Positions 1 through 64,000 of a stretch of DNA of 64,000 nt are shown one piece after another. Every line of letters starts with the position of its first letter. The stretch's first letter is position 1. The position numbers and the translations under genes are program-made. Source of the stretch: Vicugna vicugna (taxonomy: Eukaryota); assembly GCA_013265495.1 (NCBI GenBank), contig MU057484.1, forward strand, positions 1-64,000. Direction: 5' to 3'. The notes beneath the pieces are model-generated. The model searched no databases, had not been told where the DNA came from, and saw only the letters and a program-made list of their open reading frames with translations.

Positions 1-865
1 GACCTTACAATGGGGAATAGAACTTTCAAAAAAAAAAAAAAATAAGGAAAAGAAATGACAGATTGCCAGCCTCCAACTAATACCCCAGCCAGGTTTATAT
101 ACTTACAAAACTTACAACATTAATTGGGAATTAGAAAAAACCACTCACTCTGAAAGTAACTAACCAGGCCTGATAAAAACAGTTTTTGGAATTCTGAACT
201 TATAAAAAAAAGTCCCCTTTAGGGGGAACATGGATTTCTCTTCGTGTGTCCTTGAAATTTAAACGTTTTATCTTTCTCTGGGTATTTTATGTTTGTGTAT
301 GTATGTATATGTGTGTTTCCTTTTTTTTTTAAAGGAAACCTTGGACTGTGCCATAGAAAAGGTACAAGTATTGTGTACATATGGTGGCCACGCAAATAAA
401 TTGGGATTCTCAACAATCCTTTGATTGTACCAATTTTCAGACATTTTGCCATCTTAACCTTTGTTGCATCAGCCTGAGCCATAAAGGCCTTTAGCTTTTG
501 GAGAGTAAATTAAAAGCTACATTTGTGTCTTTCCTTTGTGATCAATGGTTTTAGAGATGCTAATAAAAACTTAAAATAATTAATGTTAATTAGTTTGAAT
601 AACTGGAAAAATGGTTGTAAAAATGTCAAAAAAATGAAAAAGATAAGGGGCTTATCCCAAATGGATAAATATTTTTATATGGTTATTTTGAATGAGATAA
701 ATAAAATGGACATTTTTGGATTTAGATACAAGGTTTTGATAATATAATACATAAAGTTAAAAAAAAAGGGCCAAAGAGATCATCTACTACTCCCAAAATT
801 AAAGTTCAAACAAGTCCGTTTTATTTACCACAGTTTAAAATATATGTATTTATTGGGCTAAAAAA

Positions 866-972
866 AGAATATATATATTGTATACATAATCTATATATAT
901 ATATGTATATATAGAGAGACTATTATATATATATATATATAGATATAGATATATAGATATATAGATATATAG
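866..972. repeat. (TA)n/(TAGATA)n compound microsatellite
   Basis: Runs of tatata and atagat units visible directly. Confidence 0.9.
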
Positions 973-3900
973 ACTGAAATACTTGATCAATTATTGGGAC
1001 AACAGACCAGTTAATCAAATTAAAAATTGAGAAGTGCCTAAGCTCTTTGTCTCAAACTTGTGGATTCCAGAGACTTTTCTATAAAATTAGATACAATGCA
1101 CAAAAAAAAAAAAAAAGGCTCTGGCACTCCTTCTAGAAATAAGAATTATTGATTAAACCTAATAAATATAAAAATTAAAGGTATAAGATTTAATAAAATT
1201 GAGATAAAAATTTGTAAATTTGGTGTACGTTAATGGGATTTATATGAAACTTTTGCTTAAATATGTTATGGGATAGATATGTTTCAAAGGAAAAACGCTT
1301 CCCCTTCTTGGTATTATAAGGCTGGGCACATATCTGCCCCTCAGAAAATATTAATTGAACAAAGTAAAGGCAACCAATAGAGTTACTGTAGCCGACCAAT
1401 ATAACGTAAAAGTAAAATCTAATATTCAGTGGCTAATAAAAAAATATAATAAGAGGTTTACCCTGGGTTTAACTTATAACTCAAGGAAAAGAGACCTTTC
1501 TAAATGCCTTATGCAAGCTTTGGAAGACAAGATAAAGTAAACCTTAAAGTTTTAAAACATGAATTTCTTTGTTTACAGCTCTTCTCACTGATACAAAAAA
1601 GTAAATTTAGGAGATAACAATTGGGCCTGGGTGACAGAGCAGTTCTTTGGGGAACTGGAAGCCTGTATCTTTGTCTTGCAGATCAGAAATGTAAATACAG
1701 CAAACAGTGACCTAAGACTGAGCCTAATTAGCTCAAGGAGATAAAACTTAAGGCCAAAGAAATTTTTGGCATTTTAGAACTCAGAACCCCGACGGGTCCT
1801 TCAGACTTTGTCAACAAATCTTAAATGTTTCATAACATTTCATAAAGGGCTGTTTCATAAATAGTAAGCCGTAGTGATTTGAGCAGGCAAATTCAACTTA
1901 CTCCAACTATTATTATACCTATCTTACAAGTAAGTTTTAAAGTGAAACTATAAGATTTCTAGCTTTTGTCTGTTTATATGCCTGCATACACATTATAGAT
2001 GTGAGATATTTCAACAGCTAAAAAAAAAAAAATCAAAGTCAAAGAACTCTGTTTAATTGACATAAAAAATAAGACCTTAAAAATGAAGTATTTTTAAGAT
2101 AAAAACTGACCAAATTTTCCTTCAGCTTCACATGAACTGGAAAATATTCAATATTAAGATAATATTTGATATTGTTTAGTTTAAGTATCTTCTAATTAAT
2201 ATAGACATCTTTAAAGTCATCAATATTAAGTATGATACCTTTACTGTGCCTAGCTTTAACGAAAGGCAAATAAGATCCTGTTATATGTATTGCAGATTTG
2301 TCAAGAAAAAAATATAGTAATGTGGTGTGGTAAAATTTTAAGTAAATTAAATGCAAATGAGATGAGAGCTTTGGGTAAATTTTTAAAATATATTTTTAAA
2401 ATGTATGCTTAAGATAATCTCTAAATGTTTGGTATGTTTAAATTCTAGAGTTATGCTAAATTAAGTTAAATGATAGGATTTTATTAAATAGCTGTGACAT
2501 TTTCAGATAAAATAAGATTGAAATATGAATTACTTAACATTTAATTTCCTCTTACAGAGAAACTAAAGTGTTTAAAAACATTAATAAATGGTTGGTGCCA
2601 CCCTGAAATAGTCTCTATTATTAAGGGAATGATCTCAGTATCCTAGGAAAGTAAGATAAATTTGTAAAGGAAGATATAAGAATGGAATTATATTTTGTTA
2701 ATTAAAAAATAGTGACTTTCTCCTGAAGCTGGTTACTTCTGAATGGAAGAGAAAATAAGGGACGCACTAATATGAGTATAGATAGCTGTGGAATGCTTGT
2801 GGAAGAGGAACCCTGAGGAAAGTGTTTTGTACGTGGTCGGAATTGGCTAAGTTTAGAATCAACTCGGGCAAAGTAAATGAATCTTAGAAGTAAACAGGTA
2901 CAAGACTAAATTTGGTTTTCTCTCTGTTAAAAGGACAAAATTTTCTTAAAATTTTAATCCACCTTCACTAACAAATTGTAAAATTCTTATACCACTTAAC
3001 TGATCTGTTCTGCCTTTACCTTTGACGTATTTTCTTGTTAATGAATAAGTAATACTTCACAGTGATCTATATGTATATCTGACCAAGTGTTTTGAAAACT
3101 ATTAACAAGCTCCCCAAATATCAATTTCTAATTAAAGTTCTTTTACTCACCAGTTAAGTTTGGGATGATACAGAGGGCCCCTGAAACATCCCAAAGAGAG
3201 ATTTAAAGTAGTAATTTTCATTTGGCATGTTAAATAACATGGTATTGTCAAATGAATAATAAATCTTCTAAGGTTATATTGTATGAGAAAATATTATTAA
3301 TATAGATATTCTAGAAATTATATGGACTCCATAAAATTCTGGTATATCTGAAAAGTTACCAGTCATAATTCTGGTTATTGTGACCAGGCTTCTTTATCAA
3401 TTATAGTGTAACGGTGTTTAACCATGCTGTTAAATCTTTTGTCATTTATAGACAGTTAATTGTTTTCTTCTGATGATTTTGCAAAATGCTTTCTCTTCAA
3501 GGAGATTTTCTGATTTCTAATAAATTTCAAACTATAGCACTGAATTAAACTGGGTAAGAAATTTTAAACGTCTAATGTAAACTGTGATTAAAAGAATTAG
3601 TTACATTGGATGGAGTAAACAGATGAATATGGTTATAATTTTTTATTTTGTTTGAAATACTACTAGCTTTTAACCTGTTTCCCAGACATAAAGAAAATCT
3701 TCTCCTTAAGCTAGTTAAGATTCATAGCAATTTGATAAATTATACCTATGTAAACAGAGTTGGAACAGTTATCTTTTCCCTCTATCTGATCCCTCCAGAG
3801 ACTGGAAACTCTTAGGACCCCAGAGGCTCTATCAGATAAATTAGGAAAATCATCTCCTAACAGATATAGGAATCTCAAGGTATTTTAAGGATTTTAAAGA

Positions 3901-4319
3901 GAACAGAATTTACCTAAATCTGTAAGGCAGAAATCTATGACTAGCCCCTGACGTGGCTTTCCTGGCCTTAGAAAACCTTATTAACATTCTACCATGAGAC
4001 TCCTTATTAAAAGTTCCAACACAGCCAATTTAAAAATGCCTATATGATCAAATAATCAGACTTAACTTGTAAACTAATTAATCTTGATTTGGCTATATTT
4101 GAGAAAAATGAGGGTAACTTTAGAGAGAAAAAAGTTTATATCTTAGTGGATATTAAATGCTAGTTTTGTAAATTGAGGTCTATATTTACTAAGACACTTC
4201 CCAGATCATTCCTTGCTGTTATGTCACATTGCTGTAAAGTTTAATTGAATTATGAAAAGGATACTCTAGGTTTGTTTCTTAAGCTCAGTAATCTATCCTT
4301 GGGTAAAGTTCCAATGCCC

Positions 4320-4465
4320 CATGACCTGCAGCCAGGGGATTATACATACTGGAACAGGCATGACTTAAACAACTGTCTCCAACCTGAATGGAAGGACCCT
4401 TTATCAGGCACTCTTAACTAGACCATACACACCAAAGCTGAAGGAAATGGATTTTGGATACATTT
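4320..4465 (+). pseudogene. ERV integrase C-terminal (GPY/F module) remnant
   Basis: Translates HDLQPGDYTYWNRHDLNNCLQPEWKDP/(frameshift)YQALLTRPY, matching the gammaretroviral-type 'QPGD.V..K....L.P.WKGPY.VLLT' motif. Confidence 0.75.
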
Positions 4466-5377
4466 CCTATCAGAAACAGACCCTGCAGTGCACTGGCCTA
4501 TAGAGCACTGCTCACCTTAAAACAATGCCCAAATGGAGAAAAAGCTACCAGACCAGGATGAGAAGAAGACGACATCTGAGGCAGACAGCTGACCCAAGAC
4601 ACTGGACCACGCCTGTATACAAATTACTTTGATAATTTCTCCTACCTTTGATTATGAACTACTCCAATTGTTAAGTTCATGATAAATTACCTATGTCTAG
4701 TACTTCTGTGTTACCTTGGTGGGTTTCCCTACTCCAAGGCTCTAACTAGATAACGTCAGAAACATTATTTTAAAAAGAAATTATAGTTCTGTTTAGGCCA
4801 CTGTTGATCTTACAAGGTGGGAGACTGCACCTGGCCAATTAATACCTGCTCTGACCCTGACCATAAATATGAAATTTCTCATAAGATCACTCAAACTCAA
4901 TCAGAAATACAAGCAAAATTTTAACCCAAAAATATAACTTGTCGACTATTAAATTCTTACTCGTTACTTTATTAACGTTACCAGCTGTATTAGTTATATC
5001 CTGTCTATTTTATAAAATTGTTGTCTGTTACATTTCCCAATGTGTAACTAGGCCTACAAGATTGATGATAGCTAAACATCTTGAAGAAATAGAGAAAATT
5101 TATAACCCTGTATAAAATAATTGTAATAGTGTGATTCTAGGTATGGGAATGAGCAATGAAGGGTGAACATTTCCTGGATCATAATAGACTAGTAATACAG
5201 GAGATCCAGAGAACTTTTAGTGTCAACATGGCCTGATAAAGAAACCTAACACCTTGAATGCCAGCTCAGAAGATTCTTCACCTGAACTAGGAATGAGCCA
5301 TCCTAGCACCGTGTGACAAAATTGGTCATGAAATGTCTCTCAAAATATTGGTCAAATTTAGGACCAAGGGGGAGCAC

Positions 5378-5864
5378 TGTGAACGAAAATACTACAATGT
5401 GAATGAAAATACTGCAACCATGACTGTAAACAAAGAATGCAGAAACCAAGTCATCAGTGGCTGATGCCACCCCCCAGTGAGGACAAGCCTGCAGCCCAGC
5501 CTCTCAGCCACTCACAGTGGTGCCCTCTGAGCGGACTCAGAATAAGAAAGGACAGGATACTGGCCCTAGATAGCTAGGTGCGTGTCAAAGGAATGAATTC
5601 AATGACCCAAATGTTTGCTTCCTCCCATACATAGAAAAGCACTAAATTCTTAAACTTGAAATACCTGGCTTTCTTTAGATAACAAGCAATCTTTTATTGT
5701 TCCAACTACCTGGTCTTTGTTGTAAAGCTCCTATATATCCTAGCTCCTCCCCTACCTCTTGGGAGCAGTCCCTCAGAGTGATCCTAGGGGCTGTGATCCC
5801 GGCTCCAGTCCTCCCGCCAAATAAAACATAACTTAACTTTTAGGCTGAACATTTATTTCAATCA
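5378..5864 (+). mobile_element. 3' LTR of the ERV
   Basis: Starts TG after the PPT, TATA-like ctatatat at ~5731, AATAAA at 5819-5824, ends ...ttcaatca. The first 20 bp are tandemly duplicated (5378-5397/5398-5417). Confidence 0.8.
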
Positions 5865-6583
5865 AGTGCCAGAATAGACATAACTCATCAATTCTGTAAT
5901 GGAACACACTGAATCAGGAACCAAAAGTGTGTTCTAGTCCCGACAAACTATGGGTTCCTCTTTCTTCCTACCATTATACAATCCCACCAGAACTCATTAC
6001 AGTGCTGTCTGCTCATGTGGTAACCAAACTCAGAGAAGAGTCAACTCAACAGAGCGCTGTGCTGGGGAGAACACCCCGCAGCAGCACGGCGGTCTGCCTG
6101 CCCTCCCGCACGCTCCGCTGACCCCTAGTGTCCTCCGTGGAGACCAGGCCAACAGAGCTGTTCCCAACAGCTGCAAAGTCCCACACATTAAATAAAAGCA
6201 TTATATTTTATACGATATGTTACGTATATACCCATCTCTGAAAACAGCTTTGCCAGAAGCCCACATCTTCAACATTAATCTGCAAAATCAAATCCGGTCC
6301 CCAAGGGAAAGCAAGTCTTAAGACAATGCTAAGGCCTCCAAAGTCCTCTCCATGACCGTAAAGCAAATTGCCTGCAGGTCTCCAGCCGCAGGTGGCTACA
6401 GGTCTGCTTTTAAAGCAACCCCATTCTGCCCTCGGGCGCTACAATCTCCCTCTACGCCCTACCATCTCACGGTAAGTGCAGCCGCTGCAGAACCCTGCGT
6501 GGCAGCACGGACACGACTGGACCAAGAGGATTAGAGCTAAACTAAGCCTTCTGATGACACGAGCTTGTCACTCTGTCACTTTA

Positions 6584-6637
6584 TTTTTTTTTAACATTTT
6601 TTATTGATTTATAATCAATTTACAATATTGTGTCTCG
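6584..6637 (-). mobile_element. Extremely 5'-truncated L1 3' tail with target-site duplication
   Basis: Reverse strand reads acacaatattgtaaattgattataaatcaataaaaaatgttaaaaaaaaa. Flanked by gtcacttta at 6575-6583 and 6638-6646. Confidence 0.75.
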
Positions 6638-9165
6638 GTCACTTTACAGATGAAGATATATATATATAGACAGGTGGGGTGAACTTGCTCAGTCACACAG
6701 CTAATAAGTGGCAAAGTCTATAGCTCTGTTGCTCCCTCCAGCGTGACTCCCCAGCTGGGATGCCCACAGGATTCTCTTGTGCCTGCCTGACCAGTCTTTT
6801 CCTGTCACTCATAACCCACCAGAGGGTCTACCCTAGCCTGCCTTTTTCAGCATCTTTTCCCTCCAGTCTCTCAGGAACAAGGCTGCTCAGGCCACTGTAT
6901 GACTTCCGGCTTCCCAAACCCTCCGTGATCAGGTTAGTCTTGCCTATGCATTCGGCCCCCTGTTCAGAGGCTCTTCCTTCCCTGCAGGAGGATGTTTCCA
7001 CTCTCCGCAGGGACACCAACTCAGGGGAGGGAGCCCTCTTTTCCCCTTCAGCACGGCAGGTGTCCCAGGCCACATACCGAGCTGCCCCATTAGGACTGCG
7101 GGTGCCCAAGTCTCCTAATAAGGACATCAGCTTCAGAATCAGGAATTATGCCTGGGTAACCCTGCAAACCTACTGCCCGCCTCACAGCCAACAGCCAGCA
7201 GGTCACCTGGAAGTCACAGCAATTGCCCCGCCCAATCCAGAAGGCTCTTCATTTGCCAGCACCGCTGATGACTGGTTTCCAACCTTTAGTCAGTTTCACA
7301 CAAAACAGCACCTTCCACTGTGAAGCGGGGGTCTTTTGCTCCTGCACCCCATCCTTACTGGAAACATCAAAGGAAACCAAAAGGCCTTTTCTCAAACCTT
7401 TTCTGATGACACCCTCCCACGAACAATACTCACATGCTCAAGAGCTTTGGGTCCACTTGATTTTGTTTCGTTTACACTAAGTGGCTCAAAACACTGTGGG
7501 ATTTTTTCTCTTTTGAGGTTATTTGTACTCAGTTTATCGGCTTTACTCTGTTTTTGTCTCTCCCTTCAGTATCCCTAGCAGTTTCCAATTCTTACTACCT
7601 TCAGTAGCCTCCCTCCCAACATCTAGTCTAGGAAATCAGCTGTGATGAGGGGCCCGGGGGCAGTCACAGAAGATGGAACTAAGGCACAGAGAGGCTACAT
7701 AATTTGCCCAAGGAGATCAGCTTCAACCCCCAACAGTGTGTGTCACGTCCTTCTGTTTTACTCTTATGCTAAGCAAGCTAACTTTTTGTAGAATATGGAT
7801 ATAAACAGATGAGGTATCGAAATACATATAAAGACACACATCAACCCTAAGTAGTTCATTAACTCCACTATTTTGTTTCTATTTATATTATTTCTATTAA
7901 AATAATTAAGAACCTCTGCAGTGAATATAGCAAAATGTTACTGGGTTTTAAATCCAGAATACAGCGGTGTTAAGTGTGTCATTACTCATATTTATTTGTA
8001 TGTTCACAAGACAAAATGATTTGAAAGTCTCTCTCCCCTCCTTCTACAGTCTCCCAGCAGAGCTCCCAGACCACACATCTAACAGCCTTTCACTTTACCC
8101 ACAGCTGAACTCATCACTATTTCCCCAGAATTCCCTCTGCAGATTTCCCTCCTCAGAGTACAGCAGGACCATCCTTTACCTCATTAATCCACCCACAAAC
8201 CTGGGTCTTACTCTATCCTACCTTCACAGACAGCATTCATCCTTTCCTTTTTACCATCTAAACATGCCTTCAATCTGTTCGCTTTTACCCACTGACCGTC
8301 CCACCGCTCAAGTGGAAGCCACTGCCCACCTGGACTCACGAGTCTCCCAAGTGGCCCCATAGCCGCTCTCCCCTACTTGAGACAAATGGGATTGTGTAAC
8401 TCCCGCGCTTTTAGGACTCTTTTCAAACCCACTGTTCTTAGAAAAAACACCAAGTTCTTCACCTGGTGAAGGTTTTTGCCATGAAACTGTCGGATCAGGG
8501 AGGGCAGGACCCTCCCTCTCCCCTCGGCCCCGCCCTCTGGCAGAGCATCAGCTTTGGAGGACCTGGTGAGATGCACCAGCCTGTATTCTAAACCTGGTCT
8601 TGAGTTCTTAGCAAATTGCTTCACTTATCCATACAAATCCAAGGTAGATTAAAAAGATTTTAGATGTTGAGCTAGACTATTGATTTGGGGATTTTGCACT
8701 AGCAACCTGCAAGTACATGTTCTAATGATTCTGTATTCTTAAAACCACACCCAGATTTAAGTAGTATCTGTGGAATGTCGTCGGAGTAAAAGGGACTGTA
8801 CTTTTACAGACTTTATGTCTTATAACATGAACAACCCGGACAGGGTCACAAATGGAACCACCTCACAATTGACACAAGACATGTGAGAGGCATATAGCAA
8901 CAGGTCACAAAGATGGTAAGACTGAAGTTGTTTCTCCAACCCCCGAAAAAATTCCTCAAAGAACCAAAAACTCTGAATTTTGAAAGTAAAATACTATAAT
9001 ATAAAGAAATAAAATAAATAATCCTCTTCATCAGGGTTTTTAAGATCTGACTCCAGAATTTTTATCATGCCATACTGAATCCTAGCACAGAAAAATCAGA
9101 TGGACTAGAGGTAAGTTCCAGGAAAACCGCAGTAATTCCTCCACTTTTAAAGGACATACACTCAC

Positions 9166-9289
9166 CTGTCGAAGGTGAATGTAAACCGCATTCTGGAGAA
9201 ATTCGGGAGCTTCTAGGCTCCGCTTCTGGATGGCAAGGACACGGACAGCTTTTAAGCATGCTTCTAACTGAGTCACAGGCATTCTTACA
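9166..9289 (-). pseudogene. TRAPPC9: TRAPPC9 pseudogene exon 7
   Basis: ctgcag|TGTAAGAATGCC...CTTCGACAG|gtgagt. Encodes CKNA/(2-bp deletion)[37 protein letters not shown] versus recalled TRAPPC9 [42 protein letters not shown]. 124 nt versus 126 expected. Confidence 0.93.
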
Positions 9290-10433
9290 CTGCAGGGTGA
9301 AACGGAGGCTCTCAGTGAAGAGCAGAGATGTTCCTGTCGTGTCTCACAGGCCGTGCCTCGGGGACTCAGTGCCCTACAGCAGCCTGGCACCGGACGAGGA
9401 TCCTCAGTGTGGCCAAACCAAGCAGGAGGGGCACTGTGCTTGAGAAAGCCCATCCCCGATGGGGGCAAGAGGGGCTGGTGGGGTTGTGTGAACGTATAAA
9501 TGCTCACAGAAATACACCTGTATACATTCAAGTGATACAATCAACAGTAGCAGGGTATTTAACAAAATTTCAATTGTCAGTGGAAATTTTACCATTCCTT
9601 TCCGCTTGTCCCCTGCACTCTGAGACAGGCTTAGGCTCTCTCACACCTGCAGCTCTGATGCAATAGTTGTGAAGTCATTTTACTTTGCTGCACTTCTCTC
9701 CCCGTGTCGCTGTGACTGTCGTCTCTTAACACAGTCAGATGTCTTCCTGGATCTCTCCCTGAGTTCCTTGCTCCTGTTTCTCAGATCCTAAGATAAAGTG
9801 AAGACACAGGACCAGAAAAGACACTGTGGACTGACCAAAGTCCTCAGTGACCCCCTAGGTGAGTGCTGCCCACAACTTACCTTCAGTTCTCAAGTTTCTG
9901 CCCAGGGTGATATCCAGACTGGAGAGAGTCCTGAGCCAATTAAAAGCTGTGTGGTTTGGGTGCAGGGACAGGTGCAGGAGCTGGTTCCAGAGCCGGGCCC
10001 CTCCACACCTCTGCCCCTCTCTCTCCCGAGGCCCCGCTGCCAAGCCCCCAGGCTCTCTGATATTCTGCATTTCTCTTCCACTCTACTCCAAGGCCTTTTC
10101 CTCTTGCTTTATTCCCTAATTATCCCCAGGTGGAGTGATTTTTCATCACAGTATCTGAAAAAATTTCCTGCAGCTGAAAAAGAGGTCTCCAAAAGTCAAT
10201 GCCCATATGCTGGTTCCTGAAGACAGCCCCTGGTTAAGGGGACCCTCACCAACACTCATGGGGCATCAGACATGTTGCAGGGTCGACTACCCCAACAAGA
10301 GTTTGCTGTGACCCCCAAGGCACGCACAACATCCCTGCTCACAAAAATGTAGTTGGCCCACTTACTGTTACTAAGAAGCAAAAATTAAAAAATTGTTCAT
10401 GTTTCTTACTAAGATTATTTATGAGGTGGAAAT

Positions 10434-10970
10434 TGTAATAGAAAAGAACAAATTTGACTCCATGTTAGATGTGATGTGTTCCTTTTAAAACTGTGCCCAG
10501 TTTTCTAGGCTCAGACTTGCTATCTCTGCACCTTTTGTGAAAGAAAGTTGCCTTTAGCCTGAAATATCAAGGAGAGCCTATTCTCCGGGCTCTGATCTTT
10601 AAGGATGTTAGTTCTTCTGCACTTATGTAGAGATGGCAACTTGCAAAATAGAGAATAACCTTTGTTTTTCTGGAGGTTTTACAGGGGAACCATGATTTGA
10701 CCCACAAGGACAGCTGTAAGATGAAAGGATTCCAAGGACAAAAAATTCGTACAGCAAGAACTTTGAAACAACCAACCACACCCCAGCCCCTTTTTAGAAT
10801 AATAGGAGACTGAATTCTGATTGGGGAAGAGGGTCCTCCAGGATATCAGTATGCCATATTCTGGGTCTGTCAGCTTTTTAAATAAAGTCACTATTCCTTG
10901 CTCCAACACTTCATCTCCCAATTTATTGGCCTGTCATTCAGCAAGCAGAACGAGTTTGGACTTGGTAACA
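10434..10970 (+). mobile_element. ERV1-type solo LTR
   Basis: TGTAATAG...GGTAACA termini, AATAAA at ~10881, 4-bp TSD aaat (10430-10433/10971-10974). Related copies at 46578 and 47717. Confidence 0.85.
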
Positions 10971-13479
10971 AAATGACTGCATTGGAGGTAGTATGTCTCC
11001 TCTGTTTCCTCATTTCCATTATGTCACAACCTATCAATTTTATATGCTGTTTAACAACACAACCAAAATACCTATCACAGGGAATTGATTCCATGGAAAT
11101 AAAATTATTTCAACTCCTTCAAAACTTTTTCTTTTCTTTTCTATTTTATTTTGTTTTGCTTATTGAAAAGAAAATAAAACTCAAATCATTTTATTTCACG
11201 TATTTTTGTTATAGCTACATATTTTAAATACTACAAAGAGATTTAAATTGAATTGAAAAAATTGTTCATATATTACTATAAAGATATATACACAATCACT
11301 GCGGATTAGGAAAGGAATGGATATTTACTAAAAATCCACTGCACAACCAGTCTTTTACAAGCGTATCCTGGAATATAAGCTCTATGATCCAGGGGTCCCC
11401 AACCCCCATTCTCACTGCCGAGTCTCTTAGTAATCAACTTCCAAGGCACCAGCATAGAACCACGCAGTCAGAATTTTAGGTATAAATGAGTGAATTAGCT
11501 CATTCAATTCTAAAACAAAAAAACGTAAAATAAATACTGAACTTATTTACAAAGAAAATTGGACACAAAAAATGACAGTTTCTTCTCCAAGGTCACAAAG
11601 CTAATAACTGGTAAAGGCAAGATTTGAACTCATCTGCCTGATTCTAAAAACTAAGGTGGAAGTCCCATTCGACTGTGGAGGGTCCAGCAGCAGAGCCTAT
11701 CACCCCATCTTTGTTCAGATCTAGCCTTAGACAGCCTGAGACAGCACCCCATTCCTTCGGAACTCGAGGGCAAATGATAACAATAAGGATTTTATATCCA
11801 GTAGTTTCTTAGGTCTCATTTATATAAAGTGTCAGCAGGTCAGCAGAAAAACTGGGAAATATGAGTGGGTCCAGAGCTTTTTGCTGATTAGACACTCAGT
11901 CTATCAGGACAGAGTGACCTTCCCATGAGAGGCCACATGGACATAAACTAAAGGCAGCTGAGCAATGAAAATTAGCAAGACCCTGTAACCCAAGAAAGAA
12001 GGATCCCTGCCATCCCCCACCCAGTTGCCTCTTCACCCGTGTGGACACAATGGTAGAAGACCCAGGTTTTTGTCCAAGTTACTCTATCATGGATTCTCAC
12101 CCATAAAAAGTTACGACTCTATGCTGTCTTAAGTCCTTTCCAACTCAAATATGATGACACCAATTTCTCAGCAGAATGTCTATGTCTCCACGTACTGTCT
12201 TCAATTAGGAGAATATTTCTATGGCCACAAAGCAGAAATCCAATTAAAAACAACATGCATGAAGTCAGGTGAAAATCTGCATAAAAGACTTTGCTCTCAC
12301 GCTCAGTGAATGAAAACTCAGAAAAAGCGGTCTTTCTTCCTCAGCAAGTGGGAGGTAGCCTGATTGTGTGTGTGTGTGTGTGCACGCATGTGTGTGTGTA
12401 AATCAAATACAATGAATTCTGGGATGTGTACAGATTTTTTTTTAAGTTACTGTCATTTCATGAGGATGAGACAATTTTTAAAGAAATATGAATCTAGTGT
12501 TTTAAGAGAGTCTCAGGCTCTTTTGGTGGAGGAGGGAAAAGGTGAAAGGAAAGGAGGAAAGAAGTAAGTGAAGCAAAGGAGTAAGAATACTGCTTGGGAA
12601 AGTCAAGACATTAATTTTGTTCCTACTTACATCACACAAAAATTAGGGACTGGCTTTCCCCCATGTCTTGTCAAGCAGTGAGTTGCAGAAGAAGAGGTGA
12701 CAGCCCATTTCTCACTGAGCTTGTGACTGTACGTGGCATCTTATAGACACAAATCATTTACCCTGATCAAACACTCTAGCAGCAGGACGTAATTCTCCTA
12801 TTTTGAGAGACAAGAAAACAGGAGTTCAAAGAGGATATATAACTTGACAAAAGTCAGAGGACTAGTAAACAAGAGAGGATGAATTCAAACTCAAATCTGA
12901 ATGCAGAGTCTGATCTTCCCAATCCCAGGACTGGAAAAATCCTTAACACACAGGCTCCCCAGCTCCCCTGCAGTGTTCCTGGCACAAAGCATTTCCCATG
13001 GCGATGGCCTCCAGTTCTCACAGACGCAGTGCTCTGTGCAGCCAATTACCTCCATCGGACCTTGATCATCTACATGCCACTCCCACCAGGCTTCACCATA
13101 AAGGCAGGAAAGCTGGCTTTCAAGTGCATACAAAGACATCCCTTGTCTAACCTGGGCTCTTCTGTGGCTTCTCCAGCTGAAAAGCAGCCATGAAGCTGCT
13201 CACAGTTTGTACATGAGCCACACTACCTCTCTCCATCTTTCTCCCCACCTGTACTACTTAGCTATGACCATTTTGAGAATCTTGGAAACAAATTTTTAAA
13301 AACAGAAAAGAAAGGATTCAAGAACAAGTACTTAATACTTACAATTTTAAATGACAAGTTACAAAGTGAATATTTACAAACTGAATCTGCCATCCTAGGT
13401 GTCAGTTTAAACAGTTAAAAAATATAATACTAAAAAATTCTCACTCACAAAATTGAAAAATCATCAACAATAATAATTA

Positions 13480-15250
13480 ATTATTGCCCATGTTCTACAT
13501 GGGTAAACTACAGGACTCTACTGAGGGGTAAAGAAAGAGGTGTGAATGTAGAGACATCAACATATTGCATGGAGGAAAGCAGTTTTGTAAAGATGTAAGT
13601 TCTCCTAAAGATAATTCAAAACTTACTAAAAAATCTCATGAAAACTCTTATCTGTTTTTTTTTTTAACTTGAACAAAGTATTTTAGAATTCTTCAGGAAT
13701 AATAAAGTCATAACACTTGCCAAGAAAATTTGGGATGGAAGAAAAGAATAAAAAAAAATTCACACTGTCAGATATTAAATAAGTTTTCACAATATGTAAG
13801 ATATAGCACTGGAGAAAGAAAGTAAGATTGACAGAAAGGAACCATGAGTTCAAAAAGAGACTCTAGAGTACATAAGTACTTTGTACACGTGGGATTTGAA
13901 GTCAAAGATCAAAGTATGAATTCAATAATTGTCCTGGGACAATCAGAGAATCACCTGGAAAGAACAAATTCTATTCCTGTCATAGTGACCACAAGAAAAA
14001 TTACAGATAGTGATGTAAATTTCAGAAAGTACTAATAACAGCAAATACAACCCTTTGCTCATATTAATTCAACTTCTCCTCACTTTAACAAGTACTATTT
14101 TCATCTCCATCTCAGAGATTAAAATAACCTACAGAAGAGAATTATACCATTATAAGAAAATATTTCTAAGAATAATACCAAAAATTAAACCCAAAAAGAA
14201 GATATTTACTATCTTAAGAATATTTTGGGCCACAACAAAAATAAACCTACTGAACAAAATGAAAGGCAAGAAATGACAAGGAAAATCTCTGTGATATATG
14301 TTGATGAAGACAAGGGGTTGATTTTCATAACATACAAAGAGCTGTCACAAAGCAACAAGAAGCTCCCTCACTTAGATGTGTGCAAAGGTCAAAAGGGATC
14401 ATTCACTTTTAAAAAGTCAGATAGCTAATAAGTGAAAAATGCTCAATACCTCACTGGTCATCAACTGCAAACTAAAGCAATGTAAAAGCACTTTTGCTCA
14501 TCATGTTGGCAAATATTTTTAAAAGATATTCTAGCTAGTGTTCATCTGTGAGAGAACAAACTGTGAGTGACATTTGGAGGACGACATGTCAATGGATAGG
14601 TAAACTCTGAGAAACGTGTGAACACACAGACTCAACTCCACTTCTAGGAATCATTCCGTCTAGAAAAATATCAGTTCAATAAGATGAACTCATCAGGGCA
14701 TTTACACAGCACTGTTTACAATGGTGGGAAGAAAAGCTGAAGTGAAATCATATCCAGCGATAGAGAATTGGTTACATAACTTATTCTACATCTTTTCATT
14801 CCCCACTGGAGAAGGAATTTCTAGAGTCACTTGAAAGGAGCCTGTGATGAATGTAAATGTCACATCCAGGGACTAAATTTCCAGAAGCCTTAACTAAAAG
14901 AATACTCATACAAGATCACAGGAATGTTTGTACAAGAAGGATGTCAGTCAAACATCCTTTCTGACAGTGGAAAATGGAGAAATCTTAAGTGTCCACCATC
15001 AAGACAATGATGTGGTAAATCACGGCAAGCTTTGGGCCCTGAGGGAGCCAGCGATTCGGCATGGTCCAGGGCCTTGTCCACAGCATTCTCCCACCAAAGT
15101 TGTCCTTGCACAAGAGACCACACCTGCACATCAGGAGACCCCTCCACTCTATCTAAAAGGAACGGGTGAGTCTGTAGTGGGAAGACGTCTATGATATACC
15201 CGTGAGTGAATAAAGCGAGGGGCAGAAAACATATAGTATGGCCGTATTTT
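13480..15250 (+). mobile_element. Old L1 (L1M-type) ORF2 3' end/3'UTR fragments
   Basis: Degenerate L1 motifs (e.g. aaaatgctcaatacctcactggtcatc, actccacttctaggaatc, cagcactgtttacaat). Boundaries approximate. Confidence 0.55.
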
Positions 15251-15969
15251 TCAATAAAGCATATATGCACACACATATAAATATATTTCTCATATATGTG
15301 TATGTATGTACGTATGCATGTATGTATGTTTGTATATATATATGTCACATGCATAAACGTCGTGAAATATATACACCACATTGTCAACAGCTTTTAATCT
15401 CAGGAAATAAGGGGAATGGAGGTAGGGGGTTTTTGGTACAACCACAGTTCTCTGTTCAGTATTTCATTAAGTATACTTGGAATTTAAAAGTTTACTTAAG
15501 TACAAAGTAAAATGGACGATGCCTCCACAAGACAGAATGGTATACTGGTCATTAAAAATCATTCCAGGGGAGATAGAATATTGTAGAAAAATGTGTAATA
15601 AGCCAAATGGAAAATGGAGGTCTCCACACAGTAAACAGGCCCAGAGTGCTCGCTGGTTTTTGTGACAGAGGTGATACACACTGACGAAAAGAACAGAAAA
15701 AAGATGTTAACGTGTTAATTATTATCTCTGAGTAGTGGGACCAGGATAGCATGTTTTGTCCCTTTTTTTCAGACTTATTATATTCAGTACACATTATTTT
15801 CCACCTGAAAAAAACATTTTTAGATGTGTGGTACAGCACATTGGAGAAAATACACGAGTACTTACAGAAACAAATAACTAGGACACACCGCAGCAGCGTA
15901 AAACAATGTAGAACGGGTGATCCTGAATAACACCAAGCAGTTACATAAGGACCCACAAAATGAGAGCAC

Positions 15970-16090
15970 CTGCTGTAACAGTGTATGGCCCCCTTCTATT
16001 TGTCACTTGTGTTTTCAGGGCTGAGGCAGTACTGAGCACGGCCAGTGTCAGTGCTGGTGTCTGGATGGATGCCACTGGAGGTGAGGGCAT
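15970..16090 (-). pseudogene. TRAPPC9: TRAPPC9 pseudogene exon 6
   Basis: ttgcag|ATGCCCTCACC...TACAGCAG|gtgctc. Encodes [38 protein letters not shown] versus recalled [40 protein letters not shown]. In-frame TAG at 15996-15998; 121 nt versus 122. Confidence 0.92.
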
Positions 16091-16666
16091 CTGCAAGCCG
16101 AGAGGAAGAACAGAAATCATCATCTGCTTTTTCTGTGTTGTTTCTTTGTTACTTTGAAAGAGAGGCATAAATAAGATAAACTGTGTATCTTCCCTACTGA
16201 AATTACAGTAATGAAACCGTTTTTAAAGTCTTCACAGATTATATTCTGCCTAAAACTGTCTTCAACAAAGCATCATATATATTAAATGTTGATTAACTCA
16301 GTTAATAAACTCCCTGTTGAAAACTTCTATTAAAGAACATGAAATGCACTACGTAAAAGCACCACGCCTGCAGTGAATATCATAGCTGTCTTGACGGCAG
16401 TGCAGTCAGCACCCACCATCCCGTGGCCCTGAGCTCCTGATGCTGGTGAGAGAGCATGCTGCCGCCTCAGATGGAGAGAAACTGTGAAAGCATTCTCTGA
16501 AATCTACAGCACTGACAATACAAAACTGACAAATCCCAGGCTCCTTTGAGGCTGTCATTTTCTGTTTCTGGCCAACACCTGTAAATGAGCAGAACCACCC
16601 CATTTCTGAGCAATGGGACTCACGTGGGAAGCAGTTTTGGAGAAATTTCCAGATATAGAATGTAAC

Positions 16667-16708
16667 CAACTATACATAGAACTCTGACAACTATACATAG
16701 AACTCTGA
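16667..16708. repeat. Perfect 21-bp tandem duplication
   Basis: caactatacatagaactctga x2. Confidence 0.9.
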
Positions 16709-18544
16709 CAAAAGAAACGATGAAATACTCTGATTTTGGAAGACACCGAAAATATTCTCCTAAGCCTTAGTAGCTGGAAAGATCGGGCTTCTCCTAAGCC
16801 ACTTATTTATTTCACAGCCAGTGAGCATCTCCCACAAACCCTGTTTCCCTGTGTCTGCTGGGAGCCTCAGGCACACTCTTGCCGTCGATCTTATAAGTCA
16901 CAGGGCAGAGGTGTGTGTCTCACGCCCGCAAAACTCACACAGGCTCACCTCCTAGCCTCACTGTCTGAACTTGGCCCCATTTTCTCACCTGTTTATTTAG
17001 TATCTGTTCTTCTGTAATCTGCCTGAAGTGTTTCTTGGAACAAGTCAGAAGAATGAGTGGGTAGAGAAATGGATAAATGGACTGGTGAGAGATGGGCAGA
17101 CAGACACAGTGTCTCCAAGAAAAGGGGAACAAAGAAAATTTCCTATGCAAGACTCTCTTCTAGTCAGGGAAGAAAGCCATCACGGAGAATTGTGAAGAGA
17201 CAGGTAGCTTAGGACTGTTTCCTGGATTCCATGAAAAATAACACCAAGAGATGAGAGGGTAGAACTATAAATAATAAAAGAAAAAGCATGCATGCTTGAA
17301 AACTATATCTACAATATGTACTTTCTAAAGAATAGATTCAAATCAGCAGGGCCCAATAACACAATCCTTGGGTATTTACAGAATTGAGAATCACATCTCC
17401 AAACCACAAGGCATCACTTTCAAGCACTGAGAGTCTACAAGGTGCGGTCATAAAGCCGTCACCGCAAAAGCTATGCTATCCTGCACTTACGAGGAACGAG
17501 CAGCTGTGCTCTGGCTGCCCACGTGCGTCATTTACACCCCACAGCACCTCTACCGGGGGGACGCCTAGCGAGCCCCATCTTTGCAGGACAGAAAACAAGT
17601 CTGGGAGAGGCTAAGCCGACCTATCAGTTCTCCACCTCACAGGACTGGTCACTCCAGAGCAGGACTCGAACTCGGACCCACGTTTGTAACCTCAGTACTA
17701 CCGTGATTTATGTGATTTTTGTGTGTATAATACATTTGTTTCTGGCATGAAAGTATATTTAATAAATGTTCGGTTGTCTTGTCTATCTCATTAGCTCACA
17801 ATCAATCTTTATACTGTTGAATTGTACTCTTTTCCCCTGAACAAAGGAACGGAAAGAGCAGGGGTCAGAATGAAATGGGGCTCCATTCTTTATCTGGTAC
17901 CTCATCTCATCCAAGTCCCCAACCAGGGAGAAGAAGCAACTGTTCTCTTCATCACTTAAAGAGCGGGCTCCACTGATGGTGACTTAGCTCCAAAACCAAG
18001 GCTGGGGGAAGGGCACATGCAGCAACCAGGGCAGTATCACCTGTAGGAAGGCGAAAACAGCTCACTGGAAGGCTCGGGGAGTGAGCCTGATTTAATTTCA
18101 ATCGATAAAAGAATACCACAGTCTATAAATACTAGCATGCAATTAATTTGCTCTTTCTTGACGTCTAGCAATTTTCCACAGCCCACATGTAACATTATCA
18201 TGAACCAGTGAAAGGAAGACTCTACACACAGGGAAAATCAACGCCACAGGCAGGCTGAAATCCAGGCTGGAGGAAAGGATGAGAAAGGGCATAGTTAAGA
18301 AGAGGGGAAAGGCTGGGAAAAAGACATCATCACAAGGACTCTGAAGCATCATCCAACAATCATATAATCATTTATTCAAGAGAGAGTTACTGAGGTCCTA
18401 TTTTGTGCAAGACTTTACAGAGAGCAAAGCAAGTGCGCAGCATCCATTGTGGCAGCAAGTGGCGGGGCTCAAATGCACTTCTGATCCCGGTACCTTGCAC
18501 ACTTTTCCTCAGTATAAAGGCAAAGAAAATAAAGTAAAATAATA

Positions 18545-18840
18545 CTCTGTAAATTCAACGCATTGTTGAAAAAAATTAAAGAAGACCTAAATACCTGCAC
18601 AGACACACAATGCAGATGCCTGGATCAGAAGCCAGTGCTCTTGGAATGGCAGTGCTCCCCAGAGCGATCAGTATATTTAACGTGGTCTCGTTCACAATCC
18701 CAGCGGGCTCCTCTGCAGAAACTGACTAGCTGCTGCTACAATTCATATGGGAACTCGAGGTTCTCAATAACCAAAATGCACTTGAAAAAAAAGAACAAGA
18801 TGAGAGGACTTGTAATTCTCAATTTCAAACATTACAACTG
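18545..18840 (+). mobile_element. L1 ORF2 fragment
   Basis: Degenerate translation LKKIKEDLN..., and aaaagaacaagatgagaggacttgtaattctcaatttcaaacattac is typical of L1 ORF2. Confidence 0.7.
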
Positions 18841-20404
18841 TATCTACAAGTGAGATTAGAGGCCATTTTTAAGGTATTATTGTGTTTATCCTTATTTTCT
18901 AAATTCTGTACAACGAATATACCTGTTAGAATAAGAAAAATAATTGGGAAAAAATATTTTAACTATAAAGAGGTAAACAAATATCTAGTGAAAAATGACT
19001 ACTTAAAATCAAGAGTGCATTTACATTTTTCATAAATTGAAAACTGAAAAGCACAAACACAAGTTTCTAGGGAGACCGATGCAACATAATAATAGTTATT
19101 TTCAAAATTCTAATTGAACAGTGAAAACTCAAGAAAGGGAAAATCGTGATTGACAGCCAACTGCAAACACATGGAGAGCAAAGGCTTAGAAATCACTGTT
19201 CCTTTAACTCTGCTACTAACTCAATTGGAGAGGAAATTCCTCACTGAGGGGACAGTGGAATCCCATGCATAACACAGGATACACAGTACAAACTGCACTA
19301 GATACGTGGGTGAGTTTCTTAGAAGAATTCTAAAGTTACAACATTGCTGTAAAAGTATAAAAACACTGACAGACAGATTAAAACAGAAAGTCATATATAT
19401 TATATAGAAACATATGAAGTCTTCTCCCATGTTTCATAGAAATATAAACATATTTGTTCCTTTATGGGCACTGGTTACTTTATCCCAGATAGAATATTTC
19501 AACTAAAAAAAATTAATAATACACTCCTCTTGTCAAATATAGTTGATAAGTTACTCTGCTATGTAACCGTAATGTGTCTAAGATAGATCTAAAATTAGTG
19601 AAAAAGATCTTTGTATGGTTTCTTGAACTGTTCTCAAAATTCCAAGCTTAATTTTAAAATAGATCTGAGCAGTATTTCTATATTATCTTTTCCCTTGTGA
19701 AATGAACAACACAGTCTGTTGTCAAAATTCTGTCCTTAAAATGATTCACGAGCACCATATCCTAACTGCTGGACAATAAGGCACAATAGGAAAACTATGA
19801 CCAAATAAATGAAACATAAGGAAGACAGTGACCCTATTCTGGAGGGATTAAATTCTGTGTCATCACTGGGGTTTTTATTTGATTGGTTTGATTGGATAGC
19901 AAATTAAAATCAATCAAGTACATTCTTCTTTGAGCATTCTATATGTCATGACTCTGTTTTTAGTGTCATGAGCAGGAAAGACTTAAGCATGACTTGATTA
20001 CGTCAACTAGCAACAATCATCACTGGAGAGTGACTAATAAAGTAGTTAACTGATAGCAATGCTTCTGCCTACATGAGACGTAAAATAAACCTACACTGAT
20101 CTCTGCAAGGAAAATGAGGAGATGAGGTCCTCAATGAGAAAAAAACTAACAAGATATCAAAAAAGGAAAGACTTTTTCATTAACGATTCCAGGAAAGAGT
20201 GGAGCATGGTGGTGAAGAGCACACATGCTAGGGACAAACATGAGGGTCTGAACTCCCACAGCACTGGGTACCTGTGACACTGATATGTCAGTCAAATTCT
20301 CTGCATCTCAGTCTCCGATCCATAGACTGGGGACAACAACAGCACCCGTCTCCTAGAACAGTCCTAAGAATTCAGTTATTTTATATATAAAAGTTTAAAT
20401 AAAA

Positions 20405-21450
20405 TACCTCAGATTTTAAATACTAACCCAAAAGCACAAGGAACAAACAAAAGAGAGATAAATTGGAATTCATCAAAATTTAAAACTTTGCTTCAAATGA
20501 TACCATTCAGAAAGTGAAAAAACAACACACAGGAGAAAATTTTTTCAAATCATTTATCTGATTAGGAATTTGTATCTCCAAATAAAAAAAAAACTCCTAC
20601 AAATCAACAATAAAAATGCAACTCAATTAAAAAGTGAATAAAGTATCTGAAAAGGTATTTTTCAAGGAAAATATACAAATAGCCAATAAGCACAGTGAAA
20701 CGATGTTCAATATCATTAGCTGTAAGGGAAATCAAGTCAAAACCACTAGGAGAAACCGCTTCACACTCACTGCAATAGGTTATAATCAAAAAAAGAGTAA
20801 CAAGCACTAATGAGGACACAGAGGAAGTGGAGCTCGCAGCCCTTGCTGGTGAGGACGTAACAGTGTGGCCACTTTGGAAAACAGACTGGCAGGGCCTTAG
20901 AGGGTTGAACATTTGGTTTCTGAATGATCTAGCAATTTTGCTCTCTGGGTACACACGTAAGATAACTGAAAACAAATGTCCACATAAAAAATCCTACAGG
21001 AATGTTCACGGCCCCATTACTCATCACAGCCAAAAAGCAGAAACAACACAAATGCCTATCACCTGATGAATGGGTAAACAGTGGGGCCCAGCCATACAGT
21101 GGAATATTATTCATCAATAGCAAAACATAGAGTACTGACCCAGGTCATAACGTGAACAATCATTGAAAACGTTAGTGTGAAAGAAGTCAGTCAAAATAGA
21201 CGGTTCAATTTACATGAAATGATTCGACTTACATGAAATGTCCAGCACAGGCAAATCCACAGAGAGAGAAGAGTGGCTCCTTGGGGCTGGGGGAGGATGG
21301 GGAAGATGGGAATGACTGCTTATGCATACGGGGCTTCCTGTTGGAAGTATGAAAATGTTCTAAGATTGACTGGGATGCACAATTCTGGCATAGAGTAAAT
21401 ACCGCTGTACATTTTAATGGGTGAATTGTATTAAAACTGTTAAGAACAAA
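20405..21450 (+). mobile_element. L1 (L1MB/MC-like) ORF2 end and 3'UTR
   Basis: Canonical L1 3' motifs: aaattggaattcatcaaaatttaaaac, gccaataagcac, atgttcaatatcattag, cacctgatgaatgggtaaac. Confidence 0.85.
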
Positions 21451-22230
21451 AGCAACTCGGGCCAGTACCTTCCCATAGTAAATTCAAATTGCTAACTTTT
21501 ATTACAGGAAGAAGAAACTGCCCTCAACATGAAAGCAGAAGATCAGCAAATGTTAGTTAACCGAAGTTGGACAAGAGCATTTCACTTGAAACAGTTGCTC
21601 AGTGTACATGAATTATTTAAAAATAGGAAAATCTGCTTGACAGCACAAAGAAGCATTCTGCTTCAAATGCAGATCAAGGATTTGGCATGACCAGCTGCTA
21701 AAAATGACCAGAGAAGAAACCTTGTTCTTAAAACAAGCACCAGAGCCAACAAGGAATTGGTGGTGAGGAAAGCAGGCGTGCGAAAATCTGGAACAGTTTG
21801 CTACAAATAATTACTCCACTGAAAATTCAAAAATAAAATGAAAGTGATGCAATGCTGTGTTGACCTCACGTGAATGGGCTTCCTTCGGTGCTCCACAGTT
21901 CTGTAACCCCGAATGAGAGACTTAAGAGAATCAGCATGGCCCCTGGGAGTCCCCAAGTTACTGCCCACCAGCACGCTGACCACCATCACATCTGCCAGGG
22001 TTGAATTGCAGAGAAGAGACCAACTTCTGAAAGGCACAGGAAATGTTGACAAGGGAAGAAAAGGCTGTGGTCTGTCCTGGGACAGAGGCCCTGTGAGCAG
22101 AGGCCAGAATGCTGTATGTGAACTGGAGTGGCCCTGGGGCAGGAAGGGACCACGGGGGAGCAGATTTCAATTCTCTTCTCTCTCTCCCTCGGGTAGGAGA
22201 GATAAATCCTGCTTCCTTCTCACCTGGAAC

Positions 22231-22830
22231 TGTGGATTCTGGCTGGCAGAAGTCTTACCGACACGGAATGATTACTTAAGACTCTGTGGAAATAGTTAAG
22301 ATATCAAGAGGGAGTAGGGAGCCAACTCCACGAGCCTCTCAAATGCTCCCATATTTATTGTGTATAGTCGGAAAAAAAGTCATTAACAGTTGTGTGATAG
22401 TAAGCAGGAACTTGGGTAAAGATGGGATGAGACAGAGATTGTAGAATCCACAATAAGTACAAAGTCTTAGTGTATCTTTAGGGAAGTCATGGGGTGAGGG
22501 GAACAAGACACATTTTTAGATATGTGAAGTACAAAGCAGACCACCAGACCAGCCAGGTCCTTGTTTTGGGGATAATAGACAATCTAACAGCACATAGGCC
22601 CGGCGTTTATAGCCAAGGGCCTGGGTCCTTGCTTTGCAATGAGCAGAGTGCTATCTAAAACCTCAACTATGCAAGCAAAGCATTGTCTCTGTTTTTTAAG
22701 GCAAGGAGACAGGAGTGAGGATGCATAGGCCCCTGCTCACAAAGCAGTTACTAAGCATATTTTTTCTTCTTAAATTTGACAGGCGGCTGGGGTCTGTTAC
22801 AATTTGTTAACCCAATCATGGGCTCCCTCA
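22231..22830 (-). mobile_element. ERV2/ERVK (betaretrovirus-like) solo LTR
   Basis: 600 bp with TG...CA termini and a perfect 6-bp TSD tggaac (22225-22230/22831-22836). Minus-strand AATAAA at 22354-22359. Confidence 0.85.
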
Positions 22831-24085
22831 TGGAACCATTATGGAGAACACCCTGGGATGACAAATCCTGGCTCTGGGCCTTTTCCTGCCAGCTTCAGCC
22901 ACTCTAGCAGGTCTAGGCACATCTCTGAATAACGATCCCAGAGAACCACCCACACTCTAACTCCTGGTGCTTGAAACTTAAATTTAGCTCTCCACAACTT
23001 AACGTAGAAAAGTTTCAGAAAAAAAGGTACTATATTCGTTTTATATCTCATCATAGGACTGATTTTTTCTGATTGCTCTAAGCTGCTTCTACTTGGTAAA
23101 GCACCTAATTCTGCAGGTGAATTCAGTACATTCCATTGGGCATAACTAGCCAGTTTGGGCTCGCTAACGTCTATTGGGAATATACCGATACTTTTAATTG
23201 ATTTCATTGTTCATCAATTTCAGCCGGGAGGAGAGGAATTGTCACTCTCTCCCTCAGCCCAACCTCAACTCTTTTCTCATCAGCATTTAAGGACTCCTGA
23301 AAACAAAGCAAAGCATCTGTTTCCCTTCAACACTTTCCACAAACCCAACAGGGAACATCAGCCTGGAGAAAGAATTCAACACAAATGTTAGAACAAAAAT
23401 CTATAAACCTGAAGAAACTCCATCTCCGAATCATGATACACAATGACATGAAAGTGTGTCAGGCACAAAGAATGCGTGAGCCTGACCACCTGATTTCTAT
23501 TCTTCAAATGAAGGAAGTTTTCCATATTTTTTATTATTACTCTTTGTCATTGTTTCTGATTAAGCCAAAAAATAGTTTATGAAATAATTAAGCACTGCAA
23601 TAACAGATATTTGTTGTATCAAGTACAGAAGGCATTTAGAGGGGATAGGAAAACCCACCTCTGTTAAAAAAGAAAAATATCTTCCCCTATTAAGAACACA
23701 TATTCAAAATGCAACAGAGAATTCAAATTCTTGTGGAGAAGAGGAAAAGCCACAGAATCAAATCAAAGTCATTACTATGAGTCAATTCATAATTCACTGG
23801 ACAAACATGATCAATGCATTCAATGAATTTTAAAGGCACACTGCAAACCATTCACTTAATGATCTGCAGGCTAGAGGAAGAATTTCCCTCTTTAACAGAC
23901 AACAGAAATCAATAGGGTGCCCCACCAAACAAGGACCAAAGAACAATCAGGTTTTTAACAGTTCTGATAAATCACCATGTTCTAAAGATCAAAATCCAAA
24001 AATTGTAAACGTTCATTCACACCACAATGAAACAAGCACTTAAAAAAAGAAAAACCCAAAAAAACTAAGCATATAGATTACGTAC

Positions 24086-24112
24086 ATAGATCAATGAAAA
24101 TTTCTTGTACCG
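24086..24112 (-). pseudogene. TRAPPC9: TRAPPC9 pseudogene exon 5 (27-nt microexon)
   Basis: cttgttctttcttccag|CGGTACAAGAAATTTTCATTGATCTAT|gtacgt. Exactly 27 nt, VQEIFIDL versus recalled AQEVLIDP, and located between exons 3 and 6. Confidence 0.8.
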
Positions 24113-24977
24113 CTGGAAGAAAGAACAAGCTATAGTCTTTTACTTGAAAAACAAAACTACTTTTAAAGATAAATGCTAAAACACATTTCATCATTCATAT
24201 TGCCTTGAAAAATCTGAGGCACTTGTTTCTGATCAGAAAAGCAATTCTGAGTAATAGTATGTCACAATTCAGTGCCAGTTTGCTTTAGAAGAAATGAGAA
24301 AAGAAAAGCTACTGTTTCTCATATCCTGCAAAAAGTGTGAATTGCCTCCCTGCCTCTTTCTCCTCCCATTTTCTAAGCTGATGCTCCCCAACCCTTCTGA
24401 AACAAGTATGAAAACCTCGTATTCCCACCAATATGCCAAATGACATAAGAATATCAAGTTATTTGTGTAAATATTTGCCTACACCTTGATTGGAGGAGAA
24501 AGGTATCAGAAGGCTATATGGAACTTCTTTCTACCTTCCTGAAATCACACACAAAAACGTTCACACAGACACAGACACACACCCCCTGGATTACTGGGCA
24601 CTTCACAAGCTTAGGACTTCCAACTTCTAGAAGATAAATTTGTAGTTAGTTTAAAATACAAAATGGTGAGCTTTTGAAAGACTTCATCATCTGCTAAACC
24701 ATCCAAATATCAACGAGACCCAATTAGCCTTCTCTGTAAAATGTAATTTCCCATGATGGCAAAACAGACCCTAAGAAGTACTGGATCTAAGGCTCGTGTT
24801 TCTAACTAGCTATGATCGTTTTTAAGCACATTAACAGATTCAGAAAGGTATGTCCCTGCAACAATTATTCTTATTGAAATAGCATACGTGTTGAATTGTC
24901 TATACAGGGACTAGGTCTCATGATGGTGTTTAAGAGCAATTTTGTGTATTTCAATATTTATTTTTACGTGTAGACAA

Positions 24978-25072
24978 GGAGGGTGGGTATTACTCAGTTG
25001 TAGAGCACCTGCTTAGCATACACAATGTCCTGGCTTCAGCCCTAGTACCTCCAAAACAATAAATAAAAATAA
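24978..25072 (+). mobile_element. tRNA-derived SINE (camelid Vic-1-like)
   Basis: gggtattactcagttgtagagcacctgcttagcatacacaatgtcctggcttcagccctagtacctcc plus A-rich tail; degenerate A and B boxes. Confidence 0.75.
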
Positions 25073-28000
25073 TTGCATATTTTAAAATAAGAATTAAGTT
25101 ATGAAAAAAATGCTGACTAAAAACCACTGCAATCTAGGAGCCACAAGTATAATAAAAAAAAACAAGTGTTTCTATCAAATATTGAGTATATGCCAATTAC
25201 AGAGACAACCACAAATCACACCTGACAAGCATCACGTGTGATTCTCAGCAACTCTACTAAGTAGACACGGATGAGAATCCCGGCACTGCGGAGGAAGTTA
25301 CGGAGTTTCGAGGAGCCGGGGAAGCTGACCGTCCTGCTCCCCGTGACACCGCGTCAGCCCAGGGAAAGCCCTGACAGAGCTGCACTGAGGGGACACCCAG
25401 AAAACACTAAAAATTGTTCAGTGAAAAATGAGCTCAAATATATTACACTGTGCCACATCCTTTAAACAGGGAACAAGACTGAGACCTTTTTGATGCCTCC
25501 GTGTCCTTTCTGCCATCATCAATTATTTGCCCTCTCAGCGTGACCAGTGATGAACTGGACCCCATATGAAGTGCACTCAGATGGCAGAGATTTTAAAGCT
25601 GTTTTATGAAGTTTGTAAGACTCTGTCTATGCCTCACTCAGGCGGTCATCCATCACTTCTCACCGGTGTGGATGTACCACCTGAAGTCACTCCTTTCTAC
25701 TTTTTAAAATCCCTTCATCTAATCCAGACTTTTCAACAGCAAAGAAGCAGATCAACTACAGACAGTGGACAGCTTTTCACCAAATGGACTCGAACAGCCC
25801 ATCAGACTACCTGGAAGCCCTTTTCTTATATTAAACCCACTTCCAGATACTTCATCATTTTCTGATTGGTAGACTTTGCCTCTGACTGGTCTTCTCAAAG
25901 AGCTCCCAGCCTCACATCCTGGGGTGGGAGAAGACCCTGCTATTGGGAGAAATCAGTGAGGAAGGTGGACATCCTCCAGTCAGGTCTGCACGGGTAGAAG
26001 TGCCACAACGTGCCCAGAAATTGTACCGTCAGCACCCCTGGGCTCCCATGGACTGGTTTCACATTAACCAAACTCATGAGACACTGAAGCAAGAAAACCA
26101 GAAACTGAAACTTATTAATGTAACAGAAGACGTGAAACTATGAACCAGACTGAAATATCAGAGTTCAGCCATGAGTACATTTTCTCCTCCACGGCCCAAT
26201 CACGGGCAGGCAGTCACATGGCAAGCGTGGACAGAAGCAGAGCAGAAAGGGTTTCTAGATTAACTCAAAGGACTAAATTTCTGTTATATGAACAGATCTA
26301 GTGCCTGGAAAACAATGCTAATCACGGTGTACTCTTCATGGACTGTTGCCGAGACACAACTGTGAGCACCTGTGTAACTTTCCTTTCACTGTCCTTTCTG
26401 GGCTAACTGATGCACAGAGGTACAGAGATCCAGGGATGCAGATATCTCTAAACACCCAAAGCCCATCTCTGGGAGCCTCAAAACCAGACAGCCAGGGTTT
26501 AAATACCAGATCTGCCACTTACTAACTCTGTGACTTTGGCCAACTTACTTATCCTCTGTGTGCCTCAATTTCCACACTGTAAAACTGGGATAACAATCAA
26601 ACCTTCCTTACTCACTTGTTGAGAAGATTGAAGGATTCATTTCTGTAAAACTCTCAGAAAAGAATGTAGCACATTTTTGGTGCCCAACAAATGTTAACTT
26701 AATATTAAAGTGATTTACAATTCTCCTTTCTAATCATCTTCTGTGTTTCCTGGCTAGTCTAAGTCTCAAAGAATATCCTTGTTTCTCCTTTAATAAACTC
26801 TTGGGGAGCACCCGCCTCTTCCATCCCACCACCTATTTAAATTGAGGGAAGGGATGCCTCCTCCCCACTCCTCTGGGTCATGGAGGGTGCTTCTCCCTTA
26901 ACACCCCTGACCCATGGCCCACAGCTAGCCTTCGTCACACTAACAGAGTGAGGTGTGAATCTGGGGAGACAAGCAGGGCATGTGAAACCCTTCCTACTCT
27001 CCAGTGTTGGCCACCCTTGGGAAGCACCTGGGATGCTCAGCTGCATGGCAGAACAGCCCTGTGCATGATGGGGCAGATCCTCTCAAGGAAAGGCTCGCTG
27101 TGGCCCAGAGCTACCTGGGACAGGGTGAGTCTCTGTTTGTCGGACACAGTATCATATCACGTATTTTCCCACAGCCCTGAAGTTCATGGAGAACGTGGCT
27201 TCATCAGTAAAAAGAAGACATTTATCGCCTGACTACTCTTTTGTGTCATCTCTCAGTTGGCTGCTGGAGACAACATGTGTATAACTATTGGATCCCCTTA
27301 AGCCCCAACATATATGAAGTAACAAAAACTTCTGTGGCTTAACGATGGTTAAGGGTGACTGTGTAACATTTCTGACCCTGCTGATGCTAAATTATGGGTA
27401 TAGGATCTATGGAACCTCCTAAAATATCTTTCATCATAAAACCAGCTTTTCTTATTTTCCTGTTTCTTAGTAATTGCCAAAGACTATAAAATGATGGCCT
27501 CACACATAACAGCAGCTAAAGGTTATGAGTCCTCCTGACATACCCACTATGATAAACACTTTACATAATTTCTAATTCTCACAATTCTACAAAGCAAATA
27601 TGAGCGTCCCCATCTCACAGATGAGGGAAAAACTCAGAACGAACTGACTCAGGCTCAAGTGGGTCAGTGGCAGCACGTGCACACATACCCAGGCCAAAAG
27701 ACTACACCCCTTCGTACATGTACCAAATCTCCTACCACCATTTAACACACAGCGGCGGGGTCAATACTCAGGGAACTCAAAACACTTTTCAGCTTTAAGG
27801 TGCTCCAGAGGCCACTTCTAGCTCTTTGATAAAATCCAGGCTCACTGGTTTCTAACACTGGAAGAAAAGTCCGATTTTGCCATTGTTTGCACAGCAAGTC
27901 TGAAATGTTCACAGCGAGATGACAGAATAAAACTAAGACTTAAGCAGAATAATTTTTTCCAGGTAGACAGACATAATGGACATTGTGCTATTCTGAAGCA

Positions 28001-30094
28001 TTAAGCAAAAAAATAGAATTAAAATAACGTTCTTTAAGCCTTCATTTACAAACAGGAAAATTAAGACTGTAAGAAGGTGCAACAGCTCCACTTATGGCTA
28101 TAAAGACCTTCCAGGTTGCCGGGAAAGATGCAACACAAAAATTGCCTGTAGGATCAGAGACGAGAATCAAGTAACTAAAAGATTATGTAGCACATACTGC
28201 ACTTTTCTTCGGGGGAAGGGAGGGGTATTCAGCATTTAATCTGATATTGCTAATACTCCTGAATATAAACAAAAGTCATAGGCTCATGGAAACTCATCTT
28301 AGAAGAGGAAAGAATCTAGTCCAGCCACTTCATTTTACAGGAGGGGAGACTGAGACCTGGGATCTGTCCTTCTGGCAATCGGCAGCAAATTTCTCCTAGG
28401 CTTCATGTCTTGCACTGTAGCAAAAACCAAAAGATCTGTACTAGGCCTATATTCATAAAAGTCACGTCTGTATTTTTCCAACAGTAGGTAATCTAAGCAT
28501 CTTGCAAAATACTTCTCAAAGAGCCAGGAATTCATACAAGTTTGTTGAAATACAAAAACATTTATTTATATATTAAAACAGCATGAGCTTTATTCCCTGT
28601 ATCAAAAAAGTGACATGTGAAATCATTGTTTTGATATTTAAAACCTGTTAACAGTGCAGGAAAAAAAAATCAAAATTTTCTTTTATCACAAAAGAGAGAA
28701 GTTTATTCCCTGAAAATGATCAATGTGGATTTTTCTAAACTCAATTTTTCTGGTCAGAATCCCACGAATTTAAAAGTCTGAGTGGATGGTTTCACGGCAA
28801 CAAGAATTCTGAGTTGTAACAATACACATTCCTTGTAAATAATCTTCAAGGTCGTCTGCTTAAGGCAATTTAACTAGTCCTGTCTCACTAGAATGGTGCA
28901 GATTTCATTAAAATTTCATACTGCACTAAAAAAAAAATGAATCCTTGTTACTTTAAGCCATATTCATACATATCATATATATACATATTGAATATGCATC
29001 AGAAATACGCCACCCTATGAAGTATTCAGAGTTGATTCTTCTGAAATATCTGTCATGTGACAGCACATTTTTATTAAGCACCTCTTGGGTGCTTTGTATA
29101 CAAGGCGTCTAACTCTCACAGTCAGACAAGGTAAACGACATTACTCAAATTTCACAAATGAGGAAATGTACTTAAGCCATGAAAACAACTTACATATTCA
29201 TCATCAGGAAAGAAAAAAGTAAAGATTTTACTTACAATATTCACTGACAATCTATTCTTCCATACTAAGGCTACATAAAACCAATTCAGTCTTTGTAAGT
29301 GTTTCTGTCAATAAGGGCCACTAGAGAAAAACAAGTAACATCATCAGCAATCGTTGGGCTTTCAAAGTCCACTTCTCTTTTGCACTATAATTATTTTTAA
29401 TGTTTTGTTTTTAGTGCTTACAGAGCCCTAAAGTAAAGAAAAATAACTTTTTAAGTAATTACCTGAGAATAAAACATTTATGAAAATGTACAATTTTAAT
29501 TTATGCCACTCTGTCTCACATTCTTACTGGTGTCTCTCCTTTGAAGGCCTCATCAGGCTGAGATCACTAAAATCGGCCATTTATGGACTCAGAGGAGTTC
29601 GGGAAACCACTCAACGGGAGGCTTATTAGAGGAGCAATTAAGAATGTATCCTGTGCAGCCTGGTTCCAGCACCGAGCTAGCCAATGCCAGCTGCATGTGA
29701 TTTGGGACAAGCTGCCCCATCTCTCAATCCCTCAGCTGCAAAAAAAGAGACACTGTTACCTACCATCAAACACCTGCTATGAAGTAAAACATGAGGAAAG
29801 CATTTTAGCCTTAGCTAGGTGTCCACTCAGAGCGAGTTTTGTCATTATGATGATGAGGATGGCTGTTAATAAATTAAGCTAGACCAAAAAGTAGAAATCA
29901 CCATAAAGGAGAAACATTTTAAGTAAATGAGCATTTCCTTTTGGATGGATTGCTGAATATTTATTGATTTTTTTTAATAAACCAAGTTTTGTCCATTGAT
30001 TATAGATTTACAGGTTCATGGACAAGTCTCCAGAAAAAGAATTAGAGGCCTCTAAATTCTGAATACTTAGAAAGTAAAGTTTAAAAAAAATTAT

Positions 30095-30178
30095 GGGGGA
30101 GATTATACCTCATTTGTGGAGTATGTGCTTAGCATGCATGCGGCCCTCAGTTCAGTCCCCAGTAACTCCATTTGAAAA
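30095..30178 (+). mobile_element. tRNA-derived SINE (Vic-1-like)
   Basis: ggggagattatacctcatttgtggagtatgtgcttagcatgcatgcggccctcagttcagtccccagtaactcc. Confidence 0.7.
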
Positions 30179-31249
30179 CTTTTTTTTTTAAGAAATGGAG
30201 AATTAAAGCAAAAAGATGGAGGAATACAGAATATTTTTAGAGACTCAACTCAGATATAAGATGGGGAATAAAACATCCATTTCTCAGAGGATATCTTGGG
30301 AAATATGTAAACTGGATCTGAGATGTCTAGTCTTTTAACATTATTCAACAATTCATATTACCAAGTCTTAAAACTACCTGATAACCCACAGTGGTGATAC
30401 TGATCGTAACAGCTGCCAACACGGATCGAGCTCCGGCTAGGACTGCTCTGTTCTGACATCTCTGCCCCTGAGGCCTCACCAGGCTGAGAGCACTAAATTC
30501 GGTCATTCATGAGCATCGCGTGTAAGTCCTCCCATTGTGCGCCTCACTCCCCTCACCAGCCCCTCTGAGGGAAGCACTGTTATCATCTTCCCCACCCGCA
30601 GATTTGGCCACTGAGGCACAGAGACTAAACCCGTTCCAGGTCACATCGGCATTAAAGGACGTCTGTATTTCTGCTGTTTTGGTTTTGACAAAGGAATCTG
30701 AGATATCAATTCAAGGGAGACTGTTAAATAATCAAGTCTGTCTGGTCTTCACCTCAAAGAGCAGATACTATAAATACCTGATGTAGGATGAGGCTGCCGC
30801 CACAAACTGACTCAGCTTGAAATTAATATCCAAGATGAAGCAGCGGATACACGTAAATATTCACGATTGTCAACTGTGCTCACGGGTCTGGGCCCTTCAC
30901 TGCCTGAACGGGGGTGAAATCCCCACCCGTGTCAGGGAGCAAAGCGCTGCTCTTCCAGGTCTCACCCAGGCTTCACGGGCTATTTCCCCCCACAGACTGT
31001 CCTCAACGATTAAAAAGCTCTCAAGATTTTTACACCGTGGGAAACTGAAAGACATTTCTGCAGATGGAGCAATTTCTCAGGCTTAAACCTTTTTTGCCTA
31101 CACTTAGCAAGGGGGAAAAAGAAACATGACTCTACAAAGTCACTGAGGCTCACCACTCACAGGAGTAGGAGTGCCACAACACAAGATGACACTTCACATT
31201 GCAGAGTGAGAACAAAATAAAGTCACCCCTACAACAGGCACTCCCAGAG

Positions 31250-31785
31250 ACAGCGCTCAGCAGTCTTCTGCACATTCACGGTTGTGCAGCCCTCACAACC
31301 ATCTATTTCCAGAACACTTCATCATCCAAAAAGAAACCCCCTGTCACTAACAGTCACTCCCTAACCCCCCTCCACCCAGCCCCTTGCAACCATCACCAGC
31401 TCTCTGCCTCTGCATGTGCCTATTCTGGGCATTTCAGATCACTGAAATCAACAATATGTGGCCGTATGTGTCTGGTTCCTTTCATTTAACGTGCTGTTAT
31501 CAAGGCTCCTCCATGTTGAAGTGGTATCAGCATCTCTCTCTCTTTTTTTTTTTAAACATTAAAGTTTATCAGAAGGTGGTAAGTACTATCAAAAAGAGTA
31601 TAGTGGAGTATAAGGGATTGGGTTTCAAAAGGAAAAGGGCTGGTTGAGCAGTCAGGGTGGACTTCCCAGAGCAGGAGGCCTTTTTCATCTTCCCTTTTAT
31701 TTATTGTTTTCTTTTTATTCACTCTTACGTCTGAATAGTGTTCCACTACATGGAGATACTACATTCTGTTCATCCATTCAGCAGC
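31250..31785 (-). mobile_element. L1 3'UTR fragment, interrupted at ~31545-31715
   Basis: cacattcacggttgtgcagccctcacaaccatctatttccagaacacttcatcatcc and ctattctgggcatttca are reverse L1M 3'UTR motifs. Confidence 0.7.
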
Positions 31786-32139
31786 TATGTATGGACGAGG
31801 TCCAGAAGAATGAGTGTAAGAGGTGAGTAGCAGGGATGGCATTTAAGCAAAGGGCAAAATGTGCTTAAAAAAAAAAGCCAACGAACAAAGGCACAAGGAA
31901 ACTCACTGCGTTTCTGAGCAAAGTGCTTGCTTGCTTCGGCAGGACTACCCTGCAGGGCTGGGGTGGATATTGGAAGGGATCACGGTGAGGGAGTCACCAG
32001 AGAAGACTCCCCACTGCAAGCAGCTCAGCCAATTCTCCTTCCTAATCCTGTATTTTTAGAGCCATGTTTCTTGGTTTCTCTTATTTCAAGTAATAGCACT
32101 TTAACTACACATCTGATCATCTTCATCAGACCACCTTAC

Positions 32140-32260
32140 CTCCAAGCCACAGAAAATCATTCACTGACCGGAGCAGCTCCAGGACATAACGGTGATGGAT
32201 CAGGGAGTCCTGCAGCATCCCAGCCTGAAGATACAAACCTCACATGTGCCCTGGTGATGT
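32140..32260 (-). pseudogene. TRAPPC9: TRAPPC9 pseudogene exon 3
   Basis: Encodes [35 protein letters not shown]|gtaagg versus recalled [36 protein letters not shown]. In-frame TGA, ~25-bp 5' deletion (121 versus 146 nt), acceptor appears as ctgg instead of ctag. Confidence 0.92.
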
Positions 32261-33443
32261 CCAGAAAGTAAAATGCATGGAAATATCTCACTGCTGGTGC
32301 ATGACATATGCCCATAAATTGCCCCAAAATCATGCTGGCAAAGCACAACTCAACCCGCTCACTACAAAAAAAAAAACAACAAAAAACAACAACAACAAAA
32401 AAAAACAGCTAAGAATGCAAATTTAGGCTCTTCCATTGAAAACCAGCAACCTTCACTGCTGGTATCTGCGCTGGAATTCTCGTGACTTCAAAAATCACTG
32501 CGCAGTTACTTTTCAAAAGTGAAAGATATATATGTATTCCACGTAGATGATATTACAGAAGGATTTTTCTTTTCAAAATTTCCAGTTGCAACATTAGCAC
32601 AAGAAAGTTTATGTTTCAGCTTTAAAAAAAATCAATTATCTTCCACTTTCTTAATGTTGATCCAATTATTATTTTATAAAGGGAGCTATGCTGTATATTA
32701 TAAACGAACTGTTTGGCTTCTGCAAACAAGACCTTTATGACCTCACAATTTCAGAGGAAACTTTAACGATTCTTTGAGAGGTGTGGCCTGGGACGCTCAC
32801 TAACAGCTCTTTAAATACTGACATGGATGTTCTATTAAGTAATGCAAAGGCTCTAACTTCACATTAAGTCAGAAACCAAAGAAACTACACCAAAACTTTA
32901 CTTTATCATTTTTAAATATTCTGATTCTTTTGAATATTAAATTTCTTAAAAGATATGATTTCTTTTTGAGAAAAACAACAGCTGTATTAAATTTCCTCTC
33001 ACCAAGAAAGCAATCTTTATCAGCAATAAAAACCCCTATGGAAATCCAAAAGGCGGGACGTTTCTAGCTAAGTGAACATGCAGATCTGAACACAAAATTA
33101 TGTCCTATCAGATCTCACTCGAACGAGCGCAACAAAGTACTGGGCTACCCTAGAACTTACCTCTTCCGTTCCAAATGTTGGCTGAGCTAAGATCATCAGG
33201 CAAGGCAGGGAAGGAGAGAAGAGGAAAGTCCATCTGGCGGCCTCCATCTGTTTTCTTCTAGCCACAAGGTGCCTCTAGGGCGGCCCCGCTATCAAGCCCT
33301 CCCCATAAGGAAATCCGGCATCTAAACTGCCCCTGCCGTCCCCAAGCAGCCCCGACTGCCCTCTACCACTGGTCGCCTACTAGCCTGTAAATGATCTTCT
33401 AATGACCCCGCTGGTTGGTGGCAACCTCCCCCTCTTCCCCGAT

Positions 33444-33474
33444 ACACACACACAAACACACACACACACACACA
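33444..33474. repeat. (CA)n microsatellite
   Basis: acacacacacaaacacacacacacacacaca. Confidence 0.9.
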
Positions 33475-36400
33475 GAGCCAGGGCAGCCCTCCCAAAGCAC
33501 AAATTTGATTACATCAACCTCCACTTCAAACCCTTCAGAGGATCCCTGGTAGAGTTCTAGCCACACCTCTGACCCTGACCCTGACCCTGCTGGCCCAGCC
33601 TCACCTCAGTACCCAGGTCCCCAGTGACCTCAGGGACCCCCTGACTTGCTCCTACTTCCCACTTGCCTCCAGGCTCATTTTGACTGTTTCTTGTGGAAGT
33701 CTTCCCTCACTCCAACCTCCGCACTTTGTTCCTCTGTTCCTAGAACATTCTAGGCTAAGTCAACTTCTGACACTGCTAAGCTCCCAGGAAGCAAATACAT
33801 TCTGCTTACTAATGTGGGTCCACCCTCTCTGCCCTAGACACTCAGAAGTGCACGTGTTATGAATAAATGAATGACGGGGTGGATCTAAAAGGGACAGACA
33901 GGCCTGTTCTCGCCCATCCCGACCCTTCTTTCTGTAGAATATCAGAAGCAAAACCAGAAGTACCTTTCCTGAGGGTCACTTCCTGCTGGCACCCTTCATT
34001 GCCTCCTGTGTCAGTTTTAGTAAAACCCAAGCTCCTCCAAAGCCCTCTTCCCAGGCCCTCTCCAGTGTCCTCCCCAGCAGAGGCACCATCCACCCTGGAC
34101 CACACAAAGCACTCTCCCCGAGTCCCCACCCCACAAGCTTCCAGGCCTCTGCCCGGGCTGCACCTGCCACCTGAGCCACCTTCTTGACTCCTCCTGGTTG
34201 ACTCTTACTCTGTCCTGAGAACTGAATGTAGAGCCCATTTCTTCCAGGAAGTCCCCTCTGATAATGTCCTTTAACTCTTGGCTGGGCTCCCTCTACAGCA
34301 GCACTGCATGGCGAACAACTGGTGTTTGTCCACCCACTCCATTGAGACCATGAAATCTTGGAGGCCACATGGGAAAAAGGAGTGAGATGACAAGAGGGGT
34401 GGGAAGAGTAAAAGGCAAAATCAGAGCCCAATCCCAAATTTAAGGATTCTTTCTCAGAAAAAAAGAATAAAATGTTTCATACCTGTGTCATTTGGCTACG
34501 ATTTTTGTGGCTCATGGAAAGCACGAGCTTGGTGTTCTAGTCCAAAACCCAGGTTACATGCAAAGAAATGTGTATATTCATATATAAAGCAAGCCAGAAC
34601 TGCTCAACAAGGGTTTGCAGTTAAATTCCAAAGGAACTTTGATAAACACAATCTCTCTCTCTCTCCTTTTTTTTTTTTTTTTGGAATCATATAGTTTCAG
34701 AAGTATTTGTATAACTAAGTGATGGTTACAGACCATGATTCTGCACTGGAGTGTTTGGGGCTGAGGAAGCCCAGGTTACATGCACTGTGTAAATGCAATC
34801 ACACCAACACACTGACAGGCACCCTAGTGGCTGAGCTGAATTTTCAAAGCAGACAACCTTACGATGGAAGACAGTTCTATGTAGAAAGTAAGAAATGCAA
34901 TGTTCTGTACTCAATTTCATACGTTATATGGGCTATTAACCAATAGTGTATCTTGCCTAATGAAACCCAAAAATAAATTGCCAACGTCGATTTTCTCCAT
35001 CTGATCGTTTTATGTTAACATTGGTTATCAAACCCTCACTCCATACGGAAACCTCAGGCCTATGCTGCAGCAGAGTTACATCCCGCGGAAGACAGCCGAT
35101 CAAGGGAGAACTGGAGAGTTTCCCTTCAGAAGCTGCTAAGTCTGGTTTTGCACCTGTAAGTCATATGCAACCACGTCATCGTCAAAGGACTAAGACCTTA
35201 CCTCTGTGGGGTGTAAAGCACTGCAGTGCTTCCGAACCATCAAAGAACACTGAGCTTTGTGAAACAGTCCTGAGGCACTTAAATCGCACTTTTTCTGAAA
35301 GTCTCCAAAACTGGCCCACTTCAGCATTCGACGTAGAACAGGGAGGTACCCGAATTAGTAGAGAAAACATGCCCTTGAAGTCTGACAAGACCCTGATTGA
35401 ATCCTGCTCCATCATTTACTAGCCGCTAAACGGACCAATTCCTTAAAGCCTCTGAGAAGGCTTGCCAATCCGCAAAAGGGTCCTGCCGCTGCCCACATGG
35501 GACTGATGGATGTGAATGGAACACACAATTAGGGCGGCCGACTGGTACCTGACACAGGGCCTGGCTAGTTTCCCTCCACTGCCCTTCTCCCACTTTAAAC
35601 TTGCACTCTTGCCCCTGGTAAGGATCAAGCCCTTGCAAGAGACTGCCCGATTCTTCTGTGTATCCCAGGATACATGACTTACGTTTAGGAGGCCAGAAAA
35701 ACTGCCTCCTCCCCAGTGACTATCAATATTCTTAAGAGTCTGTGTTTTTTTTAACTCTATTTTGTGGGGAGACTATTCCAGAACTGTCCAAGCACCATTC
35801 CCCAGGTTGCCTCCCCTCCAAGCTCCCGTCCCTTTTCATCTCAGATCCTCTGTCTGATTGCCTTCTGTTCATGGGAAAGCGAGTCTGGTAGGGTGGGGAC
35901 TCCCTAGGCCTCCCTCCCTCCCTCCCTCACAGGTGAGTGTGACTACTTTCTCCTCACTCCCTACTCCAAATCCAGCTTCTGAGGAGTCTTCCCTCCTGGA
36001 CCCTGCAGACTCTGCATCTTCCCAAGACACACATGTGGCCACGACCCTCCCTTTAGATTTCATCCTGGCTGGCCCTGCCCACCACCCAGTCCCTTAAGGA
36101 TAAATGGCATTGCTCTGAAAATTGCAAATGCCACTGACTGACACACTAAAGCTGCATTGTCTGGGCTTTCCTCCGACCCAGACACAGCACTGCCCCCCCT
36201 CAGCCTCAGTCTGCACCTCTTGAGAAGAGCTAACTGACATGTAAGGCTGTGAACACCAGCTAAGAAGGACGAATCCCAACGTGTATCGCTATTCCGGCAC
36301 CTTCACCTGATCCCCAGGCTCATAGACCCGAGTGCCTCTTTGAAGTCCTAACTTGGATGACAAATGGCATCTAAAAAATGCCTCATGTCCACCATTTACT

Positions 36401-39400
36401 CTGGAATTCGATTCCTGGCAGGTATCTCCCAGGCTTCCCAATTTAGTAACAGCCCCAGCACACATCTAGGTGTTTGAGGTCACAACCCCTGTTCCCTCCC
36501 CCCAGCCCTGCCCTGGAATCAGTCCTGTTATTTCTGTCGCTAAGCGCATCTCAAGTCTCGTTCTGTAGGGACCATGGCCTGAACCCCACAAGCTCACAGC
36601 AAAATGCAGTGAGTCACAGTCCTCCGAAGGGTTCTTCTGGAGGGGGAGGCATCTCCTGCTGCTGGTCACCTCAGAAGGCACTGGATTCTCACACAGAAGT
36701 CCCAGGAGTAGGGACTCAAGATTCGTCCGTGGTCTGAGCTTTGAATGACCCGTGGTCTGGGGGAGCTCCTAATTAGCAGACTCACCTGCCAGTGAGCAGA
36801 AGAGGATGGAGGAACCCAGGCAAGGCTGTTCTCACTCCGACCCCTTGGCTTTCAGGAGCCACGGGAAAGGCCTGTGTCCAGGGCACAGACCAGACATCAC
36901 AGATCCAGCCTGCATTTGCCAACCCAGACAGCCTAGACTCCTACTTGTGACTCTTACTTCTGTTCTGTTCCCCCCCCAGAATGTGATGGATTCTTTCAGA
37001 AGTTCTGGCCTGTCTCAAGCGAGACCAAGTCAGTAAAAAACACAGTGTCGACATTTGTGCCAGAGTATGAAAGGAGAAACAAGGCCTCATGGTCAGCATG
37101 ATTGTGGTGGCCTAATCCTTCCCCCGGGTGAGATGAACCAGGGTAGGGGTAAGACTGTAAGGTCATAGGTCAGCCAAAGCATATTCCTTCACAGCTGACT
37201 GGGGTGTTGGGGTCTCACTATCGAAAACTAACGACACGGCCGTCAGTGGTGGACGTCAGCTGCAACAGACACAGAATCAGCTATTTACTGCCAACATGGG
37301 TTTAAATTAAAGGCCGGGGCAGGGAGGCCAGCACGGCTGCTGAGGCAAACCACAGACCCGGCTCTGAATGCCCACTGGCTGAAGCAGAGTGGAACCTACA
37401 GTCCCCTTTAGCGGCCCATTTGTCCACCAGATCCAGGTGAGCCAGCCTCTTCGGAGAAGGCCATGTTGTCCTGATACTTAGAAAAACCAGCCTCATACAG
37501 GGAACAAAAGAATGGCATGGATTTTAGACCCAATACTGCCCCTTTATGAAGGCAAAGTAAAGTAAATGGCAAGGGGAAGTTGAATAAAAAAAAAAGTGAC
37601 TGCTTCCTCCAACAGCGTCCCCTGCAGCTGCTCACCCCCGAGCCGGCCACTTCCTCACCAGTGACCGCCGGCCAGGAAGCGCCGTCAAGCACGTCACACA
37701 GCGACAGCCAGGAACCGCGTGCCGAGCACTTATGTGTAAAAGCAGAAATCGAGCAAGGTGCTGCAGATTTGACTTTGCAAGTTTAAATACTCCATGAAAA
37801 TAATCCCTCAACAGCCTCCTAAATCAATTCGCATCTCACTTCTTCAAAACAAACAAACAAATTTAATAAGGGCACATTTGTCACCAAATATAAGGAGGAC
37901 CAAACAGGTTCCTCAAAGCAAAGATTTTAACAGTTATCAAACACCAGTGGGTGATGTGTTAACAAAGAAAATATTCCAGAAAATTAGAAAATAAAAAGAT
38001 GACTAGGATAATACATGGATCAAGGCAGCTGTTAAGTTTTTGCTTTTTAAAGTGATGGAGGCAGCAAGGAGGGAGATCTAGCTATTTCCAATGCAGGGTG
38101 GGCACAGCCCACCTTTTCAGACACAACAACATGCTCAAAGGGCAGTACAAGAGGAAAAAGTAAGAAAGAAAAAGGAAAAGAGGAACAAGCCAAAATTAAA
38201 AACGCACAAGAACAAAAATGACTTTGACAGCATGCACAAGAACTTACGTGAGTGTGATGAGGACAGGGACGTGGGGACGGTGAGACCCACCCTCACCTCC
38301 TGCTCCAGGGAAGGCAGTGGCCTGAGTGGGGTAGTGCTGCATGGAGACACCAAAGTGGTCAGAGCCCCAAACCAAAACTCCACCTACATGGATCTAGATA
38401 GCTTTTGGGCTACAAAATGTGGTCGCATTTCAGGCTGGACCGTTTTACTCACTCCCAACAAGAGTAGCAGGAGAGAATTTGGCTCTGCTCCTGCACCAAA
38501 GCATTATTTTATAAATTAATGGCTGTGAAATAGTAAAAGGAACAATGGAGTAAAAGTGACTGGAGAAGAACGTGCTTGACCCGAGCTCACTGGCCGCGTT
38601 ATCTCACTGACATTCAGATGCTGGCTGGGAGCTTACTGTACTAAAACAGACAGACCCACCAGGAGGGAGGTTTAATGAGCTGCTGTATTTTGATGCCAAG
38701 AGCCATGCCTGGTATACGAGGTTCTGGGTAAACAATGGTGACAGTGTCAACCACTATGGGCTAAACACACATCCAGCTACTCCACCAAATCACAAGGACA
38801 GACTTCAAAAGGCAAAAACATGTTGGCATTCTCAGGTGGGTCTACAGACTCAGAGCCAAGCAGTTGCTGAGCAAAAATGTCACCAGTTCCTCCTATGACA
38901 AAAGAGGAAGCACTGGTCAGGGGGCTGGGGCATGCCTCCAGGCTTCCACTGCTCACATACCAGTCTGTCCAGGGGGAGAAGTTGGTCCCTGCTTACGTTG
39001 CAACGATGCATCTACCTTAACTAACAGCTGGGGGCTCAGCAGGAGGTGACAGGTGAGGTGAACGGAGCCAGTCTGGGAGAATCCCGGTGCTGGCAGCTGT
39101 GCCTTCAGCAGTGCCCAGGCTCCTAAACCTGCCACCTCATCTCCAAGTAGCAGAAGGGGAGTGTGGACATGTAGATCATAGGGCCGTGTGAGGACAAGTA
39201 CGATCATGGCCACGGCATGACTTGCCTCTTCCTTAAGCCATAGATGAATGTCCGGGGAGGAACTGAAAATTCATCCGGAGTTCGCCAGGAATCACATGCA
39301 GGTGGGACTCGGGTCCCCTGTGTCTCTCACTCACAGGGCTTGTCTGGCCTTTCTTTTTATCAATTCTCTGGCATCTTTTCCTCCAAATGACCAACAAACA

Positions 39401-40573
39401 GAAAGTAGGATCTGATCTTAGGTAAGTTCAAGAATCACAGATCACCGCCTCCACAGCAGACCCAGCTGCACGTGCTAGGTCCTCCGACCATCACCTGTGG
39501 GACCTCCATGAGCGCTCTCCAGACTCAAGGCCCAAGGCCGTAGGCCGGGGGGACACAACTTCCCTCACTCTCCTCAGCAAAGGGGGACCATCTCTCGGCA
39601 AAGGCTTCTCAACCTCTTCTGCCCAAGGGAAAGCACGATAGATACAAGGGGAAACAGAGCATAAGGTGGGGGTAGGCAGCCCAGAAGAGCTTGTCTGCAC
39701 TTCCAAGGCAAAGTGAGGCCTTTGACCTAATCACAGGGACAAAGTGAGGATGAACCTTTCCCTGCTCTGTCCCATACTCTGTGACACGCCATTCCCTGTG
39801 TATGGAGTTCATTCAGAAGTCCCTGGTGGTGTTTCTAATATCCTAACCTGGCATGGTGGCTGTTGGGCATGAAGAGAGGGCCTGAGCCTTGCAGGTGCTG
39901 GGCCTAGGAGTCAGGAAACACCGGCTCCACCCCCAGATCAACCAGTGCCTCGTTCTGCGTCTCGGGATTCAGCATCTCATCTATGAGCAAAGGGATGAGA
40001 CTGTCTCAGGACAGGCTGCCCAACAGAAATGTAATGAGATCCATGTAAAGAAAGTTTCCCAGTTGCCACATTTAAAAAGTAAACAAAGAAACAAACAAAC
40101 AAACAACAAATACTCGAAACTGATTTTAAGAACAGATCATACTTATTCTACTGTATGTAAAATACTATCATTTTGACATGTAAGCAATATAGAAAGTAAC
40201 AAGATAGATTACATTCCTTTTACTGGTTAAATCTCAGCGTCTGATGTGCATTTGACCTACAGCACATGCCAGCTCAGACCAGCCTCCTCCCCAGCGCTCC
40301 TAGCATCAGTGGCTGTGGCTACTCTATTGGAGAGCAACTCCACGGGTCCCACCAGGGGTCCTGACTGAAAAGCGGGAGGAGGTGTCCACACTAACCATAA
40401 AAGGATCTCTCTGAAACAAAGGCAGATTCACTTTTAAATGTCTGTAAACTGGCGGTCTGCACCTCCCTCCTCCCTTGGCTATAAGACAATCCTCTTCCTT
40501 GCTGATCCCTTTCTGGATGTAGGGAAGCAATCCGGCATTCAGCCAGGGCGGCTGGGCCTCCTGGTAGAATTAC

Positions 40574-41143
40574 CTGCTGTCTCTGTCCAGTCCCATGAAG
40601 TCCTCCTTCTCAAACAAGGTGCAGATGAGGGGGATCTTGTCCCCAGACTTTTTGGGGGCCCTATCCAGCCACCTGGACTTGAGAAAGATGAAAAGTGACT
40701 CAGTGAAGTCCTCGATCCTCTTCTCCATCAGCCTGCAGTCCTGGTAGATTAAAGGCCACGTCAGTGCGCGGCTGCTCGGCTAACTCTCCATGCAGCACAA
40801 AGAGCTGAGAGTCATTAAGCGAGGTGCCATACAGCTCCTCTGCACGTGGAGCTTCTCGAAGGCCGTGGCTGAGAGGCAGTTGGTAATGGTGACAAGGCCC
40901 ACGACCTTGCCTTGGTGGGTCTGGAAGTTTCTCCACCTGATCTCGGGTGCATAGTGGTGCCTGTAGTGGATGCAGAGTGCCCGACGGGAGTCGCATGGGC
41001 TGATCTGACTCACCAAGGAGATTTGCTTATAGATGCAAAAGAAATTCTTTTCTGAGATGATCCCAACGGCTTGGACCACCACGGGAAGAATCTGGTCATT
41101 CTCAACGCACTGCATGTAGTCAGGGATGCCCATGTTGCAGGCC
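40574..41143 (-). pseudogene. TRAPPC9: TRAPPC9 pseudogene exon 2 (first coding exon, ATG at 41133)
   Basis: Polypyrimidine tract + cag|ggcctgcaac[35 protein letters not shown]...[26 protein letters not shown], then [29 protein letters not shown] and [52 protein letters not shown]|gtaatt in shifting frames, versus TRAPPC9 MSVPDYMQCAEDHQ...DFVGLDTDSR. Two frameshifts (-1, -5) plus in-frame indels; 570 nt versus 594. Confidence 0.96.
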
Positions 41144-41576
41144 CTGCCGAGAGGGGAGAGGAGATCGAGATACATACTCTGCTGTGGGCTGTGGGTCCCT
41201 CTGGGTTGCTGTGACCTGATGTGTACCAGCCAGTAGGCAAGGGAAGCCCAAGCAAAGCCGGGGGGTACAGTTTGTCCTCAGTGTCTGCACATGGCTACCG
41301 TAGGTCGGATCACATTACCCAGCTTTTGGTTTAGGCTTCCAGCCCCTGCAGAGAAGTGTCATTTCTTGTTTTCTGTTTCCAAGCACCTAGCCAGATCCTT
41401 ATGCAAAGTCACTGCTCAAAACTGCTGAATAAAGGAATGAACAAAGGAACTGCTTTCCACATCCCTTTAAGGAGAATATAAAGAAAACAACCACAGTGGG
41501 ATTAAAACATCTGGATTTCAACTCCAATTTATTTGAACTCCTAAGCAGCAGAATAATGGATAAGAAAACTTGCCTT

Positions 41577-41785
41577 GGGGAGGAGGGTACAGTTCAGTGG
41601 TGGACCACGTGCTTAGCACGTACGAGGTCCTGGGTTCAATCCCCAGTACCTCATTTTAAAAAATGAAACAAATAAACAAACCTAATTACCCTCCTCAAAA
41701 AATATTTTTTAATTCAAAATTCAAAAAACACCTTGCAATAGACACAACATTGTAAACTTGACTTTACTTCAATTAAAAAAAAAAT
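41577..41785 (+). mobile_element. Vic-1-like tRNA SINE followed by a short L1 3' tail
   Basis: ggggaggagggtacagttcagtggtggaccacgtgcttagcacgtacgaggtcctgggttcaatccccagtacctc (B box ggttcaatcc), then gacacaacattgtaaacttgactttacttcaattaaaaaa. Confidence 0.85.
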
Positions 41786-43924
41786 CCTTGCCTCACAAGA
41801 ATATATCTGGATTACGGAAGTTTGCAAATGTAAAATGCCTAGGGTACCACCTGCATAAAAAGAGGGGACTGTACAAATTTGCTATCCCTCCTTTATGAGC
41901 TATATTACCTTAGGGGGCTTATAACCTCTCAGAGCTAATTTTCTCAGATTAAAAAAAAGAAAACATTACCTGATTCTCAGTACTGCTGAAGAATCAGATA
42001 ACACTATGAAAGCATATGATACACGGAGGTTACTCAATAAATGTTTGTTGAATGAACGAATAAACAAGCAAAGTGAATGCTGCTCCCTGCCACAGAACAT
42101 GAAAATGGTACTGCCTGGAAATCCCAAGCCCATGATCACCGGACTCTACACTAACCATGTGGGTGAACTGTGCAGGCCTGTGTGCTTGTCTAAGCCCCAG
42201 TTTAATCATGAATAGAAATGAGGGCAATAACACAAACCTCAAAGGGTTAGTGAGTCAGTAATGAATTGCACCCGAACTTTGCAAGATTGAACCATTAAGG
42301 AAAATTGGGCAGAGTCCATAGGCCCTCTCCATATTATCTCTTACAACTACATAGGAATCTACATTACATCACAAAATTAAAAGTCTAAATTTTTAAAGAG
42401 GCTATTGAGGTTAAATGAGCTCACTGTCTCAAATAAGGAACACACAGTACAAATAGGACAATCCCTAGACCATGAGATACACTCAGTTAAATTTCCAACT
42501 GAACCCACTGGTCCCTCCAACTTCAGAGCACGAGGATGGGTCCTCGTGGCCAGAGGACACTGCACCTGAAGCTAACAAAGCTAACGGTCCCCACTTCCAA
42601 TAGCCCCTGTCACCATCCTAGGTCTAAGTTTGTATTTGTAATTTTTTTCCTTTTTATTAAATAGAAACCCCCAATTGCATAGCCTTCAGGTCACCAAAAC
42701 CTGACCACAGAGATCATGATGGCAGCCCTTCTTGGTGAAACAATAAAATGAAAAGCCATTTCCACAAGACCTCTGTGTAAATCTACTAGGGAAATTCATC
42801 CTGGACTGAGGGGAAGAGGACTGGGGAGGAGGGAGAAATCTGGGGCACAGAGAACCATGGGCCACCTGTCCCACGATGGAGTTTAGTTTCAACACTCACC
42901 CTCCAGGAACTTCAAAATACACACAGACAGAGTGCCTGGACAAGATTTTTTTTTTTTTTAAAGAAATCGCTGACTACCTAGCAGCTCTTTTTTCTATCGA
43001 GACACAAATGGATTATGTATAATGTTTCACAAAACCCCTAAAATACTATCACCCCAACTTGACGCATGAAGAAACTGAGGGAGAGAGGTTTATCACATTG
43101 TGCAAGATTAGAGTGAGGCCGCGTCAGACACCGTATTTAAACCCAATCCCTTGCTCCATTGTTCACACTAGAAAGTGTGACATACTGCCCCTTTTCTGCC
43201 CTCTCTCTTCAATAAATCTCTGAATAGTCTTTTCTGTGCCACCTGGCATCACAGTCACATCAGTTTTCCACAAATAGCTATGTCACTCCTTGGAGGACGT
43301 ATCAAAATTTAAAGGGTTGGAATGGGAGGAGAGATTTGCATTTTCTGTTTCTCAAAGGAATCATGGCTTTAAAAGAAACTGAAAAGGACTTATCTAGTCT
43401 ATGGTCTCATTGTGCAGAGAAGAAAACCGAGGCTCAGAAGAGATGAGGAAAGGGACTTATTAATAGATATTGCCTCAGCGAAGCACCAAACCATCCCTGG
43501 GCACTTCTCGGGGATGATCTGGGAGTCCCAGGAGAATGAATGTTAGAAAAAGGAAAGAGAAGAGGCATACAAGGCCGTGTCTCTACATCATCATACTATG
43601 GAATTCCACCAAATTACCCAGTATGGTTCAGTCAACATTAAGGTGGGTAGAGAGGTTATAGAAACCTGGAAGTCTCATCCATAGTGGAAATTCCAACATT
43701 TACTATGCTTTTTTCCCAGTTCAAGCTTCAGCTCAGTGGGTGCTCTGTACCAGGGACTACACGATGCCTGGAGTTCTCCCAAATACAGATCTCTATTGCC
43801 ACGTGTGCAAACCACACACAGGCCCACCAGAAGAAAAACGTCCACAAATAAAATGTAATTACTGAGACTGAAAGCAGCCAAACAGCATATATTACTAGGA
43901 AAAACGGTGCTGCTAGAAATGCAC

Positions 43925-44170
43925 TCATGGACATAGAAACAAACTGTTTAGCAGGCAGAAAAAGGGGTATTAACAGATACATATTAATAAATATAAAATA
44001 AATGACAAGGACCTGCTATATAGCACAGGGAATATATTCAATTTATTGTAATGAGTTGTACTAAAAACTATCTAAAATGTATGTATATACATATGCATAT
44101 GTTTATAACTGAATCTCTGCTGTACACCTGAAACTAACATTACAAGTTAATTACACTTCAATAAGAAATA
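43925..44170 (+). mobile_element. L1 3' end (cetartiodactyl-type)
   Basis: acaaggacctgctatatagcacagggaatatattcaat...gctgtacacctgaaactaacattac...cacttcaataa. Confidence 0.8.
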
Positions 44171-45319
44171 ATTAGAAATATAAAACCAAGTCATTAAAAA
44201 TGTAAAAGAACACTAATCCTTGTAGCTGTAGGTGGTGGACAATTCTGGGTGAAAGCAGCAATTCCACTGGATCACTCCAGCACTGACTGTCACCCTTTCT
44301 GACCATCAGAGTGTCACTTGGCTACACTGAGGTTACTTTTCTCTTATGTGAAAGGCTACATTTGGAATTAACAATGTATAGAATCTCATAATTCAGAAGC
44401 CCAACAATTAGTGAGGACTTTCCATGGGCCAGGCTCTGGACAGATGAGAAGATAGGGTCTCAGATATATTCATGGGTAGAAGAAGTTTATGCCATAAAGA
44501 CATTAATTCTTCCTGTTTTGATAGACAGAGTCAATGCAATTCTGATTAGAATTCCTACCAGATTTTTCATGGAATGTAACAAGTTAATTTATGGTCAGGA
44601 ACAGCCAAGAAACTTCTTTAGAACCACCACTGGGGAGGGGTGGATAGGTCATTCATTACCACTGTTATTTCTGAAGTGATGAAAACGTTCTGGAATAATC
44701 ATTGTTGCACCACTGTGAATATGCTAAAAGCTGCTGAATTGTACCATTTAAATGGATGGACTTCATGGTGTGTGAACAATATCACAATAAAACTGTTATA
44801 TGAAAAAATATTTCTTGACCATTATATTCCACTGTATACAACTAGTCTGCCGCACAATTTAAGAAAAACAAAAAACCAAAACAAACCAAACTGTGCCAGG
44901 AGCTCTTTAGGACTGCAATGTCCCTGGGTCTCCAATGCCTCTGGTGGTACTGTTCCTGTAGACACACACTAACTGGGTTGGACTGGTTAGGGAATGTAAC
45001 TATCTTTCTAAAATCGACGGTCATATGTTTCACCCTGGGAGAGGGAAGACTGGAGGATGTCACAGACTCGTGTCTTCAGCTCATTTTTAACTGAATCAAG
45101 CCCTGCTTTCAACACTGTAATCCCTCGCACTATAAAAACACGTGACATCATCAAGCACCACCATCATAACACCTGAAAGTGTTCAAGGAACTTACCTGGG
45201 GCAGAAACACTGAGGGAGGAGACGGAAGCTCCCTTAGCACTGGTGCTCCCTTTTCCAGACTCCACCAGGAGAAGCTGGGCTTTACAGCCTAGTGCCCACG
45301 CCACTAAACTCGTCCTGAG

Positions 45320-45910
45320 GGAGCGGGAAAGTGAGAGGAGGGCAGCCCCGGGGTCACGGGGCAGGGAAAGCGGGGGCTGGGGACGCGGGCTGCAGCCAAG
45401 CTAAGATACCAGCCCCAGGCCCAGCTGCTCGCTCCCGTCTGGGTCGGCAGACACCGCCCGCCCGGGACACAGCCCGCCCAGGGACAGGCAGGGGTAGGCA
45501 GCCTAGGAGAGGAAGCCCGGGAGGAGAGGACTCGCGGGCGGGAGAGGGGAAGGGGACGCCAGCCGAGGACTGAGGGGAGCCCGACTGGGGCGAGAGGAGG
45601 CAGATGCACACTTGGACCTGGACAGTTGTGGCCGGGGCAGATGTCTCGGGCAGAGGGGCCTGGCCAGAGCAATTCAGCTGAACACACACCCTCGCGGGCT
45701 GTGACACGCGGACCGCCCTCCCGCAGCCGCCTGACCCCTTTCCCGGGAGCCCCCAGTCTTGCACTTCCAGTGCCGGAGTCCCCGGACCCGGGCAGGAGCC
45801 AAAGGCCTACCGGGCGACAGAACTGAGAAGCCTTTGGGGCCTTTCCCTGTCTCAGAGCTGGAGCTTCCAATCCCCAGTCCAGCTGGCACCGATTGCGCAT
45901 GCTCCGGAGG
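45320..45910 (-). promoter_or_regulatory. TRAPPC9: Partly CpG-decayed CpG island; duplicated TRAPPC9 promoter/non-coding exon 1 region
   Basis: High GC and CpG content ~4.5 kb upstream of exon 2. Candidate donor ggg|gtcagg at 45735/45736, NRF1-like TGCGCATGCTC at 45894-45904, and ETS-like cacttccagt (decayed cacttccggt) at 45762-45771. Confidence 0.7.
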
Positions 45911-46138
45911 GCCAGCCATCCTCTGGGTTCTGAGAGAAGCTGGGGAAGTGAGGGAGGGAGAAGATGGGAAGAGTTGGGTAGGAGGGGAAAAGTGGAGGGA
46001 GACAGATGGACAGGAGGTGCAGAGAGAAGGGAGTGATCTGGAGGGGGGAGGGGAGTAGCAGAGATGGAGAGAAAAAGCTTTACCTCTGGGGGCACCCTGA
46101 AACAGGCGGCAGTCCTGCCTCTGTACCCTTCTCTAACC

Positions 46139-46170
46139 CTTCAAGGCCCGCAGCTCAAATTTTACCTCCC
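46139..46170 (-). pseudogene. TRAPPC9: Homologue of the 3' end of the upstream alternative first exon of the long human TRAPPC9 isoform
   Basis: Minus strand GAGGTAAAATTTGAGCTGCGGGCCTTGAAG = EVKFELRALK, matching the recalled N-terminal extension ...TEEVKFELRALKDWDFKMSVPDY. Confidence 0.65.
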
Positions 46171-46577
46171 TGGTCCAGCCCTAGCGCCAAGGCCTCTGCA
46201 GAACCCCTACGGGGATCACACCAATTGCCCCCATGCAGAGCTGGGTTTCCTGTTGCTCTGGGAACAAAGCATCAGCGAGTGTTATCGCTCAGAACTACCT
46301 TGGGAAGAGTACATATTCCCCTTTTACACGCTGGGAAACAGGCAGGCACGATCTCTGCCTTAGCTCCACTGTCCCAGGTGTTGGGCTGGCGGGGAGCGGG
46401 AGGTACAAGATCAGAGCCCCAGACAGAGCAGACTACCTGATTGTTGGTGCATAGTCCCCATCCCTCATGAGTAAACCTCACCCCACCCTAGGGGAACCAT
46501 CAAGGGCTCACAGTAGGTCCCTGGGTGTGGGAGAGCTGTCCACAGTTCCAGTGCCCAGCTTGCTAGGTAGATAGGAG

Positions 46578-47056
46578 TGTTACCGAGTCCAAATTCATTC
46601 TCCTCAGTGCAAGACAGGCTAATAATTTGTGAGACCAGGTGTTGGGGCATGGAATAGCAAGTTTCTGTAGACCTTGATGGCAAACTAATGTCCTGGAAAA
46701 TCATCTCCCCAAGTCAGAATTCAGGCTCCTTTCCTATGTCCTTGGTTGTAGCAAACTTCTTGGTGTAGGGATTCTTGTTAGAATCCTTTTTTCTTGCAGC
46801 TATCTGCCTGAGTCAAATCTCTGTATACCTCCAGCAAACCACACGTTATTTTCTATTCTGCAACTTGTTATCTGTTTAGCAATGAAAAAGTGTTAAATAT
46901 CCTTGAAGGTCTGAGCCTTAAAAATAGGCTCTCCTGTATATTTCAGGTGCTAGGCAACATTGTTTCACAAGCAAAATGAAACCTAGGAGACAGAGCACAG
47001 GGTTAAAGTCAAAGGAAAGATCTAGTATGGAGCCAGATTTGTTCTTTTCTATTACC
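46578..47056 (-). mobile_element. ERV1-type solo LTR (termini related to the 10434 and 47717 LTRs)
   Basis: tgttaccgagtccaaattcattc... and ...ggagccagatttgttcttttctattac are reverse complements of the termini of the 10434 LTR; the interior differs. Confidence 0.75.
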
Positions 47057-47716
47057 CGGGCAGAATTCACTTAAGGATTTAAACCCCTTTAAGTTAAAAA
47101 TAAGTAAAAGTTTAAAGGAAGTTACATACATAGGTAGGAATGTGCATAGCGTATCTGGAAAAGCACACAAAGGATAATAAAAAGTGCCATCTCCAGGGAG
47201 GTCTGAAAGAACAGAGGGTGAGGGAAAAGTTCTTTCACTTGTGTATTTTTGTGCTCTCTTTGAATTTTTTTAACCATATGCATGCATTTCTTTTTCAGTT
47301 AAAAAAATTGTAATGAAGCAAAGAAGTAACTAGCACAGCAAATAGAGCAGCCATGGAATCACTGAGCCATCGCTTTTAATTTAAGCCAGGAAACATTTAT
47401 TGACTCTCTCCTATGTGCCAGGTGCTGTTTTAAGACTTCTTTTATTAGTTTTATTTTTATTTTATAAAATAATAACATGCTATCCCTCACCCCTGCCCAG
47501 GGCTGGTGGAAAGCCAACTGAGTTTTTCTTGAGTTGTTTTCCAAGGAGTAGAGTTGAGTTATAAACAGAACACATCTTCAGAGCAAAACAGTCGGAGGGT
47601 TTTCCCGCAGGCCAGACAGCTACGAAGCGTTTACAATAGAGGCGCCCAGAGGCTGAGAGAGAAAACCTCCAGGACCCTTCAACAAGCTGCCCATAGTGCC
47701 TTCTCCATGGCACTAC

Positions 47717-48243
47717 TGAAATAGGAAAGAACAAATCTGACTCCATATTAGATCTGTTCTTTTGACTTTAACCCTGTGCCCTGTTTCCTAGGCTTAGGCT
47801 TGTTGGTTTTGCACCTTTTGTAAAACAATGTTGCCTAGAGCCTGAAATATACAGGACACCCTATTCTCAAGGCTCTGACTTTAAAGGATATTAACACTTT
47901 TCCATTCATATAAAGATAACAAGTTACAGAATAGAAAATAACATTTGTTTGTTGGAGAGTTTGTTGGAACACGGATCTGACCCAGGTGAAGAGCTGCAAG
48001 AACAAAGGATTCTAACAACAAAGAATTCATAAACTAAGTTTGCAACAACCAAGCATTCCTGCTTCCCCTTTTTAATATAAAAAGAGCCTGAATTCTATCT
48101 TTTGGAGATGGTTTTCAGGACATTAGACCTCCATCATCTCAGCTGGCTTTACAAATTTAAGATGCTATTTCTTGCCCCAAAACCTGGTCTCCCGATTTAT
48201 TGGCCTGTAATGCAGGAGCAGAATGAGTCTGGACTTGTAAACA
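47717..48243 (+). mobile_element. ERV1-type solo LTR, same family as 10434-10970
   Basis: tgaaataggaaagaacaaatctgactccatattagat...gatttattggcctgt...ggacttgtaaaca aligns along its length with the 10434 LTR. Confidence 0.85.
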
Positions 48244-49056
48244 CAAACAGACATTGAAAGTACCCATTTGATATATTCAATGACCTGCTTCCACTCGTCT
48301 TCCTGACGTTTTCTTCTCTTGACAACTCCTGGTACGTTTATGAAAACCCTGTCATGTGGACACATTTGCATCTCTAGCCACTACCCTTCCATGTAAAAAC
48401 TGATGCCAAGAAGGCAATGGAAGTTGCTAGAATTTATTACCTGGCCAGAAAAGAGCAGAAGTGGTTACTGGCTGATGTTCAGGAGCAGGCTGGGACACCT
48501 GACAATATGTCATAAGTACGGATAGACAGCTGAGCACCAAAGGAGAAGCTTCTAAGCCTCCATGAGGGACTTGTTGGATAGGAAGGAAACGTCCCAGCCT
48601 ACAGCCCTGATCCCACCACGAGCATCCTGAGCGAGGCTGGACAAGTCACTTAAATTCTCCAGGCCCGTGCTGTCGACCATGGGAGCCACCAGCCACATTC
48701 AGGATTATGAAGTTATTCTGTAGCCAGACAGAATTATAAATACACATTTTATTGCAAAGGTTCAACAAGTATAATATTTAAAAACATTATTGGTTTTCTT
48801 GCCCTAACGAGTTATTTTTCTATGTCTAGCTTTCTGTGGTTTGCAATGCCTACAACTAATGATTCCCTTACAGTGAGTTATTTTGAAATTATAAGTTACT
48901 GGACACAGTACACTCATATCACACTTGAAAAAAATTGATCCACATAAGCAAGGTGGTCTGACTTAGTAGTTATGATCAGGGGCTCTGGGGTCAGCCTGCC
49001 TGAGTATAAATTCTCATTCTGCCTCCAGGGGGTTCTGTGTGAATCTTGGAAAAACT

Positions 49057-49070
49057 GTTGTTGCTGCTGC

Positions 49071-49111
<41 letters not shown>
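49057..49111. repeat. (GTT)n/(GCT)n microsatellite
   Basis: Directly visible. Confidence 0.9.
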
Positions 49112-49276
49112 GTGCCTCTTTTTCCTTCCCTTTTAAATAGCGAGGAATATTTAGACTCTATCTCGTACCGTGTTGCCAGGATTAAATGAGTAAACGTCTG
49201 TGCTGCCCACTTCCCTGGGTTTCAGTATTCTCCAGGCAATCAGTGCCAAACTCAGAGGCATTCTTCACTCTCTTCG

Positions 49277-49620
49277 TCAGTCTGGGATGCTGTAACAAAT
49301 TACCATGGGTCGGGTGGCTTAAACAACCAGCATGTTCCTTAAGTTTTCGAGGCTGAGGTCAATGTGCCTGGGAGAGGATAGCCTTCATGGCTGAAAGATG
49401 GCTGTCTTCCCACTATCTTCATGGGGTGGAGAGCAGAGAGAAGCAAGCAATCTGGGGCCCTTTATAAGGGCACTAATCCCATTCATGAGGGCTCTACTCT
49501 CATGACCTCATTTTATCCTAGTAATCACCCCCCAAAAGCCCCACCTCCCAATACCATCACCCTGGGAGATGGGGTTTCGACATATGGAGTTTGAGAGTAT
49601 GCAAACATTCAGTCCACACA
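49277..49620. mobile_element. MaLR MLT1-type LTR
   Basis: gctgtaacaaattaccat, ataagggcactaatcccattcatgagggctctactctcatgacct, ccaataccatcac, aacattcagtcc. Confidence 0.8.
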
Positions 49621-49939
49621 TCGGCTAACTCTCCCCAACATGCAATCATCAAACCTGTAGCTAATTTCACAGTAATGTTTATATCTCTCTGCCTGGTTCC
49701 ATTCCTGCATCCACTAACACTGAAGCCCTGTTATATTTTATTCCTTATTTTGCTGGTAGAGATTTAGTTGATTCCTCTACTCCGATGCTCTCCTCACACC
49801 AAACAGTCCTCTTAAAAGCCCTGCCAGGTAGGTCTTCCTTAAAACACCTTCCCACTGCACCTGGTTGTTTTTTAGGTGTAAATGTCAGAATCCTTTCCAC
49901 ACCCCAGCCTAGAATTTTAATCCCTTACACTACCGCTCA

Positions 49940-50330
49940 CTATGTTATCTCTCTATTACCACTGTACCAAACTTCCATAAACTTAACAGCTTAAACCAGC
50001 ACAGATTTTTCACCTTATGGCTGTGGAGGTCAGAGATCCAACACATTTCACATTGAGCTAAATTCAAGTTACCAGCAGGGTTCCTTCCTTCTAGAGGATC
50101 TAGAAGAGAATATTTCCTTGTTTTTGTTTTTTTTTTTCCAGTTTCCAGAGGTCACCCACCTTCCTTAGCTTGTGCCCCACGACTTCCTCCATTTTCATGG
50201 CCAGCAGCCTTTCTGAACACTACTCCATGGCTACACTTCCCTCTGATTTTAAACTCAGCTGGGCTATGTTCTCCATTTTAAGGACCCCTGTGATTACATT
50301 TGGCCCACCTGGACAATCCAGGCTACTCAC
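49940..50330. mobile_element. MaLR MLT1-type LTR fragment
   Basis: aaacttaacagcttaaacc, ggaggtcagagatcc, aaggacccctgtgattacatttggcccacctggacaatccagg. Confidence 0.7.
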
Positions 50331-52414
50331 CCTGTTGTCTCATCTCAGGATCCCCTTCTCCCCTCCCATTCAGGCATTATGTATGTTGCTGTGACACTCA
50401 CTTTGTGTGACATTTCCTCTCATGAGCAATTTAAGGTTCAAGGCACTTATGAACGACTTTTTGTTTTTCTTCCTTAGTCTTTCTACATTCAGTATGTGTG
50501 GTGAGATTATATGAATCCTTTTTATTTGTGGCCCTCCACTAATCTTTAATAATGTGTCATGGATTTACAAGGCTAATAGACAATTTAGAAGACAGAAATC
50601 CTCTAAGATTTTTCTCCTAATATCTCTGTCATCCCTTTTGCCATGTACAGTAACATGTCACAGTTGGCTAACCTGTGGTGGGGGAGGAACATGATTCTGC
50701 CACCACACTCCCCTCATTCACACCAATTTGATGATTGGCTAACCAAGGATCTATGCTCCCCGCTTCGCTCAATTCCTCCTCCTTTCCATTGACTATCCTG
50801 TTCCTACTGCTTCCTTCATTCACCATATCACCATTTCATGACCACATTTTTCTCTAAATAAAATGGATATCTTGCATCTAATGTCTGATAACTGTTCTTA
50901 TTGTATATGCACACACTGACCTACACATAACCCCACCCATCTCTTTATTTTCCTAGAATCTTCCAGAGGAATCAGTTCCATGATGATGATTATGATGATG
51001 ATGATGATGATACTGACAGTGATGACAGAGGCCTCTCAAGGATTCTGATAAAGAGGGAATAAATAAAGGGAGGGAATCATTGCAAAATAAATAAAGGAAT
51101 CATTGCAAAATTGCCCCAGAAACAGGCTTAAAAGTAAATAACTGCTAAAGTGTTTAATGAAATTGACTAATATTTAACTATTTTTAAAACTTTGTAAAAC
51201 TGTATTTAAAATTTTAATGGGAATTCTCATTCACCCCTAACCAAGATTCAACTCTAGGACAAAAATCTAAGGATTTCTATCTTCTAAAAAATTGTCCACT
51301 AGCCTTTTAGACAGATGATGCTTTGAAAAGGGTATGTGCTGGGCTGAAAATAAGCAGGGTTCATATAATCTCACCAGACACAGTGAATGGGGAAAGACCA
51401 AGGAAGAAAAACAAAAAGCCATTCATAATGTCTTGAAACTTACATTGCACACAGGAGAAAATGTTAGCCAAGGTGGGTGTCACATCAACATGACGCCTGA
51501 GTGTGATGGGGAAGCTGATCTTCCTCATCAGACATTTATTATGATTTGTTAGATGACAACACAATTTCCTCATTGAATTTGCTTCTTATATGTATGGATG
51601 AGTTTAGGCTCTACCAAGAGCAGACTAAACATTTTCCCCTGCTGTCAGGTCACTGGAGAGAATGTCCCCACAAGAAGGATATGATTAGGTTTCATAGGGA
51701 AGTCTTCCTGAGAAGCAACAGGCTTTTCGAGGGCAGAACTGCAGGTCCCCGCTTGGAGGGCTGGAGGAGGGCTAGAGGGGACACTGGAAATGCAGCATGA
51801 GTGAGTTCAGATACTGCTGCTCAGGTCGCCAAAGTCAGCAGTGCTATCTCTAAGGAGATGTCATTCTCCAAAAAGTTCCATGAGTGAAGGAGCCTGTGAA
51901 TGCTAAGCAGGTTTTTAAGACAGCAGCACATAATTTCATCACAACTCAATTACAGTATGTTTTGATATTTGGAAAATAATTAGCGCATTGATCTTTGAAA
52001 CTGCAGCAGTAGCAATAGAAATAAAAAAGACAGCCATCTTGGAGACAACAATCAATAAACAATTCTAAATCTGCAGGATTCCTTGGCAATATGCAACCAA
52101 TGAGCTAAATGTGTGCTGCAGATACCTCTTTTTACAGGGCTCACTCCTGCAAAGCATAGAACTAATTTTCTCAGCAGACAGAGGGAACCAAGTCAAGATT
52201 CCTAATCTTGAGAGGTTTACTAAATGGCAGGAAAGATCAGACAAGTACATACAGCCAAATATGAATAAATGTAATCAAATATTATGAAATGTGAATGGAG
52301 CACAGACGAAAGAGAAATTCCTTTCACCTGGGATCTAGAGAGACTTCTCCAAAAATGTGGCTTTGGAGATGGCCAAAGACATGGGTGGAATTTTGGCAGA
52401 ACAGGATGTAAGGA

Positions 52415-53992
52415 ATTTAAAAACTGATTCTAAAATTCATATAAAAATGCAAAGGATCCCGAATATCCAAAATAAACCCGAATATCTAATTTTGAACAAG
52501 AAAAACAAAGTTGGAAGACTTACACTATCTGATTTTCAGACTTTTTTTATAAAGCTACAGTAATCAGAAAGTATGGTGTTGGTGTAAAACAGGAAAATAG
52601 AATAATGGAACAGAATAGAAAGTTCAGAAATAAACTAACACTTAATTAGAAAATTGATTCTCAAAAAGGATGCAATGGAGAAAAGGATCTTTTCAACAAG
52701 TAAAGCTGGAATTGTTAGATTGTGATATGCAAAAAAAAAATGAACTTTGATCCACACCTCACAAAATATATAAAAATTAACTCAAAGTCGATCATAGATC
52801 TTAATAGGAAATCTAAAACTATAAAACAGATAGGAGAAAAAGCATAGACTTAAGCTTTATGACCTTGGGTTTGGCAAACATTTCTTTGCAATGACACCAA
52901 AAGTAAAATCTATTTTAAAAAGTAACTGATATAGTGAAGTTTACAAAATGAAGGCTCTTCAAAGCTCTTCTAAACACTGCAAAGCAAATGAAAAGACAAG
53001 CCATAGACATAAGCTATTTGCAGATCATATATCTGATAAAGGTCTCTCTTTGTGTCTGATCCAGAATAAAAAGGTTTCAAAACTAAATAATAATGCAAAC
53101 ACCTGAATGAATGAATGAGGCCAGAAAACACACTTCACTAAAGATATCCAGATGGATAACAAGTATATGAAAAGATGCTGTTTAAAGATGCCATTAGTCA
53201 TTAGAGAAATGCTTTCAAAAACCGCAGAGAGATACTAGTACACACACATACTAGAATGTATACGATTAGAAAGACCGACCTTACAAAGTGCTGGCAAGGA
53301 AGTAGAGCAACCAAAACTGATACACACCACGAGGAATTTACAATAGCACAACCATTTTGGAACATTATTTAACAGTTTCTTTAAAAAAGGTAAACACCTA
53401 TCTACCATATTACCCAGACATTCCTCATCTGATGCTTTAGGAAATAAAAGCATATGTCCATACAAAGACTTGTAACCAAATATTCACTGCAATATTATTT
53501 ATAATAGCTCAAGTTGTAAATAACCCATGAATCCATCAAGAAGTAAATGGAGAAACAAAGGATGGTCTATCCAAACACTGCTCACAATAAACTATTCAGG
53601 AAAAACTCAGCACCAAACAATACTCTGCTATAAGCAAAATAAGCTATTAATACAGCAACACAGATGACACTCAAAATAATTACACTGAATGAAAGAAGTC
53701 AGACAACATAGAGTAGATACTTCATGAATCCATTCATACAAGGCTCTTGAAAATGCAAACCAGTATGTTGTGATAGAAAGCAGATCAATGGTTTCCGGGG
53801 GAATAGATGGGGAGGGAAGGAGGGACAACAAAATACAGGAGAAGAGTTTTGTGGGTGATGGATATGTTCACTGTCTTGAATGTGGTCATGGTTTCTTGGG
53901 GATATACTTATGTCAAAACATATTAAGTTGTACACTTTAAATGTGTGAACATTATTTTGCCAAATATACCTCAAAGCTGTCTTAAGAAAAAA
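52415..53992 (+). mobile_element. L1 (L1MB-like) ORF2 3' half and 3'UTR
   Basis: aacaaagttggaagacttacactatctgatttt, aatggaacagaatagaaag, aaaattaactcaaa, gggtgatggatatgttcactgtcttg. Confidence 0.85.
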
Positions 53993-56339
53993 GGCACTTC
54001 TCTCCTGACACAACTCAGGGCCTGATTGGAGTGAGACGATCAGTCCCTCACCCTGCCTGCCTAACGGGAAGGTAGAAAACCTCTCATGGAAGATAAGATA
54101 TGGATTTTTCATTTGCAATGTCTGCCATGTAATAAAGAATTTCTAGACATGCAACATGTCAAGACTTCATGATGGATAATATGAGAATAAGAAACATTAG
54201 ACAATGGATGCAAACCCCCAGGTGATGTAGGCATCAGAGTTACCAATAAAGGCTATAAAATACTTTTAATATATTCAAGAAAATAAGGAAATGATGGGAG
54301 AATATATAACAGGGTGAAGACTTTCACCAGAGAAATATACTGGAATGTATTTTTAACAAAAATCAAACAGATAATCTAGAACTGAAGCTTTGAGCTCTGG
54401 AAACAGGTAAACAGAGCTAATAAGGATCCCTTTTAAGTAAAGCTTTCAGTAATGCCGGTTAAAGTACAACAACAACAGTAACACAGAGCTAACTATGGAG
54501 AGAGAAGTTCCCAGGTGACAATACAAAGAGGACACTTAACGCAAAAATGGTAATCTTGTTAGCTGATGCCACCGCACCCTGGAGGGAAGGGGTTTTCATC
54601 TGCACATAAATAGGGATACAATATCCATTTAGGAAAAAGGGTCCATACCAGATGTAGAAGAGTCTTCCTTTATAGAAACCTCTTCATAAGACATATTGGA
54701 AGACTTGCCTCTTCACTGAAAGGGAGAGTCAATGTTCTCCACATGTGCACACAGGAAAGGGGTGAAACAACTTGTTCTCTATGGAAAAACAAAGTCTCCC
54801 TTAAAAAAATCTAATCTCCACGCCCCTGCTTTATATGAATGTGGAATCCAAATTAGTACTCCACTTAAGATTCCGGAATCCCCAAACCAAAAAATATAAT
54901 AATTCAAGGTTGATCATATCACCTGGAGCCTTAGGATATGCAACACAAAATTGTTCTCTAGGGAAACTTCAAAAACCAGGATGTAAGGGGCAATCATAGG
55001 AAAAAAAAATGTACTCACTATAGAGAAGCTCCCACAACTCTACACACACACAGACACACAACTAAAAACAGAAGGAAATAAGTGCCACAGGGAAGAAAGA
55101 GCTAACTGTAAAACACAGGATGATTAATATTCCAGAGCCTAAAACTATGAAACAATCTAAAAGAGAGCATAAAAGAGTATGACTGAACCATTGAAAGATA
55201 AAATGAATTATATATAACATAATGAAAAATCAGGACATCATGAAAAAGAAAACAGATCAATTTTTTTAAAGAACTAAACAGAACTTATGGAAACAAAATA
55301 CAGATATCATTTGGTATATAAAATTCAATGTATGGGTTAAGGAACATTTTAATCTTCAATATCTAGGGTGTTCATTAAAATTCAACAGTAATCTCTAAAT
55401 TAATTGTTTAAAAAGAGAATAAAAATAAAGTAGTCAAAATGAAGAATGCAAAATAGGCCAGTCACTATTCTAAGATCTTCATATATTTTATCACTTAATG
55501 CTCACAAACTTTGAGATGGATAATACCACTTTTTGTATATGAAGAAAGTGAGTCTCAAAGGGATTACATATCCTGGTTACACGGCTGGCAAGGGAGGGAA
55601 CCAAGCCCGGATAGGCTGTCTCTAGACGCAATGCTCTTAACCGTGACTGCAAGGTATATAACAGGCAGGAGAAAAGCAGAGCAAAGCAAATAGAAATCAC
55701 AAAACAAGTTGCCAGAAATAAAACATCATCACTAATCACAATGTATTTAGATGAAATAAATAATGAGTTAAAAGATTTACAGATTTCATTTGTTTACCTG
55801 AGACAAAGCAAAATTAAAACTTAAAACTGGTTGAAAGCTTAGAAGAATAACAGAAAGAAGTCAAAAGTTAAGCCAGAAAAAGAGACACCTGAGAAATACT
55901 AATCAATGGAAAGGGAATCACTCAAGCCTCCCTCAGGTTCATAAGTACCTGAAATCCACCTTGGCCTGACACTTACCAGCTCTGTGCCTGAGCAAAACAC
56001 TCAATCCCCCGGAATCTTCGTTCACTCACCTGTGAATGTAAGGAATGATCCCTCCTTCCATCCTTCCAAATTGTAGTGACTGCTGTGCCACAGGTTATGG
56101 TCAAGCCACCTGAGGTCCGTCAGTGAACAAATAAGGATCCTTGTCCCTGTAGGACTGAGGAAGAGCAGAACATAAACTACAGTCATGGCAGTCATGTGAA
56201 ATATATGGTATTCTAGAAGGTGATAGAAATAATATGATCAAGGAGAGGGGGTTTCTGGGGCAGAGACAAGGGGAAGGCAGTTTCCACTTTAAAATGAGAT
56301 GGCCGGAGCTGGCCTCACTGAGGACCTGGAGAAGGGGGT

Positions 56340-56725
56340 GCTAGTTGCTGAGCTTCCTCTAACACAGCACCGCACACTGGGTGACGGGAACCACAGAGGC
56401 TCACTGTCTCACAGCCCTGGGGGCGGGGAGTCTGCAGGCAGGGTGTCAGCAGGGCTGGTTCCCCCTGAGGGCTGGGAGGGAGAGGCTGGTCCAGGCCTCT
56501 CTCCTTGGCTTGGAGACGACCGTCTTCTCTCCACATCTCGTCACGTCATCTCCCATGTACATGTGTCTCTGTGTCCACATTGCCCCTTTTTATCAGGACA
56601 CAAGTCATACTGGATTAGGGCCAACCCTAATGACCTCTTCTTAACCAATGACATCTGCAACAACCCTATTACCAAATGGGGTCATGTTCTGTAGTCCTGA
56701 AGGTTAGGACTTCAGCATATGAGTT
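56340..56725. mobile_element. MaLR MLT1-type LTR
   Basis: aggacacaagtcatactggattagggccaaccctaatgacctc, ggttaggacttcagcatatga. Confidence 0.8.
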
Positions 56726-57139
56726 GGATAGAGACTGGCCAAGGCAACAGGCCTGTGGGTGCATGTCTGATGTCCCCAATGTCCAGCAGGGAGGCCAGTG
56801 TTCCTGGAGCGGAGTGAGCCAGGGAGAAAACTGGAGATGAGCTCAGCTTGGGGAGGGGGAGGATATCTGTAAGGTCACCATAAGGACTCTCGCTTCTTCA
56901 CTGAGTGAAATGAGAAGCCATCGCGGGATTTTGAGCAGAGAAGATCACACCCAGGGTCACAATCATGCCTGACTTAGGCGATGAGGATGAAAATATTTAG
57001 GTTTTTGAGCTGATAATAGTTAGACTACATGTTGGACTTTGAGTTGATGGTATAGTAAATGAGACTCTGTAGGGTTTTGGGATGAGGTGGATGCATTTTG
57101 CATGTGGGATGGACAAGAACCAGTGGGGCCAAAGGGAAG

Positions 57140-57592
57140 AACTTGGTAGAAAAATGGCCCCCAATATGTCCACGGTCTGATCCCTAGAACCTGGGAATAT
57201 GTCACTGTACATGGCAAAAGGGACTCTGCAGGTGTGACTGTCAAGGATCTTAGGATGGCAGATCACTGTGGGAAAGCAAACGTCATCATGGACTTACTTA
57301 GAGGAGAGAGGCAGGTTGGTCAGAGACAGAGATGTGAAGTGGCAGCAGACGTCACAGTGACACAGGGCCCTGGGCCAAGGAGTGTGAGCACCTCTGCAAT
57401 CTGGGAAAGGTAGGAATATGAGTCCCTCCCAAGAGCCTCAGTGTGGAACATAGCCTTGGCCACACGTTGGTTTTAGCCCACTGACATTGACTTTGCACTT
57501 CTGCACCCCAGAATAGTGAGACAATGGATGTGTGTTACTTTAAGCTACTGAGTCTGTGGTCCGTTTTACAACAGCAATAGGAAAGGAACTCA
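57140..57592. mobile_element. MaLR MLT1-type LTR
   Basis: aaaatggcccccaatatgtccac, acatggcaaaagggactctgcagg, tttacaacagcaataggaaa. Confidence 0.8.
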
Positions 57593-57877
57593 GGAACCAA
57601 TATGAACATGAACCACATGCTGCCTGCTGTGCTGGCAGGGAGTTCTCTGTCTCTGAACCTGGGGGAGTGTCCTGTCTTCTGCAGCATCCACAAACTACCT
57701 CATGCTAACTTGGCAGCTTGCAGGTGGTCAAATCTTAACCCTGAACTGTTCTTGATATTTAGCTAATAAAAAAGATGGTGTCATCATGGGTATTTTTCCA
57801 TCTTTTAAATACACTTCAGTCTTCTAATTGAGAGACCGTGTATATAGTTTTCAATCTTAATAATAAATAACTGTGGT

Positions 57878-57883
57878 TTTATT
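57878..57883 (-). terminator. Candidate polyadenylation signal (AATAAA) of the duplicated MRAP2 3'UTR
   Basis: tttatt on the + strand, ~1.5 kb downstream of the MRAP2 stop, in AT-rich UTR-like sequence. Assignment is inference. Confidence 0.4.
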
Positions 57884-59406
57884 TGGTTACTTAAATTATG
57901 AATAATAATATTCACATTAGTAAAAGTTATTAAAATCAACATTCTTCAATGAAAATATCAAGTTTCTTTTTGCATGAATATGTATTAACTACAAGAATTG
58001 TTCCATGCTTTGTTCTACGATTTAGTGTTAGAGTCTTAAAGAATAATATTTTCCTCAAAAGATATTATGGCGAGGGGATTTCTTTCGGTGGTACATTTCC
58101 TACATAAAATATGGTGCATGGCTCAGGCAACTGGGAACCTAGAGATGACAGAAATAAGGAGGCATTATAAACACAGAACAATTTTTAAAGGAATTAAAAA
58201 ACTGGATGTGTGAAAACAATGGATCAGAGAATATTCTGGTGAAATAAAAGTATTTTTCAGCTTAAGCAAGACACTGGGTGAATAAATCTAAAATGAAAAA
58301 AACACCCATAGATTAGCAGCGAGTCATGCATGCAGTGTGACTGATCAAAACCAAGTTGTTTCCAAACCAGTGTGCAGGCTTGATGCCTTCATGAATCAAG
58401 TCTGTGTAGCACCAGTCCACCTCGAATACATGTTGATGAGGTATTTATAAGCCCTTCACCATCCCAGCTCAAAGCCCACACACGAGCCACACAACCACCA
58501 CCTACACGTCTGCAAAATACACATCATGGTGAATATCACTTTTCTTGCTCAGCAGCTGGTGGCAGGGCACTGAGAGCAGACACAGATACAGGGACACAGG
58601 GACACAGAGGCACCTCCCCTCACTCAGCTGATTACCTTCCGTGCATTCCTGGGGACAGGATTGTCATAAAATTCACCATGCATTGATCCTCCTCCTAGGA
58701 AAGAAACAACAGGTTTGTCCTCAGGTTTGAGCAAGAGTGGCTGGGGGATCTCAGAAGAGCTGTTTCAGCACAACCAATAGAAATGATGGCCACCGTGACC
58801 ACGAGAGACGTCTCCTGCCATCTCGGTAGGCACTTGGGCTCCTGACAAAAGCTGGGCTCAGTAAAGTGTTGAGTGGGAGGCACAGACCTGAGGGAGGCCC
58901 CAGCAATAGGCAGGAGGTAGGGCCTGGTTTATACTGCTCTGGGTGTATCCCAGCCTCATCCGAATAAGAAATCAGAAATTTGCAAAACAGCAGAGCTGTG
59001 ATGGATCACCTACTCCAGACTCCTCTCCTTACAGTTAAAAGGGTGGCAGCCCTGAGAGACAAAGCAACGTGCTAAAGGCAGAGCGTGGAATGGCAGTTCC
59101 AGATAAAACGCACCGTGCCAACCCCCGTTCTAGGCCGCTAACACTGAGTATGGGGCCAAGGTTTCCAACTAGGAGAATGAGACAGTGTAAATTCTTTGTT
59201 CCCCCCAAAACCCCAAATGTTTTTTAAAGGCACAAAAACTCACCTTAACTAGCTCTCTTCTGAGGGGGCTCTCTTCTGCTTCTTCGTCTTTCTGTCTCCA
59301 TTTCCCTCTCTCAGACACAAACACATACAATTTTGTGAAAGGGGAATTCCTGCCACACAAAGACAGACTTCACATCTTCAGAAAGACACGTGACAAAGCA
59401 CATTTC

Positions 59407-59796
59407 TCAATTCAAGTCTTTGTGTGAGGTCTGAACAACTGGTTTATATTCTAGAACAATTGGTGGTTCCAAAATCAGGAGATCATCTTCCCCAAAGAAA
59501 GAGTTCTGGTCTGTGTTGATGAAGTTGGGGATGTCACATTTCATGAGCCTGTTCGGCTCCTCCTCTGGCCACCTGCTGCATCTGATAGCTTCCTGGAGCC
59601 GAATATCACTGTCAAGGGCAATGGTTGAGATACCAGCATTGGCCTTGTCCAAGTGGTCCACTTCATAGACATAGCAGTGAAAGAGGGACCTAGATTTGTC
59701 ATTGCACTGCCAGAGAACACCTTGGGCACCAGCGGTCTTCAAAAGTCTGACACAAAGCTGTTCAGTCTGAATCTCTTCTCGGGAGACTCTGCATTG
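59407..59796 (-). pseudogene. MRAP2: MRAP2 (melanocortin receptor accessory protein 2) terminal coding exon, pseudogenised
   Basis: ttttctttatag|C AAT GCA GAG: NAESPEKRFRLNSFVSDF*RPLVPKVFS/(1-bp deletion)QCNDKSRSLFHCYVYEVDHLDKA...DIPNFINTDQNSFFGEDDLLILEPPIVLEYKPVVQTSHKDLN* versus recalled MRAP2 DNAESSEKRFRMNSFVSDFGRPLEPDKVFSRQGNEESRSLFHCY...QTSHKDLD. TGA at 59739-59741. Confidence 0.95.
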
Positions 59797-60039
59797 CTAT
59801 AAAGAAAACCAAAATAAAAGATTGCTCACACTCTAGCTTGGTGACCTGAAGAATCATACTTTTTGCCATCTACTGAGTGCAAGTCCATGCACAGAGCACG
59901 CTTACAAGCACTGGAAGTGAGAGACATCACTTCTGAACACATACAATTAAACCCAAGGCAAAAGTCTCAAGTGAGGGCCCTTGGACCATCCTGAAAAGAC
60001 ATCTTTCCCTGAGAATCCTCACTATTGCTATATCACACA

Positions 60040-60210
60040 ACACTGTTTCTCAATGGGACACTCAGATCATCTTCATCAGAATTAGTTAAAGTGCTTCTTA
60101 AAATGCAGAATTCTGGGGTACAGATACTCAGCGTCTCCAGAGGTAGGGACAGGTAGTCTGTATTTTCAGAGCCGCCAAGATCACTAAACACGCTAAGGTT
60201 TAACACCGCC
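60040..60210. mobile_element. MER5-like hAT DNA transposon remnant
   Basis: cactgtttctcaa...catcagaatt...cttcttaaaatgcagaattctgggg...gtctgtatttt...ctaaggtttaacaccgc. Confidence 0.55.
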
Positions 60211-60833
60211 ATGTACATCGGGTCACCTGAGCATAGACAATGCTGTCTCATGCGGTGGGGGGTTGCCATGTGTGTCAGGGTGCTGTCCTACCCATGAGAC
60301 TCCCCTGATTCTCAGAACTGACAGTGCTGCCCCATTGGGCAAGAAATACCACCAGTTTACAATGCATACACAGGGCGCCCGACTGACAGATACTATCAGT
60401 GGTAGGAGAGGGCACAAAACTCAGGTTCCTGATCCCTCGTTTCACTTACTATGGGACAAATGATCAATTCAAGGGTAATAAATCAGTGAATGAGTGAATA
60501 ACATGACTCTCGTTAGTCCCAAGAGTGCCTGGAAGAGCAAGCCTGGGCACACTGAGAACCATCCCATCTACTTAAATGTCATCCTTCCCAGATTTATGTA
60601 AAGGTTACTTCCACCCAGGCAGTGACTCCTGAAGGGCAAGAATCATGTCTGAACACACTCTCAAATCCAGAACAGAACCTGACAAAAATTAGGCTCTGGA
60701 GTCTGTGTTAAGGGAGTGTGGAATCTCAGTGATTCCAGCTCTTACACCTTGCCTTCCCATCCCACCCCTCATGATATGGCCCTTATGACCAGTTCTCCCG
60801 GGGCTGGGGCCACGGAACCAATTTACAGGACTG

Positions 60834-61097
60834 GGAGAATCTGATCATATAAACCATCCCCCAGATAATCATCAAGAGTCACCTGCATTTCAGGGATCAG
60901 TAATCCCAGAAGCTTTGCAGTTCAGGCAGCTGAGGGATTTTTATATCAGCTGTGTCTTCTTGTGAGGAGAATCTGATCATATAAACCATCCCCCAGATAA
61001 TCATCAAGAGTCACCTGCATTTCAGGGATCAGTAATCCCAGATGCTTTGCAGTTCAGGCAGCTGAGGGATTTTTATATCAGCTGTCTTATACTGTGA
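60834..61097. repeat. Near-perfect 132-bp tandem duplication
   Basis: ggagaatctgatcatataaacc...ttatatcagctgt repeated at 60834 and 60966; one mismatch in the core (gaagct/gatgct). Confidence 0.95.
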
Positions 61098-61734
61098 CTG
61101 CCTGGGTGACATCAGACAAGGAATTCTCAAAAGCCTGAGCTTTTCCTTTCAGGAATAATCTACTTAACAAATCTCATTGACCATTTAACAAATGTGATGT
61201 GAAGATCAATGATTTACACAGGAGTACAACATTCACTAGGTCGTGGATTTTGAATCCGAGAAAAATCATTTGAGAAAGATTGACAGAATGTAGCTTTAAT
61301 GCAAATTTAAGTATTCTTACCTTTCAGTAAATCATCTTCTTCCCCTACTTGTCACTTCACCCAAGTTTAAAAGATGTTTGAGAACAGGGATGAGTGTGCC
61401 AGCATTCTGTGACCCAATAACCTAAAATGTCACCTAGGAAAAAGAGGGGAGTAACACATTTTTAAAAAGTATGGTGAGGACAGTGAGACCATCCTCCAAC
61501 TTCACACTAAGAAGCTCTGAGTAATAACTTTCCTGCCTGCCTGGGGCATCAGCTGATGTGAAAACCCACCTAGAAACCACAGTGTCCAGCAGCTCTTCTG
61601 TAACACAGGCTATACTTTCTCAGGATTAAGAATTGGGTCAAGTAACCCCTTCGCTGAAGAATAAACACAAAGGAGAACAAGAGAGTTCTTCCCCTCCCCA
61701 GGGGAGAGCCCAGACCTTGGGCTGCATGCACTGC

Positions 61735-63830
61735 GCCCACCTCCCAGGAGAAGGATAAACTGGAGAAGGACGTCCTGTGAAACTAGGGCAGCAAAGGTAG
61801 AGATGGGAACAAATTGACCAGCTGGCCTGGGACAGCCCCCTCCGTCGCTGCCTTGGCGGCTGCCTCTGCCCCTTCAGCACATCCTGCCCACCTCTGGTGG
61901 CTAAGCTGTCAGGGAAACAGTGCTTTGCGACCTGGGGCAACAGAGGCTGCCCCCAGGCCAAACTGCTGGGGAGATGGGAGCAAAACCACTAGCTCCCAAG
62001 TGGCAGGCTCCATACCTCGCCATCACCCCGCCGCCCCCGCACCTTAACGCACCCCCGGTGCAATATGACCCTGAGAAGGGTGACCTGGAAACGAGGCGCA
62101 ACAGAGGCCGCCCCCACGTCAGGCCTCCAGAGAGATGGGAGGTTATCCTTCAGCTCGCAATAGGCAGCACCCCTCTCCTCTCAACCCCCTGATCCAACCG
62201 CCCCCACCTCCCAGGAGCAACCTGACCTGGTGTGGTGTGTCAGGTGAATCTTGGGCGGGAGAGGCTGTTCCCAGGTGAGGTCAGGGGAAAGGAGAAGAAG
62301 TGGCCCCATTAGGTGGGGCAGCTGCGATGGGAGGCTCGACCTCATCGCGTCCGCCTCCCAGGAGCAAGCTGACCTGGAGACGGGCATCCGGCTTCTTGGG
62401 CAGCAGAGGACGTCCCCAGGATTGGCCACGGGGAAGAGGGGAGCAAATTGACAAGCTCTGAGCTGCAGGTCCTCTACCCCCGCCGTCGCCACTCTCGCAC
62501 CTTAAAGGCACTTCCCAGGGCGCCCCTCCCCAGCAGGCTGAATGGGACAGGTGTGGCTGCTGATCTGGGGCAGGAGAGTCCACTCCCACACCAGGCCATC
62601 GAGGAGACGGGAACCAATCCACCAACTCCCCAAGGCATCCCCATCCCCCCGCATCAGCCACTGCTCCTGCCCCCTGACCTCACGGTGGCCTCTTCAAGGG
62701 AGCAGGCTGACCTGGAGATGGACGTCCGGCGAACTTGGGGCAACAGGGACTGCCCCCAGGGCAAACCATGAGGGGAAATGGGAGCAAATGGACCGGCTTC
62801 ATGGGAAAACCCTCCGCTGATGCCACCATCCCCAACATACCACGCCCGCCTCCCGGGGTCAGGCTGACTAGGATACACGTGTCCCGTAACCCAGGGCAAC
62901 AGAGACCGCCCCCAGGACAAGCCTCGGGGAAGATGGGAGCAAATGGGCCCGCTTCCCCGCTGCAGGCCCCCGACCCCCGCCACCCCTGCACCCTGACTAC
63001 CCTGCCTCCCGCCCCCAGTTGGCTAAGTGGGACAGGGGTGTCCCGGGACCTGGGGCAGCAGAGGCCGCCTGCAGGCCACGCGGTGCAGACATGGAGCTAA
63101 TCCACAAGCTACCACAGGGCAGCCTCCCTATCCTCGCAAACACCAACTTACCAGCTCCCTGACCGCACCGCACCCATCTCCCAGGAGCAAGCTCACCTGA
63201 AGTCGGACCTCAGGCAAATCTCCGGCAGACGTCGCCCCTAGGCCAGGCCGCGAAGGAGAGAAGAAATGGAGCAGCTCCCTGGAATGGCCCCCTCCCCCTG
63301 GCGCCGCCACCCCGCCTCCCGGGGGCAAGCTCACCTGGAGACCGGCGTCCCGCCTCTAGGGCAGAGGAGGCCGCTCCCAGGCTCCACCGCGGGGGAGAGC
63401 GGAGAGAATAGACCGGCTCCCCCGTGGCAGCCCCCCTACCCCCGTGGGCCCCGCAGCTTAACGACACCGCCTCCACTCCCAACTCAGCAAGATGAGTGGG
63501 ACAGCTGTGTCCGGCGACCTGGGGCAGCAGAGGCCGCTTCCAGGCCCGGCAACCGGGAGAAGGCAGCTTTTCCACCAGTTCGCCAGAGGCAGCCCAGCTC
63601 CGCCCCCCTGCCGCTGCCGCCGCCCCCTGACCTAACCGCCCCACCTCCCAGGAGCAAGCTTACTTGGAGTCCAACATCTGGCGAATCTCCGGCAGCCAAG
63701 GCCCCCCCAGTCCAGGCTGCAGGGAAGAGAAGAAATCGACTGGCTTGCCCGGGCAGCCTCCCACCCGCCGCCGCCGCCGCCAACCATTGCACTAGCCTCC
63801 TGGGGTCAGGCAGACTGCGAGGATGTGCAC
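61735..63830. repeat. GC-rich degenerate satellite, ~150-165-bp monomer, ~13 copies, with a ~480-bp trimer higher-order period
   Basis: Recurring cctcccaggagcaagctgacctggag...gacctggggcagcagaggccgcccccaggcc...ggggaagatgggagcaaat. ccaggagcaa occurs at 62211, 62358, 63181 and 63648. Confidence 0.85.
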
Positions 63831-63861
63831 TTGCCTTCTGATCCTGGCCACGTGCCTGAGC

Positions 63862-63997
63862 ACCTCCCTGCACCCCTACACTCCCTGTACCTCTGCACCC
63901 CTGCCACTCTCTGCACTGCCTGCACCCCCGCATCCCCTGAACTGCCTGCACCCTCCAAAGCCCCTGCACCCCTGCCACCACTTACACCTTTGCACTG
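63862..63997. repeat. Degenerate (CCTGCACC)n / (GGTGCAGG)n short-period repeat
   Basis: ccctgcacccctacactccctgtacctctgcacccctgccactctctgcactgcctgcaccc. Confidence 0.85.
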
Positions 63998-64000
63998 TGT

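Follow-up and report, generated by a model that had tools for sequence, protein, structure and literature searches.

The 64,000-nt stretch of Vicugna vicugna DNA analysed here (hereafter the window) is very probably a full member of an old camelid-lineage family of segmental duplications, or amplicons, that was seeded by the 5′ end of TRAPPC9. TRAPPC9, also known as NIBP, is a TRAPPII-specific subunit and the homologue of yeast Trs120. The window copy is the relic of a large and old amplification, neither a lone duplicate nor a working gene, and it is one of roughly a hundred copies in a genome that also carries an intact parental gene.

The window copy and its parental locus

An intact TRAPPC9 is located on contig C4144 (G000:C4144), where, in the 200 kb that were fetched, the exons for residues 1–867 are ordered and stop-free and the first coding exon shares 95% identity with bear TRAPPC9. 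No other locus matches the parental exon 2 at 100%; among the 84 matches at E ≤ 1e-30, the second best reaches 66%. The first-pass annotation of the window had made its reading depend on such a second, intact locus. The TRAPPC9-derived block of the window (Table 1) is collinear with C4144:1321385–1369136, introns included, in thirteen blastn segments of at least 200 bp each and 67–83% nucleotide identity. Around exon 2 the two sequences differ by ~20%, as do the introns, and the flanks of the window have no match to the flanks of the parental gene. A processed retrocopy of the TRAPPC9 mRNA was rejected, as the collinear similarity to the parent extends over 42 kb and takes in introns, promoter and upstream sequence, and the earlier description of an unprocessed copy made at the DNA level was correct.

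Table 1 Features of the window, with coordinates counted from its first nucleotide
Feature	Position	Strand	Remarks
AT-rich block 3′ of the last exon relic	1..5859	-	Part of the amplified unit; unmatched by blastn in the 200 kb fetched from the parent; GC 0.29–0.39
TRAPPC9-collinear block	5860..47715	-	Begins 2.5 kb upstream of the promoter island and reaches 3.2 kb into the intron that follows the exon for residues 338–378
Relic of exon for residues 338–378	9289-9166	-	124 nt (parent 126); AG and GT kept
Relic of exon for residues 296–337	16090-15970	-	121 nt (parent 122); AG and GT kept
3.1-kb deletion junction relative to parent	31249..31257	-	Blastn segments break; parental C4144:1338341-1341403 gone
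Relic of exon for residues 195–243	32260-32140	-	121 nt (parent 146); acceptor AG changed to GG, donor GT kept
Relic of first coding exon (exon 2)	41143-40574	-	570 nt (parent 594); ATG at 41133-41131; AG and GT kept
1.5-kb block in intron 1	41258..42765	-	Blastn gap relative to parent; other family copies align through
tRNA-like (SINE-type) element	41583-41653	+	Rfam tRNA match, 38.7 bits; inside the 1.5-kb block of intron 1
Eroded relic of parental promoter CpG island	45250..46394	-	GC 0.55–0.69; homologous to the parental island
Co-amplified upstream flank	47716..64000	-	No match in the 61 kb that precede the parental island
GC-rich, internally repetitive block	61935-63781	-	Within the upstream flank

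The coding exons of TRAPPC9 are represented by four relics that follow each other in order on the minus strand at distances of 6–16 kb. The order, strand and kb-scale introns reported before are borne out, the introns between the relics being homologous to the parental ones by blastn. Exons 2, 3, 5, 6 and 7 had been claimed, but there are four relics, not five, as the 3.1-kb deletion took out the exon for residues 244–295; the “exon 7” said to end at position 9166 is real and corresponds to the fourth relic, so that only its numbering changes. The deleted exon has no match in the window by tblastn, even at E = 10, and is retained in only seven copies of the family plus the parent. The start ATG and seven of the eight splice dinucleotides are kept, in line with the GT-AG sites previously seen at nearly all boundaries. 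Every relic is disabled, which bears out the stops and frameshifts noted earlier. The first coding exon, which retains 55% identity to bear TRAPPC9 (tblastn, gapped) and 61% to the parental exon-2 translation, has a −1 frameshift after the HVQ codons, followed by a TAG within the shifted part, and regains the frame through −1 and −4 deletions further on. The exon for residues 195–243 has lost 25 nt in three deletions (13, 10 and 2 nt) and also has +1/−1 indels, that for residues 296–337 carries an in-frame TAT to TAG change plus a 1-nt deletion, and the frame of the last relic is shifted by a 2-nt deletion.

With its promoter relic, four of the first five coding exons and homologous, collinear introns, the window resembles the TRAPPC9 gene, but only the region of residues 1–378 of 1147 is present, with one exon deleted and the others broken. 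The relics cover residues 1–243 and 296–378 only, and the parental exon for residues 379–450 is absent from the window. The full coding set (~1140–1147 residues), open frame and unique syntenic locus of a TRAPPC9 orthologue are not found here; the copied introns and promoter, the disabling mutations and the intact parent elsewhere are features of an unprocessed pseudogene. It is exceedingly improbable that the window holds the true TRAPPC9, badly assembled or lost in the species, a reading for which only the gene name, the ATG and the kept splice dinucleotides speak: the locus on C4144 is intact with its later exons in order, the divergence from it, in introns too, is far above sequencing error, and the exons after residue 450 are missing from all copies.

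The CpG island reported upstream exists as a GC-rich relic at ~45250–46400, but it is eroded: it counts 40 CpG where the 984 bp of the parent have 92, and its observed/expected CpG ratio is 0.19–0.62 against 0.60–0.94. Among the parental CpGs that could be aligned, 26/77 are kept in the island relic and 24 have turned into TG/CA, and retention is 15/50 in exon 2 and 17/67 in intron 2. The promoter island decays like methylated DNA. With breaks in all four relics, the loss of an acceptor and a promoter island in decay, no TRAPPC9 product is expected from the window copy, which, judged by its sequence, cannot encode TRAPPC9, any long TRAPPC9-like protein or a TRAPPII subunit.

Copy number, arrangement and extent of the amplified unit

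The exon-2 piece has 135 matches in the genome, which merge to 110 loci on 91 contigs, and the exon at 9166–9289 has 133. The view of a lone duplicate of a single-copy gene was not upheld by these searches. Some observations do agree with one old duplication, unprocessed and ~37 kb long, of a TRAPPC9 that otherwise exists once: the window copy is unprocessed and, by its difference from the parent near exon 2, old; an intact parent exists; and the contig of the window (C258) has a single exon-2 match, with no similarity to the window in C258:64001–84000 and hence no further unit in the 20 kb to the right, so that the window copy is not within a tight array. However, the many exon-2 loci and last-exon matches, the co-amplified flanks described below and the closer kinship of the window copy to other copies (91–93% identity) than to the parent (~76–80%) make this very improbable. 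Assembly redundancy as the source of the matches is contradicted by differences of 8–25% between the copies.

Copies are often arranged head-to-tail at ~60 kb. Neighbouring exon-2 loci have the same strand in 17 of 19 pairs and are spaced 48–74 kb apart in nine of these 19, and the distance from exon 2 to the exon for residues 338–378 is ~32 kb on contigs C4354, C5866, C7135 and C6718, as in the window, and 32–33 kb on C5805. Copy-to-copy identity is 75–93% (differences of 7–25%); the base-by-base comparison covered 19 of the ~109 copies and ~2 kb around exon 2. The copies nearest to the window are L002 (91.4% over 2.1 kb) and the one on C5866 (93% over 7.8 kb, window 48300–56148 against C5866:37869–45664), and 17 of the 19 rows compared with it (18 copies plus the parent) have 75–89.7% identity.

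The amplified unit covers the whole window, where it measures at least 58 kb. The extent of ~37 kb proposed earlier was too short, as homology runs on at both sides and the unit adds flanks that are unrelated to TRAPPC9 and, elsewhere, one more exon. The upstream flank comprises at least 16 kb that are not TRAPPC9-derived and to which Pfam, Atlas and Rfam gave no identity; probes from it (53702–54142, 59410–59796 and 63242–63838) have 66, 41 and 53 matches, respectively, and are collinear with exon 2 in both subfamilies. At the other end, probe 222–509 has 127 genome matches, located in many copies ~9 kb 3′ of the last (exon-6) relic (C5866, C4155, C4354, C7135, C6718 and others), and also matches scattered sites on large contigs; the AT-rich block is probably an old interspersed-repeat insertion common to the family. 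On C4155, probes and exons follow each other (1406706, 1410343, 1416002, 1428484, 1465175, 1474287, 1489122) in the order of the window. The exon for residues 379–450 has 55 genome matches, which places the unit boundary one exon further in other copies. The exons for residues 449–498 and 541–595, with which sequence beyond residue 450 was searched, each have one match, the parent, and are in none of the copies; the later exons are single copy. Two search matches suggest that the window copy continues on contig C11076. No satellite DNA was found in the window, its only tandem repeat being a 132-bp unit in 1.9 copies.

Probable founder, subfamilies and decay of the family

A 1-nt deletion after HVQ and a one-codon deletion are common to all 19 copies compared, and the shared frameshift points to a single founder. 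In a tree of these copies and the parent, two clades are each supported at 100/100, and no terminal branch is shorter than 0.026. Subfamily B has, after the founder frameshift, deletions that restore the frame. V81 (16/19 copies) and L87 (12/19, with seven gaps) are shared with the camelid parent, the corresponding residues of pig, whale and deer being I and F, and all named database relatives (5/5 and 41/41, 46 in total) are from Camelus or Vicugna. TRAPPC9-like gene models are named in C. ferus, C. bactrianus, C. dromedarius and Vicugna, and those of the other camelids are on at least 20 contigs of differing chromosome-scale size. A sex-chromosome ampliconic family, which would have near-identical (>99%) X or Y copies with expression in testis, is disfavoured by this distribution and by the 7–25% by which the copies differ.

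The history that we infer from this anatomy starts with a stretch of ~58–62 kb in the TRAPPC9 locus that begins with the promoter CpG island and extends as far as the exon for residues 379–450. This stretch would have been copied as genomic DNA elsewhere and joined to unrelated sequence at the new site. The 1-nt deletion would then have arisen in the first coding exon of the founder, and the composite would have multiplied, partly in head-to-tail units of ~60 kb, presumably by unequal crossing-over, such that in tandem arrays only the last unit would retain the final exon (residues 379–450). It would also have dispersed to many sites. The outcome is ~110 copies in two deep subfamilies, most of which, the window included, are without the exon for residues 244–295.

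Selection was assessed on exon 2. With CpG columns removed, nine independent copy pairs gave p = 0.071 for the exon and p = 0.068 for introns, and the rates at G/C sites were 0.090, 0.091 and 0.102 for codon positions 1–3 against 0.093 in introns. Raw NG86 dN/dS among copies was 0.43–0.48 in the parental frame and 0.67–1.41 in other frames, and a value of 0.39 was still obtained after CpG masking, which, taken alone, resembles purifying selection. We attribute this low ratio to base composition, namely G/C-rich third positions, because the same value is found where the copies have left the parental frame and because rates equal intron rates within base classes. At A/T sites, positions 1 and 2 change somewhat more slowly (60/1590) than introns do (264/5405). 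After the CpG and base-composition controls, exon 2 looks neutral, changing as fast as introns, and among the 19 copies there is no sign in it of positive selection or coding constraint; the copies appear to evolve like non-coding DNA.

A working, transcribed family is unlikely in the light of these rates. Such a lineage-specific “core duplicon” gene would be driven, perhaps in germ-line cells, by the duplicated TRAPPC9 promoter and yield short N-terminal TRAPPC9-like proteins or non-coding RNAs, with the window copy either dead or active as RNA only. Exon 2 is stop-free in 38 of the 135 matches (partial matches and that of the window itself counted), and the frame-restoring deletions of subfamily B and a raw dN/dS below 1 are in agreement with this reading. 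NCBI gene models, moreover, begin in the exon-1/promoter relic and splice through exons of the family; three of them (P0001, with 410 aa, P0002 and P0127) map to window positions 45757–46180, exon 2, 15972–16088 and 9160–9558 with up to 84% identity. Such “TRAPPC9-like” models for many members in four camelid species imply that some copies may be transcribed. Against a working family stand the equal rates of exon and intron after CpG masking, codon-position rates that match introns within base classes, the low dN/dS also where copies read another frame, a loss of CpGs from the promoter island at much the same pace as from exon 2 and intron 2, and the stops or frameshifts in every exon of the window copy. 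In addition, the transcript-rich Logan source, which does supply true TRAPPC9, contributes none of the 46 related database proteins.

Several of the gene models suggest chimeric transcripts that run from one tandem unit into the next.

Comparison with known duplications and significance

Segmental duplications are usually defined operationally by a length of at least 1 kb and an identity of at least 90%; the unit in the window far exceeds this length. In primates, core duplicons (e.g., NPIP/morpheus, LRRC37 and NBPF) are segments common to most duplication blocks that lie amid unrelated duplicated sequence and embed an expressed gene family under positive selection; they are reportedly covered, together with primate segmental duplications, in a 2006 review by Bailey and Eichler. 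The camelid family resembles them as a promoter-bearing gene segment present at ~100 copies in mosaic units, both tandem and dispersed, with a TRAPPC9 block and a non-TRAPPC9 flank common to both subfamilies. In contrast to the primate core duplicons, the camelid copies are much older, with identities (75–93%) mostly below the usual 90% cut-off, and no positive selection was detected, exon 2 being neutral after controls.

Pseudogene-rich repetitive blocks have been described in the alpaca (NEK10-like on chr17; ATF5 and FMN2-like on chr11; uS3m, ACTB and ABHD17A-like on chr36), where gene fragments are interleaved with discontinuous satellite DNA and which are absent or reduced in camels (PMC13751797). 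Like the TRAPPC9 units, these are multi-copy, fragmented, gene-derived camelid sequences, and they are ascribed to localized duplication. However, TRAPPC9 is not among the genes named in the accessible parts of that report, and, as far as these parts go, the TRAPPC9 family differs by its gene models in three Camelus species, the lack of satellite in the window and a copy number several times higher. We found no description of a TRAPPC9 5′ amplicon family in the literature, nor any that links TRAPPC9 with the alpaca.

About 110 units of 60–85 kb would amount to several megabases, ~0.3% of a 2-Gb genome. To our knowledge, this places the TRAPPC9 unit among the larger gene-derived amplifications outside primates. 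Public camelid annotations hold dozens of fragments named “TRAPPC9” or “TRAPPC9-like”, and the copies confuse read mapping, copy-number calls and assembly. POFUT2 and SUPT20H are not known to be neighbours of TRAPPC9 in human, and because of this a “TRAPPC9” at dromedary chr14:31.08–31.37 Mb may represent one of the family copies instead of the gene itself. The locus is given as a candidate in the available portions of two dromedary association studies, one of which has POFUT2 beside it and SUPT20H near.

The main effects of the window copy would be structural, as a substrate for non-allelic recombination and as a source of error in assembly, read mapping and annotation. There is a small chance that the promoter-bearing TRAPPC9 5′ unit acted as a camelid core duplicon, seeding an early camelid burst of large duplications that left ~110 promoter relics over many chromosomes, with some copies still transcribed. 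If so, spliced non-coding RNAs, read-through chimeras of tandem units or short N-terminal TRAPPC9-like proteins would be produced. Such products might act in regulation or in the germ line, and recombination-prone or heterochromatic parts of camelid chromosomes might be shaped by the arrays. As an old amplicon family, the camelid TRAPPC9 copies provide a dated natural experiment on how a large promoter-bearing segment amplifies and then decays.

The TRAPPC9 segment of the window and its parent

The window consists of mammalian DNA. The stop-free frame at 40780-41277 on the minus strand opens with a recognisable TRAPPC9 N-terminus, and its database relatives (five of five, then 41 of 41) are all camelid proteins titled 'TRAPPC9-like' or 'uncharacterized', the species being Camelus ferus, C. 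bactrianus, C. dromedarius and Vicugna pacos. Full-length bear TRAPPC9 (P0057, 1147 aa) served as the ruler for exon mapping by tblastn and placed four pieces of the gene in the window, where residues 244-296 and everything past residue 380 gave no match even at E=10. In a six-frame search of the same genome (2.03 Gb, 12405 contigs), a single locus carried a first coding exon (exon 2) 95% identical to that of the bear, at C4144:1328481-1329065. The exons for residues 1-867 follow in order, with no stop in the printed matches, within the 200 kb of contig C4144 that were compared, the remainder of the parental gene lying beyond this stretch. When the parental exon 2 was itself used as query (84 matches, E<=1e-30), C4144 gave the sole 100% match and the runner-up reached 66%. 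The second, intact TRAPPC9 locus sought in this genome is thus present, and the sequence in the window is not the TRAPPC9 gene itself.

The homology to the parent extends beyond the limits of 9166-46170 set in the first-pass annotation. By blastn, window positions 5860-47715 are collinear with C4144:1321385-1369136 through 13 segments of at least 200 bp and 67-83% identity. In the direction of the gene, the alignment begins 2.5 kb upstream of the CpG island at the parental promoter and ends 3.2 kb beyond the exon for residues 338-378. Since the introns were copied along with the exons, the window holds a DNA-level duplicate, and the mechanism proposed in the first-pass annotation stands. Its description of TRAPPC9 exons beneath a CpG island is likewise right in substance, except that there are four exons rather than five and that the island is eroded. 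The lesions in each exon relic are listed in the table. The exon for residues 244-295, missing here, was found in only seven copies and the parent, which makes its loss old and common to most of the family.

Features of the TRAPPC9 copy and its upstream flank in the window
Feature	Position	Strand	Remarks
tblastn piece, residues 1-202	41133-40552	-	bear TRAPPC9 query
tblastn piece, residues 208-244	32248-32138	-	bear TRAPPC9 query
tblastn piece, residues from 297	starts 16088	-	bear TRAPPC9 query
tblastn piece, residues 342-380	9276-9166	-	bear TRAPPC9 query
Exon relic, residues 1-195	41143-40574	-	570 vs 594 nt in parent; AG, GT and ATG kept; -1 frameshift following HVQ, TAG within the out-of-frame part, later -1 and -4 restore the frame
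Exon relic, residues 195-243	32260-32140	-	121 vs 146 nt; acceptor AG>GG, GT kept; net -25 nt
Exon, residues 244-295	absent		lost in a 3.1-kb deletion, junction 31249-31257
Exon relic, residues 296-337	16090-15970	-	121 vs 122 nt; AG and GT kept; TAT>TAG and -1
Exon relic, residues 338-378	9289-9166	-	124 vs 126 nt; AG and GT kept; -2
Promoter island relic	~45250-46394		still GC-rich; 40 CpG vs 92 in parent
Flank probe	53702-54142		66 genome matches
Flank probe	59410-59796		41 genome matches
Flank probe	63242-63838		53 genome matches

Among aligned parental CpGs, 26 of 77 survive in the island, close to the levels in exon 2 (15 of 50) and intron 2 (17 of 67), so that the island has decayed like methylated DNA. 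Intron 1 contains a 1.5-kb block (41258-42765) that the parent lacks and other family copies share. Within it lies the only Rfam match in the window, a tRNA-like element at 41583-41653 on the plus strand (38.7 bits), which is probably a tRNA-derived SINE inserted before amplification. An interspersed repeat of ~540 bp occurs three times (10434-10973, 46577-47053 in inverted orientation and 47717-48246; 67-73% identical), and its third copy begins 2 bp after position 47715, the upstream limit of parental homology.

Copy number and extent of the amplified unit

The first-pass annotation had described a lone duplicate of a single-copy gene, a view that the copy counts overturn. A genome search with the exon-2 piece scored 150 of 156 candidates and gave 135 matches, which collapse to 110 loci on 91 contigs, window and parent included, when matches less than 3 kb apart are merged; the stop-free frame that contains the last exon relic of the window (9082-9540) gave 133. 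These copies differ from the window by 7-25% and are therefore not assembly redundancy. The window carries a single decayed member of this camelid-lineage family, which numbers about 110 copies; it is an unprocessed TRAPPC9 pseudogene belonging to an old segmental-duplication or amplicon family.

Between exon 2 and the last-exon frame lie ~32 kb in contigs C4354, C5866, C7135 and C6718, the same distance as in the window; in C5805 it is 32-33 kb. More than one exon-2 locus is found on 16 contigs, with neighbours on the same strand in 17 of 19 pairs and spacings of 48-74 kb in nine of the 19 and of 33-37 kb in three. Two exon-2 copies on C6615 (714743-715195 and 734746-735198) score identically at a distance of exactly 20,003 bp and reflect either a very recent duplication or an artefact of scaffolding. 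Open frames of 1162, 622, 628 and 455 aa beside some exon-2 matches were considered as intronless copies and rejected, being runs of N in the scaffolds.

Pieces of the unit were counted by six-frame search with stop-free translations as probes; as a whole-genome DNA query the 15.7-kb upstream flank had one of 10572 candidates scored and gave no copy count. No part of this flank (47716-64000) matches the 61 kb that precede the parental island. Three probes from it are nevertheless multi-copy, and in either subfamily they keep the same order upstream of exon 2. At the other end, the window begins with an AT-rich block, from which probe 222-509 gave 127 matches. Many copies have this block ~9 kb beyond the last exon relic, and the probe also matches scattered sites on large contigs, as expected of an interspersed repeat. 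A search with the exon for residues 379-450 gave 55 matches, that of the parent among them, at 17-25 kb beyond the preceding exon, and the exons for residues 449-498 and 541-595 have one match each and are single copy. The amplification of the former and not of the latter indicates a founder with ~58-62 kb of parental sequence, its parental segment apparently ending between C4144:1379832 and C4144:1383886. On C4155 the complete order is present over 82 kb, with pieces at 1406706, 1410343 and 1416002, exon 2 at 1428484, and further pieces at 1465175, 1474287 and 1489122. On the tandem-copy contigs C7135 and C5805 the exon for residues 379-450 occurs only after the final unit, as would be expected if a ~60-kb part of a longer founder had been duplicated in tandem.

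The window's copy probably continues on contig C11076, whose end would overlap that of the window's contig, C258: C11076:63775-64062 matches window 222-509 at 100% identity, and a relic of the exon for residues 379-450 lies at C11076:49261-49497. In the other direction, nothing in C258:64001-84000 resembles the window or TRAPPC9, so that this copy either stands alone or lies at the end of a cluster.

All three upstream-flank probes also occur in the usual order at C5723:350129-360109, where exon 2, the 9166-9289 exon and the exon for residues 379-450 have no match; this interval may be the locus from which the non-TRAPPC9 flank came, or else a truncated copy. None of the 37 flank open reading frames of at least 80 aa matched a Pfam family. 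The flank includes a GC-rich block (61935-63781; 0.59-0.70) with diverged direct repeats of 0.8-1 kb at 65-67% identity, whose 199-aa open frame found no relative in Pfam or Atlas (top Atlas score 0.79, under lead level), and a 132-bp unit repeated 1.9 times at 99% identity (60834-61085), a young local tandem duplication within the old flank.

Founder, age and mode of evolution

Family history was reconstructed from ~2 kb around exon 2 in the window, 18 other copies and the parent. A 1-nt deletion after the HVQ codons and a one-codon deletion are common to 19 of 19 copies, which points to a single founder that was already frameshifted. The maximum-likelihood tree resolves two clades with 100/100 support each, one with copies L012, L013, L015, L019-L021 and L023 and the other with the window, L002-L008, L016-L018 and L022; terminal branches measure 0.026-0.084 and that of the parent 0.10. 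Distance to the parent is roughly equal among copies (exon p 0.166-0.198, intron p 0.177-0.219). If neutral change in mammals is assumed to run at ~2.2e-9 per site per year, the intron divergence between parent and copies (p=0.199, Jukes-Cantor 0.23) suggests a founder very roughly 50 million years old, and the tree path from the window to its nearest copy (0.094) suggests a last duplication of the window's copy at some 20 million years ago. Family members named in both camelid tribes fit an expansion largely before the tribes split. The copies carry the V81 (16 of 19 copies) and L87 (12 of 19, with seven gaps) of the camelid parent, in place of the I and F of pig, whale and deer; outside camelids V81 is also found in a bat and L87 in a pika, and the sharing lends modest support to an origin later than the split between camelids and the remaining artiodactyls. 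Dating by camelid-only residues was dropped, each parental exon-2 residue being present in at least one of 10 other mammals.

Purifying selection was considered from the low raw dN/dS (NG86) of nine independent copy pairs, at 0.43-0.48 in the parental frame versus 0.67-1.41 in the other two, or 0.39 versus 1.2 without CpG columns, and was rejected after controls for frame, CpG and base class. Nucleotides 310-432, which the copies read in another frame, have an equally low dN/dS of 0.44. Without CpG columns the total rates are equal (exon 0.071, intron 0.068). G/C sites at codon positions 1, 2 and 3 change at 0.090, 0.091 and 0.102 and those in introns at 0.093, and G or C occupies 112 of 129 non-CpG third positions. 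By these controls, the codon periodicity is inherited base composition. A/T sites at codon positions 1-2 change slightly less often than those in introns (60/1590 versus 264/5405), which may speak against full neutrality. As far as tested, on one exon in 19 of ~109 copies, the family appears to be evolving neutrally.

Gene models and camelid annotation

NCBI models of other family members, which are predictions, start in the promoter/exon-1 relic and splice through family exons. Several Vicugna models (P0003, P0004 and P0143-P0145) continue from the exon for residues 296-337 into an exon 2, as if they ran from one tandem unit into the next; on the window they fall at 15942-16103 and then 40819-41148. 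All models are at most 84% identical to the window, so that none derives from its copy. RNA runs contain 0.07-0.13 of the sampled words of window 36501-46500, unaligned shares that are evidence neither way.

The family resembles primate core duplicons in its promoter-bearing gene fragment, its mosaic units and its combination of tandem and dispersed copies, and differs from them in age and selection. A 2026 paper on alpaca satellites describes, in the part of its text accessible to us, pseudogene-rich repetitive blocks from NEK10, ATF5, FMN2, uS3m, ACTB and ABHD17A that are reported to be absent or reduced in camels, and TRAPPC9 is not among the source genes named there (PMC13751797). Our searches of the literature on camel or alpaca TRAPPC9, ampliconic genes or camelid segmental duplications turned up no account of a TRAPPC9 amplicon family. 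A neighbourhood of POFUT2, SUPT20H, DDX27 and CSE1L is one that we take to be unlike the human TRAPPC9 region. At chr14:31.08-31.37 Mb, two association studies in dromedaries put forward 'TRAPPC9' as a candidate gene (PMC10357240, PMC8027435), the former listing it beside POFUT2 and near SUPT20H, DDX27 and CSE1L. Given this mixed neighbourhood, the dromedary chr14 'TRAPPC9' may be a copy of the family. The TRAPPC9 family bears on genome evolution and carries practical weight for annotation and mapping in camelids.

What the first reader, a model, noticed from the sequence alone, without database searches (positions are those of the whole stretch)
45320..59796. TRAPPC9 and MRAP2 duplicons juxtaposed in the same orientation: a mosaic segmental-duplication block
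Seen: an MRAP2 terminal exon with its intronic acceptor lies ~13.5 kb upstream of the TRAPPC9-derived promoter, both on the minus strand. Known: in human these genes are on different chromosomes (TRAPPC9 8q24, MRAP2 6q14). Inference: a duplicon junction lies between ~46.5 and ~57.8 kb, and the region is a patchwork duplication hub like primate pericentromeric/subtelomeric mosaics. I am not aware of such a hub being described in camelids.
Basis: partly seen in the sequence, partly recalled or inferred. Interest (0 to 1): 0.75.

Follow-up and report, generated by a model that had tools for sequence, protein, structure and literature searches.

The report
Camelid MRAP2-TRAPPC9 patchwork duplication relic
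Broken pieces of two unrelated genes (the tail of the appetite-signalling gene MRAP2 and the front of the trafficking gene TRAPPC9) lie side by side here because both belong to old duplicated DNA blocks copied to many places in camel and alpaca genomes; it is most likely decaying patchwork, not a new working gene.

Summary
Confirmed. On the minus strand lie the last MRAP2 exon (59796-59407, intact acceptor, AATAAA at 57883) and, ~13 kb downstream, a 37-kb intron-bearing copy of the 5' part of TRAPPC9 (46.4 to 9.2 kb). Both are decayed paralogues: frameshifts, stops, no sparing of conserved residues. Each belongs to a single-founder family with copies in both alpaca and Camelus (10 of 10 MRAP2-like and 20 of 20 TRAPPC9-like rows form one group). 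A third module, a GC-rich ~156-bp repeat at 61.7-64 kb, supplies predicted 5' exons to the MRAP2 exon in alpaca and dromedary copies. Both families share a 1.47-Mb dromedary scaffold and a 23.6-Mb alpaca contig, and one dromedary model links the MRAP2 exon to DNA matching 51.0 kb, so misassembly is unlikely. The junction is not mapped and no reads were laid across it; chromosome position is untested. None of 71 paralogue models fuses the two modules. This scan found the TRAPPC9 family before on other DNA; the MRAP2 module is the addition. Pseudogene-rich duplicated blocks in alpaca are in print (PMC13751797), without these genes. New member of a known kind.

The parts
61700..64000 (-). Degenerate GC-rich tandem repeat (period ~156 bp, higher-order ~469 bp) with recurring CAG|GT donor-like sites; third module of unknown origin; runs off the window end
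   Evidence: Self-BLAST 65-67% over 0.8-1 kb; TRF period 156, shift peak 469, five CAG|GT(C/G)AG sites at 63337, 63199, 62714, 62376, 62229; alpaca models P0001, P0005 and dromedary P0007/P0228 start in it and continue into the MRAP2 exon
61321..61433 (-). 113-nt exon-like piece with AG and GT ends; origin unknown
   Evidence: Splice signals read; no fetched protein maps to it
59407..59796 (-). Coding part of MRAP2 terminal exon (exon 4) copy; net 4-nt loss near its start; read from its first base it gives an open 129-codon frame (29 new residues + MRAP2 C-terminal 100)
   Evidence: 89 nt versus 93 nt native
57878..59406 (-). MRAP2-type 3' UTR to the AATAAA at 57883-57878 (UTR identity inferred from position; native UTR length recalled)
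   Evidence: Single AATAAA/ATTAAA in 59407-56000
50928..51044 (-). Stretch that is linked downstream of an MRAP2-like exon in a dromedary copy too
   Evidence: P0016 (KAB1252367.1) residues 4-82 match 59694-59458 and 83-119 match 51044-50928
46450..50900 (.). Repeat-rich interval not bridged by any paralogue model; holds two inverted, 73%-identical LTR-like copies (46577-47053, 47720-48244; LTR label recalled). The MRAP2/TRAPPC9 join lies here or between 51.0 and 57.8 kb
45320..46445 (-). Decayed CpG-island-like TRAPPC9 5' region (GC 0.66, CpG o/e 0.49 at 45501-46000), including the end of the upstream alternative first exon at 46177-46138 with donor GT
   Evidence: used as 5' part in 14 of 60 TRAPPC9-like models
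45196..45314 (-). Exon with intact acceptor and donor, used in alpaca TRAPPC9-like models
   Evidence: P0057, P0086, P0088, P0090-P0095 map here
40574..41143 (-). TRAPPC9 first coding exon copy (exon 2 by recalled numbering; residues 1-195), ATG at 41133, frameshifted
32140..32248 (-). TRAPPC9 exon 3 remnant (residues 208-244) with in-frame stop
24086..24112 (-). 27-nt TRAPPC9 alternative micro-exon copy
15970..16090 (-). TRAPPC9 exon copy (pig residues ~297-336) with in-frame stop
9166..9289 (-). Last TRAPPC9 exon copy found (pig residues ~342-378)

Best explanation
An old camelid mosaic segmental duplication made of at least three modules in one orientation: a GC-rich repeat array, a short MRAP2 piece (end of intron 3, exon 4, 3' flank) and ~37 kb of the 5' end of TRAPPC9. 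Shown: both gene pieces are DNA-level copies (introns and splice sites kept), each descends from one founder that already carried lesions, and each was copied to many loci before and after the alpaca/camel split. Inferred: the modules were brought together by duplicative transposition into a duplication hub and then spread by non-allelic recombination/tandem amplification, the MRAP2-TRAPPC9 neighbourhood being shared by at least some other copies. The products are pseudogene transcripts at most: the repeat array can donate 5' exons to the MRAP2 exon, which terminates at its own poly(A) signal, and the TRAPPC9 promoter remnant starts a separate truncated unit. The sequence drifts close to neutrally.
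For: Single founders: 10 of 10 MRAP2-like rows group apart from 8 natives at 100/100, with 8 shared derived columns of 100; 7 of 7 models that include the exon start have the same shifted leader length (4 other models start later). 20 of 20 TRAPPC9-like rows group apart from 7 natives (SH-aLRT 99) and all lack the KDWP stretch that all 7 natives have. Spread: TRAPPC9-like models on 12 alpaca, 6 Bactrian, 4 dromedary, 3 wild-camel contigs; MRAP2-like on 2 alpaca and 5 dromedary contigs (tallied in 68). Co-occurrence: dromedary 1,473,704-bp scaffold carries KAB1252367 and KAB1252374 (MRAP2-like) and KAB1252378 (TRAPPC9-like); alpaca 23.6-Mb contig carries P0005 and P0049, the window's nearest TRAPPC9-like relative. 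Shared links: repeat-to-MRAP2 in 3 loci of two genera, MRAP2-to-51.0 kb in one. Drift: window changes 11 of 54 orthologue-conserved and 13 of 46 variable MRAP2 columns (Fisher P 0.48; all 11 paralogues 28/54 vs 28/46, P 0.42).
Against: No read, contig or second genomic locus was aligned across 46.5-57.8 kb, so the join itself is seen only in this sequence. Only 2 of the 7 named contigs with MRAP2-like models also showed a TRAPPC9-like model in the lists I saw (lists are capped at 15 members per cluster and mix assemblies). Co-occurrence on a 23.6-Mb contig is weak. The P0016 link is a predicted splice in a draft annotation. The selection test is protein-only, 100 columns, low power. No chromosome positions were available.
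Confidence: 0.74

Rival explanations
1. Two separately amplified families (repeat+MRAP2 exon 4; TRAPPC9 5' unit) that merely meet here because both accumulate in the same hubs; the join in this window is private to this copy.
For: TRAPPC9-like models are far more widespread than MRAP2-like ones (25 versus 7 named contigs); several alpaca models run from one TRAPPC9 unit straight into the next (P0056-P0059, P0087-P0089); earlier scan notes report TRAPPC9 units next to POFUT2 or in tandem without mention of MRAP2 (unchecked).
Against: Same-scaffold occurrence within 11 accession numbers in dromedary; same orientation of all modules (71 of 71 models map on the minus strand only); P0016 extends the shared MRAP2 flank to within ~4.5 kb of the TRAPPC9 5' region.
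Confidence: 0.15
2. A functional camelid gene family: the GC-rich repeat acts as promoter/first exon and drives a soluble protein made of MRAP2's cytosolic tail without its membrane anchor, or a read-through MRAP2-TRAPPC9 chimera.
For: The founder's net 4-nt loss puts the last 100 MRAP2 codons in frame with a phase-0 splice; the frame is open over 129 codons here and RefSeq models P0001 and P0005 join repeat exons to it. The isolated exon-4 domain of human MRAP2 dimerises and binds PKR2 in vitro (PMC8946000 section 3.3).
Against: Conserved residues are not spared; several copies stop early (P0003, P0004, P0005); annotated copies are biased to open frames; residues 78-131, sufficient for PKR2 binding in that paper, are about half replaced by the shifted leader; 0 of 71 models join the repeat/MRAP2 module to TRAPPC9 sequence (UTR exons are invisible to this test); TRAPPC9 exons carry frameshifts and stops.
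Confidence: 0.07
3. Chimeric assembly: two collapsed repeat copies joined wrongly.
For: Multi-copy DNA is prone to mis-joins; the join was not checked against reads.
Against: No N in the window; independent dromedary and alpaca assemblies hold both families on one scaffold/contig, and three of the module links recur elsewhere.
Confidence: 0.04

Closest known systems
Pseudogene-rich repetitive blocks of alpaca chr11, 17 and 36 (NEK10-like, ATF5, FMN2-like, ABHD17A-like; Mendoza-Cerna et al. 2026, PMC13751797; read: abstract, methods, results parts 1-2, section 14, first part of discussion, one supplement searched)
   Same: Fragmented multi-copy gene pieces from unrelated loci in a camelid, attributed to segmental duplication followed by decay, with GC-rich repeats interleaved.
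   Different: Other genes (TRAPPC9 and MRAP2 occur 0 times in text and in the one supplement held as text); those blocks are reported absent or reduced in camel assemblies, whereas this family has copies in dromedary, Bactrian and wild camel and is spread over many chromosomes.
Primate mosaic segmental duplications built around core duplicons (NPIP/LCR16a, LRRC37, GOLGA8; review PMC6920530, passages read)
   Same: Blocks of duplicons from several ancestral loci, a shared core (here plausibly the TRAPPC9 5' unit), new promoter/5' exons from unrelated DNA.
   Different: Human core families are mostly confined to one chromosome and half show positive selection on coding frames; this family is interchromosomal and looks decayed. 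Interchromosomal pericentromeric mosaics (recalled) fit better, but position is untested.
Parent genes MRAP2 (Pfam PF15183) and TRAPPC9/NIBP (Pfam PF08626)
   Same: 76% identity to native camel MRAP2 C-terminus; 65-68% to mammalian TRAPPC9 residues 1-103; splice sites kept.
   Different: MRAP2 copy lacks the exons for the PF15183 membrane region (present in native P0355, absent in P0001, P0005); TRAPPC9 copy covers only the first third, with lesions.

Membership tests
Unprocessed (duplicated) pseudogene fragments | Introns and splice sites of the parent retained | tested here: met
   Five TRAPPC9 exon copies over 32 kb and the MRAP2 acceptor with canonical AG/GT ends
Unprocessed (duplicated) pseudogene fragments | Disabling lesions or truncation, intact parent elsewhere | tested here: met
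   Frameshifts and stops; native camel MRAP2 with PF15183 on separate records; a native camelid TRAPPC9 record was not fetched
Mosaic segmental duplication | Adjacent modules from unlinked ancestral loci | tested here: met
   MRAP2 and TRAPPC9 on different chromosome-size contigs in Kogia (91.7 vs 78.2 Mb) and chimpanzee (183.3 vs 155.7 Mb)
Mosaic segmental duplication | Block present in several copies | tested here: inconclusive
   Each module is multi-copy (met); recurrence of the full MRAP2-to-TRAPPC9 join is only indirectly supported
Mosaic segmental duplication | At least 1 kb at 90% or more DNA identity to another copy (usual operational definition, recalled) | not testable with these tools
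   No genome held; best paralogue proteins are 82-90% identical
Pericentromeric/subtelomeric/NOR duplication hub | Chromosomal position near centromere, telomere or rDNA | not testable with these tools
   No coordinates for the window or paralogues; no canonical satellite array in the window
Core-duplicon gene family (human type) | Copies mostly confined to one chromosome | tested here: not met
   TRAPPC9-like models on 9 alpaca and 6 Bactrian contigs over 20 Mb
Core-duplicon gene family (human type) | Maintained or positively selected coding frame | tested here: inconclusive
   No sparing of conserved columns; no codon-level test possible without paralogue DNA
Chimeric fusion gene | A spliced product joining both parents | tested here: inconclusive
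   0 of 71 protein models join the modules; RNA reads not examined

The most novel reading that the evidence does not exclude
The TRAPPC9 5' unit is a camelid core duplicon that has seeded interchromosomal mosaic hubs since before the alpaca/camel split, and one captured module (GC-rich repeat first exons spliced to a frameshift-rescued MRAP2 exon 4) has become a camelid-specific, copy-number-variable family of soluble MRAP2-tail proteins able to modulate energy-balance GPCRs.
Probability: 0.07. Interest if true: 0.8.

Novelty: new member of a known kind. Interest (0 to 1): 0.45.

Why it matters
It adds a third donor gene (MRAP2) and a promoter-like repeat to a large, apparently unpublished camelid duplication family, one that predates the alpaca/camel split and is interchromosomal, unlike the alpaca-only blocks in print. 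Practically, at least six dromedary GenBank models named 'MRAP2' and dozens named 'TRAPPC9-like' are these relics, which can mislead RNA-seq, CNV and selection scans on a metabolic gene of obvious interest in camels. It offers a non-primate test case of how mosaic duplication hubs form in a lineage known for a very stable karyotype.

Tried and rejected
Pfam on 8 window ORFs: 0 families (the pieces lie outside or are too short for the models). PDB sequence searches of both exon frames: 0. Rfam on 52000-64000: 0. Run search on 56000-64000: 20 of 24 listed runs hold part of it (DNA shares 0.22-0.27; six RNA runs 0.06-0.11, three of them labelled reproductive system), none was laid, so they are not used as evidence. 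Origin of the GC-rich repeat: phmmer of one 149-aa frame against 1.84 billion representatives gave 1 hit, a repetitive protein with no tblastn match to the window; rejected. TRAPPC9 residues 245-287 (exon 4 by recalled numbering): no match in the window. Ten of 13 N-terminal extensions of native TRAPPC9 did not match the promoter region. Literature: searches TRAPPC9+camel+duplication (2 papers), MRAP2/TRAPPC9/alpaca (7), trafficking protein particle complex+Camelus+subunit 9 (1), MRAP2+camel+copy number (1) gave only unrelated listings (listings only); term searches in PMC6598621 and PMC13603154 found neither gene (passages only). The VicPac4 paper (Genomics 2026, cited in PMC13751797) did not appear in the search listing, and supplementary figures of PMC13751797 are not held as text, so they could bear on novelty. 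Earlier-finding look-ups by place, relatives and sequence returned nothing for the MRAP2 side. Native adjacency of the two genes rejected as an explanation because both pieces are decayed paralogues.
Full report
Observation. The window is camelid-like mammalian DNA without N; no whole genome is held. On the minus strand, the frame 59796-59407 finds 46 proteins among 50 candidates, all MRAP2-type where named; the 8 best are camelid (7 named, 1 unnamed) and 75-90% identical, the natives 51-76%. Native camel MRAP2 aligns in two frames, 59798-59712 and 59709-59410, a net loss of 4 nt (89 versus 93 nt). The acceptor is intact and a single AATAAA lies at 57883. No upstream MRAP2 exon is present. Human exon 4 encodes the 129-residue cytosolic tail (PMC8946000, section 3.3), which is what is copied here.

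The TRAPPC9 side is larger than the finding says. Pig TRAPPC9 matches four exons at 41133-40573, 32248-32135, 16088-15969 and 9276-9160, plus a 27-nt micro-exon at 24112-24086; residues 245-287 and everything after ~378 of 1099 are missing. The first coding exon is frameshifted and two later ones carry stops. With its position 5 kb upstream of the ATG exon this supports TRAPPC9 parentage of the decayed CpG-island block (GC 0.66, o/e 0.49), but the match is short.

The parents are unlinked in outgroups: different chromosome-size contigs in Kogia (91.7 and 78.2 Mb) and chimpanzee (183.3 and 155.7 Mb). Native adjacency cannot explain the window because both pieces are decayed paralogues.

Both modules are families. 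The TRAPPC9 exon frame finds 14 proteins among 58 candidates, 14 of 14 camelid, truncated 'TRAPPC9-like' or 'uncharacterized' (that search missed the natives, so absence of non-camelid paralogues is weak evidence). With cluster members they lie on 12 alpaca, 6 Bactrian, 4 dromedary and 3 wild-camel contigs; MRAP2-like models lie on 2 alpaca and 5 dromedary contigs (tally in 68; member lists capped at 15). In trees, 10 of 10 MRAP2-like rows separate from 8 natives at 100/100 with 8 shared derived columns (9 of 11 fetched models plus the window were used), and 20 of 20 TRAPPC9-like rows (19 of 60 models chosen by contig, plus the window) separate from 7 natives at SH-aLRT 99, all lacking a four-residue stretch that all natives keep. 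Seven models that include the MRAP2 exon start, from alpaca, dromedary and unnamed records, have the same shifted leader length. So each module goes back to one already-damaged founder older than the alpaca/camel split (11-25 Myr in the introduction of PMC13751797). The window's copies are old branches: best identities 90% and 82%.

Alpaca models P0001 and P0005 and the dromedary pair P0007/P0228 begin in it and continue into the MRAP2 exon, so this link recurs in both genera. Its origin was not found.

Is the MRAP2-TRAPPC9 join real and shared? No reads were laid, so this is indirect. A 1,473,704-bp dromedary scaffold holds two MRAP2-like and one TRAPPC9-like model within 11 accession numbers; a 23.6-Mb alpaca contig holds P0005 and P0049, the latter the window's nearest TRAPPC9-like relative. 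Dromedary P0016 links the MRAP2 exon to DNA matching 51044-50928, and P0049 reaches up to 46445, leaving about 4.5 kb unbridged. Against: only 2 of 7 named MRAP2-like contigs showed both families; TRAPPC9 units also occur in tandem (P0056-P0059, P0087-P0089).

Function. Shown: splice sites survive, and paralogous loci are annotated with many isoforms (that this reflects RNA support is my inference). The shared 4-nt loss returns a phase-0 splice to the native frame for the last 100 residues, giving a membrane-less MRAP2 tail (no PF15183 in P0001 or P0005, present in native P0355). But the window copy changes 11 of 54 orthologue-conserved and 13 of 46 variable columns (P 0.48), the 11 paralogues together 28 of 54 and 28 of 46 (P 0.42) (the 40 natives define the columns, so their zero changes there are circular), several copies stop early, and 0 of 71 models join the repeat/MRAP2 module with TRAPPC9 sequence (UTR exons unseen). 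The likeliest reading is two separately terminated pseudogene units in a drifting mosaic block. The mechanism of assembly (duplicative transposition, then non-allelic recombination and tandem amplification) is inferred from primate precedent, not shown.

Comparison with what is known. PMC13751797 (2026) reports pseudogene-rich duplicated blocks on alpaca chr11, 17 and 36, with other genes and reportedly absent or reduced in camel assemblies; TRAPPC9 and MRAP2 occur 0 times in its text and in the one supplement held. Human core-duplicon families share the mosaic design but are mostly intrachromosomal and often positively selected (PMC6920530, passages). Four targeted literature searches and two in-paper term searches found no description of this family; subscription papers, including the VicPac4 paper, were not seen. 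Earlier notes of this scan describe the TRAPPC9 family on other DNA (with POFUT2, in 54-kb tandem units, and with a spliced GC-rich repeat); none mentions MRAP2. I confirmed the multi-copy, decayed TRAPPC9 part myself; the POFUT2 and 54-kb claims I did not test.

Verdict. Real mosaic duplication relic; new member of a known kind. Interest 0.45: an apparently unpublished, old, interchromosomal camelid family with a newly noted MRAP2 module and clear annotation consequences, but probably without function. The boldest reading left open, a family of soluble MRAP2-tail proteins, has probability about 0.07.

Noticed in passing
window 1-5950: AT-rich (GC 0.28-0.36 over 1-5 kb) stretch with an LTR-like end at ~5.4-5.9 kb, resembling a decayed endogenous retroviral element (label recalled); the TRAPPC9 matches stop upstream of it.
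   Followed up: no
window 10434-10973, 46577-47053, 47720-48244: Three 67-73% identical LTR-like copies; alpaca models P0055 and P0057 use sequence like the 10.4-10.9 kb copy as an exon spliced to TRAPPC9-like exons.
   Followed up: partly
window 50349-50619 and 51255-51520: Inverted 270-bp pair at 75% identity, 630 bp apart; one copy seems to interrupt an MLT1-type LTR (label recalled), like an old templated inversion-insertion.
   Followed up: no
window 60834-61085: Very young 132-bp tandem duplication (99% identical) just upstream of the MRAP2 acceptor region.
   Followed up: no
window ~41575-41700, ~30090-30200, ~24980-25080: tRNA-derived SINE-like copies resembling the camelid Vic-1 SINE (name recalled), inside TRAPPC9-derived introns.
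   Followed up: no
P0056-P0059, P0086-P0106 (alpaca models): Models run from the 3' half of the TRAPPC9 first coding exon into the 5' half of another copy, implying head-to-tail TRAPPC9 units; this subfamily is nearly identical across several alpaca chromosomes, a recent burst.
   Followed up: partly
dromedary GenBank models KAB1264735, KAB1252374, KAB1271210, KAB1252349/50, KAB1251259, KAB1252367: Named plainly 'Melanocortin-2 receptor accessory protein 2' although they are exon-4-only paralogues; the native one is KAB1275568.
   Followed up: yes
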